Positions 1 through 64,000 of a stretch of 64,000 bases of DNA are shown piece by piece; positions within the stretch are counted from its first letter, which is position 1; every line of letters begins with the position of its first letter. The notes beneath the pieces are model-generated. The model saw only the letters and a program-made list of their open reading frames with translations, was not told where the DNA came from and did no database searches. The stretch comes from Lytechinus pictus (taxonomy: Eukaryota), in contig NC_087251.1 in NCBI RefSeq assembly GCF_037042905.1, positions 10,542,001 to 10,606,000 of the forward strand. Reading direction: 5' to 3'. The position numbers were made by a program, and so were the translations under genes.

Positions 1-34
1 AATATAATTATATCACAACTTTATTGTACTGTAC

Positions 35-211
35 CTGGCTCTTATTGACATCATCATTAGGATGAATAGGAGTTTTACTTCCTAGTTCTCCACCCATCAT
101 CATGATAGCTCTATTGCTAATTACTTCATTCACATTCATATTAGTCTGTGTACCAGACCCTGTTTGCCAAATCACTAAAGGGAAGTGATCATTCAATGTA
201 CCAGCAATCAC
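35..211 (-). CDS. FH: Fumarate hydratase exon 4 (gene continues left of the window)
   Basis: Acceptor TTTTGCAG|, donor CAG|GTAC; 177 bp; [35 protein letters not shown]...[10 protein letters not shown] carries the fumarase [11 protein letters not shown] signature. Confidence 0.97.
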
Positions 212-1198
212 CTGCAAAAAGAGGGGGGGGGAGAAAGAACAATAAATATGATTTAAAAAATAAGACTTTTTTGTACGTTCATTCCATGGACCCATGATTT
301 GATCAATCCATGCATATCAAATTATCTTGTATAAGACATGGATGTAATGAACAAAATTATTGGGGGTGGTTGCTCTGACAGTTATCTACTACTACATGTA
401 CATGAGCAATAGTTTCATTCTCTAAATAATATCCTTGCTCTTATCTTTTCAAACTTACCACTCCTTCATTTTCCAATAGACGTGATAAGACTAGAAAAGG
501 ATGTCAGAGCAAATTCTCTTCAGTTTTCATTTAAATGGCAAATACATTTTACACACTATTTCATTTTTGTTATACCTTTTATACTTTTCAAGTTCAAAGG
601 AAAATTCATATTGCAGGAAATAAAAAAAAAAACATAATGAGCTTTCATATTTTTTCCTTATTATTTAAGAATCTTATACCGGTAGAAATAAGATCTGATG
701 AAAAATTACAAATGATCGCTTAACATTCAAGTTATACCAGCCACACACGGATAAAAAACCTATCCGAAATTTCTAGATGAAAATTTGTCTGTATCAGGAC
801 TCCCTTCACCTTTCAAAATTGATTTTTTTTTTTAAAATGACAATGCCACTTTTCCATAGAGCTCATTTCTACATTACAGCACTAATGTAAAAAAACTTTT
901 ACAAATCTTTAAGGCCAATGAGAGGGGCATGAAGGCCAGTCAACAAGACACCAACTGAAATAGCCTTTGATAGCCTTGGATTAAGTTAAGCCCTGGTTCT
1001 ATGCATCTATGTTTGAAGTACATGTATCTAACTACAAATTGAGTTAATTTCTGATCATTCCAAAATCTTACAGCATACAGTAAATAATAATATTAAGTGA
1101 TTTAAATCAAAATTTTTGCGGACCGATTTCTTCACAGTTTCAATGTCATGACCAGGACTCTTGTTTATCTATATATGTAGGCTCATATCAATACTCAC

Positions 1199-1309
1199 CT
1201 CATCTGCAGCTTTGGTAATAAAGTTAGACTTATCCACATCCAAACCAAATTCAGTGTTGACTTCGGCTGCACAACGTTTCAATATCCCAAATGATTTTAT
1301 GATAGGAAT
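1199..1309 (-). CDS. FH: Fumarate hydratase exon 3
   Basis: Acceptor GTTTTCAG|, donor GAG|GTGAGT; 111 bp; [37 protein letters not shown]. Confidence 0.95.
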
Positions 1310-2185
1310 CTGAAAACATTTAAGTAAAAGGATACAGTCAAACCTGATTTATGATCAGTGACCATCAATCTATGGAGATCAAACATTTGGTCTTCCTAAC
1401 ATAGCATTCCCCCAATAAAACATACTATACAGGAACCTGTCTGTAAAGACCAACTGCCCATAAAGACATTTTTTTCTTGTCTCCCTTGAGTGGTGTTTAA
1501 ATAATAGATTTTTTTATAATACTGAAACTGAAAAACATAAGTGTACAGTTATTCTTCCACTGGCAAATTCACTTTTTCTTTCATATCAGATAAAATAATT
1601 TCCAATAAAAGAAAATAGTACCTTTCCATTTTGGTGACTGTTTATAACCCTACATTATTATACTTGTCTTACTTAATTCTCCCACAAGAGCAAAGATACA
1701 ATAAGTTCTTATGATTCTAGTATTGATTAGTTTACTTGGATTTATACTGAACATGATGTACTTAAAGTATGCCCAGTTTCAGGTAAATAATCCCTTCACA
1801 TAAATTTACACTGAAGTTCTAATCCACCTTTTGTTACCTTTGCCAAGTACCCCATTAGACAAAGATTAAACATTTATCGATTCATTTTTTTTTTCAAACG
1901 TAATATTCAAACTTAAATAATTTTGAAACACCTCTCTGGTGTCACTTTTAAGACACCCAGTCAGTGCAAAAAAGGGTACAGATTATGAAAATCTTGAGGA
2001 AATATTTAGAAATTACATACTGTACATTAGTCATAAACAACTTAATTGATAATATCTGAAACAGTTTTGGACAATGGAGATAAATATCATGAAGTTATAA
2101 AACTAGCAAATACCAATACGATTTACAAAACTTTTGTGTATTCTAATATCTGTGAGGAATTTCTTCACTTTAATATAATACTTAC

Positions 2186-2311
2186 AGGCATGCGTTCTGT
2201 CTCCCCACCAATGTCAAAATTGGCAAGAGAGCGAGCTGTCATTGCTCCATAGTACTTGTCTGCAGGTACTGATATGTCCCCAAAGGTATCCCTTTCCACT
2301 CTGTATTGGGC
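2186..2311 (-). CDS. FH: Fumarate hydratase exon 2
   Basis: Acceptor TTCCAATAG|, donor CCT|GTAAG; 126 bp; [42 protein letters not shown] matches the class II fumarase N-terminus. Confidence 0.95.
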
Positions 2312-2329
2312 CTATTGGAAAGGGGGGAG

Positions 2330-2837
2330 AACAAATCATCCGACTGTAGAACATTGAGCCGAGCACATAATACGCCCGCCTGTAAGGCGTAAAATGGAGT
2401 TATTGGTCAAGCAAGAAAAGTGGAAGGTGGTGACTTAAAGTATATGAGCCTAGGTTAAGTTAAACTAAAGTTATCAAGTTTACTAGGACTCCAGAAGGGT
2501 AAGATGAAAACATGTCACTGTGACCTCAAAATCAATAGGCTTCCTGGGATCCATGGTAGTAACATACGATACACCAAAGTATATGAGCCTAGTTTAAGTT
2601 AAACTAAAGTTATTGCGTTTAAAAGGACTTCGGAAGGGTAAGATGTAAATATGTCAGAGACCTTGACATTTGGACTTCAAAATCAATAAGCTTCCTTGGA
2701 TCAATGCTAGTATCATACACACCAAATTATATGAGCCTAGGTTAAGTTAAATTGAAGTTATCGCATTTACAAAGAAGTTAACAGACGGACACCCAGCGTG
2801 ATACCATAATACGTCCCGTAGGACGGGTGTATACAAA
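2330..2837 (-). mobile_element. Helentron/DINE-like non-autonomous element with tandem core repeats
   Basis: Three ~140-150 bp repeats (TATATGAGCCTAGGTTAAGTTAAA at ~2441, 2580, 2728), repeated ATAATACG(T)CCCG subterminal motif, ACAGACGGAC segment and terminal hairpin CCCGT-AGG-ACGGG. Confidence 0.55.
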
Positions 2838-3315
2838 CCATTCTTTCCCCTTCCTATTGACATTTTACTATACAATTCATTTCAATAAAAATGTTTTGTC
2901 TCAAGATATGTAGATTTTTTATAAGAACGATAGATGCTATAAAGGTCTTCTCTATCAGAAGACATTAAATTGCAATTTATTATTCAAGTATGACCAAAGA
3001 CAGACCTTTTTTTCTAGGGTGTAAAAAATATCTTTGCACCAAATGGAATGAAATGTTTATCTTTAAAGGTTTTCATGGTGGACAGAATAATGGAAGTTTT
3101 GAGGTAAACACCACGTATGTAGTCCTAAAAAAGACTGTTAGTTATCTTTCTTGATGATTTGGTAGCTTTTATTAAGAACTGTTATTGATGCTTCAACCAG
3201 TGTGTTTTGGTCGTCATCAGGAATGATGATCCACTCGAATATTGGGTATATGACTGAGGTGGCAATGAAGAAGGTAATTTTAAGGTTCAAATTCAATTAA
3301 GGTTCAACTTCTACT

Positions 3316-3415
3316 TCTAGAGAGTAAAAATCATTTACTAACGTAGGCTAGTAAGCCTACGTTAGTAAGCCTACGTTAGTAAGCCTACGTTAGTAAATGA
3401 TTTTTACTCTCTAGA
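3316..3415. repeat. Perfect 34-bp inverted repeat with an internal triplicated 14-mer
   Basis: TCTAGAGAGTAAAAATCATTTACTAACGTAGGCT / AGCCTACGTTAGTAAATGATTTTTACTCTCTAGA with (AGTAAGCCTACGTT)x3. Confidence 0.95.
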
Positions 3416-3631
3416 TTCTAGAAGCCTCCTGGCTAGACCCCGGGCGGCCAGGCCACCACATGAGGACAGCGGGTCGCGATGGCTCCGCTAGCATGGCTAG
3501 CGCTCCACGGGCTCGAAAAGCAATTATCAAACGAAAGTTAGACTTGATTACCACGTCTCATTTAGGGGGATTTCCCTTTTCCGACAACCATCCCATTCTA
3601 CAAAATAGAATACATTGTTAAATGAAATTAC

Positions 3632-3727
3632 CATATTCCTACACAGTCTATAGGAATAATTCAGCAACTCCGAAAAGTGGATCTGAAGTAGCGCTGTTCT
3701 TCCTCGCGTTAATCCTCGTCGAATCAT
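3632..3727 (-). CDS. FH: Fumarate hydratase exon 1 (mitochondrial targeting peptide, ends in a second Met)
   Basis: Minus strand reads MIRRGLTRGRTALLQIHFSELLNYSYRLCRNM (32 codons, Arg-rich, one acidic residue), then donor ATG|GTAATT. Phase 0 joins exon 2. Same layout as vertebrate FH exon 1, which also ends in the Met used by the cytosolic form. Confidence 0.8.
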
Positions 3728-3878
3728 GTTCGAATAAACGGCGCCGCTCCGGCCCCTGGCCCTAGTATAGTAGTCCTAGGCCCTGGATATACTACAAGCT
3801 TGCACTACACGGTACACTCTAGTCTAGATAGCAGTGGCGAAGGCGGAGCTATGATTTTTTTCCGGGGGGGGGAGGGTA

Positions 3879-4325
3879 CACTGCAAAAACTCTGGTGTTG
3901 ATTTAACACCAGCCCGGAATCTATACATGTCCACACCAGAAAAGTGTTAAACAAAATTAACACCAGTCTCGCTTTGATCTAACACCAGATAGGTGTTATA
4001 CGACACCTTCGGCAAGAAATTTATCCACATTGTGCTGCACTCGACCCAGGTGAGGTAAATGGGTACCCGGCAGGATTAATTCCTTGAATGCTTGAGCGCC
4101 TAGGCAGCCCAGCTAAAGCCGGGGTAATAATAGCAGGGCCCGCTGGGAGAACAGTTTTCGGAACTGAAGCGGCTACCCTGGGTAAATATACCGCTATTAT
4201 TATTATTATTATTATTAATTAGTAATTAAAACAGCATCGGTTAGATTCCAAACTGGTATCGTTTCAATACTGGTGCACATAGATTACGGGCTGGTGTTAA
4301 ATCAACACCGGAGTTTTTTGCCGTA
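3879..4325. mobile_element. MITE with CACTG terminus and ~45-bp TIRs (CACTA/EnSpm-like)
   Basis: CACTGCAAAAACTCTGGTGTTGATTTAACACCAGCCCGGAATCTA ... TAGATTACGGGCTGGTGTTAAATCAACACCGGAGTTTTTTGC. Confidence 0.7.
4005..4216 (+). mobile_element. 5'-truncated SINE nested in the MITE
   Basis: CORE-like segment CCTTCGGCAAG...GACCCAGGTGAGGTAAATGGGTACC and an (ATT)n 3' tail typical of L2/CR1-dependent SINEs. Confidence 0.65.
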
Positions 4326-5684
4326 CGTACTGGGGGGTCCTTGCTTTATAATGGGGGCAACAATAATTTTCTCTATGTGTGTGTATATGCGACAGGGATG
4401 GATCCAGCTTTCGCCAATCGGGGGGGGGGGGGGGCGCCGATTATTTTTCACCCATATTTATTCCGGCCCCGGCCGATCGGTCACTCAACGTTTATTTTTG
4501 TTTTTCTATGAAGGGGTAGATCTAGTCTAGTCCTCACTTTCACTTCTTAGCTTAATTTAGTAGACGTTCTGGCCTGATCGAAATGGGAAGACGATACATA
4601 TTTCAACAATTTATAAATAATGTGAGCGCGAAGCGCGAGCTGAAGTTTCTGACATTCTGACCTTAAAGAAATTGTAAATCTATATAAGCACTTTTTTGTA
4701 TCATGCATGAAAGGGGTATAGTAGGTATATTATGTAACTTAACAATATTGATGCGAGCGGCGCGAAGAAGAAAATTGAGATTTTAGACCTATAAGTGAAA
4801 CCAGTGGACGTTCTATATAGTCATGTTTTGTAAATCACGAATAGGATATGGGTAATTGTTTATCTTCCTACATCAATAATGCGAGCGTGAAGCACGAGCA
4901 GAAAATTATTAATTTTTTAATCTATAGCTGGATAATTTAAGCACGGGGTTTTAAATAGAGATCGGATGCATATCTCAATGTGTGCGCTTGTTTTAGATTT
5001 CTAAGACCTAGAATCTGGGCATTCTGAATATTTGTTTTAATCATGAATAGTGCGCGCTCGAAGCGCGAGCTGAAAACATTTAATATTCCGATCTAAAAAA
5101 GGTAAATTTAAGCACTATTTCAATCACTGTGTTTTGTGAAGTGGATGTGGATCATTAATAAATGATGCAAGCGCGAGGGGCGACTGAGCTGATATTTCGT
5201 TATTATTATTTTGACCTAGGATCAAATGAAAATAATGACCAACTTTGTATTATTCCTGAGTGCGAGATGAAAATTGACGATGTCGATATTCCATTCTGAA
5301 AAAGGGCCAATTTAATTATAGGAATTCATGAAAATTTTCTTATTTATTAACCTAATATTTTAAGCAATATAAGTGACATCACTTTTAAATAATAAAGACC
5401 CGGTATTTCTATTATGGTTTTCATGTAGCCTTCTCTAGCTTTTCCCCCTGGCTGCTATTATTTCAAGCTTTCAGCTTACGATAGCTGGCCGCCTCTGCAT
5501 TTAAATCTATTTGTTATTGTTTACATGCATTATATTTCTATATATCTACTCGATTGATTGATTGATTGCATTTATTCTTTTTCATTCCAAAATTTAACAA
5601 ATGTTACAATGCCGCGAAAGCAAACACAAAAAATATAATATACAGAAATATTATTGTTATAAATTTGTAATTTTGATTTATTAA

Positions 5685-6289
5685 AGGTCAAGTCCACCCC
5701 AGAAAATTGTTGATTTTAATCGAAAGAGAAAAGTCAAACAAACATAACGCTGCAAATTTCATCAAAATCGGATGTAAAATAAGAAAGTTATGACATTTTA
5801 AAGTTTCGCTTATTTTTCACAAAACAATTAAATGCACAACTCAGCGATGTGCAAATGAGAGAGTCGATGATGTCCATCACTCACTATTTCTTTTGTTTTT
5901 TTATTGTTTGAATAATACAATATTTCAATTTTTACAGATTTGACAATAAGGACCAACTTACCTTAACCACAAACTGTTACAATAATGGTAATTTCACATG
6001 TTCAGGGAGAAATAAAACTTTGTTTCTCTTGACAAGGAGGAGAAAATTAGAATATCTCATATTTCATATAATAAAATACAAAAGAAATAGTGAGTGGGTG
6101 ACATCATCAGTCTGCCAATTTGCATACCGACCAGGATGTGCATATAACTGTTTTGTGAAATTAAGCGAAACTTTAAAATGTCATAACTTCCTTATTGTAA
6201 ATCCGATTTTGATGAAATTTTCAGTGTTTTGCTTGTTGGATTTTTCTCCTTTTTTTCAAATCAACTTTTTATTGGGGTGGACTTGTCCT
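5685..6289. mobile_element. Kolobok-like MITE (TTAA TSD)
   Basis: TTAA|AGGTCAAGTCCACCCC ... GGGGTGGACTTGTCCT|TTAA. Confidence 0.85.
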
Positions 6290-8156
6290 TTAATAAATGC
6301 AGAAATACCTGCTCAAAACATATGCTTAATGAGAGCGTGGAATTTGTTGATATTAAAGCCTGAAAACTGGACATTTTAAGCATTTTGTAATTATGAATAA
6401 GACGCATGGCTTCATATATTTTTAAAAATTAATGTGAGCGCAAATCGTGAGCCGATTTTTTTTTATAAACTGTAATGAAAAGTGGATTAAAGTAGCTTGT
6501 TATATAGAATAGAATTAATACAGGTATACATAACTCACCAATCAAAATGTGAGCGCGCAGCGCTATAGCTGATAGGCCTATACGTTTTGACAATCACACC
6601 TGAAAAGGGATATTTTGAGAACTTTATGATGCAGATGGAATACACGAAGACAATAGGAACTTAGCAACACTTGGCAAATCAAATAATGCGACCGCGCAGC
6701 GTGAGCTGAAAATGTTGATATTTAGAACAATAAAACGGACATATTACTTACAGAGCACTTTAGAAATAAAATTGTAATTGAAAAAAATAATGAAAGATCG
6801 ATATCCGAGCTGAAATGTGTTTTGTATACTGACTTCAAGACTTTATATTTTAAGCTCTATATCGCCTATTAAGCAAGATATGAATATAAACAGGCAATGC
6901 GAGCGCGAAGCGCGAGCGAAAATTATAGGCCTATATACATGTAGTGACATGAAAGATTTTTTTGCAATTCTTTCCCTCACCTTATTTCATTCACTTGTCT
7001 TCCTTCTCTTATTTTTATCTTCTTTTTTTCGCCCTCTCTTTCCCCTTCTTTTTCTTTTTTCCTTCCTTTCCCTTTTTTTTTCTCCGCCAATAGAGGGGAG
7101 GGGGGCTGGGGCCCATCGGCCCCACTGGATCTGCCTATGTGTGAAAAAAATATAGGCAAAGTGATTGTTATGATTTATTCCCGTTTCAATTCTGTGCTTT
7201 CATTGTCAGAGAAACATGTATAACGTTTTTCAGGGGGCACCTGGGGGCACACCAAATCTCGGGGGGAGGGGCACGTACCCCTCCACGCCCCCCCCCGTAG
7301 CTACGCCCCTGGTACATCGTCCACCTCTCCAGTGCGGCGACGCGACCCCCCCCCCCCAAAAAAAAAAAAAAGCGTTCAAAACGTTCATGGGACCCACTTT
7401 TTTAGGGGGGGTTCATGACGCTCCAAATGATCATACGGATATGGACACTACTGTAGAAATCAGCCTGCTTTGTGGTGCGGGGTATTGATTTCATTATTGC
7501 CAGATCGACTGCGTCTTTCTAATCTCAATAAAACTCTAACTTTGAATAAAATGTTGAAATGCATGGCAAACACGTACAAAATAGTAAAAATGCAAATTTA
7601 ATTTGTCTTTTTGAAATTGCAGTTGTAATTGGCAAAGTAATTGTATTTAATAACCATTGATATAGATAGAGCTAGATTACATGTAAGTTCTGGAGCTCGA
7701 TCGCCGGGGGGGGGGGGGGGTCTCTATTGATGTATATAGGCTGTATGCAGTCTCCTGCGGATTCAATAAGTAATTGGGAAGCTACAGAGTATTTTGTATT
7801 GGTTGTTTGATATATTTTTTATAGTCCGATTTATTTTTTTTAGGTTTTGAAACGGAAATTCTAATCAGTTTGTATTCGTGAAAAGGATGAGTAGGCCTAT
7901 CTTGCTTAAGAAATTATGCGAGCGCGAAGCACGAGGTGAAAATTTTTCATATTCCAATCTGAAAACTCTACATTCATTAAGTTTTTTCAATAAAACGAGA
8001 TATGTAGCTTGACATGCGAGCGCGAGAAATTAGTTGGACATGTTAATCACTGTTTAACAGAGGCGATTCCAGCTTTCGCCAAACGCCGTTAAAAGCCTAT
8101 ATTTTTTGAGGGGGTAGTCCTTATACCCAGCCAGAGTTATCTATTGATAACTCTGT

Positions 8157-8640
8157 ACCCAGCTAGAAAACAAATATGGGGCCATCTGGATACCACGTGG
8201 GCGCAATTCCGTTCCCAAATGGATAAAATATGGGCTACCATAATTACATGGTACCCAGATGGCCAAATATAGGACCCAGATGCCCCATCTGGGGCCCATA
8301 TTCCGTCAGTGCACCATGGTCCCAATCCGGGCCCCATAATAGCATGTGGGTTTCATGCGGGTTGGTATGTGGGCCGTGGAACATAATTATAGAGCCCATA
8401 TAGATCCTAGATAAACCATCTGGGCCCCATGAAGACCTATCTGGGTACCATATGGGCTAGATTTTCCAACATGGTACCCATAATAGGCCCCAGATTGGTT
8501 CAAGTTTTCATCTGGGTTCCATGTGGGTCCCATATGGTTTCAAGATCGTGTTTTTTTTAAATCTTGGATCCACATGGCCGGCCCCATGTTGGTTAAAGTG
8601 TATGTTTTCATTTGCGTTCCATGTGGGCTCATTCAAACAT
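8157..8640. repeat. Truncated CCCAGC-ended element made of short GGGCCC/CCATGTGGG/CCATCTGGG repeats
   Basis: Starts TA-CCCAGCTAG; many degenerate ATCTGGGNCCCAT units; no right TIR seen. Confidence 0.45.
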
Positions 8641-10143
8641 AATTAGTGTCATTAAGGTCATTTTTTGCAACCCCTTACACTAAGTTTATCTAATTTCCAT
8701 TTTCACCTTTTCTTATTTCACTCACTTTATCGATATTTCTCCTCCTTTTTTATTTTTCAAAATTCCTTTTGTATTTTTTGCGCCGCCAATATAGGGTGGG
8801 TGGCCATGGACCTGGCCACGGAGGATTATTGTTACTGGGGGTGCTGTGACAATGCTCAGCATCCCCAGTAACAATAGAATAATCCTACGTGGTCGTGGAC
8901 AGGGCCCTGTCCACGTTGTTGCGTTGTTGTATTAATGCGAGCGCGAAGTGCGTGCTGACTTCCCCCCTTTTTTTTTTTGGGGGGGGGGGGTGGTGATTGA
9001 GACTGTCAAAACGGGACATTCTAAGCACCTTATGAAATCATAAGCAAGCGCTGAGAACATTTGATATACAATGTGTAGGCCCATGCACTGCTACTGAGAA
9101 GGAAAGGGGACAGATCAAAGACTCAAGTCAAACGGGATAGGCTACACATATCTCGCCAATGAAATAATGCGAGCTAAAATTGTTTATATTCAGCAAAAAT
9201 TTCGACATTTTAATACAAAAATCTAATTTTGTGATAGATTTTGACATAATATTTAGAAAATAATATTATAGTATCATAATTATTTCACCATTAACTCTTT
9301 CCTTTTATTTTTTTTCCTTGGTCGCGATTTCTATTTAGGGGAAGCCCCCTCAATGCACGCCCCCCTTCTGTACGCCATTGGCGTAGGGCGATCGGTTTTG
9401 TTGTTTTACATGACATAGTCCCCTCCTGTTTGTGTCATCCTGCTTCCTTTCCTTATATTTTTCTTCCCATTCCTCCTCTATAGCTCTTTGCGACATTTCC
9501 TTCATTCAAGTCTTTCCGCCCCTTTAATCTTTTTTTTTCTATTGGCAAACGGCGGGCCTGCGGGTGGCTGCTGAACACAGGAAACCCCTCTGGTTACGGG
9601 CCTGCAATTTGATCTTAAATTTATAGGGCTACATCGGCCCTATAGGGCCATACATCGGCCCAATATTTATTTAGACTTGAGGGGCGCGGCCTATGTATAT
9701 CTTGAGACTTGAGCAGCTGTCACTCTCGAGTCCCCGGCTCGAGTCTCAAGCGTCTCTTTTGGAACGTAGCTTCCTAAATAAATCAATAAAAAAAATACAC
9801 GCATTCTCCTTTTCCATGTTTGGGTAGAAGTGCATGAACTAAATTGTAATCTGAAGGCGAGTTAAAAACATAAAGATATATAATAATAACGAGTAATATT
9901 TCTATGGTTAAAAACATAGAGATATATGGTTAAAAACTATAAGAGGATTTTTCATGGTAAATATACCATGACAAAAAAACTTTGAAAGGTATACACACAA
10001 TTCAAAACAATAATAAAGAGATGAAATATTGTAAAATATATCTTTTTAGAATTTTATTATATTTAGTTACATTTTTATTGTAAAACTATAAAATCTATTT
10101 ATGAAAAGGAAACAATTGCTATAGATTCGAAACACTATAGTCT

Positions 10144-13100
10144 CAGGGGCGGATCCAGCCTCCGCCAATAGGGGGGGGGGCCGAATTTTTTTTTCACCCA
10201 TATTTTCCCCGATCGGCCGCTCAAAGTTGATTTTTGTTTCTTTCTTTGAAGGGGTTGTCCCAGTGGCGTAATGAGCCAAAAAAATTTGAGGGGCTTGATA
10301 AGGGGTATCACGTAAAATTAATAAAAAGTTACGAGTGAGCGAAGCGAACGAGTGAGCAAAAATGTTGACATCTTTATTACAAAAATCCAAGTTCGTGATA
10401 GATTTTGACATAATATTAATTCACAGGGCTCTCTCGAAAAGCAGTTTTTATATGTACTAAAGAGACCACCCTGTCTACAGAAGAGAGAAATGAATAAATA
10501 AATAAATAATATTTGGAAAATAATACATTTCACCCTTATCCCTTTCCTTTTCTCTTTTTTTTTCTTGATCATGATTTTTTTTTTTTTTTTTTTTTTTTGG
10601 GGGGGGGGCAAAATGCCCATGTCCTAACAGCTTTATTCTTATAAACAACATAAATGTGGAATAATTTCATAAGCCCTATTTGAATAGTGTGAGCGTAAAG
10701 TGCGAGCTAAACAATTTTGAAATTTCATGTATTTTATCCTGAAAATTGAACATTGTGAACCTGAACAAGATGCGTATGTCACTAGATAATTACTGCGAGC
10801 GCGTAGCGCGAGTAGAAATATCTTTAATGCGTTACTGTTTAGGACGTTTTGCAGTTAGCCACTAACACGATACATATTTTAATTATTAAATAATGCGAGA
10901 GCTGAATTTTTTTTGACGTTCCGGCCTTAAAAAATTAACGTTCTACGCACTTTTTGTAATCATGAACGGTATAAGTATATAACCAAACAATATATGCGAG
11001 CGCGAAGCGCGACAAGAAAAAAATGAGATTTCAAACCTAAAAACGGGACACTCTCTTCAAGTTTTGTAAATCATAAAAAAAAATTGGGTATAATTTGGTA
11101 TCTTCCTACATCATGCGAGCGCAAAACTCGAACAGAAAATTTTTGATATTCTGATCTGAAACTGGATATATAGGCTCATAATGATTTTAATAGAGAACAA
11201 GCTGCATATCTGAATAAACATGCGTGCGCGTATTTCAGATTTTGACCTAGAATCTGGGCATTCTAAATACCTTTTTACATCATGAAAATCAATAAAGCGA
11301 GCGCAAAGCGCGCATGGGCGTAACAGGGGTCGGTGGCCAGGGGGGCAAGAGCCAAAATTTTCCCGGTCATATCATGGAATGGGAAATGGCGTCATGAGGC
11401 AAAATTTTTGAGGGGGCGATATGGTGTATCGGGAAAAAATATATATATATGGATATATATGCGAGCAAGCCAAAATCCAATTTTGTGATAGATTTTGACA
11501 TATTAAAAAGATAATATCATATTTCACCCTTCTCTCTTTCCTTTTCTCTCTGTCTCTCTGAACAGGATTTGTGCGCATCAGGGCGAAGCTCTATATGCTC
11601 GAGATGGCCCAGTGTGGCGCTTGTGGCAAGAAGTAGCTGAATATAGGTCTCGAGCGAGCGAAGCGAGCGAGATAAAAAAAAATCACCTTTTCATGAGAAT
11701 CTAACATGAAGATAGATTTTGACGTTATATTCAGAAAAATATAAAACACTCCTTTGCTTTTCTTTCTTTCCTCCTTTTTTGTTTGGTTTTAGAACTTTTT
11801 TGGGCCATGGTCCAAACTCATCCATACAATAGTGCTTTATGGGTGGTGTCCTCTTGATATTAAAGCCATTATAAACCTTACATGCAGATGGCCACTAATT
11901 TCAATCAATTTGCGTGTATATTATATAGCTTTCTCACAATACATAAACTCAATGCAGTTGTGTATCGTATAATCATCCAAATATTTTGAAGGGGCACACC
12001 ATAGCAAATGTGGAAAATTTGTAAAAAGTCGCCAGCTAGCGAAGCAAGCCAGAAAGAAAAATGAAAAATGGCTTTCTGAAATGAAATTCTAATTATGTGA
12101 TAGATTTTTACATCATAGCAAATATCATGTCATATATTTTTTTTCATTCATCTCATTTCGCTGCCTCCTTTATTTTCTTTTATTTCCCCTTGGCTGTGGA
12201 ACCACCCCCCGTACACCAGGGCTTCAACGCAAAGCTTGATGCAGGAAGGGTCAATATAGGGGCCCGTTATAGAACCATTTAAAGGTTACAGATGAAGAGC
12301 CCCCACGTACTGCACGGGGTCTTGCCTCTATATAGAACAGAATCCCCTGTAGCTCTGGAAATTTAGCAAGTTTATGACAGACTTTCATACGACATTATGC
12401 TACCATAATCCATCTTTCTTCCCGCTCGTTATCTTCAATCCTCGGCAGCCCGGTAGTGTTATCTTGTCCCTTTTCTTTATTTTCCAATTTAGATTTTGGC
12501 TCATTCTATTCTACCTTCATTTCCCGCTTTTGTTTGCCTTTTTATCTTTATTTCCCTGTTTTACTAATCATGCTAATGTATTAATGTATATCGGGTAGAA
12601 TTGTTCTTTCTCACATGTTCTTCTTTCCTTCCTTTTCCTGTTTTCCCTTTTTATGTTCAGTTTCTTAGTTTTCTATTCCCTTTCATTTTTCCCTTTCCCT
12701 TTCCCTTTCCCCCTTTCCTCTTTTTTTCCTTTCCTTTCCCTTCCCCTTTCTTTCTCCCCCTTTTTCTTTTTCCCGTTTTTTTTATTTTCCCGGTGAACTC
12801 CGCCAGGGGGGCAGCTTTTCCCCTGCCCCCCGCCTGTTACGCCACTGTAAGCGCGAGCTTAAAATATTTGATATTCCGATCTGAAAAAAGGTCAATTTAA
12901 GCTCTGCATGTATTTCAAGCACTTTAATTGTAGGAAAATTGGGTGAATATGAATCACAGTTAAAAAAAGATCTGATATAATGTTTCATTACTTTGAGTTT
13001 TATCATAGGACAGGAACATTCTAAGAACATTATGTCATCATATGAAAATGATCTTCCTATTTCTCTTCCTAAGCGGGAGATGAAACTTGTCGATATTCCA

Positions 13101-13958
13101 TTTCTTAAAAAGGGTCAAGTTGATTATTAAATTAATATCTTATTTATTAATCTAATGAGCCTTATGAGAGCGAGAAATCTTTTAATTTATTATGGCCTGA
13201 AAACTAGACATTTAAAGCACTTTTGTAATTATGAATAAGATGCATCGAGTTATATATTTTTAAAAATCAATGCGAGCGCAAATCGCTAGCCGAAATTTTT
13301 GATAAATTGTCATGAAATGTGGATTTCAAAAAGTTTGTTAAAGAATTAAAATTGAGATATACATATCAAATCACCAATCAAAATGCGAGCGTGCAGCGCT
13401 ATAGCTGTTACGTTTTGACAATTTGACCTGAATAGGGATATTTGAGAACTGTATGGAATACAGGAAAATAATAGGTACCTGACAAATCAAATTTTGCGAG
13501 CACGCAGGGCGAGCAGAATATGTTAATATTCAGAAGATAAAACGTAAATTTTTACAGAGCACTTTTTAAAAATCAATTTGTAAATCAATCAAAACTTGAT
13601 GAAAGTTCGATTTCCGAGCTGAAATATGTTTTATATATTGACTTCAAAATTTGATATTTAAGCTCCGTATTGAGCAAGATATATAAATCACCTAAAAGTC
13701 AATGCGAGCGCGAAGCGCGAGCGAAAATTTTATACTGTATAGACCCTATAGTGATATATTTAAAAAAATTATTTTTCAAGTCTTCCCCTCATCTTATTTT
13801 ATTTACTCGTGTTTCTTCTTTATGTTTCTCCTTCTTTTTTCTCCTCTCTTTTCCCTTCTTTTTCTCTTTTTTCTTTCTTTCCCCCTCTTTTCTTTTTTTT
13901 GCTCCGCCAATCAATAGGGGGGCCCCTCGGCCCCTCGGCCCCCCTGGATCCGCCTATG
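10144..13958 (+). mobile_element. Large nested non-autonomous DNA element
   Basis: TIRs CAGGGGCGGATCCAG ... CTGGATCCGCCTATG; body homologous to 4393-7139; contains further inserts. Confidence 0.75.
11313..12847. mobile_element. hAT-like element nested in the previous element
   Basis: TIRs CATGGGCGTAACAGG / CCTGTTACGCCACTG; 8-bp TSD AAAGCGCG / TAAGCGCG (7 of 8). Confidence 0.75.
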
Positions 13959-14734
13959 ACTATGAGTCTTATAAATACTAAGGTTTAGTGTACTTTGTCG
14001 ACTTTGTACTGTATATATCCCGCTGAGCACTACCGTACCTAGATTTCGCTATAACTTGCGGTCGAAGATAGTAGATTACTTCAGTATATAATTCAGGGAG
14101 GCGTGTCACATGATCCGCGGTGCAGTGATTCCATGGACGATACTGTTGTGTTGGTCAAGTCATGAATTGTATTATTTTAATATAGCCTAGGTTCGACTAA
14201 ATGTTATGCTGAGTAGGATTAGGACATCCACTCTGAGTCAAAGGTATGGCAAGCGATAATCAATCACACTTTACCATATTACTAGTAACAGCGGACCGTA
14301 ACACTAACACTTTTAACAGCATGAACAGTGAGTTAGCTAGCGCTAACTGAAGTCAGAAACTCACCGAGTGAGAGTGAGAATAGAGTCGAGTGCAGTAATG
14401 AAGCGTAAAGTGCACTGCTTCAGTCTCACTCAGTGCTTGTGCTACCGCTACCTCAACGCGGACACCATTCTCACTGACACTACCTTCCTAAAATACTGGA
14501 AACTAGTTTAACGTGTAATGAGAATAAAACCACCTCGCAATGTAGTTCGCTTTGCCTAGTTAAACTGCATTTTATTTTTACTAGCATGACTCATGCCATG
14601 AGGACAGAACCGTTCTTATAATCTTAGCTTCGGGACGCGATCTTCGCACATTTTGAGCGCGCCACTCCACACACTGTAAGATGCCTATGCTGCAGTTTCG
14701 AATTTTGCACGAAACGTGTCGCCCCACTGAGAGC

Positions 14735-14748
14735 GTTCCCATAGCAAC
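14735..14748. promoter_or_regulatory. RFX X-box in the CpG-rich region between FH and TMEM179
   Basis: GTTCCCATAGCAAC matches the X-box consensus GTTNCCATRGNAAC and lies in unique CpG-rich sequence (~14000-14950). Confidence 0.6.
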
Positions 14749-15536
14749 AATATCGCTATATGTGAAGTGATTTTCAAAAACCACTTTCGGGTGATCAAAT
14801 AGGAACGCTAGCAAAGCGATCTTCCAAACTGGTTTCCAGTAAACTAGTTTTAGAAAGCGTATTGAGAACAGTGTCTTAGGCTCCATTCCACTTTACTACC
14901 GCTAAAATTACGTACGCTACAGGTGTAGCAGTAGTAAATTGCTGAAATGAAGCTGAACTTTAATTGAAAGTTCATCATTTTACAGCCCTTATATTTCACA
15001 GTACTATTAGGTTTATATAGGCCTAAAGGAACCAGATTTTTTTTAACCAGATCTACATATCTGACAACCTTGATATTAAAGAATTTTTCACAAAATAATT
15101 GTTTGCTGTAGTAGAGTAATATAACAACTACAGGTATGTATGTAGCTTCAAGAAGACCTCTATCTCTATTCTGCTGCAGTTCTGCTGAAGAAAGTTGAAG
15201 TACTAGTCACCCCCCTTAAAAACCATCCTTGGTATAATCATTGTAAAAAAAAAAAATGCTTCATATCATATGGCTGCCAGAATTACTGATTATCTTTGAA
15301 AATGTGAGAGAAGAATTATACAGTGATACCTCTCCATATTTTTACATGACTTTCACCTATCAAAGATGTATGTACACTGAAATTTTATCATGTTCAGCAG
15401 GTAAAGTAACAAAATACTTTATTTTTGTTTTACTCTTATAGAAATTCTCTGAGGATCCTCTCTTTATCCAGCTAGAGTACTAGGATAGGAGACAGGAGTC
15501 CTTTATTGCTGTTGGGAAACCTGATCGCTGAGCAGC

Positions 15537-15826
15537 ATGGGCCTTGGTAACATCCTCCTCCTCTCCCAGATCACGGGGTACATCTTTGGGGCCATCTTCT
15601 CCCTCTTCACCTTTCCACCCATCGCTGTCAGTCAAGATCACTTTGATGATCATTGTATCCTATTCTCAACCGGCTATCTTAATACCACATTAGATAGATA
15701 TGTGATAAATGAGTGGTCTCTCGGAACCCAATGCGGGTTTGCCATCTATGTAGGAATTCAGTTGATGGGGATATCACTGTGGCAGAGCATCCGTCTTTCC
15801 ATCCATGCAGTCAATGGTACTGACAG
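15537..15826 (+). CDS. TMEM179: TMEM179-family membrane protein, coding exon 1
   Basis: MGLGNILLLSQITGY...DHFDDHCILFSTG...EWSLGTQCGF resembles the TMEM179 N-terminus (MALNNFLFAQC...DFRGRCLLFTEG...EWGPPAACRF). Exon acceptor at 15441, so a non-coding exon lies upstream. Donor AG|GTAAGT, phase 2. Confidence 0.9.
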
Positions 15827-15917
15827 GTAAGTGATAGATGCATTCATACTCTCTTAAAGTAGTTACCTATGGTCACAAATCATGAAATAGTATACAGTCA
15901 CTTGTTTTTAGAATTGA

Positions 15918-18124
15918 CAGGGCTCGACACTAGCGCCGGTCCGACGGTCCCAAACCGGTAAAAATCACTGTCGGGCCAGTAGATTTTCAGAAATAGCAAG
16001 ATTTACTGGTCCGACATGACCAGTAAAAAATATCATTGTCGGGCCAGTAATTTTTCCAAAAATAGCAAGATTTATGGATCCGACATAAACAGTAATAAAA
16101 ACCATTGTTGGGCCAGTAACTTTTCCAGAAATTGTCAAATTCGCTAGTCCAACATAAATATAAAAAATATTCCATGACTCAAATTGCAAACCATTTTCCT
16201 CCCGTTAAATTCTGGCATTCACACACAGAACACACACAGAATGAATCGCATGCAATTTTTAATAGGGTAACATACAGTGCATATGGCTAGCTAGCTCAGC
16301 CACACAGCCCACATGGTAGATTTTCTACTGGCTGCTCGAACGAAGCTTGGCTAACCTCTGGCAGAAATCTCTCACAGAACTGTAAAAATTCACATTCACA
16401 CTAATGAAAAGCTCTTATAATGTCCATATTTCCTAAAAATTTGGGTAACTCTATCATTTGTAAGCAGTAAAAGGAGAAATTTTCACTTTTGCTTTAGTTC
16501 AAAGAGATCGGGTTTCGAGTGATATCGTCTGAATACATGCATGATAGCCCCACATATGCATTTGTGTGTGTGTTGATACACTTGGTTTCTTTCGTAGCTA
16601 TATATCTTAATTGAGCCAAAAAGAAACTGATAATTTATTTATGATGATAGTTTTAGCTTTCTTCCTTTGTTTTCTTTCAATCTTTCTTTCCTTCTTTCTT
16701 TTCAATCTTTCTTTGTTTCTTTCTCTTCTTTAATTTTTTGTTACTGTCTTTTTTTTATTTTCCCTCTTTCTTTGTCTTTCGTTCTTTCATTCTTTCTGTC
16801 TTTCATTCTTTCTGTCCTTTTAATATTTTTCTCTATTTCTAATGCTTTTTCTTTCTTTTTTGATTTCCTTCTTTCTTTAATTCTTGAGTCCATCCATCCT
16901 ATATTTATCTCTTCTTTCTTTCTTCTTTTCCTTCTTTCTTTTTCTCTTTCTTTCCTTAATTCTTTGTTACTTTCTTTGTTTCTTTCTTGGATCATTCCAT
17001 CCATCCTTTCTTTACCCTTTGTTTTTATTTCTTCCTTCTTTCAGCCCTTTCTCTCTTTCATTCCTTCCTTTCTTCTTTCTGTCTTTTGTTCTTTCTTTTT
17101 CCCCTTTGTTCCATCTATCCTTTTACCTTTTCTTTCTTTCTTTTTTTACTGATTGCTTCCTTTCCTTCTGTCGTTCTTTCTTTCTTTGAAATTCGGTCTT
17201 TCTTTTTGTTCTTCCTTTCATCTATTCTTTTACATTTTTTTTTATATCGCTTCCTTCCTTCTTTATTTCTTTCCTTCATTCTTTTTTCCTTCTATCATTT
17301 TCCCTTTTCTTGATTTCTTCCTTCTTTTAATTCTTTCTTTCTGTTTTCCTTCTTTCCATCTCTCCTTTGACCCTTTCTTTCTTTTGTTTATTGCTTCTTT
17401 CCTTCTTTCTTTCATTACTTTGTCTTTTGTACTTTCTTTCTATATTGCTTGCTTCATTTCTTTCCTTCATTCCTTTTTTTCTTTTGTTCTTTCTTTCCTT
17501 CCTTTCCTTCTTTAGTTTTTTTTCCTTCACATTTTTTCTTTACCTTTTTCTTCCTTCGTTTCTTTTATTCTTTCTTTCTTTCTTTCTTTTTTCCTTCTTT
17601 CGATCTCTCCTTTTACCCTTTCTTTCTTGTTTTATTGCTTCTTTCCTTCTTTCTTTCCTTTTTTCATTACTTTCTGTCTTTTTTTTTCTTTCTTTATTGC
17701 TTGCTTCATTTCTTTCCTTCTTTTTTCTTTCTTTCCTTCCTTTTTTTTCTTTTGTTCTATCTTTCTTATTTTTGTTTTTTCTTTCCTTCCTTTCCTTCTT
17801 TCTTTCTTTAGTTCTTTCTTTTTTCCTTCCTTCACATCTATCCTTTCTTTACATTTGCTTTTTTCTTCCTTCCTTCCTTTCTTTTATTCTTTCTTCCTTT
17901 CTTTCTTTTTGTCTTTCATTCATTCCTTCATTTTTTTTTTGGGGGGGGGGGGTAACAAGAAAGGACAGCAAAATAAACTCACGCCTTTTTTTTCATGTTT
18001 TCTATATTTTTTGGGACCAGTAGATTTTAGGTTCGGACCAGTAAAAAATTGAAAAACTGGGTATCTACTGGTCCGACATGAATAGGTTGGACCAGTAGAA
18101 AAAAAGGGTTAGTGTGGAGCCCTG
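15918..18124. mobile_element. TIR element with 7-bp TSD (P-like or hAT-like) in a TMEM179 intron
   Basis: GAATTGA|CAGGGCTCGACACTA ... TAGTGTGGAGCCCTG|GAATTGA; ~66-bp subterminal tandem repeats at 15960-16170. Confidence 0.8.
16657..17940. repeat. ~1.3 kb pyrimidine-rich (TTTC/TTCC) low-complexity tract
   Basis: Almost entirely C/T on the + strand; source of the many F/L/S and K/R/E ORFs. Confidence 0.95.
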
Positions 18125-18500
18125 GAATTGAGAATATGAGATGTTGCAGGAATGATAACCAAGGATGTTTTTGTCTTTGTACAGTGTTGTGTGCAAGGCC
18201 AAGAAGGGTCTACATGAACTCAGAAAGACAGATACTCTTTTGATTTTGTCTTTGTAGACTGGCCACTTGCCCTCCATTTTCTTCTTCTTTTTTTGTTGTT
18301 GCTTTTCTGTGTTTCAGTGTAATAGAATTATATTGAAGGTCAGGAATTCCTTTCCTTGAATATTCTTAGGGCACAGTGTGTGTTCAGGCTAGAAAGCCAA
18401 GGACAAGGCCAGAGTCACATATTTTTCTTCGAGACTGGCCTCAAGGCCAAGGCCAGTCTTTAGGAGTACAGCACTGGTACTGTGTATACATGTAGGCCTA

Positions 18501-19318
18501 CAGTGCGTCCCACAAAAAACGAAACTGAGATTTATCGATGATTTATTATAACTTAATCATAAATACAATAGACAAATGACCTACCATTGTAAAGCTTAGA
18601 ATCTACTCTTTTATCTGAAATTACTTAGATTATTTTTCATTCACGCATGAGTGAGCAAGAACAATTTGAAGAGGGGATACCAAAAAGTCATTTGGCGGGC
18701 TGTATCTGGGTTTCAAAACGAAAACCACATTTTTACAAAGTTCAATATCTGCTCTTTAATTTGATACCTCAATTAAAGAAATGGTCAAGAAATAACAAAG
18801 TTCTGGTTATTTGAAATAAGGCTTGAATTTCAACAATTTCATAAAATGAAGAGGTTTTACAGGCTAGCGTTCAAACTCACTTGACACTCCGTTTTGTTGA
18901 CGATCAGCCATGCATTAAGTATTTTGTTAACCATGCAATAGCTTCTGTGGGAAACCGGTGAAAACACGTTTATTTTATGAAATTATGGAAATACAAGCAT
19001 TGTTTCGAGGGAACATAACTCTTTTACTTCTAGACCATTTTTTGTGATTAAGGTATCAAATAAAAGAGCAGATATTGAACTTTTGGGGCATGTGATTTTC
19101 TTTTTGAAATTCAGATACCCCCCGCCAAATGAGTTTTTGGGATCCTTTCTTCAAATTGTTTTTGCTCACTCATGCGTGAATAAGGAATAATCTAAGTAAT
19201 ATCAGATGAAAGAGGAGATTCTAAGCTTTACATTGATAGGTCATTTGTCTATTGTATTTATGATTAAGTTATGATAAATCATCGCTAAATCTCGGTTTTG
19301 TTTTTGTGGGACGCACTG
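18501..19318. mobile_element. Tc1/mariner-like fold-back MITE (TA TSD)
   Basis: TA|CAGTGCGTCCCACAAAAA ... TTTTTGTGGGACGCACTG|TA; arms are complementary over several hundred bp. Confidence 0.88.
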
Positions 19319-19541
19319 TATATTAACAAACTGTGTTTGATGAAATATCATAACTATATCTGCATGAGTTAAACATTTTAATGATTAAAATATTATTGGT
19401 AAGCACATTCTTTTTGTTGTTGTTGTAATTATCCTGAGTAACATAAACCAATGTGTAGTGCACAGATCTTAAAGTGTCTTGTGTATCTTTTTTTTTTATA
19501 CTTGCTTATACTATTTTATTTCTCTTCGATTTTTTCTTTAG

Positions 19542-19670
19542 TTCTTTCCTGATGACTTGTATTACTTTATTGGTAAACCTTCTGATGAATATCATGCTGC
19601 TGGCTTCAGCTATAACTGTCACAGATGGATACAAAGTGTGGTGTGCAGCTATTGAAAAAGCTAATCAAAG
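19542..19670 (+). CDS. TMEM179: TMEM179-family coding exon 2
   Basis: Acceptor TTCTTTAG|, donor AG|GTGAGT; 129 bp, phase 2/2; SSFLMTCITLLVNLLMNIMLLASAITVTDGYKVWCAAIEKANQR (GxxxWC motif). Confidence 0.92.
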
Positions 19671-19715
19671 GTGAGTAATTAAAAATAAAAGATGATGTGT
19701 GGTAGCTTGAGTTCC

Positions 19716-20781
19716 CAGGCGCGGATCCAGGATGGGGCCAAGCCGGCCCAGGCCCCCCCCCCCCTATTTTTGGCAACCTCCAGAAAAAGTGTACTCTTTA
19801 ACTTGATAGAACGATGAAAAAGAGAAAGAAAAGTAAGAAAGAGGTATTATACCCATGATGTGTTATTTACAGCCTCGTAACGGCCGGCCCGACCCAAAAG
19901 GAAACGAGAAAAAGGTGAGGGGAAGAATTGGAAAATAGAATTTATATACAAATTTTCGCTCGCGCTTTGCGCTCGAATTGCCTGTGTAATGAATCTCATT
20001 CAAGCGGATTAAATGGCACTTAATATATCCAGTTCTGAAATCAATTTGCTCACAATATTTTAGCTCGCGCATCAAGCTTTCATTATTTTGTTTGATTTAC
20101 ACAAATTGTTAATATATATATATAATTTCAGCTCACGCAGCGAGCTCGCATTGTTTGATTTGTGAGATACCTTTCCTCTTTGGAAATTCTTACCAAAATT
20201 TCTCAAAATGCCTCTTTATTATGTCAGTAAAAAATTTAGCTCGTGCTTCGTGCTCGCATTTAATTGTTTTAGACACAGCTTGTTCTTTGTTTAAATAAAA
20301 GCGCTTAGACTATCCAGTTTTCAGGTCGGAATATCAAAAATTTTGAGCTCGCGCTTCGCACTCTCATTATTTAATTGGTGATACTTGTATCCTCTTTATT
20401 AATCACTAAAAACAGTCCCAATTGAGTCCCTTTTCATGTTACTATATTAAAATTTCGGCTCGTGCTTTGCGCTCGTATTGTTTAGTTGGATACTTATCTT
20501 TGTTCATGATTATAAAAACTGCTCAGAATCTTCAGGTCTAAGGACATTAAAAATCAAAGAATTTGAGCTCGCGCTTCGCACTCGCATGTTATATTAAGAC
20601 CATATGAGGTACCTTATCTTGTTTATAACAATAAAAACTAAAACTTCAGTCTTTTATAGTTAAGACTACCCCCTGAAAAGCCAACAAAAGAAAATCAGAT
20701 TATAGCAGCCAGTAGAGAAAAATGTTGATGAAAATTTTTTTCGCCCCCCCCCCCTATTGGCGAAAGCTGGATCCGCCCCTG
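19716..20781 (-). mobile_element. CAGGGGCGGATCCAG-family element in inverted orientation with GCTCGCGCTTCGCGCTCGC array
   Basis: CAGGCGCGGATCCAG ... CTGGATCCGCCCCTG flanked on both sides by GTTCC. Confidence 0.78.
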
Positions 20782-20998
20782 GTTCCCTATGTAGGTATGA
20801 AACTCTCCATATGTATTGAAAACTTATGAAACTTACCATTTTTCCTTCTTTTTAAGCGACTTAAAGAAAGTACAGGTAGTGTGCTTATTTATGGAATACG
20901 GGTATAGGCAAATGTGTAACCCCCCAAAAAAAAATCAGAGAAAGTTCAACTCAAATCCTGTTCTATATTTCAAAACTCTTTTGTAAATCTACATGAAG

Positions 20999-21136
20999 GG
21001 GAGTGTTTCATGAAGCAAATAGGTAATGAATTTCACTGACTAACTTGTTCTGAGCCAATCAGATGCAAGAATTTTATTAGCTTACCGGTATAACATTTGT
21101 AAGTAAAAATCAGTATTTGTTTCATGAAATGCTCCC
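20999..21136. mobile_element. Short Harbinger-like MITE
   Basis: GGGAGTGTTTCATGAA ... TTCATGAAATGCTCCC. Confidence 0.55.
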
Positions 21137-21381
21137 AGGCCTGTTTTCTCCCTTTCTTTATGTATGTATGTATTACAATAGCAATTAATCGTCCAACTAT
21201 GCTTCGAATAGCAGTCCATATATCTATGATATGAATTGTGTTTGAATTTAATTTAACCAAATAAAGTCATACATTGAAACTCATTAAGGGCTACTACATG
21301 TCATGTACATATTTAGAATTGTTATAAAAGTTGAATGTTAGATCAAGTAATGTGGTAACTTGCCCTTTATTTTCTTTACAG

Positions 21382-21469
21382 ATGTGAATATGCTGGATAT
21401 GCCAATAATTTCTTTTTTGATGAGAATATAAAGCCAGCTGGATTCAATCTTGACTGGGGCATAGCACAG
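21382..21469 (+). CDS. TMEM179: TMEM179-family coding exon 3
   Basis: Acceptor CTTTACAG|, donor CAG|GTAAGC; 88 bp; CEYAGYANNFFFDENIKPAGFNLDWGIAQ. Confidence 0.9.
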
Positions 21470-21726
21470 GTAAGCTTGAACACATTTCAAATTACATTTG
21501 GATTTATGGCATACTTATTTCACATTTTCATACTTATTGAGCTTGAAAGTTTTGCTAAAGATTTAGTGTGTGATGTCAGATAATTGAAGAAGCAATTAGG
21601 ATTAGGCATTGAAAGGTCCTCTGAAAATAATTTTCAAATTCATTCAAATTTTAAAGTTATTTTTCATCTGATTGCTCATACTTTACTGTAACTTATCAGT
21701 GGAATTATACCTAGGATTCTCTAGTA

Positions 21727-22499
21727 CAGTCCGACCTCTCTTATCCGGACACGTTGGGACCAGCACCAATCCCGATAAGGGATTTATCCGGATCTGGGAG
21801 ACCCAATATTAAATACACGCAGCTGTGCTGCTGGCTTCCTCCCCAGGCCAACGGCGGTAGCTACACTTTGTCTATTGTAGTGGGCGTACAGACAGTATTC
21901 ACTGCAGTGTCACTGTCAGTGCAAATTATAGGCGGTATTTTTACGGAAATGAAATCGATCGATGGCCAAAACTGTTGGATAATTTACCTGCTAAAATGAT
22001 TGAGGTATACTTTGAGCATACCTCGAAAGAAAGAGAACGACTCGATGAAACTAAGTTTTACAATTGGATCATCGCGGCGGGTATCGCAGCTTCGCAATGT
22101 CAGCCATTGTTACACTGACTGTAGGCTCAAACATGATACATGGCGCTGTCCGTATTGAGGCCTAACCTTAGCTAGCGAGACATGTGTTGTTTTCCGGGAA
22201 GCAAGAAGAGAAATGTGATGAAATGTTTGTGCTGCGCCCTGATTTACTGGAAATTATCATACCTAAGTTCTTTTGGTGATTTGGGTGAGATATTTTCATT
22301 AAAAATAATTTTGTTGTAGGTAGACTATATTGGAAAATATATATGTAATCAAAGTGAGTTTGCGTATAGGATTGAGTTTAGATTGAAATCTCATTTCCTC
22401 ACGTACTAGATTGAATTAAAAAAAAAAATCTCGGCAAGTGTGCGTCCGGATAATAGAGAGATCCAGATAAGGGGAGGCCAGATAAGAGAGGTCGGACTG
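21727..22499. mobile_element. pogo/Tigger-like MITE (TA TSD)
   Basis: TA|CAGTCCGACCTCTCTTATC ... GATAAGAGAGGTCGGACTG|TA. Confidence 0.88.
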
Positions 22500-22666
22500 T
22501 ACAGTTAATTCTTCTGAATCTAAGGGTGTGTGTGTGGGGGGGGGGGTGTCATACATTTACCCCCTTTCCCTCTCCCCTCTATGTCTCCTTTATCCCATCC
22601 ATCTTGCTGCTCCTCCAGAATGTCACTGTTTATAACTTTGCTCAATTTCTCAATGTATACTTTCAG

Positions 22667-22819
22667 TTTGGTCTGTGGACATCATGGATATTGTACACCA
22701 TACTTCTTATCTTCTCCTTGGTCAAACTGAGCAACCTTCACAAACAAGAGAACATCTTACGCAGTCTGACAAGAGAAAGACAAAGGTTACTCGGTCACTA
22801 TGAGCAACCAGATTTGTAA
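22667..22819 (+). CDS. TMEM179: TMEM179-family last coding exon
   Basis: Acceptor ACTTTCAG|; FGLWTSWILYTILLIFSLVKLSNLHKQENILRSLTRERQRLLGHYEQPDL* (IAQ|FGLW.SW motif). The four exons total 660 bp, giving 219 aa. Confidence 0.92.
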   Translation, partial: FGLWTSWILYTILLIFSLVKLSNLHKQENILRSLTRERQRLLGHYEQPDL

Positions 22820-25265
22820 CACCTTTACATTCAACCACAGCAGAGGTTTGTTATATAGCCATTGTGCATTTTGAAGTGTAGTTCATATTGTTTTCTAGAA
22901 GATTAGCTTTATGAGTCAGGGTAGAGTCTACGCCCAGACCTTCCCAGGATGGTAATACTAAATTAAGTAGACCTTTCCAAAGAGGGTTGGCATATTTCCC
23001 ACTTTCCGTCTTAATTTCTTGATGCCATCCGATATGAATTTTAGATTTCGGGTAAAAAGTTAATAGAAGAGATTGATTTGTATTTCCTGTCTAATTAAAA
23101 AAAGAAACATAAATTTGGGTGAGATACATGCCAATCATGTTCCCCAACAGACCTATCATATTTAAAAATTGAATTTGCATTGTGGCTCGAAGGGTTTATT
23201 TTTTTTATTAAGAGGACCATTTTAGAATCGAGGTAGAGACTAAGCTCAGACCCTCCCTAGAGGATAATGTTAGACATACCTTTTATCTATAGACTTTATT
23301 TAGAAGGTCAAGTTCAAGGCTGTGGACTCTTAAGTGGTCTTGACTTCTCTGTTAGAATACCCAGTTGCCATCATCTTTTAAATTGCACTTGAATTTATGT
23401 ATTATCAGATGCATCTGTTTTACATACATATAGACTATATCTAAGTTTAAATCTCATTTTACACAATATTCAATTGTTTTTATATTTTGTTTTTAGTCAA
23501 TGTACTTGCCTTCCATTTATCAAAATCTGAAGTAGATGGTTACATTTTGGAATTAGCAATGGCAACTACAGAACATTTCTTACAAACTTGTGTATTAATG
23601 TTTCTGATAATGTTTTAAAAAATCAATCTTCTTTTCTTTATGAAAAAATCTATATAACGCAAGGAAATCAGTGAGCAAAATAACCTCTTGATTTCAGTTG
23701 CTCTTTGAACATTGATATCTGTATATGGCTTAGAAATGATAGTGAAGAATTTCTCTTTATTCAAGGCTACATATTTTTATATGGATGTATCATGCAGGCT
23801 TCATGTGCCTTTTTTTATCTGAATGCTTTTTTTCAGAAAATAAGAGAATATTGGATCATTATGAGCAAATTTGCATCAATTAAATTTAACCTAGACAGAG
23901 GGTACAAAATGATGCAATTAAGCATATCATCTTTCATTTCAAGTTCAGTGTTGAAAGCTGGGTTTGTCAAGTATTAGCGCTTTGTAACTTTTGAAAGAAA
24001 AACGCTTTATAAGAAATAATTATTATTATTGTTGGTATTTGGGGTGTAGGCAGTATCTGCAGCAAACAAACGAGAAAAAAAGGATGTACACAGGGTGGGT
24101 AAAAAAAAAAATGAGTAGATATATAGGCAAGAAAAATCTGTGGATAATTCTTGTAACACCAGCCACAATGCCACAGTTGTGAATGCCAATGCCTATACAG
24201 TGTAGTGCCAGATAGCTTTCCATTAGTATATAAATAAAATACAAAATCAACTACACCATTAATATTTTAGGGTGGTATTACTTTTGTTACGGTCATGTTA
24301 GTGTTATACTATCTGTGATGGTATAAGGAATGTCCCTGGGGAGAGAGATCTGGTAATGAAAATATTTTTTGAATATATTTCTATTCACCATGGTGATGAG
24401 GAGTAGAATTTTCTGTCAAAATTTCAATTAAGAAATTGCTCATTTGAATTGCACAGATGTGTTTCTCTGAGAATTTTGATATTCAATAATTTTGAATTCA
24501 AGATTTAAGAATCTGCTTTTGGTGACTTATGTAATTTTGTATTATAATAGTGAATCAATGAACTCCAACCATACTAAGTTTTGATTAAGTTTTGATAGGT
24601 GTGTTGGTATGTACATGTAACTCATGTAGTATTTTGTCATTTCATTTTTTAAAATCATGGTTGACCTCTCAGCTCAAACCCACAATAGGTCACATGGCAA
24701 GATTCTCTGTAATCAATCAAAACTAGTCACTTGGATTCATACAACAAAAACTGTGTGATCTAAAACAAATTGTTGTCTCCATGCTTTACAAAATAATAAA
24801 ATCATGAAATTTGATTAATATAGTTTTTTCGGACTGCTGGGAGTTTCAACACGTGTTCTTGATGCTTTTCATTGTACCCCTGCATTTTGTTAATTGTTAT
24901 CTGTTTGAATTTGCGATTTTTTAAATGTTACATGTATTTCTATTCTGTCATGTATTGTATGTTTTTTAATTGTAACTAATGGTTCAGAGAACGTTTTTAT
25001 GCCATATATTTTTATTTAAAAAAAATTATTTTCATTTTTCAGTGATACATGTTGTATTTTTAGAATATGATTTTACTTTTAATACATTTTCAATTGTATG
25101 TTTGAATTATCTGTCTCCAAATTAGAAAATAAGTTTTGGAAGGCAGGAAATATATATGTACCTGTACCATCAAATTCCAGTACTCATTTTTCTGAGTTAA
25201 GAAAAGTCAGACTCACTGGGAGCCTAAAAATGAGAAAATAATAATTTGCAACATGTTGGAAACCT

Positions 25266-25420
25266 GGTGGGTGTTTCATAAAGCATGACTTTACGCACGA
25301 CTGGAACATGTTCTTAGGTCATAAATAAATTCCACAGGGATATCACATAGCACAAGAAAGGATCACCAGTCATGCGTAAAGTCATTCGTAACTTACGAAC
25401 AGCTTTATGAAACACACACC
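25266..25420. mobile_element. Short Harbinger-like MITE
   Basis: GGTGGGTGTTTCATAAAGC ... GCTTTATGAAACACACACC with CTG at both junctions; internal IR ATGACTTTACGCA/TGCGTAAAGTCAT. Confidence 0.65.
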
Positions 25421-27570
25421 TGCTGTAATTTGAAGCTTGCAGGACTCCAACACTACAGTTACACCAAACTGATCTGTAAGAATGAAGAACTTGCCTGGTT
25501 TCCTGCCAACTGTCAAAATAATATGAATTCAAATACTAATTACACCAGCGTGACTCCTCACTAGGATGTGTGGCAGAATCAGTGTGTGTAGCGTCACACG
25601 CAAATGAAGCAGACATGACTACTGGGTGTATAACAAAAGGAACCCAACTTCAATGTATTTTTCTGCAAAAAAATATTAAATAAAATCAGTTATAGTGAAA
25701 TTCATATCTCATTAAACTGTATCTTATTAGCACTCGAATTGTACTTTGATCATGTTTCTAGGACCATGCATCAATGAATAGCGTTAATTTGAAAAGAGTG
25801 TTCAGAAATGCTTTTGGTTCACTTTTATATTCATGAACAATTGAAATTGAAAGGAATGAGGACCTTATCACAGAGCAAATTCATTATTCCGTTGAGAAAA
25901 GACACAATCACAATCTGCATTTTCAATGTGCAGTGGAAGTGAACCACCTGCTCTTTTGCACCATTTTAAATGGTGTTTAGTGAAGCTTGGTCATATGAAT
26001 CTAATGTAATTTGGATATCTTTGGCATGCTAACGAGTCATAACATTTAAGTAATCCAATATGTATGTTTTTCCAATTATTAATTTGATAATTTTCTCACA
26101 ACAATCATGAAAGATAGATTTCCTTTATATTGATAAATCTGTATTGGCGTTGCACCACGTTCAAGTTGCTGTGTATTTTTAGGTTAAAAAATATTTCTAA
26201 TAAACGTTTAGGTAAATGTTGATACTGATCTCCCAGCTTACTACCAGTGGAAAGTTATTACTTGTGACACTTATCAATTTACATTGTATCAGATTTTAAG
26301 GCTAAAGTAGTATAAAAAAGGTTGGAAACATTTGTCTTGCCCACTTTATGGACATAAAATCATACTATTGTAGTTTTAATCACTATTTTTTGTTGTTGGG
26401 GGGGGGGGGGGAGGATGGTTCATTTCTCTGTTTCATATTGATATCTGAAGAGTTATTGATATATATTGAATAAGAGTTTATTTACGGCTAATTAAGTTTT
26501 AATACTACGAGCAATTCCATAATTTGAATGAGCACATATATACCATTGCACTGATTGTTTTACACGGTTAATATCCATTGTTTACATCCAATACCATCTT
26601 TTCACAACAGTACTTACAACATAGCTGATCTATTTTGATTAAGTCTTGTCTAACTCTAATCAGTGGAAGTTTAAAATTTAGAAACAAACTTGATATGTAT
26701 GGCTGATGATACATATATGTTTTGTATGATTTTTAAAACATTAATAATGTATTACTTTTTGCTAATGAAGTAAGATAATATATACATGTATGGTTGTCAT
26801 GTTTGGCTGAATTTATATTGTATGAGTAAGTAATTACACAAATAAGTAAAAAAAAGTAATTGGATTATGAAATTTATATATTTCAGTCCACGATTCCATT
26901 GTTGCAGTTAAATAAGTCACATATTTTATGCAATGGAAAAGAATCATATAGAGTTGAGTGTTCTATAATTTTCTTTAATTGTGCAATCATAACTCAATAA
27001 ACCTCCTTGTAGCAAATGTGTTTTTTAGGAATCATCTTAAAGCAGATAAATATAAGATGGAAAAAGTTATCAAATTACTCCGTCATTATGATTAATCAAT
27101 TTATGAAATTACAATGTGACATGCTTTTAATCATGGCCATATGCAAACAAAAACATCTAAACATAAAGGAGATGAATGCAAGAGCGATATTTTTTTATTA
27201 ATAAATGATGCTATTTACCTTTGAATTTAAGATACTCGGCAGTGCATTATCTTTTCTACTTACAATGAAAAATAATCAGTTGTACTTATCAGTAATTGCT
27301 TTATGATGGTACTATACTTATGCTTCTTTATAATCATGACCTTGCTGAAAATACATTTACTGTTATTAGGTAGATGTGTAACTTGTCCCTGGCTGAATAG
27401 GTTACTACTTTGCTACTCAGTTCTATTGAAATACATTTTATTACTTCTGTATCATATATTTCTAATAAATTTTCTATAAACTTTAGATAGATAAGTATTT
27501 TTCATCAGTGTTGTTATTAACCGCTGTGTCAAATTTGTATATTTCAATTATTTTAATCATCCATTATTAA

Positions 27571-28165
27571 AGGGGAATCCAGCCTTGGCCATAAAATGCT
27601 GTGTGGGGAAGGAGAAAAATAAATGAAACAGAATGGTGAAACTTTGAAAGAAATCGGACAAGCAATACGAAAGTTATAGCTGCTTTCAAATTGAGATCAC
27701 TAATACTATGTAGATTTCAAATTGGCAATTGGGTAAGTAAATTATGACAAGGGGCAAGGACAACTTTCCCATAGGCCATGTACTTTATTATCAGGGATGT
27801 GTGGTTTTCTCCTAAGTACCCATTCCCCTGGGGCAGTAATCCAAATATAACCCGTGTAGTATATTGTTTTATGTCCTCATGAAAGAAAAATATAATTTGA
27901 AATAAAACTTTTGGGAAAAATGACATTTTAGCCATAATATGTATTGGAGTACAAGAAAGAGTAGTCCTTGCCTTACATTACTATGACATCCCATATGCGG
28001 CCAATTTGAAGTCTCCATGGGTATAGTGATTACCAATATTTACAACTTTTAAAAATTCATAACTTTCTTATTGTTTGTCCGATATTGTTCAAACTTTCAC
28101 CTATCAACTTGTCTGATTTTTCTTTTCCTTATAAAAACAAGTTTTTATTTGGGTTGGATTCCCCT
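27571..28165. mobile_element. Kolobok-like MITE (TTAA TSD)
   Basis: TTAA|AGGGGAATCCAGCC ... GGTTGGATTCCCCT|TTAA. Confidence 0.85.
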
Positions 28166-28243
28166 TTAAGTGCAGTTTTCTGTTTATCTTGCTACCATTT
28201 TCACAGTGTCCAAAGCTACCTTATCAATCAAAAGTCAAATTAT

Positions 28244-28246
<3 letters not shown>

Positions 28247-28281
<35 letters not shown>
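28247..28281. repeat. (TA)n microsatellite
   Basis: Uninterrupted TA run. Confidence 0.95.
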
Positions 28282-28283
<2 letters not shown>

Positions 28284-28626
28284 CAATAGACTCTAAAATG
28301 TCTTACTGGATTCCATAAATACTGTACTATCATAGATTCATAACTCAAACCAAAATAGCCACAAAATAAATGCTAATTTTATTTTTACATCCATACAAAA
28401 ATATTTAAAAAATTTTGTTGAAAATCGGCTTTCATTTTGAGTTTTGAAAAACATCTTTTTTCTTTCGATGTACTGACCTGAAAATATGAAATATTCTGTC
28501 AAAAGATTTACATGTACATATAATATACTATCTAAATACTTACTATTTTTTGTCTTTTATCTCAGGAAAGATATATTTTGAGAGGATTTACTCATCTTAA
28601 AATCATTGAAAATGTTTGAGTATTAA

Positions 28627-29980
28627 CAGTGGCGTAGCTAGGATTTTTTTCCTGGGGGGGGGGCACTGAGGGGTCCTTGCTTTTTCAGGGGGGGGGGCAC
28701 CATTTTTTCCGGTGTGTGTGTATGTGTCACAAGGGCGGATCTGACTTTCGCCAATAGGGGACGGGGCCCGAGATTATCTTCACTTATATTTTCCCCGATC
28801 AGTCACTTCTCAGTTTTATTCTTATAAAACAACACAATCATGAAATAATCTCATAAGCCTTATAAAAAGCGCAAAGTGCGAGCGATTTTTTTTTTACTTT
28901 CATGTATTTTGTCCTGAAAATTTAATATTCTGGGGAATGTTATGTGTGATCCTGAACAAGATTCGTATGTAACTAGATGGTTACTGCGAACGCCAAGCGT
29001 GAGCAGAAATTTTTATTAACTATTCTAGCATTATCGAAAAGGGACCTGTTAAGGAAGACGGTATATATTTCAATAATGCGAGCGCGAAGCGCGAGCAAAT
29101 TTTTTTGACATTCCGACCTAAAAAAAAATGGTCATTCTAAGCACTTTTTGTATTAATAAATGGGATAGGTATGTAACTAAACAATTGATGCGAGCGCGAA
29201 GCGCGAGAGGAAGAAAATTGAGATTTTAGACCTAAAAGCGGGACACTCTATTCATATTTTGTAAATCATATCAAATAGGATATAGTTAATTGGGTATCAT
29301 TAATAATGCGATCGTGAAGCGTGAGCAGACAATTATTGATATTCTGATGTGAAACTGGATACTTTAAGTACATTTTAAATAAAGAACATGCAGGCTATCG
29401 CGCATGTTTTAGATTTAGACCTAGAATCTGGGCATTCTGAATACATTTGTTTAATGGAACATTATGGAATACACGTAGCCGGGACACGTAAACAATATGA
29501 ACTTAGCAAATCAAACAATGTGACCACGCTGCGTGAGCTTAAAATGCTGATATGTAGACCATAAAACGGACATTTTACAGAGCACTTAAATTTATAAATG
29601 AAAAAAAAATAATGAAAGCTCGATGTCCGAGCTAAAATATGTTTTGTATATTGACTTCAAAACTTGCTCCATATCAGCCTATTGAGCAAGATATGAATCT
29701 CATCGAACAGGCAATTCTGGCGCGAAGCGCAAGCAAAAATTTTATATAGTAACATGAAGGATTTGTGGGGTTTTTTTGCAAGTCTTCCCCTCACATTATT
29801 ACGTTCACTCGTCTTCCTCCTCTTATTTTCCTCTTCTTTTTTCTTCTGTCTTTCTTCTTCTTTTCCTTTTTTCTTTTCTTCTTTCTCCCTTTTTTTTTGC
29901 TCTGCCATTTTTTTTCAGGGGGGGCACACCAAATCTCAGGGGGGCACGTGCCCCCCAGGCCCCCCGTAGCTACGCCAATG
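28627..29980 (+). mobile_element. hAT-like non-autonomous element with GCGAAGC motif array
   Basis: AGTATTAA|CAGTGGCGTAGCTA ... TAGCTACGCCAATG|AGTATTAA (perfect 8-bp TSD). Confidence 0.88.
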
Positions 29981-30696
29981 AGTATTAATACAAAATGTAT
30001 ATTTGAAGATTATGTATGAAAACTCAATGTTTCAAGAACCAACATGCATAATAGTCTAATGTATTATCTGAAAGACATTGGAAGAAATATTCCTTCACAT
30101 TGTCCTATAAAAGAAACAATATTGATAACTACCAACTCTACCACTTAACGAGACACATTTTTCATAATTTAGTAACAACAGTTTTTGAATTGTTATAGGC
30201 ATATTAATTAGATTTTAAAAATGTTTCAATGCTTCACTGCATACCCATCAGGATCAAGGTGTTAAGTGTTGGCACATTTCCGTTTGTCAACAGCTATTAT
30301 ATTTCCATTAAATATCAATAGTCCCCATACAAAACGATAACTGTTTATCAATTGTATTTAAAAATATTTTTAACTGGAAGATTGTCACTCACTAGTACGA
30401 GGTTAGTATGCTTTATTATTGTTAGAGATTGTTGGAATTTGGATTTATGAATGTTCGATTTTCACATTCCACCAATTAAATTTGATGTAATACATACAAT
30501 CTAATAGAATTTTGGGTCGGGGAGGGTCTCCGAGAGGCATGTGTCCACCTTTTAACCCAAAGTTGTACATATGTTTTTGACTTCTGAAACAGAAAATATA
30601 CAAACACAAATAATATAAACCTTAAAACTAATGAGGTCAGCATAATCCAACAAACATTGTTAGAGGGCAGCTAGGGCGTTACTACAGGGGGCAGGG

Positions 30697-30977
30697 CACT
30701 AGCGTACCTACGGGGGGGGGGCAGAGGGGGCAGTCTGCCCCCCCTGACGAGCCACAACCCATGCAAAGGACGTATCCCTGCCCCCCTGACGAGCTTGAAG
30801 ACCTTTATTGCCCCCCCTGACGAGCTTGAAGACCCTTTTTTTTTTTGCTTGTTTTTTTTCTGTTACGAAATCCTTCATTTGTGATTGAAGACCTTTTTTT
30901 TTTTTTTTTTTGCTTGTCAAATTTTTTGGCGGACGGTTCCCCCCCCCCCCCTGTGAAAAATCCCAGGTACGCCACTG
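30697..30977. mobile_element. hAT-like MITE nested in the end of an older element (~30671-31770)
   Basis: GGGCAGGG|CACTAGCGTACCT ... AGGTACGCCACTG|GGGCAGGG; internal repeats GCCCCCCTGACGAG. Confidence 0.8.
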
Positions 30978-31941
30978 GGGCAGGGGTGACCAACCCCGTG
31001 ATTTTATCAAATCATGAAAAATTCGAAAAAAGAAGGTGAAAAAGAGAAAATGTAGGTGAAAAGGAAAAAAAAGAAGGTGAAAAGGGGAAAAATGTGAATA
31101 AAGAAGAGAGGTCTTGGTCTGTTGGTCATGTTATTTAATCAAGCAAAAATAAAGTCACTGCAGTGGTCTTCCCCCTACAGCCTGACGCCAAGACAGAAGT
31201 CCTTGGAGAGCCTATGAGATCAAAAGATGATCATGATTAGGCATACTTGTCCATTGGCTCTATTCGGAAGTCACTGAAAAGTAAGAGATGTTCTTTTTTA
31301 GTTGATATATTATTTAAGTTCCAGTGAATAATATATACAAACGGCAAACATAAATAAATTGCAATCATGAACTTACAGTTAAGATCAGTCAAGTTATATG
31401 CCAGCAAAAGCAAAGAACAACAGATAATTTATATAAATGTGTAATTATCGTTTACAGGTATAGGACTATATAATATAGAATCACTTCACTTGGTTATAAA
31501 TGGTTCTTTCTCACTATATTCTTTCACCGAAAGAAATAAAGAAATTTAAAAAAGAAAGAAACAAGCATGATGTCCTGTAGGCCTTATAGAATTGCAATTA
31601 CTGTGCCCCGGTTCTGTGCCATTATTCTAACAATTTCTAAGAGAACTTTTGACAATATGATAAAACTACTATAAAATTTTCTCCTGTGCTCCTCTTTTTT
31701 CATACCCCCACCCTCTCCTATAAATCCCAGCTCTTCACCCCCCGGCCCCCCGGCCGTAGAAATGCCACTGCCTGAAATAACTTGTGATTAGTGATTAACT
31801 GACAAACAATCTCAATTAGGTTTTTATGGAAATGAAGTGATTTCTTGAAAGAGTGACACTGTGCAAGAATGGCTCAAACTTCTGAGGGAACCTGTTACCT
31901 GTAATGAAAGATGACATAATTTTTGTTGTTGTTGTTGTTAA

Positions 31942-32507
31942 AGGGGAATGAAACCTTTGGAACAATTAGGCTTGTGTCGAAACAGAAAAATCAAAGAATA
32001 AGAACAAAGAAAGTTTGAGAAATATCGGACAAATAATGAGAAAGTTATAAGCATTTGAATATTGCAATCATTAATGATATGGAAATCCTCCTATTGGCAA
32101 TGCGACAAGGATGTGTGATGTCACATGTGAACAACTTTCCCTTTGATGGACTATAAAATACCCCCAAAATGTGTCTTTTTGCTTTTTCTTATGGTGATAC
32201 AAACTATTTCTCCATGATGTATTCTTTAAAAATCTGTATCACATGCCCTCCTATAGAAAGAACACATGATCTATATACTGATATATGTGATAAAAGAGGC
32301 AGTTTAGGAGAGTTGTTCACAAGTGACATCACACATCTTTGTCGCATCGCCAATATGAGGATCTCCATAGCATTATTAGTGTCACAATATTCAAATGCTC
32401 ATAACTTTTTCACTATTTGTCCGATTTTTCTCAAACTTTCGTTGGTCTGTTTCTTTGATTTTTCTGTTTTCACCGTAAGCTATCTTGTTCCAAAGGTTTC
32501 ATTCTGC
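31942..32507. mobile_element. Kolobok-like MITE with long TIRs directly upstream of the TOGARAM1 promoter
   Basis: TTAA|AGGGGAATGAAACCTTTGGAACAA ... TTGTTCCAAAGGTTTCATTCTGC|TTAA; ~200-bp complementary arms. Confidence 0.82.
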
Positions 32508-32559
32508 TTAAAAGATCGACACTGAGAACCCACAACCCATTCTGAAAGAGAAAAATGAT

Positions 32560-32629
32560 AGCGCCACCTTTCGGTTTAAAGCATTATAATATTTAGTCAC
32601 GTGATAAAGCCCTATTCATCGCCATTTTT
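32560..32629 (+). promoter_or_regulatory. TOGARAM1 promoter motif cluster: CTCF-like, E-box, YY1-like
   Basis: AGCGCCACCTTTCGG (32560-32574), GTCACGTGAT (32596-32605) and CGCCATTTT (32620-32628), about 200-270 bp upstream of the ATG. Confidence 0.5.
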
Positions 32630-32826
32630 CGATTGCCATGTAAATTTCTGAATGTTTACGGTCTGCAAGCCGCCAACTCCAACCAAGGTTTTGCTTCGGC
32701 CAGGACTCAACAGTTCTCAAGACAAAATGTAGTGACATTGCAAGTATCATGCGTTCCTATCATTTAAGTACTGTAATGAATATTACATGAGAAAACGAAA
32801 ATTAATGCAAGTTTTGGACTGCTTCG

Positions 32827-34800
32827 ATGGCCGGAACGGTTGCCAAGTTGCCAGTATACAACTTCGGGCAAGGCGAGCACCGCACGGTAATGAATGGGAG
32901 CGATGCGGACGAGTCCGGTGAGCGTGAGCGAAAGATGGAAGATGAGGATCTTTTCAGACAGTTACAAGATAGCAGCTATGTCAAACATAGAGAACATATT
33001 CTTGATGAACTTGTTGCAAAGGTTAGGAGGAATGGAGGTAAAGTTCCATTTAAGAATCCTCGTGCACTTTTTAAAGGCCTTGCACTTGTGTTGCGAGATG
33101 AGGAAACAAAACTGCGACTCAAGTGCATTCAGTTTATCATGGACTTGGTCCCAATTCTCAAGCAAGAGCTTGATGCCTGCATGATGCTCATCATCCCCAA
33201 TCTTATATCAAGCTTTAGTGATGCAAAAGTGTCAATGCGGAAGGCTGCTGTTCAGACGCTGCATATGTACATGAAGCACACCACGAACATTGAGCCAATC
33301 TTCAACTCAATTGTGAATTATGGATTAGAAAATGAAGACCCCAAAATCAGAGCAGAGACTGCAGTTTCACTTCCTGTCCTATTGACAGGGGAATTTGCAA
33401 ACACAGACTTGTCGATTGTTACATGTGCTCTGGCAAGGAAATTCACTGATGACACTGATTTGATGGCAACTGCAGGTGTATCTTTGGACAGAATCTGTTC
33501 TTTAGTTGGTGAAGCAACATTTAACTCTTACATAGACAGCTTGCCAGCAAGAATCAAAAGTGGTTATTGCAAAAGAACAGGGAGACCTGATCCCAGTCCA
33601 AGTGTCCCCTCAGAAGGATATTCAGCAACAGGATCTTTGGACTGGAACTCCAACCGAACAACAGAACCTAAATCTGTCCCTGACGATGAGCGCAGATCGA
33701 GGTCAAAGCCAAATACTGAACTACAATTTGGTATCGTTCCCCAAGATGTACTTGATCAGCTGTCTGATCAAGAACACTGGACCGAGAGAGCATCAGGGGT
33801 ACAGGAGCTGAAAGAAATAGTTGTAGAACTCCAGGATATATCAGAGCTTACACCTCACATGATCAACTTTATTAGTTTTCTGTGCAACTTACTTGATGAC
33901 TCTAACTTCAAAGTTAGCTTTCATACCTTGGAAATATTTCAAGAATTGGTTCAGAAATTCAACCAAAAAGTAAAGCCATTCATTCGACACATAGTTAATG
34001 CTCTTTCAAAACGCTTTGGAGACAACAAGACAGTTATTAGACAAGCCAACATGAAAGTGATGATGCAGCTCATGCAAAGTGTAGGCCCCAAACAGGTAGT
34101 GCATGTTGTATCAGAACTAAAGAACCAGCGAAAATCTGGGGTACGTGAGGAAGCTCTAAACATCGTGATTGCAGCTCTTTTGACATTTCCTAGTTATGAC
34201 TTTGACCTGCCAAACATTTGCCGAACTCTGTCGCAATGTCTAAGTGATCAGAAGAGAAGGGTAAGGCAAGCGACACTAGAATTGTTTGCAGTCTTGGCAC
34301 AAGCAATGGGCCCAACAAGAATAGGTCCTCTCATTGATGCTGTAGATCAGATTGAATTAAAAACCTCAGAAGAAGGCGTCATGAAAGCAGTCCAGGCAAG
34401 ACTAGCCAGGAGACAATTACCAAGATTAAATGAGGATGGGCTCGTGGAATATGCATCTCAGACACCATCGTCAGCAGCAGCTGCAGGTAGGACAGCATCA
34501 TCAGCTGGTCATGACACTGAATGGATCTTGAAAGCTACCAGGAACTCGAGTGCAAAAGAGCGAGCTTACACAGATCCTGGAATAGAGCTTTCTCAGCCAT
34601 CCCCAACAAGAGCTAAGATACCTATGGGAAATGTTGGCAACCCTGATTCACAACCTCCCAAAAGGTTTCTGAGTGCAGGGAGAGGTCGCTCTAAACTACC
34701 TTGGGAAGAAGTAAGAGATGCTAGGGTTGCTGAGGACATGGAAGATGGACAAAACACAACAGGCCATGGCAGAGTGCAAATCAACAGTGCTCCAACTCAG
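32827..34800 (+). CDS. TOGARAM1: TOGARAM1 / crescerin-1 (FAM179B), first coding exon encoding TOG1 and TOG2
   Basis: 658 codons of HEAT-repeat TOG arrays with crescerin motifs LLDDSNFKV, REEALNIVIAALLTFPSYDFDL and VMKAVQARLARRQLPRL; donor CAG|GTATAT at 34801, phase 0. Confidence 0.95.
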
Positions 34801-35649
34801 GTATATTATTCTAACATTGGCTTTTGATATCAGAAGTTAGTTATTCTACTCTATGGAAAAAAAATAAACTGGTGCTGGGGGTGATTTTGCCCTCAAAATG
34901 CTCAAAGGAGCCCTGGAAAATATCAATTTATTGCAGTGTTAAATCTTATCCAGTATTGCAGATTTAGGCATTAAATTGTGAAAAGTAGCCCCAGAAAATT
35001 ACTATTATTATTATTTTTTGCCTGGCAGTTGTACTCTAGATATTGCAGACTGACATTTGACAATAATACATGCATTTAAAGTGATATGCTACTGTTTGAT
35101 TTTGATAGGTTTTCATTCAGAGATGTAAACAAATACATGTATAGGCATACATGTATGTCTTAGGAAGAATTTTAAGGTTTACAGATTTTGTACCAGATAT
35201 TCTACATAACTAGATACTTTGAAATATTAAAGTTTGACCATTTAATAAAGAATAATAATTTTGGGCCAATTTTCACTACCTTTCAACCACCTAAAATATT
35301 TGAATTACACTGCCTTTTACAGGAGACATCAAGTTTGCACCAAAAGTTGGCTACTTGTATGCCTTTTTCGTAGTTTTTAATAACACTAATCAAAGCATGT
35401 CTTTTTTTCTGTAGGGACATCTTCAAGTCTTATAAATACATCAGTAGCTATTTTACTATTTCAGTCACTTTAGTTTTCGCATTTATTTGAAGTTAGCCTG
35501 ACCACATTTCATATAAGAAACACCCTCAAAATGTCTCACACAGGCCACAAAAAATGCATGAATATTTTAGAATTTTGGTTAGCCTAAAATGTAGAACATT
35601 TAGTATGATTTGTTGATAAAAAGTAAGGAGCATCTATATGTAGGGTCCT

Positions 35650-37790
35650 TCAAAGTCAAGTCGACCCCAGAAAAATGTTGCTTTGAATCAAACAAGAATA
35701 ACACTGAAAATTTCATCAAAATAATGACCAATGGATATGACATGAGAAAGTTTATGAATTTTTTTCAGAATTAATTTTTTTTCTTCACAAAATAGTTACA
35801 TGTATTGTTCAACTCATTGGCATGCAAATGAGAGAGACAGTGATGTCCTCCACTCAATATTTCTTTTTTTTCTATTGTTTGAATGTATGATATTTATTTT
35901 TTTTACAGATTTGACAATAATTACCAAATTGACTGAACTGCTTAATGTTAAAACAATTCTATTTTCTCATGTTCAGGGGAAATGAAACTTTGTTTCACAT
36001 GGCAATGAGGAGACAATTTAAATATTTCATAATTCATAAAATGAAATACGAAAGAAATAGTGAGTGGATGATGTCATCAGTCCCCTCATTTGAATGCTGA
36101 CCAGGATATGTAACCTAATGTTATAACCCGCAAGTGAAAACCCGAACCGTACCGTCCCGTATAATCCAATAATTTGCAAGCGGGACCCGCTGACCCGCCG
36201 GGTTTCAACCCGCAAGTCAATTTATCTTTGAAAAATGAAAATATTATTTCTGCAATCCCCACACTATACAGGCTCAAATAAGGAAAATATATGCCAACTA
36301 CTAACCTAGCCTAGAGTGAATTTACTTACAATTTGCAAATTCGCCTTTTATTCCGGAGAGAAAATGTTTTTTGGGGTGACTTTGTACCACGAAATGGGTC
36401 TGCTCTGATCTCGAAATTGAAAGCATTACGCAGTTAACTCCTCTGATTGGAGCCACAGCTCAGCGCGCGTAGCTAGCCCAGGCTGCCCAGCAAAGATCGG
36501 CAATGTTGTTTTTCAGTCCAGGTCGGTTGACACGGCGACTCACAACAATCATAATTACAATATTCAATTCTATGGGACCTCGTCTATAAAGTAATCAAAA
36601 TTGAAATAAATACCAGGATAATGATACAGTCAATTTTTTCTTGTATATCTCCATATTATTTCCTTCTGTTTTTGTATTTCTTCCAATTTTTTGTTAACTA
36701 ATACAAACGTGTATGAGGGCGCCCATGAACTTACGTAAACAGCCCGTGTTACTAGCTAGCTTAGCTAGCTAGGCTTTTATTTATTTTTTATCTCTCTCAA
36801 TCGATTGGTCAAGAGAGAGGTATTTGCAAGAAACTTGCAATCCATTGCAATCCAATTTTACATCTTCAGAAATCTTAAAGACTTTCAATCAATTGTACAT
36901 CGGAAAAATTAAGAGATCTGGGCATTCAGGGTGCGGGGGCTTCAGTTTTCATCAGAAAATGTATGAAATAACGAAAAGGAGGGTTAGTTAGCCACTATAG
37001 ACCAGCTTAGCATGTCTTCAAAAAAGGGCAGCTAACACTCTGACCTGACGGCACGCTCTATCAGGTCATGACCTAATTTGGTAATCCAATCAGCAAACAA
37101 CTGTCTCACTGCTGTGCACTGCAAATCCCTCGAGCTCAAACAGCGAGCATTGCCGTGGAAACAGGCTCGACTCGCCCCACTCCAAGTCATAAAACGTTTC
37201 TTTCTCTGCCACGTGGCCCAACACTCGCTCCTTGCCAGACATGATTACGCAATGTATTCTGGCTTCTGTTTACATTCTCCGAACACATCCCCTCCCCTCT
37301 CTCTCTATCTCTCTCTCCCCCTCTCCCAGTCGTAAAACATTCCTTTCTCTGACCATGGACCTATTACGAAATAGGTCCATGCTCTGACTGCGCATCACTG
37401 GCGCTCCTTTGAAAGAGCAACTCGATGTATTATGTCGAACTGTCTCAGTCCTGTTCACTGTTCACAAGACAAAAATACGCCGGCATTTTTTAAAAGGAAA
37501 TATCTAAGTCTCTGAAAGAATCCGCCACGTAAGAAGCACATGATCCTAACTCAATTTTCATTGTTAATGTTTTTATTTATGCGTCGTTACTTCTCCCTTT
37601 TTTTCGTATGACGGTCTGCGGGTTTGAGAATGAACTCGGCATACCGGCAGGTTAACCCGTACCGCAACGGGTGCGGGTTACAACATTATTGTAACCAGTT
37701 GTTTAGTGAAATTAAGTGAAACTTTAAAATGTCCCAAGTTTCTTATTTTACATCCGATTTTGGTGAAATTTTCACTGTTATGTCCTTTAA
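35650..37790. mobile_element. Diverged copy of the 5685-6289 Kolobok-like MITE, split by a nested insertion
   Basis: AAGTCAAGTCGACCCCAGAAAAATGTTG...; homology resumes after 37696 and ends ...GTCCTTTAA. Confidence 0.7.
36116..37688. mobile_element. hAT-like non-autonomous element
   Basis: ATGTAACC|TAATGTTATAACCCGCA ... TGCGGGTTACAACATTA|TTGTAACC (8-bp TSD, 7 of 8); subterminal ACCCG/CGGGT repeats. Confidence 0.82.
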
Positions 37791-40700
37791 TCATACCGGC
37801 AAAGAAGATAAACTCTATCATGAAAAAAAAAAAAAACTGAAAAGATAGCTTCTGAAACTGGGCATGCTGTTAGAACATGGATCTACATGTATAATCAACC
37901 CCTGAAAAGTTTCATACCTCTACTTCATATACATGTACTTCAACATCAACATATAATTTGCATGTTTTTCTAAATTTTGTTGCTATGTACATGTATGATA
38001 CACGTACACAAGTCAATGGGAAAATCATTGTTTTGTATTGCATGCACCAATATTCTTTTACATTTAAATGTCCTTTGTTTTCAAGTTGTATGGGATGTAC
38101 AATGTACATACTGTACAGTACATGTATCTGCCCATTTTTGTTCTGTTTGGATGAAATTTGGCACATTTTACCGTAGAACATGATTTAACATCATGATATT
38201 TGGCTGAATATTGAGTCCAAAATGACACTTTTTACAACTGTGATATATTGAAAGCAGAAACAAATATTCTAAATTGCTCAATAAAATTGAGGCAAAAAAT
38301 TGCCTTAACTTTTTCAAGTACCGTATTTATAAGTTTGGCAGTTATAAGTAAAATTTACTTATTTTCTTTGCATCCATTTTACTCAAGTAAATCAAGTTAC
38401 AACAACTTAATCCAATTCAGTAAAACAATCTTTGAAAAAAAAAGAGAAAAAAATGGGGGACTTGACTTTGATGATTCGAAAGTCCGCCCCCCCCCCATCG
38501 TCGGACGTCCTATGTTCAGTGGCATCATTTTCATCTTAGACATCTTTTATCCAAATATTAGACTTAATGCATTGTTACTTGTACCTGTACATGATAGGTA
38601 CTGACATACATGTACATGTATGTGACCGGTTCATCCTAACAAATAAAACAGTGAGAGTAATATTAACACTTTCCAAAACCTAAAAAGAAATCTGACATTT
38701 TCTGGTAGTGACTGTTTAATGTTGCTCTTTCTTTGATTCAACAAAAGAATAAAATATTTTGCACACCCTAATCCAAAACAATTTCAAACACAAATAGATA
38801 TATGACAGTGATTTAAAAGGTTTAATATTTACTTGCTCTTAATGAATATTCAGGTATTAAAGGCGTTAATTGAAAAATATAAATACATTCAACATGATTT
38901 TAATAATCATTATGTAAATTGCCTAATGGGATTTATATTTACTTAATTGAAGCAAGCTAGCAATACATGAATTTTCGTAAATGTATATTGAACCCAAATA
39001 AATAAAGTAAATTGAAAGATTCATGAGTTAAATCTGAAAAAAAATCTAGAAATAGTTACAAATAGTAAATTCTACTTATATATAATTAAGTGTTAAATAC
39101 TTATTCAGAGAATTTTTTTCACAGTGCAGAGTATTCACTGTGATGACTGACAAAAACCATTTCTAAGGACTGTTGGGCAGGTTCATTATTTGATGGATAG
39201 GCAAAGAACAACCAAGAACAATAAATATGAAAATACCTACATGTATTACTCACATTAAAAAATTAATGTTAATCTGATAAACAGATGAATAATATTAACA
39301 AAAAATATTACTTATGAAACTTATAATAGGTTCAATGAATATCAAAATAGAAAAAAAGCATTCAAATGAAATTGGTTTTGGACTCCATCATCTAATTTTG
39401 GAAGACTCGGATCAAACAATCTTGGGGACTTTGATGATGCCATTTGCGATTTGTATAGTATGTGTGGCATGTGGCGAGCTAGTGAGACAGAACTTGGTAG
39501 ACTATACACATGTTCTCGCAAAATTAATCAACACTTTCAAAAGATGTAACTTTATACAGAAAAGCATTCATGTACATTATTTTGACACACTTTACTTTTG
39601 ACAAAATAAGTGACAATATCAACTGAAATTCCTAACATCTGAATTACATTGCTCAACCCAGTAACCCATGGTACCCCTCTCTCCTCACTTTATTTTTGAG
39701 CGTATTTACCACCATTTTAAATACCTAAATAATGTGAGCAATGAGATACGCAATGCAAGGTAAACATATTTGCGCCGCCGACAAAAGAGAGAGAGAAAGA
39801 GAGCTTTGGCTCGATAGATAATGTCCATTGCTCGTATAGCGTAGACTTTGCTCTGCCCGAATCGTTAAAGAGAAGAGCTGAGTGAGTGAAAGAAATCGTG
39901 GACGAAGTAATTGACAAGTTTATTCTAGGATCTGAAAGCAAATTTTTTTTTTTTTTATTATTCAGGTTTTGGTGTAGGCCTGGTTTACTGTTTTGGGGGA
40001 AGTTCATGGTTGGTGGCTTTGCCCTGAAATTTTTCAGGGTAGTTGGCACCCGCCCAACGTGACACGTGGTAGTGAGAACGTTAATTTGCATACATTTTAA
40101 TGTCCTGTCATTTAATACATGATCTTCAATCTTCAAAATTAGGCTTGCTTTTGCATGATTCCACAATTTCTTTTTTATTAAGAAAATACTGTAATATGAA
40201 ATAACAAAAGTTTACTTTTGTTCATGAAACCCATGTATTTGACCATGGCCAGCTACTCAGCTAGAAGTTGCCGATAAATGGTGCAGTACAAACTTGGAGC
40301 ATGGGATAAAAAGAAAGTTGCTTGATCCCTCTCCTCCATAACAACTCCCTGATCAAAGTGGGTCAGGAAATTCAAAATGTAAAAATGACTTTGCTTAGAT
40401 TACTGCAAAAGCGGAAGTTTACCCTGATAATATACAAAAAATTTGTTTTATTAAAAGAAAAAAAATTGTGAAGTTTTGACGAAACTCAAAGAATTTTTAA
40501 TTTATTACATCATACATGCAAACAGTACCTCCGTATCATGTAGTATAAATTCCATTAAAATTATTCAGTCGAACATGATATTTGAAATATTTTTCTTATA
40601 GGAGGGGTTTGATGTGATGTGTCTGATTGTATCCCCTGCACAAATAAAATCATCAAATACTTTAAAAATTTGTATTTTGGGAATTTATATATTATATCAC

Positions 40701-41110
40701 AACAAATTATAGAATTGCTCGTCTGTGGCATCACAAATTCAAAACTTAACAAATTATTATGGATATTCTTTGACAGAATTTCATCAAACTTTCACCGATA
40801 TTTTTTATTTTTGTGCTTTAATTTAAACCAAAGTATTGTCATGGTGAACTTCCCCTTTCATATTATCGACCCTTTTATCATTGAAGCTTCAGATGGGCTT
40901 TAAGGGGCAATGAGCTGTAAGTAATTATTAGCTTACAGGAGCTAAGGTAAATTCCTTGTGTGATATATGAATACTCTAGGACATTTGTATGTTTGTTGTA
41001 TGTTTTTATTATTGTAGTGACTACATTAACAATCTTACATGTACATGTAAGATCAGTCCATTTTTTTCTGATGTGTCAACTAATACATACACGTATGCTA
41101 GTATGCTACT

Positions 41111-43411
41111 GGGCATTTTCACGGTAACTGACATTACACGGCACAATGTTTTCACACCTTTCATTGTGTGTATCTCTAAAACAACAAATGATGGGAGTTT
41201 GCTTTTGATAGAGTTAATAAAGTGAACCTTGCTGTATACTCTGATACTAAGTTTTCCTATGTAACCACATTTTTTTACGCATCAGCAAGCAAAAATGTGT
41301 CGATAACTGACATTACGCAAAAGGACATGCAATTTCAGGGTGTTCATTAAAATTGAAATATCTCATGTCCCTGAGTAGATAGAGTAATAATTTGAATATG
41401 TAAATATACCTCCGTTACTAGGTTAAGATGTGTCAAAATATTAAAAAATTTGTTTTTGTCTTTTGGGAACTATGATAATTTTTCCACAACCATGCTGGTA
41501 ACTGACATTACGGTAACTGACATTACACTTAATTTGCCATAGAGATAACACATGGAAGTCAAATGTGTGGAATCATTGCATTGTATCTTCTGTGCAGGGC
41601 TTCACATGAAAGTGAGCTTGATGTGGAAGTATACCCAAGTTTTTAGGAACATTTCAATGAAAAACTTTTTTCTTTTTCTTAATTCCTTTCTTTGATTTGA
41701 ACATTTTTTTCATTACTTGTCGGTAACTGACAATACACATTAACATTTGATGATTTTCAAAGGCATACTTTTCTTGGTACTTATATGTAAGGCTTTTCAA
41801 AATCATAAAAGTTTCATAATACTTCACATTTTTAATTATCAAAAGATAAGAAATGTATGTTTTACTTACTCGGGGGGGGGGGGGGGTCATAGCAGCTACA
41901 TGTTTTCCTATAGTAATTTAATATTGCATTGACTGTACACATGGATTTTTCTGACTATACACCCATAATATATTCATCAGTTTTATATTGACTTTTTAAA
42001 CCTTTTCCTTCTCCAACCTCCCCCTCCCCTCAAAAAAGGCAAAAATGAATAAGGGTCTCCTCCCCTAGGCTACATGTACCCCTCCCCCGAATCTCATGCA
42101 GCCATGTAGTTTTATTGAGTTCTATTCTGGTCAGTGCAAGCAATGCTTGTTCATATCTGTCGGATTTCAATTCTCTTCATAATTTGTTTAATCATTTTAT
42201 TTGCTAATTTCTTTTATAAGCTGTCAACAAAAAATAAACTCCAGCTTCTAAACTGAAACTGCACTATTTGTAAATTAGAAAAAAACGTCAGTTTTAGTAG
42301 ATCCATGCAACATTGATCAGAACTGTCAAATTTAACTTTTCATCTATACTTGTAAACCAAAAACAAAATTGTATCACACATCCACACTACTAACAGGTAT
42401 AAAAACCAGGAATTTACTTTTAGCGAGGCAATGCTCAAAAGAATCCTAGAAACTAAAAAAGGGACCCTGGAAATCCCCTTCATCACAATGTTAAGCTTTA
42501 AAAATGTTGCAGATTTAGGCAATAGGTTGGGAAAAGTACCCCCTACCCCCCCCCAAAAAAAAAAACCAAACAAAAAATTGTCTGATACAAACAATTAGGT
42601 ACTTGGTAAGTGCATGTACAAAACAATTTCATAGTAATTTTTTTTTGCACGATGGGAATGTAACTTCCTTCATAATTTCATATAGTATTCCTTGTGAACT
42701 ATACCTTTTAAAAGTCAATAGCAAGCTCCTTCTGGTGTGACTTGACTTAAATAACAAGTATACAATATTTCTTCACCGTAAAATTGACCACATATTTGCA
42801 TTTCAATATTGGTAACCAACGTTTTATCATGGTGACTGACATTACATCTCGGTAACTGACATTACATTTTCCACTTGGTAACTGACATTACATATATTTA
42901 ATGGTACCCTATGGCTTCATTGTTAATTGGTAATCTTTAATTTTGGTGTAGAAGGGAGGGGTGTTACCTAGAGAGGAAATCTACCAAGTATCATATAATA
43001 TATCCTCTTTTCCAGGAAATGAGAAAAAAAAGTTCATGTTTTCGGTAACTGACATTACATACCATATCACATACTTCATCACTGTTTTTTTATCAGATGA
43101 ATGAATTACTGGTGTTTCTTTCTGTGGGATTTTAAAAAGTGTTATTATAGCAAGCTAAATCACAGGCGAAAACATCATGATCAAACCTGTTCTTTAAAAA
43201 TCTGTCAAAACAAAATATGTATCAATATACTATTTTCAACACTAATTTGTATCCATACTTTGGCAGCCATTTTGAAATAAAAATGGCTGCCAGAGTCGGA
43301 AAAAAAATGTTGTCTCAGAAACTTCAGGTCTTGTTTTATTAAAAAACATGAAGCATTTTACATGAATATCAACTTGATTTTTTTGCCTCTGTGTCCATCT
43401 GTGGTGAAATG
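41111..43411. mobile_element. Sola-like non-autonomous element with repeated GGTAACTGACATTAC motif
   Basis: Starts GGGCATTTTCA; about 9 copies of the 15-mer between 41123 and 43058; right end uncertain. Confidence 0.5.
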
Positions 43412-44280
43412 TACTGTAGTTATTGAAAGACATCATTATGTTTTTAAATCTGTAATCTTGAAAATACTGAAAGTGCATCTTTTATTTTTTTTAAGAGAAA
43501 AAGTACATGAGTCTACATGTAAGTACTCTGCTCTCTGCATTTGCTTGCTATCCAAGTGAGATGTGAACTTACTCTTTGTTCTGTTCAACAGGATACCCAT
43601 TCAATGAGTTAGTTTTCCATTGGGCCCTAAAAATACATCACAAATAAATAATTCAAAATGTGCCATCTTTAAAAGAGAGCTAAATCCTGACTGTACATTG
43701 TATGCCAGTTGATAAAAGCATCAAAATTAGAGAGAAGAGGGAAAATAATATAACTACATGTACAGTACATACATGTACACGTCCTACATACATGAAGAAA
43801 GAAAAGTTTTTGACTACCCTAGATGTTATCGTTGGTATTATTTAGTGGTTTATGATATTAAACTGAACTACATGTATATTTATAAGTGTGCATACAAATA
43901 AAATAATGCATACATGTACATGTAGATCTGATGATTCATTAGATGCTGCATGCACATATAATAAAATACATTTTAGTCTGGGAAATGTCATCCTACATGT
44001 ACAGTATGCAATGGGCTATGGAATAACATAAATATGTGGGTGTTGCTTGCAATGTGAGTCACAGTATCAAAACTGACAAGATCTTACATTCTTTGGTGAA
44101 TTTTCATCAAGCCTACATGTATATAAATATTTTTCTCTCTTTTTATAAATGAATTTATTAAAAACTAGCCTGAACTCAGGTTTGACTTCCCTTTGAAAAA
44201 TTCATTTGTGATTGCATTTTACATACATGTACAGTACATGCATCTGCTTTTAAACAGACGTTGGTTCCATTTCAAAATAT

Positions 44281-44294
44281 GTTGTCATGGTAAC
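44281..44294. promoter_or_regulatory. Intronic RFX X-box in TOGARAM1 intron 1
   Basis: GTTGTCATGGTAAC, a near-perfect palindromic X-box. Confidence 0.55.
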
Positions 44295-47208
44295 TTGTGT
44301 TGATAGTATCCTTGGGAGTCTATTGCAGTGATCAAGAAAATTGCTTTCTATCATAGAAGGGACAACAGAGGTTGAGATTTATCATCTTGGCCTTTGTGTT
44401 TGACTGCTCAAATCTGCTTTCCATTTGGAAAGTCATGTCGGGCTCGCAGGCATTCCAACTTTACAGTCTTTTCCCATTTTAATTAGAGGCATGGAGTCTG
44501 CTTGAATGTAACTAGAGTAGACAGTCGAGTATTTCATGCATCCTTCAAAGTCTTTTTATTTCTAGGCTGCTTGTTGACTGGTAATTCACGGACAGTGCTC
44601 CAAATCTTGCCGAAAGCCGAAAAGCCATTTTGCTGTTTGCCGGATTTATTTACATGATCATATGTAATAGATAGTTTCTTGGCTGCTATATACTGAGATG
44701 AACATGTATCAGCCTTCTTCTGCGAATGCCTGCTCTCTTGTCATGATTTGATGTTTTTCCTCCATTGCATAAGAACTGAACAAGAAAGCACTCAACCAGA
44801 AGGGTCAAATTTCTTCATTACATGTAGTTGAGAAAAAAAAAAATTCTGAAACAATTTTATTCATACAGTACATGTATTATGTAGGCTGTAGTTAATGCAG
44901 TTTTCAGTATGGAAATATGAAATAGGCCTATTTAGGGATGTAACTTTTTGTGCTTTAATTTGATTTGTAAATATACAAGTAGCTACATGTGCATTACATG
45001 CATACTGTAATGTAGGTACATTAATTTATTGAATTATAACAAAATCAAATACCACCCATCTACGTGTAATATGAATGTACTCTGTACAGTGTAATTCAAA
45101 CATGATCTTTATACATGTGCATATGAAAGTAAATATACTTAATTAATTTGAAGATAGTGATAAATAAAATTACTCTGTAAATACATGTATCTCCTGTCCT
45201 AAATTCTCAGAATCCACAGTGGCAATGTTACTTTCATTTTTTGATACACAGTCACAAACAACTATACTCTTGTTGATATTGATAATGAATAGTTCTTTAT
45301 ACATGTAGAGCTTTTATTATCTAATAGGCATTTATTCAACCACTTTGTAGAGCTGATGTGGTATTATCTCTCAGCGTTTATCAAGGACATTTTCACAGCC
45401 TACGATGAAAGCATGAAACAGAGATGCGTAGGTAGAGGGTGTATAAAAACCCACTTTGCTAGAGACAGTCAGCACATTATGAATATTTAATGAGAATTGA
45501 TTACTTTCTGCTTTTCCTTCCTGTCCCTCTATTATCCTCTGTTCTTTGTGCATCATTGGTTCCTTGATGAATGAAGGAGTTGCTACTTGTATACCAGCCC
45601 CAATGCCTTGTTTGGGTCGATGGTGGTGGGAGAGGAGGTTTATACCAGCAGTCAAATGGGTACTTGAGTTATTCCATACAATGTGTACCAAGCCAAGAAA
45701 TTATCGGGGGGTAGGGATTTTTCTTTACAGATTTTCAATAATACATGTTGCCCAATGTAGACATTTTTTTTCACTTTTTGACCTGAAACACATTCACATT
45801 GGGTCTTTAGAGCATTTAAATGTACATGTACATGCACATTCAGAATATTTTTTTTTTTTTTTTTGGGGGGGTAAACAGTAATTGCATGTACATTTACATA
45901 CAATGTTACATCATTGTGTAATGTTTACAAATAAGTAATGACTCAATGTTATGAATGATTGAAGTACATTTATTTCCAACGATAGAAGCATCAATACATT
46001 TTAAGAACTTGAACAAAACAATGGAGGTACATGTAGCAACTCAGAAAGCACAGCTTGTGATGAGTGCACCGTGACATACACAATAAATGCATAGTACATG
46101 AAAAAACTTATATAAATAGAGTACGATACAAAACAAGGGGAAAACAAATGGGGTAAAAAAAAACAGGTCAACTTTATATAAAATACCAGTATATATTTTT
46201 TATTTTTTTTATATATATATAATTTAGGGACCAGACGTAAGTATTTTTCTTAAGTTTTGTCTTAAAGTTATTATTATTTAAAGTTATTATTATTGTGTAC
46301 TTTAATTATTCAAAGCAATCATGATATTAAAATTCAAATAGCAGAACTTCTGTTGATAGAGAGGAAGAAAATATCCTAAATGTTTACATCCTACAGGGGG
46401 TAACATGGCCCTACAATGTACATGTACATGTACTCAGGTTTCAGGTCCATGCTGAATGGTGTAAGTCTTTTAAGTCATCTTGAACCAATGTGAGATTTTT
46501 AAATAGTCTACATAATTTGAAAAAATTTCTCATGCCTCCACAGTCTTACACATCAAGCAATTCTGAAGTCCACTGAATGTACTTCACCTCGTTTCTGAAA
46601 ATTTAATTGAACTGAGCTTGAAAGTCATGCAGTTATTTGTTGAAGTACATTTGTGTAAACATGGAACATAAGTTTGTGACAGCGTAACTAAGGATCCTTA
46701 TTACCCTCATGATCGCTCCACTATAGGCGTTATAAAGTCAATAATCAGTATCAACAACTGTTGGACATGTAGCAGACATTTTTCTGAACTGGGCTTTCTA
46801 TTTGTACTCTTCTCTTTTATGTACATGAGGATTACCTGACCATACAGTTAGTCCTTACATTGGCTAAGAATAAGTTCCTGGACAACAGTAAACAAAGCAT
46901 AACCCTTGCTACTGCATTCTCTAGAGATTGTACAAACAAATTTATAGATCATTACATTGTATTGTAAAATGTACATTTGTACCCACTCTCTGCCACAGGA
47001 TCTACAAGTTTGGCAACTGTGAAGTGGTCTTCTCTGCTTCTGTACACCAAGTAAATATGTGTAAAGCTGCTCTAAGTGAAACTAAACACTGTAAATGTCA
47101 CCTACATGTACATAGACTTTCTACAAGGGGATTTTCTTTAATATTACAAAGCAAATGCATGTACTGCTCGTGAATGTTTATTGGGTGAAGTACATTGTAC
47201 ATGTATAT

Positions 47209-49775
47209 GGGCAATTCCATGGAAAATGTTCACTTTAGAGAAAAAATGAAGTTTCAGATTTCACTTAAGCAGTTAAATTTTCTTAAAAAGTAATCTATAA
47301 AGTTTCATTTTCCAATAGAAAAATTGCAATATTGAAAAAATTTTGTATTTTTTTCCATCATCAAAAAAATTGATTAGTAAATTGCAAAATCTAAAAAATG
47401 TGGCTATTTTTAAAAAATTCATCATTTCTGTTTCTACTAAAAGCAAATAAGGTCCCAGAGGTCTCTTTTAACTTTTAAATAGTTGATTAATGTTTACATC
47501 AATAGAAAATCATCGTTAAATTTTATGCCATTCATCAATTTTAAAGACATCGATCTTCAGATTTGTGTGATTTCTTTATCATTTTCAGTGTCATGTCCGT
47601 TACGTTTTTCACTTAAAGTTTTCACAGCTTACAGGAAATTTGTCTGAAGGTACTGCAGATTCAGATTCTATGTTAGAATTAAACCCCCTACCATGTGTAG
47701 CAATCATTTTCCCTTACCACTTCTCATTTTCATAAAAATGGCGTAACGGACATGACAAATCGCGTAACGGACATGACGCCTTATATATGACAAAAGGTAG
47801 CATTCACAAAAACAAAATATTAGGCTCAGTGTCACAGACTGAGGTCAGTCTCAATTGCTTGAGGATAGCTGGATGTAATAACTCCTAGAATCTGCATGTC
47901 ATTCAAGCTATTTTTCGAAGTTGGTGAATGATGAAAGTTCAGCTCTTGTTCTGGTATATTTTTCTGAGAATTAACAATATGCCACATAATATTAGGATAA
48001 GATGCAGCTAGATCTGGCAACATACTCAGATCACAATCTGCATCATTTGTGTTTGAACAATACGATTGATTATCTTACAAATGTAGGTGTTTGCACTGAC
48101 AGTTTGGAGCATGATGAAATTCCAACTTGTGAATTCATGAGATCATTGATGATATTGTTCAAAGTATCTGACTTTCACCAACCTCAACTTCTTCAGTGAT
48201 GGCACGGGCTCACATTTAAAAACAAGTTTGTATTCAGATATCTGTGTTACATGATGTAGCTCTATGAATCCATGAATCTACAGTGGCACTTCTTTGCAAT
48301 ATCACAAAGCAAAGGGGCTGTGGAAGGAATGTGGCGCTATCAATAAATTATGTCATCATAGTATTTTGGTCAGCCATAATCACGATTTGAATGATGTATC
48401 TTCATTTGTACACAAGCAGCACGGACAATGCAACATAATTAGATACAGCCACATTTGTCAGCAAGCAAGATAGTAAGATTTAGAACATCCAAGAATTGAT
48501 GAAAGGATGATTATACTCAGGATGATATTTATTTTGAATGAAAAAATCTCAGAAGCGATTTATATACAAACATTCCAATTACCTTTCAACTCATACATAA
48601 TCGATAATGAAAGACTGGTTTCCAGGTACTGCTATTAAATTTTAAAATACTTTTTAATATCATTTTTTTATCTTAAAACTGACATTAATACTATAGTTCA
48701 TATTCTTTATCATAAAATACATTTCATATGTTCATCTTGGATTTATACAGGTCTGGTACATTTTGTTTTCTTCTCACAAAAAATGAGATTTGGTCTTCTC
48801 AGTGTGCCGTAGCAGTACTATTAAACATTGTATTCTATATAAAATTATCATGTAGGCTTTAGCTATTAAATTAATAATACCTGCCAATAATATCTACATA
48901 TTTTTCTTTAGAATGTTAGTAAAGGTACTTTGCTGTTACATAATTACATTCATTCATTCATATTTCTTTCATTTTGAAACTAAGAAGTGCTGATGAAGTT
49001 CACTTCGTAAGGGTGTCATGTCCGTTACGCTAAGTACATTGTCAAATAGTAAGCCATGAATAAAAGATAATCTTTACTATCAACTTTTTCTCTTTTAGTT
49101 TGGTGTGGCGGTTGGTAGTAACTGGAAAATACTCATTAACTGTTGTTAATTGGTGTAAAATAAATTTTTCTAAATATTTGTTTGTTTTATAAATATTGTA
49201 CAAAAAGCCCCTCTCTCAAATTGCAAAATAATAGGAGATATTACAGATTACCAGTTATGATGTGTGTCTCTAACCTCTAGCCTTAACATGTAAACAATTA
49301 GACTTGTACCATATCTTGTAATAAAATAATTATATTCGCTTACAAAAAGTGGACGAAACTGTCATGTCCGTTACGCTTCGTGTGTCATGTCCGTTACGCT
49401 ACATTTTGAGCTATGAATACAGAATGCACTGCAAAACTGTTGTTAAACACCATTTTATGGATAGAGCATGATCTTAAGGTTAAATTAACACCAACATCAG
49501 GTGCATGCAATCTAAGAATTCACAGGAATTTTGATAAGCAATAGGAGGTAAAAATGCTTCGTCCATTTCGTGTCATGTCCGTTACGCTCATAAAGAGTGC
49601 AATTTCTCCGCAACTGTTCAACGAAGCGATTTGAAATTTCATGTGTATGTAACTGATACTTAAATGTGTCTGATAAGCTCAGTAACAATTATCAAAAGAC
49701 TGCTAATTCTACTGTATTTACCTTTGAATTACAAAAATTTGTCTGAACGTCATGTCCGTTACGCTGGAATTGACC
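47209..49775 (+). mobile_element. Sola-superfamily DNA transposon (probably Sola2), decayed
   Basis: ATAT|GGGCAATTCCA ... TGGAATTGACC|ATAT (4-bp TSD); eight copies of GTCATGTCCGTTACG in both orientations; transposase relic inside. Confidence 0.8.
47948..48345 (+). pseudogene. Degenerate DDD-type transposase core
   Basis: Across stops and frameshifts: VLVYFSEN...DKMQ...WQHTQITI, CTDSLEHD, FFSDGTGSH(F)KNKF, QWHFFAISQSKGAVEG, matching the DFSENY / SDGxxxQFKN / WxFFATSHGKGAVDG pattern. Confidence 0.72.
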
Positions 49776-50075
49776 ATATGGTCATTGTTGATAATTACGA
49801 TTGAATGCTGCTCTTCAGGAACATTCATTGAAAATGTTCCCATTTTTTATTTTACAATCTTAGAAATGTTCATCTAATTCTGAGGTACATGTACATGTGC
49901 ATGCCCAGAAGACATGTCATTGGATAAAAATACTGATACTGTACATGTATAAAAGTACACATAGCAGTACATGTAAATTGTTAAAAGAATAGAATCTAGA
50001 TACATATACAGTGTACATGTAGATATAATATTTTCAGAAGTTCCGTTGGTATACAGACCTATCTTGTAGTCATCG

Positions 50076-50443
50076 TTTTTGTCTCACCTGCATCATAGCA
50101 GAGTGAGACTCTAGGCGCCACTTTTCCGACGGCGGCGGAGGCGTCAACATCAAATCTTAACCGAAGGTTTCAGTTTTTGAAACGACAGCATAACTTAGAA
50201 AGTATATGGACCTAGTTCATGGAACTTGGACATAAGGTTAATCAAGTATTACTGAACATCCTGCCCGAGTTTCAGGTCACATGACCATTAAGGTCAAAAT
50301 GTCATTTAAGGTCAATGAACGTCATATTGTATCATTATATGAATGGTGTTTTTTGTGAATAATAGTAGTTTTTAAAGTCAGCACTGCTGCTATATTGAAT
50401 TGCGTATTAAATGCAGGTGAGACTGCCAGAGGCGCTCCACTTG
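50076..50443 (+). mobile_element. Helentron-associated (Tsp/pearl/DINE-like) element
   Basis: Poly-T start, subterminal IR GTCTCACCTGCAT (50081-50093) / ATGCAGGTGAGAC (50411-50423), GGC microsatellite, GGTCA/TGACC-rich core. Confidence 0.65.
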
Positions 50444-50702
50444 ATAACATTCTGTCTGATGGGGTATTTATTCTAGAGAACTTTGAAAGTGCTGTCCAGA
50501 TAAGTGTAAAATGTGTAATGCCATGGATATACACATGTGTGGAGAGTATTTAAAAAAGCATGGAAAGAAATTCCTTATGGTGCGGATGAATAGCTGGAGG
50601 TTTCTTAAGCAACATATTACCTGTCTTCAATTTGAACATGAAAAACAGTATGATATTCCTAATCTGATGAATTGAACCAACCAGAGGACACTGTTACATG
50701 TG

Positions 50703-51265
50703 CCCGGGGGGGCCACTTACATTGACGAGTGGATACCATGCGCGACCAAAAAAACACGTAAAAAGGATGTCTTTTTCACGATAGGGCACGTTACGTACGT
50801 AACGTGATAAGGGTGTCAAAAACACAAAAATAATGAAAAAAGGGTATCTATTTTGCTAGGAAAATTACGTGTTTAGGGTCGAATTCGCGGGGATGATAAA
50901 ACAAAATTAAAATGTTTTATAAAGGATGTCCTTTTTGCCCCAACACTTCGTGTTTAGAGTCCGATTTGCGCGAGGTGTAGAAGGTGGGGTCGTACTAAAC
51001 CAAATAAGGTAAAGCCGACGACCGAAGGACCCGTAACAATAAAACATTCCTGTCGGGATTCCTGTACTCGTTTAGGGGTTCATTTCAGGGAACATTTGCC
51101 AAGAATATCGTTTTGTTACCAATACTTGTTAAGGGTAGGGTTTCACACGCCAATACTTGTTAAGGGGCGCATTTTCAGAATATGGAAATTACGTGTTTAG
51201 GGTGCTTTTCGAGACCCCATGGTCGCGCATGGTATCCACTCGTGAATGGAAGTGGCCCCCCCGGG
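50703..51265. mobile_element. Young-looking MITE with CCCGGG termini and 8-bp TSD
   Basis: TACATGTG|CCCGGGGGGGCCACTT...GAGTGGATACCATGCGCGACCA ... TGGTCGCGCATGGTATCCACTCG...AAGTGGCCCCCCCGGG|TACATGTG. Confidence 0.88.
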
Positions 51266-53344
51266 TACATGTGCATTCTGTAAAAAATGAAGGATTAATT
51301 AGCATGTTGCAATTTGTTTATTACAAGATGCTCAGCCTCGTCATACATGTACCTAGGCTTGGTTATAGAATTCATGTACATGTGTTTAGTCATTTGCAAA
51401 TTACATGTACATTGGTTGAAATTTAGGCATACAGTACAAAGATTGGGCTTTAAAGAGACTGATTTAGCAGGCTTTGGGCTACATGTAATTAAAGTAAAAT
51501 CAACTTTGTTACTATTTATTTTGAGCAATTCTTCAAGCTACATGTTTGCATACAATGAAACTGTTGAAGACTCTTGTATTGAATAGCCAACTACTTGAAA
51601 AAGGAAAACAAAAGACTTTAAAAGTTTAAAAAAATTCTTTGTAAAACCAAAATTTAATTTGAGACCTTTATTATAATGTGACTGATGTCATTCCTTCCTT
51701 ATACCGATTCAGATTTGATAGACACTATATAGCATGTCTGAAGTTTCTATTGAAGATTTTCCTCCAACTGTTGGGTAACAAGATCTGTTGCTGAAGTTCA
51801 ACCAGACATTCCTCTGAATACAAGTCTTCACCCTTTGGTCACTTTTATGTGTGCACTTAATTGGCCCAGATCTTTAGGCAGACTTGCAACTAATTGAACT
51901 CTATATATAAATTGAAGTCTTGCCAAGGGCATTTTGATATCGTGTGGAGATAACATCTTGTACCTCAATATAAGGTAATGAAATTTGACTTTCGGCCTCA
52001 TGATGTTGAAAGAGATGTAAAGTGTGAACCTGGAATCCTGGACATGGAAAGAAATGGCTCATTGAAATATGGAAAATGGAGCAGAAATGGGATATTTTTA
52101 TTGAAATAATAATATAAAGAATAAAACACCCAACCCATATTGATTATTAAGTTTGATTTTTGACTAATCAACTTATCAAACTCACAATTTGATTATAATG
52201 AAAGTGATGAAATTGCAAAATGTGAGTGAATATAAACACCAATAGATGAAGCTAGATTGAGCCTGGCTTTAATTATACTTGTTCATCGACTTACAGAGAC
52301 AAAGGATTCATGCTACGTCAATCCATTCCAGCAAGGTTACCGGCCCATTCTCTTCGCTCATCTCTCATTTTAAATTTGGATGTTGAAGTGGAAGGTCAGA
52401 GATATTGATCATAATCGAACATGATATATGGGTCAGGATGTATAGAATAAGGGTTCTCTCCTTGAATCAAGCCTCAAGAACACTGGTAGCAATTACCGAG
52501 TCCTGCTTTCATCCTGATGGAATGCACGTACATGTACAATGTACATGAATGTGCAGGAGTAGGATGATGATGCACAATTTCTGATGGAAGGGCTATTATT
52601 GATCATATTTTAACAATTTTTTTTTAGTTTTATAAATATTGTCAAGTTTTTTTCCCTCCTAAAATAATTTACATGTAGCTTCTGCATAATTGTTATGGAC
52701 TTTTGAAACAAGGACTTGAGAAGTACATGTACATATTCAATGAGAGATACATGAACATTATGAATACTTTTACATTTTTACAGTTTTACACTTTCTTCTC
52801 ATTATCACACTTTACAGAGTGAAAATATCAACTGCATTAAGAGGTTAATTCCACCTCAACAAAAAGTTGTTTTGGACAAAAGAAAATCAAACAAGCTTAG
52901 ACTTGATTTTAATGGGGTTTTCATAGCAAATTCAATAATGCATGCAGGAGAATGTTTGGTTTCAGTCTTACAGGAAAAAATGTACAATGTACAGTGACAC
53001 ATACATGCATGCATCACTACAAGAGATCACGCTCGAGACATTGACATCATTATTTATTCAGATTTGTAACCTTGTGCAAAGAAATAAAACCATCTTTATT
53101 CAGATGCCTCTGATACGGTGTTGTAAGCAATAAACATATGTGATATTACATTATCCAGAGCACTGTCATTCACGTCTATTATATAGAATTCTTAGAATTT
53201 TTTGTTCAGGCTGAACTTCTATTTTCCATTGCATTTTGCTATTCATCCAATATATATTTTTTTATATTGCAAAAGCTTTCAAGAAAGATTAGTTTGAAAT
53301 AAAAGGATGCTATGTGATATACTCTTGTCTATTTCTCTTCTCAG

Positions 53345-53477
53345 AAACGTGAGGAGCCTGGGCTAAGACGGCCGCCCATCAAAGCTCGGAATACGTGGAA
53401 TGGAGGAGAAGATGTATGGGATAATGCTAAACGTAATCACAACATTGGTACTGATGTCGGATCTGATCAAGGTACAG
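53345..53477 (+). CDS. TOGARAM1: TOGARAM1 probable exon 2 (disordered linker)
   Basis: Acceptor TTTCTCTTCTCAG|; open in phase 0: KREEPGLRRPPIKARNTWNGGEDVWDNAKRNHNIGTDVGSDQG(T); phase-1 donors after 53471 or 53477. Confidence 0.75.
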
Positions 53478-53977
53478 GTATACCGATTTTATTCACATCA
53501 TTGAAATCATCATTTGCTGCTGGGGCAAAAAAAAATTGTTTCTAAAAAATGTCAAAGTTCACAGAGCGAGAAAACATGGTTGACATGACTATCTAATTTG
53601 ATAGTCTCATTCCCCTGTAGTATGGTGGATTGGAATGTTATTTTTTTCTTCATACTAGAGAAGAGTGAAACCTGTGGAATGAATTAGTTTGTATGAAAAG
53701 AGAAAGATAAAAAAATAAGCTCAATGAAAGTTTTAAGAACAATTTGACAAAAAGAAATTTAAAGAAAACTTATGAGCATCTGAATGTTGAGTATGCTAGG
53801 CCTTAGGGAGATCCTCCCATCGACAATGTGACCAAGAAGTGTGATATCACACATGAACTCGGCACTTAATTCAATGTATCTCTTTTTGCTCATTCTAATG
53901 ACAGTAAAAACTCTTTGTGTATGACATATTTTTGTGTGAAACCTGCATTACATATCCTCCCCTAAGGAAAACACCTG

Positions 53978-54321
53978 GGCCCCATCTCACAAAGAGTTTC
54001 GATTGATCCAATCAACCACAACTATGGAAAGCCAGCAATGTCAACATCTAAAACACATTCTATTGATATATGTATATTCACACATTCATAGTTTTCTTGA
54101 AAATTCAGTGTGCTCGTCTTTCTTTACAAAGGACATTGTGCAAATTTCCTGAAGAAAAATTATGATGTTGATGGATTTCCATATACTTGAAAAAATTTCT
54201 CATGCCTCCACAGTCTTACACATCAAGCAATTCTGAAGTCCACTGAATGTACTTCACCTCGTTTCTGAAAATTTAATTGAACTGAGCTTGAAAGTCATGC
54301 AGTTATTTGTAAGACTGGGCC
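53978..54321. mobile_element. Harbinger-like MITE (CTG TSD)
   Basis: CTG-GGCCCCATCTCACAAA ... TTTGTAAGACTGGGCC-CTG. Confidence 0.7.
54187..54310 (+). repeat. Exact 124-bp direct copy of 46517-46640
   Basis: TTGAAAAAATTTCTCATGCC...GTCATGCAGTTATTTGT is identical at both sites. Confidence 0.95.
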
Positions 54322-54324
54322 CTG

Positions 54325-55069
54325 GGGTGGTATTCTGAGATCCATTTTATCTCAGATAAAATAAAATATTTTATCTCCGTTAAAATCAGTGAGATAAAAT
54401 ACCCTTAAAATCTCTCCGAATTGGTATTCTGAGAACAATTTTATCTTCATTTTATCTCTGTAAGACACACCTATTTTTTAATGAATATCCAATTAGAAAT
54501 GCGCTTTTATAGCTCTCTCATATCACTCAACCAATGGAAATCCATTCCGCTTGCGCGTCTTTACAGAGATTTCTTTCTAACAAAATGGCAATACTCTCAT
54601 TTTTTTTTCGAAGTCTTTATCGCATCTTTTCAAGCATCATTTCAAAGACAATATTAGTCAAGAAAAGTCTTATGAAATACTTCCTGATTGTACAGGAATA
54701 ACTTTAAGGTGTAGTTCGCAATGAATATATCATTATTCTTAATTTTCATGCTAACATTTGGAGTTAATTCACCTAGAAATATTGACGAAATCAACGTCGC
54801 GGAGATAAAATAGCCCCAACCCTCTTTTAAGTTTATTTTATTTTTTCTTCAAAGTAACTTGGGCGCAAGCGGCGCAAGCACATCACCCGCATTGCAATGG
54901 CCAGATACGCGATGGGTATGTCTACGCAACCACTACTCTGTTGCGTATCATCATAGATACGCAAGATAAAATTTTATCTGAGAGATAAAATGTTATCTCA
55001 GAATACCAATTTCATTTTAAGAGATAAAATAAAATATTTTAAAGATAAAATGACCTCAGAATACCGCCC
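54325..55069. mobile_element. Harbinger-like MITE (CTG TSD) with AGATAAAAT subterminal repeats
   Basis: CTG-GGGTGGTATTCTGAG ... CTCAGAATACCGCCC-CTG. Confidence 0.8.
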
Positions 55070-56222
55070 CTGATCTATACAGATACTGTTGACATGATAA
55101 AATTGATGATAAGTTGTTGAATGTGCAACATCTCACATCTTATTCGCATTGTCAATGGGAGGATGACTATCACATTATTATCTCAACATTCATAATGCTC
55201 ATAACCTTGCTCAAACTTTCATTGATCTGTTTCTTTAGTCTTTCTGGTTTATTTAATTTGTTTCAAAGGTTTCATTCTCCTGTTGATAATAGAAGTTACC
55301 ACAAATGGATACATTTTGATGAAATGTTGGATTCATGTTTTTTTCCAGATCATATTTGCATTTGTAAAAAAAGAGAGTTAATACATTATAGTGATTTGAA
55401 AAAAATATCATTCCCTTTAGCATATTGTATCAAATTTTGCATTGAAAATTAGATACTAATTAATTAATCAATTAATCCCTTAAAGGCAGAAGACCTGCCT
55501 TTTTCGTGAAATCTTTTTTGTGTGTGAAACAAGTCCTGGTTCAAATAAAATAGAATATAATGTGGCTTTTGTTTTAGTAACTACCTGCATTGATGTGATA
55601 TCCCTTGCTAGTCAAACAATTATTATAATTCATGTATTCGAAACACAAAGCACACAGTTTGTGCCCCGTCGATAGTTCCCTAAATACACTCAAGAGACTA
55701 CAATTATGGTATTTGTTATGTACAGTAGCTCTGAAGAGTTTGAATAGTAGCAATAATGAGTTTTTACATTTAGATTAGTTCTGAATATTACCTTTTATTT
55801 GTTTTTACTGAAAATGAGAACTACTGCATATACAGTACATTACATTTAGGCCTATGTATGTTCAGGGTAAATTTCCCTCAAACTACCGTACTTTTGATTC
55901 AGTGTAAACATTCATTATAGACTGTATTTTTATTTATACTACTGACATGTACATTTTTTTTCTTTATAATATTATTAATATGTTAATTTTGTTAATAGTA
56001 TTTTACGTGTACCTTAGAATTTTAATATTGCAAGTAAATTAATGTGTTTGAAAGATGTTTTTGAAGATTTTTTTTTAATTCTTTCTCCATGTGTATGAAT
56101 AGCACCTCATTCTATCATATTATTTATTTTGTGTGAAATCTAGCGAGTTTAATGCCTTTTAAATTGTATGGCTTTTTTCCTCTCTCTCTCTTTCTTTGTC
56201 TCATCTTGCTGTCAATTCTCAG

Positions 56223-56363
56223 GTTCTAGTGGATCTTACCGTCAGATCCACCTTGATAAGCTGAAAAGAGCATCTCTAAATACCTACCCTGGGAGGGGGC
56301 GAGGTAACTTAGAGGATGAGCCTCATCCATCAGGAAGCCACAGTGCACCAGTCACAGAGAGAG
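56223..56363 (+). CDS. TOGARAM1: TOGARAM1 probable exon 3
   Basis: Long pyrimidine tract and CTCAG|; phase 1 matches exon 2; GSSGSYRQIHLDKLKRASLNTYPGRGRGNLEDEPHPSGSHSAPVTER; donor AG|GTATGT. Confidence 0.78.
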
Positions 56364-57707
56364 GTATGTACCCTTCTGTAGATCTTACATTTTCTGGAAT
56401 CCCCCCTCTGATGTGATTTAAATATAACCATTAAACTAATTTTATTTGAATTTCATGCATTTCAATAAACTACATGTATATGCATTTATTGCAAGCTCAG
56501 TTTCAAGGTATACACAGACCTTTTTGTGTGTATATATGCTGTGTGGACAATAATTTTGAGAAATGTTTGTTTTTGTGATTTGTGAAATTTCAATACATAA
56601 TGGGGTTAAATCAAGGTGAGAAGGTACACTTTATTTCCAATTTTGATTGTGATGTCAATCAGAATAAGCTTCTGATTGACCTCTTGAGTATAAATGTAAT
56701 TAAGCTTTTTTGTCCACAAAATATATTACCGGTATTCCTTTTTTAGGGCAACCTGAAAAGTGATACTGGAAAAATAATCTTGCTCTGTGATTTTTTGGCT
56801 ACATGTACATATAGAAGTGAAAAATTTGTATTATGTCTTTGAAGAAATCAAAAGGGTTGTATTTAGTTCTTGGTAGGGCAATCCACTCGTGTCTGCCACC
56901 AATACTCTGTCATCTATGCAAATCAATTCAAGAGCAGGCAGAATCAGTCTTGCATTTATGCACCTAAAGGCAGCAACTGATTTATAAAGATATGTTTAGA
57001 ATGCATGCCTGTGGCTGTGGTGTTTGGTGGCTGAAAAAAATTCATAACTGTGTGAGAGAGCAAGCGATAAAAAAAGGATTTTACCAGTAATCTGATGAAG
57101 ACCAACAATTGAATAAAATTTCATGAAAGCTGAAGCAGGAAAACAGGATTATTTTTTTGAGAATATGGTAAGGAAGTATAAAGCTCACAGGATTGTTTCC
57201 CAGTTGAATATAAGTTTAAAGTTGAAGCCAATGACCTTTGAATACCCGGTATATTCCAATGAATTCAGAAGAACAGGAGGTATATTGTAGCTACTTGATG
57301 AAAAAAATGTATATTCTTGCGAAAAGAATATTTTTTGTGGGGGCACATGAATTGGCTAATGTACAGTGTACAGGTAGTTATTCTTGTTTGTATAAATTTA
57401 ATTAGATAGAATTAAAAGGTTTATGATTGATTATAAGACATTATTCATGTATCAAACTTATTTGTTTTTACAACGTTGACACAAATGTGAGAAATGTTTT
57501 ATTTGTAAACTTGTGGTAGTTGAAGCTGTTGAAAATGACAAGGTACTGTAGAGTACATGCACATACAAAGTACATTACCTTCAGATGATTCTAATGAAAA
57601 TTTTGTGCCCTTGCTGTACATATATTCTCTTTCTCTCTTCATAAATTATACATTAATATGTAGCAAAAAATAGAGCTTTTATAATTATGTTCAATGAATT
57701 CGAGTAG

Positions 57708-57818
57708 AAAGATGATCTCACACACATGCAATGTGATCAATTCGAGACAATTTTCACTAAGTTTTCTCATGGATCTACTGTACAGTTGATCACATTGCAT
57801 GTGTGTGAGATCATCTTT
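57708..57818. repeat. Perfect 33-bp inverted repeat with 45-nt spacer
   Basis: AAAGATGATCTCACACACATGCAATGTGATCAA / TTGATCACATTGCATGTGTGTGAGATCATCTTT. Confidence 0.95.
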
Positions 57819-60109
57819 GTTCCAATCATAACTTTGGATGAATTACGTATATTTATAACAAGAGTAAGCTACTATCTATTTGATATAAAGTAACCATTAC
57901 TTTATACATGTAGCCTTCTCCCACTACCTTTAGTGGTTATCCTTAGCCCTTGCAGAACTCTCATTTTTGCATGTACTTGAATAGGCTGCGTATGATGGGC
58001 AGAGAAAAGAAAGTATTATTTGCCTTTCATTATTCAATATCAAACTTGAAAAGGGAAAAATACTGCACAACATTTTAGGCCTTTGCAAGGTCTACCAAAA
58101 CTGCATTGGAGCTTTAAGTGTTTTCTGTTAAAATTTAACATCCATGGTGCACTCTTCCTCTTCAGATAAGAAAAAAAAAGAGATCAATTTGTTTTTTTAT
58201 CGAGAGGTCTTTTCCTCCGAATGATTGGGTTGTTTTTCACTCAAACCAACCTTCTGCACTACCAGGAATCGACTAGGATTGTATTGGACAAATTTATTGA
58301 CTGAATTCAGTTCAAATGGTTGTGGATGTGAGTCTTGTGTTTTGTTATTGCACTGTATTAGATGATGATGAATGTGGTAATATCAAGAGCAACAGTATGA
58401 TTTAAGAGAGGTGAAGTGCAGCAATTGTTTTAGGATGTTTTGAATGTTGTATTGTACAATATACATGTTGATACAATGACTATTTTTGCTCTACTGACCC
58501 AACTAAGATGTTTTGTACTGTATTTTACACAAAATGTTTGTAAATTGAGTGATTTTCATTATTTTGATTAATTTAATCCATTTAATTTTGAATATTTTTT
58601 ACTGATACATAATGCAATGATGCTATTAATGTTTGCAATTGTGATTAAACCATACAAATATTCAAAAAGTGGGTGTAACCATTGTACATTTTAATATGTG
58701 TGTATTGTGTTTATAATTACTCTAATCCAATTAATGTCTATTTAAGATTTTGTTATTATTTCATTTCACTTGCTTAATTGTATTGTAATTACCGGTACTC
58801 GTGTGCAAAATAATACTTGCAGTTTTTACATGATCTGCAATGCATTATTTCCAGGAATGCTAGCAGTATTCATGCATTTCAATTTCAAGTCCCAGGATCT
58901 TCATATTTGCAATTAAATTACACATTCAGTATAAACTTCTAGCAGTACAGACACCCTTAACAATTTTTTTTTAATTGATAATTTTTTGTTCTCAACAGAC
59001 TTGAAACTTTGGAAAACTTTTTCTTTTGATGGAGATGATATATTTGGTAAATTCATATTATTATCTAAATCTTTTTTTTTTATAGTCTGTAGTCTCTGAA
59101 TTAATACTTCAGGTTGTCCCTGATAGCACACTATAATTGGTCTATTACTGATCTATTTTAAAGTATACAAAACATGTATACATGTAACCACCAATTTATC
59201 CTTTCTTTCCTTTGGTAAAAGGCATTTCTACTTCACACTTTATGGAATACTAAAATTTCTTCTCCACATCATACTGAATTTATTAACAAAGTCTTTTGCA
59301 TGTTTGGTTCTGATTGAGGGTGTACTAATTTTTTTTTCATCACATTTTATATATGTTTTTCAGATTTCAAAATGAAAATGTATCCCCTATACTAACAGTA
59401 ACACTGCACATTCTTGTATGTACATGATCTTGTGTATTCTCATTCATTTTGCCTACCATATTTTATTTTACTATTAAACTATGATAGTCTACAATATTGG
59501 AGATGTGTACATTATTGTACAGTACGTTTTATCAATGAATTGAATTGAGATTGAATTCCTAACGGTAGGCCTATGTATTACCTGGCAGTGTAACCAAGAA
59601 TGCAAAAAATAAAATGGAATGTACATGTAAAATAGTTCAGCATAATATAGATTATCCCATTGAGCCATGGTTTATGGTAGAATTTGCTCTCAAGTTCAGC
59701 AAATTTATTTTTAGATGTAAAAAGCAGCTGCCATTATTGAAGCTGATTTCATGAGGTTCCTCCAGGAAGGTTTAAGACAATTTCCTGTGCTTTCATCTTG
59801 TGTTTGACGTTTTGTGACAATGAAGTTCAAAGGTAAAATTGTGTTGCATGTGATTGGTGTAAGGGAAATCATTTTTAAAATGTTGCTTAGTATCATTAAA
59901 GCCTGTCTAAGGTTTTGGTAATGGTTCAACAATGTGGATTTCACAAGAGTGTCATTCCAATCTTACATACATGTAGGTGCAGTGACTGTTTAATACACGT
60001 TCATCACTTTACATCCATTCATTTTTGTAAAAAAAAAGACATTGGATGATTTAGCACAATCTCTTGGTAATTAAATTTTTCTTCAGGTCCTTTGAATTTG
60101 AACTCTTAA

Positions 60110-60503
60110 AGCTAAATGATAGTAGTTGCAGTAAACACTGATTTAGTGAGAAAGTCTGTAAAACCAAGTTTAAATATTACTATATCATCGTGGATCTAGA
60201 TCTGGTACAGTTACATAAACTGAACTCTGTGAAATCATAAAATCTAAGCTGAAAAACGATCACACTGAAGATCGCCAACACAGATAGGCACATGTGGGAC
60301 AGTATATTATTATTGCTGGAATAAAGACCTGACGGAAGTGCCCGAATCCGCGCTTATTTTGCTTATTTCTCAGCAATTACACAATTTCTTCCAGAATCCT
60401 TTGGCACATATTTTTTATTCATACAAACAGACACTTGGGTGGTCATTATATTGGATTATGTAAAAAGTCATTTTGAGATCGTTACCAAAACTGGAATTTA
60501 CCT
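60110..60503. mobile_element. Kolobok-like MITE (TTAA TSD)
   Basis: TTAA|AGCTAAATG ... GAATTTACCT|TTAA with imperfect TIRs. Confidence 0.6.
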
Positions 60504-61643
60504 TTAAGAAAGATAGTGACTGCATGTCAGAAATAACAAAGGAACTTGTATCTTAAAATTTCTGGCTCATTCCATGCTTGAGAAATGAATTTTTAAAATT
60601 TGGATCCCGACCAAAATATTATTTTCATTTAGATTAATAAAATCATCTACAGGTGTACTAAAAAGTTTAAATTTGACATGTTATAACAGTTTGAGGATAT
60701 TCACATTCACATAGGATTATCATGTAGGTATGTTGCTGGAAATGCTGAGATAGCTACAAGAACCATATCACATGTCTAGTACAGTCATATCCACAATAAT
60801 TTTTACTCTTGTTATTGGTATGAAAATAAAATAACAAAAGTTTCAAATGAATGTCTATTTTCATGACTGTTACTACTAGTATATGTTTGCAAAGTACAGA
60901 ATACTGTATGTTTTTAGTTTACAGTAAAATACATATTTTCGGAGGGAGGGGGGGGGGGAGATTTCTGTAGCTGTAATTTATCTAATTGGAAACGAGCTGG
61001 AAATGTGTTTTGTACAAGGTTATTTTAAGTAGATGAGATAGTAAAGAGGTTGCATGTTAACTGATGACTTTAATTAGAATTAGAACACCATTAATGAAAA
61101 ATGAGCGAAGTACGGTTTCAATGCCAACCTTCCAAATATGACCTTTTGTCTTGTGTATACACATATACACAATTGAATATACCCGTAATTACAAATGAAA
61201 GTTCTGAAAATGGCAATTTGTGTACTCTTTACATTTAAAAATATGAGTATTGTTAGTTAAAGAATGTTCCTGTGTAGTGCAATTTTTTACTCTTTAAAGT
61301 AACCCACTTTGCCAAAGCAAGTTTGTCTCTTCCTTTTATAGCTTCCTGACTTACATATACATGTGTTTTATTATTTGGATTGCACATTTTTATTATCCAA
61401 TTATGTAGTACTATTTGCGATACTTCTTGCACTTTTTGTCTGCTCTAAAATATTTTTTTTACTGAGGAGTAAAATTAGCATCTTGTAATTTGCAGTGGAC
61501 TGTTCTGTTTTTACAAGGATCCTTTCAATAAAATCAATCAAAAACAGGTTCACTGTCCTGGTACATGTTTGTAACTGCACATTCAACATTTGACCTGTTA
61601 CATTGTTCGGACATTAGCACATATTTTCGTGTAACTCTTTTGA

Positions 61644-62336
61644 AGGGGTACTCTGGGCTGAAAATGATATGAATTTAACATCAGACAAACAAAAACTGAC
61701 AATTTTACCAAAATCGCTTATTGAATAACAAATTTATGATGAATTTTAAAGCTTATATTGCATTATTTAATAAACATTTTCATGTTATCAGGATTATGCA
61801 ACAAAAGGCTGATGATGTCATATGACCACTTATTCTTTGGTATTTTGTTATATGAAATTATGCTTTATATGCAAATTGTTTCCACTAAGAATTAAAAAAA
61901 ATGGATTGGCAATTGATTTAATGCACTAGATATTCATTGCTGCAACTTATTTTGTTACAAGGGAGACATACATAATACACTACCAGTCACAATTCTTTAA
62001 TTCACTATTGCTACAAAGAACAATAGGTTCTGTAAACCAAATCTATTACTCTGTGCTTTGTGTTCAAGAATTGTAAAATGTACTTTATCATTATCATACA
62101 CACATGCATGAAAATGTAAAATAATAATTTTCATGTAATAACATAAGAAAAGAGAAAGTAAGGATGTGACATAAGTTTTCATATAATATATGGCATGCTT
62201 TAAACTGTTTTCACAAAATAGTGCTAAACTCTAAAATTCATTAACTTTATGTACGTCATATTTTGATGAAATTTTTGGCATTTTGCTTCATGAACAATAG
62301 TTTTTACATGTAATTGTTTCACCCCAGTGTATCCCT
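61644..62336. mobile_element. Decayed Kolobok-like MITE
   Basis: AGGGGTACTCTGGGCTGAAA ... TTTCACCCCAGTGTATCCCT; subterminal blocks like the other TTAA elements. Confidence 0.55.
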
Positions 62337-64000
62337 TCAAATATTTTTTTTTGGTATTGGACTCCTGCTGTTGAAAGCAACTTTGAAAAAGAAAAGACTT
62401 TTTACATGTAGTCCACATTCTCCTGTATAGTGCTCAAGTACACAAGGAATTTACTGCAATTTGCTGAATATGGTATTACTTTCATCTCATTGATACAATC
62501 TTGTACCATTTTATTTATGCCTATTCACTATTTGTATGCTAGTGTTTAATGATTTAGAAATTCAAGTAGTACTGTATATAAAGATAGGTTGTGCTGTAGA
62601 TATTTTTTATTTAGCATTTAGCCATTTATCTTTTTTCTTCTTCAGTAGAGAAAGAGAGAGTTGGAGATATGGACATATGTAGACAAGAGCAAGAGAGAGA
62701 GAGAGAGGGGGGGGGGGTAGTTCTGGATATATATGAAGAATTAAAGACTAATGGTACATGTACATGTAGATGCCAAGTCATTTTTTTAACCTCTAATAAT
62801 ACATGAGAAGCATCCAGCTGAAAAGATGACAATAAGAATGTATTTGAGGCAAAATTGGGTAAAACTAAGAATATATTGTCATGGTTACAAAGTGCAGCAA
62901 TGAACATTGAGATGTGTATGCCACTGGAAGTCTGGAATGCACTCAGTGGTGAATAGAATAGTTTTACTGAAGTCAAAAAGGGACTTGATGCATCCATATG
63001 CATTTCGGATTGAATTTTGTCTTGATGCTTTTTCTCTGATGTTTTTTAAGTGCCTTAAAAAGCAGCTGGAACTAAAGCCAGGGTAGTATTGTGTCCCATT
63101 GAATAGGCAACTAGATTATCAGCACTTTATATACATGTACATACATATTTTAAGACATTATTTCAAATTGCAATTGATTTCAAGAAACTCTTACCTACTT
63201 GAAAGCTTTTAACGAAAGTTGATGTTTAGCAGTTGAACACATGAAATTAAGTTAATCTTCAGTGTTTTCTTTTTCTTTTCCCTTTCAATTTCGTTCAAGT
63301 TGTTCAGCACAGTTTAGCACTACTTTAAAATCTATATTATTGGGTTAATAGTGCTTTGATTGACAGATATCTCAAGGAGTTATATTAATATTCTTATTTT
63401 ACACCTGTTAGGTAATCTCTTATGTTACACTGTATGTTCAATTCATGATAAATTACATTCCTCCCTTTTTTTTCTCTCATTTTACAATACTTAGAGAAGG
63501 GTCCACTTTTTCAAATTTATCTTTATATTGCACAGTGTGAGGTTGTTACACGACCTATACTTTATTTATTCTTACCATCCTATCCTATACTGCAATTTTT
63601 ATTAATTAAGCAATTTTATTGATGTTTATCTGGTTTCTACACTACAGAATTTCTTTCTTAATCTTGTTATTTCTAGAATGATTATTTCATGAATAAATCA
63701 ATATAATGTAATACTTGACATTTCACTAAAGGACCTCTTTGTATGCTCTACAAAATATGAACACCTACAGTAAGAGTGTAAATGATATCTCCAGTACATG
63801 ATGAAGTATAAAAAATTCTCTCCTTCCCAAAGATACTTTCTAGATTAGATAAAGAAACCTAATTAACCAGATTCAATTACTGCTAAGAGGACCAAAAAGA
63901 AGGAATAATGTATGTTGCCACCTCATACCAAGTGTAGTTATAAGAGGCATTGCATAGTACATGTAGGTCGACCATCTTATTTAATCAAAAGCACACATTA

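Follow-up and report, generated by a model that had tools for sequence, protein, structure and literature searches.

The introns of the cilia gene TOGARAM1 in Lytechinus pictus are densely strewn with the palindrome TACATGTA; this enrichment is real, and most of the copies were probably left by the excision of DNA transposons of the Tc1/mariner type whose ends are CA...TG. We infer this transposon origin because the word consists of TA plus six added letters at the cleanly compared sites. The window, i.e. the whole 64-kb stretch analysed, holds 63 copies, 54 at 35134-63958 and nine at 393-28509. A preliminary description of this DNA had led with the same idea, a footprint of +6 at TA, and it gains support from a single-TA empty state and from the Tc1/mariner target signature in the flanks.

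The 29 kb of TOGARAM1 introns carry about one copy per 540 bases (~2 per kb), against the nine in the 33 kb upstream (p = 3e-10 for the regional contrast), close to the roughly 50 and 8 counted earlier by eye; at 3.4-18 kb, where a single copy had been reported, there are two (6936 and 7678). In the 8-mer ranking of 35.1-64 kb only poly-A stands above TACATGTA, and 100 dinucleotide shuffles of the window gave a mean of 1.7 and a maximum of 6 copies. Markov models of orders 0 to 4 predict 1.1, 1.1, 3.3, 7.2 and 14.3 copies in 34.8-64 kb; the order-0 value agrees with the one per 29 kb first estimated from base composition, and all of them fall far short of 54, so that the higher-order background raised at that time as a counter-explanation does not account for the count at these orders. 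Base composition, a TACATG microsatellite or a single dispersed repeat family might be argued from the models of orders 5 and 6, which come near the count (33 and 51 expected), and from five overlapping doublets (38607, 41036, 43911, 46419 and 62755; four had been placed correctly, the fifth at 62756). Those two models were trained on the word's own pieces and so provide no valid test, no TACATG array is among the 22 rows listed by Tandem Repeats Finder, the flanks of the copies show no relatedness past three bases, and the +6 gaps against alleles without CATG described below refute this explanation, which we find scarcely credible.

The exact word is accompanied by an excess of its one-mismatch forms at most positions (69 against 20-43 expected), while the next most frequent TA-NNNN-TA word has 10 copies. 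The copies cluster locally, with 20 of 47 gaps at 150 bases or less (10.5 expected), and mark ~2.6% of the TA dinucleotides in old intron DNA.

The gene is TOGARAM1 by its exon 1 protein (100% identity to an L. pictus entry, 99% to L. variegatus). Introns 1 to 4 hold 42, 0, 3 and 9 copies, and the 2-kb exon is free of the word, as had been noted. Scars are probably near-neutral within introns, and in the exon, where they would be in-frame two-codon insertions or worse, purging would be expected. Elsewhere in the window, enrichment in any gene body was rejected: a membrane-protein gene with its 3' region is poorer than the TOGARAM1 introns, with five copies in 14 kb (p 2e-5), and a fumarase-like gene has two in 3.6 kb (p 0.09). 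The pattern is not particular to TOGARAM1.

Table 1. Features discussed, in positions of the 64-kb window
Feature	Position	Strand	Basis or remark
TAGGCCTA with TACATGTA, both within one member of a three-copy repeat	6926..6943	.	Paralogue comparison
TACATGTA and TAGGCCTA stacked, abutting the 18501 element on its left	18487..18500	.	Sequence
Non-coding, CAGTG-ended element with long inverted repeats, TA both sides	18501..19318	.	Possible donor type
Non-coding element, CAGTC ends, TA both sides	21727..22499	.	Possible donor type
TOGARAM1 first coding exon, without TACATGTA	32827..34800	+	Protein match, count
TOGARAM1 intron field with 54 TACATGTA palindromes	35134..63965	.	Window counts
Stack TACA + TACATGTA + CAGTA	44220..44236	.	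First TACA missing in X1 and X5
TACATGTA, against single TA in homologous X1 and X5 contigs	45300..45307	.	Clean 6-base gap
TACATGTA within a multi-copy repeat, most other copies single TA	46028..46035	.	Polarised +6 insertion
TOGARAM1 exon 2	53345..53471	+	Edges taken from sequence
TOGARAM1 exon 3	56223..56363	+	Edges taken from sequence
TOGARAM1 exon 4, short	58999..59046	+	Edges taken from sequence

Empty sites were sought in related DNA. Comparison runs X1 and X5 have nearly all listed differences in common and thus count as one comparison, not two, read from 12 of 94 gap rows and 40 of 124 substitution rows; runs X7 and X11 cover hardly any of the stretch (9 and 12 records) and so supply no outgroup. 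Both long contigs end at 47198, where a TACATGTA copy adjoining an inserted element begins. The preliminary description had set a +6 indel against substitution as the test of the footprint model, and the clean comparisons give a single TA, as that model predicts. At 45300, three listed gaps sum to one of 6 bases, unpolarised as to the direction of change, and a deletion between two TAs could be an alternative. The 6-base gap at 46028 appears in 10 X1 and 8 X5 contigs (contigs with loose ends), and one X1 contig, record 6, crosses the site without it. Neither site is a product of slippage, because their empty alleles lack CATG. The missing first TACA at 44220 is either a +4 at TA, a common type of Tc1 scar, or slippage.

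In the self-comparison of the window, paralogues span two of the 63 copies only. One TA run of the three-copy repeat shows no addition at 29.7 kb (plain TA repeats), +5 at 13.7 kb (TACTGTA) and +6/+6 at 6926..6943; the comparison at 35797 is ambiguous, being readable as substitutions. A TA-flanked scar with a single TA as its empty state occurs at 45300, 46028, 6936 and the clusters of a coral-like locus (L007, below), few of the 54 sites being comparable.

Among 18 orthologous TOGARAM1 loci found in metagenomes, ten were used, leaving out L009 (a near-duplicate of L010) and L012-L018 (distant non-animal-like matches). These ten hold 11 copies against 1.5 expected, with none in four of them; 3 lie in 32.4 kb upstream and 8 in 32.5 kb downstream (p 0.23), so the gene-body bias is not replicated there. 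Of three TACATGTA clusters in an orthologous intron of coral-like L007 and L010, two coincide with gaps (7 and 12 bases), the other state being a single TA; of four TACWGTA, two do so (5 and net 4 bases). L007:13358 also allows a substitution reading, and MAFFT puts L007:11767 into one 43-base gap. No element-filled site occurs among the listed X1/X5 rows or the metagenome orthologues, a sample far too small to expect one.

With the insert removed, A at -3 or T at +3 is present at 56 of 98 half-sites (34.4 expected, p 7e-6), at 43 of 81 when halves beginning CA are omitted (27.4 expected) and at 30 of 56 when CA, TG and TA halves are omitted (18.4 expected); control TA-NNNN-TA words give 179 of 480, and in the ten metagenome loci the signal (8/20) is not significant. 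An A/T pair at -3/+3 is published for the targets of Tc1, Tc3, Minos, Mos and SB alike (PMC2577343, PMC8934666). In sixteen of the 54 copies a terminal TA also belongs to another scar-like word (3.3 expected), and among these are mixed-word stacks, of a kind that slippage could not produce. TACWGTA occurs 22 times against ~9 expected, TACAGTA/TACTGTA being the canonical SB scar (PMC6943129). The +4 words TACATA/TATGTA are barely over background (51 against 41-46 at orders 2-3), and one +4 gap was seen (44220).

The two elements of Table 1 may exemplify the donors. They had been described as having CA...TG ends, and they do have CAG...CTG inverted ends flanked by TA; the added letters of TACATGTA, CA and TG, are the termini of both, and the scar-making family may differ. 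Both sit outside the TACATGTA-rich region, and a Pfam scan of window frames (84 of 268 candidates) detected no transposase domain. A Minos-type footprint consists of TA and four bases supplied by one end. Searching the window for a TA-flanked element starting CATG gave one weak pair (44237-47161, 4 mismatches in 20), probably chance. That 63 scars face two elements would call for very frequent excision, which counts against the footprint reading.

We envision that an element enters a TA, duplicating it, that transposase afterwards cleaves the element two bases in from either end, and that germline end-joining fills both overhangs, which would yield TA-CA-TG-TA. A three-base version of the scar would read TACAGTA/TACTGTA, and TAGGCCTA would be the scar of a family with different ends. 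Each scar would create two new TAs, with an inner half fitting the Tc1/Sleeping Beauty target motif at 3/4 and 4/5 places; such resemblance of scar-made TAs to targets would explain the stacks.

The scar type is already known from C. elegans, where taCATGta is named as a rare Tc1 footprint (PMC3520976); such density would be unusual. Like Tc1 footprints, the scars have a TA target and retain terminal CA/TG letters, with a TACATA-type +4 gap once (44220). Unlike them, the urchin introns are +6-dominated and the scars inherited, whereas in C. elegans +6 is rare, the +4 scar makes up 78% of somatic Tc1 events (PMC12632400), and germ cells repair by homology (bioRxiv 10.1101/2022.08.01.502254); +4 dominance there, against weak TACATA/TATGTA here, speaks against excision as the source. 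Sleeping Beauty is alike in its TACAGTA/TACTGTA scars (PMC6943129), enriched here and stacked with TACATGTA, in the 5-base gaps at these words in our paralogues and coral-like orthologues, and in its target motif ANNTANNT, which matches the flanks here; it is unlike in being an experimental vertebrate system with a three-base overhang, whereas our main word implies two bases per end, both kept. A genome-wide survey in rice likewise inferred scars of TA-targeting Mariner elements by species comparison, but those scars are ragged, most of 94 excisions having deletions or filler, with 8 perfect and no single dominant word (PMC4423477), a further point against excision scars here.

Phytophthora motif-1 is the identical word and very abundant in non-coding DNA, but lies upstream of genes, unlike the copies in urchin introns; its authors treat it as a transcription-factor site, explicitly doubting a footprint origin, and TACATGTA is reported both as an Irx-family site and, in Phytophthora, as MYB-bound (PMC3520976, PMC11134190). 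A protein-binding site kept in the introns by selection would accord with these published readings and with an exact word far more frequent than its neighbours. It would predict neither the +3 flank nor mixed stacks, and TACATGTA arises by insertion inside repeats, varies between close relatives and shows a one-mismatch excess that fits free decay. Selection is thus a quite improbable source of the copies, and some scars may later have been used as binding sites.

The preliminary description also offered CpG decay, for which TACGCGTA, TACACGTA or TACGTGTA would be the precursors where DNA is methylated. Apart from five insertions the introns are indeed CpG-poor (o/e 0.29), and TACACGTA/TACGTGTA number 4 against 0.9 expected; but decay predicts TATGCATA and TACACATA/TATGTGTA equally often, and these count 0 and 3 against 54, with the CpG form in no aligned partner among the rows listed. 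Already largely refuted, this origin has next to no likelihood. TACATGTA density does rise with CpG depletion (rho -0.45). Five intronic elements with inverted repeats, their limits set by eye, have no copies. Young CpG-rich insertions have none, but CpG-poor stretches elsewhere are poorer than the introns too. CpG depletion alone was rejected as insufficient, since CpG-poor 1-kb bins have 6 copies in 11 bins upstream and 43 in 22 downstream. The tie to methylated gene bodies comes solely from the correlation with CpG depletion, which is confounded with DNA age; the regional excess would most likely come from old intron DNA with a long scar-collecting time, plus short-range hopping, and methylated or germline-transcribed chromatin may be preferred in addition.

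Unlikely, though less so than selection, is a transposon-free process that adds a fixed six letters at TA: repair copying a nearby TACATGTA into a break, thereby self-spreading, or a host or domesticated enzyme cutting TA in methylated gene bodies. It predicts identical +6 gaps, and local clustering, one dominant product, the lack of a filled site in the compared DNA and the trend with CpG depletion suit it. Against it, copying should spread any TA-NNNN-TA word, and the runner-up is far behind; the insert equals the ends of window elements, is accompanied by TACWGTA and sits in Tc1/mariner-type target flanks. No host or domesticated enzyme of this kind is known to us.

No report of TACATGTA abundance in marine animal genomes was found in the literature searched (main texts, few subscription papers); PMC4700943 has nothing on TACATGTA and takes ACATGT sites as neutral across 434 genomes. 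If most copies are excision scars, they add numerous small indels to introns, and motif searches in these animals will pick up TACATGTA although it is no binding site. Excision usually leaves no countable record; with a fixed scar at ~2 per kb, two assemblies would suffice to count and date germline excisions, and scar density could map transposase action and reveal the germline repair path. More tentatively, and with greater doubt than belief, we suggest that cut-and-paste transposition in urchins, corals and other marine animals is directed to methylated gene bodies transcribed in the germline, where repair yields one fixed six-base product. This would be a major unrecognised mutational process, with one scar here for roughly every 40-50 point substitutions, and it would feed itself because every scar offers a good target. 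If so, the question of how this word arose in Phytophthora promoters would be reopened, and one 8-mer would be a genome-wide map of past transposase activity.

The palindrome TACATGTA, CA-TG between two TAs, is truly abundant here: the window holds 63 copies, where shuffles give 1.7. Positions from 35134 onward carry 54 of them and the stretch before 28.6 kb carries 9, and the contrast between window halves (p = 3e-10) bears out the regional enrichment claimed in the preliminary description, whose slips were small: 3.4-18 kb has 2 copies rather than one, and a doublet placed at 62756 is real but starts at 62755. For 34.8-64 kb, Markov models of orders 0, 1, 2, 3 and 4 predict 1.1, 1.1, 3.3, 7.2 and 14.3 copies. 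The host gene is TOGARAM1 of this Lytechinus urchin, with four coding exons inside the window; exon 1 has no copy. The exon 2 splice donor (53471-53479) reads GTACAGGTA, where a scar-like word contains a pair of GT spaced six bases apart, and identical 124-base copies lie at 46517-46640 and 54187-54310, both in TOGARAM1. The gene with the Lyase_1 match is presumably a fumarase, and we take the membrane-protein gene to be TMEM179-like.

Features of the window and TACATGTA counts by TOGARAM1 intron
Feature	Position	Strand	Details
Fumarase-like gene	1-3600	minus	Lyase_1 match at 11-316; exon 2186-2311
Small membrane-protein gene	15537-22819	plus	four exons; no Pfam match beyond a weak one to MARVEL (E 0.004)
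TA-flanked element	18501-19318		CAG...CTG ends; two scar words stacked on left end
TA-flanked element	21727-22499		CAG...CTG ends
Non-coding element	50703-51265		CCCGGGGGGG ends; exact 8-base direct repeat TACATGTG on both sides
TAGGCCTA	6573, 6926, 7892, 15018, 18493, 44923, 55847, 59566		
TOGARAM1 intron 1			42 TACATGTA
TOGARAM1 intron 2			0 TACATGTA
TOGARAM1 intron 3			3 TACATGTA
TOGARAM1 intron 4			9 TACATGTA

Composition was rejected as the cause, the runner-up TA-NNNN-TA word having only 10 copies, as was a satellite origin, a tandem array with a TACATGTA unit being absent from the tandem-repeat listing. The flanks are at background further out than three bases. CpG decay, an alternative raised in the preliminary description, predicts that deamination of TACGCGTA or TACACGTA should yield the sister words TATGCATA or TACACATA/TATGTGTA in equal numbers; 0 and 3 were found, and this alternative fails.

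If TACATGTA is instead a scar left at TA by excision of Tc1/mariner-type elements with CA...TG ends, related sequences should differ by six bases at TA. Contigs from four sequencing runs were aligned to 43400-47300, a stretch with 19 copies. Runs X7 and X11 gave scarcely any cover, and X1 and X5 were treated as one comparison because nearly all their listed differences from the window are common to both; the longest contig shows 4.3% substitutions. Among the 12 of 94 gap rows examined (10 events), three at 45302-45310 add up to a 6-base gap after which only one TA remains of the copy at 45300, and one at 46027 does the same for the copy at 46028, the outcome expected under the footprint model of the preliminary description. 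A further gap, at 44220, takes out TACA adjoining a TACATGTA copy. The 40 of 124 substitution rows listed place no substitution inside any copy, though some may be among the other rows, and the long X5 contig covers seven copies, one of them listed as a gap. The 46028 copy sits in a high-copy repeat; its window state is the derived one, since the gap recurs in 10 X1 and 8 X5 contigs and additional loose contig ends pass from TA directly into the right flank; one X1 contig crosses the site gap-free. The 45300 event is unpolarised and may also be a deletion between two TAs. An inverted-repeat element with AT flanks (47198-49773) directly follows a TACATGTA, with CATTGT on either side, and the long X1 and X5 contigs both end at 47198.

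Only 2 of the 63 copies have a paralogue within the window. One lies in a three-copy repeat, where TAGGCCTA plus TACATGTA at 6926-6943 stand against plain TA repeats in the second copy and TACTGTA in the third; with both inserts taken out, one mismatch separates the first from the plain TA-repeat copy. The comparison at 35797 reads ambiguously. Eighteen TOGARAM1-like loci came from a scan of metagenomes, and the ten non-redundant animal-like loci used for counts hold 11 TACATGTA (1.5 expected), patchily spread. Two coral-like loci align throughout intron 1 at 85%; opposite their three TACATGTA clusters are a 7-base gap, a 12-base gap (at a doublet) and one ambiguous case, MAFFT upholding the 12-base gap and absorbing the 7-base gap into a longer one. 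AGCTTA follows the doublet (L007:11970-11990), and the 12-base gap may alternatively be one TACATGTA and one TAAGCTTA insert. Among four TACWGTA words (TACAGTA/TACTGTA) in these loci, two have a gap opposite them (5 bases in one case, net 4 in the other), a third is present in both loci and the fourth is ambiguous.

Once each insert is reduced to a single TA, 56 of 98 half-sites have T at +3 (A at -3), where 34.4 are expected, and the signal persists without possible decayed-neighbour halves (43/81 vs 27.4; 30/56 vs 18.4); control TA-NNNN-TA words give 179/480, and the metagenome loci a non-significant 8/20. The A(-3)/T(+3) pair is present in every Tc1/mariner target motif tabulated in PMC2577343 and in the SB100X motif ANNTANNT (PMC8934666). 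TACWGTA, known as the canonical scar of Sleeping Beauty (PMC6943129), occurs 22 times against about 9 expected and forms six mixed stacks with TACATGTA; in 16 of the 54 copies, a TA also belongs to a second scar word (3.3 expected). The inner half of the scar matches the Tc1 target at 3/4 places and that of SB at 4/5, which makes re-insertion into scars plausible. The two elements that the preliminary description gives as Tc1/mariner have CAG...CTG ends, are both TA-flanked and are possible donor types. TAGGCCTA is enriched as well (8 vs about 0.3) and, in contrast to TACATGTA, evenly spread; this word, TACCTGTA/TACAGGTA upstream (6 vs 1 expected) and TACAATGTA/TACATTGTA in introns (7 vs 1.6 expected) are possibly scars of other families. 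The element at 50703-51265 evidently belongs to a different transposon class and landed on a scar-like site; its flanking TACATGTG is one letter from TACATGTA.

One-mismatch forms of TACATGTA number 69 (20-43 expected), a surplus that would be better matched by continuous accumulation, over some 0.15-0.3 substitutions per site or more, than by a burst in recent times or by active maintenance. The introns minus five insertions carry 54 copies in 23 kb, or 2.6% of TA dinucleotides; a rough model puts the rate at about one scar for every 37-53 substitutions. At that rate the long X5 contig should carry 0.7-1.0 new scars; 1 is seen. Density declines as CpG content rises (rho -0.45, 64 bins). The five CpG-richer intronic inverted-repeat elements (5.8 kb) hold 0 copies against 10.8 expected, so young DNA is free of scars. 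Upstream intergenic DNA is CpG-rich and full of repeats, and the upstream membrane-protein gene with its CpG-poor 3' region is also poorer (5 copies in 14 kb). Copies cluster at short range, and DNA age and local hopping may be enough to explain the regional excess. An effect of methylation or germline transcription on scar density is possible; CpG-poor gene bodies of invertebrates are methylated according to literature abstracts.

A handful of sites show, on alignment, a fixed six-letter addition at TA with Tc1/mariner-type flanks. In Tc1/mariner excision the transposase cuts not at the tips of the element but a few bases further in, and the joined ends keep terminal bases of the element between two TAs (PMC6943129). 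The single-TA empty states and the flanks sustain the footprint reading of the preliminary description, and excision with end-joining would have produced most of the 54 copies, presumably in the germline and with both two-base overhangs filled in. No element-occupied site was seen among the gap and substitution rows listed or in the orthologue alignments, and a Pfam scan of 84 of 268 candidate frames of the window found no transposase. The scar type itself is already known, and for C. elegans taCATGta is listed among the rare footprints of Tc1 (PMC3520976); no report of the scar dominating introns of marine animals as an inherited and nearly uniform word was found in the largely open-access literature searched. 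In C. elegans, +4 scars make up 78% of somatic Tc1 events (PMC12632400) and germline repair is homology-based (10.1101/2022.08.01.502254). With +6 called rare in the worm and +4 dominant in its soma, the urchin introns therefore display a product spectrum unlike that of the best-studied case.
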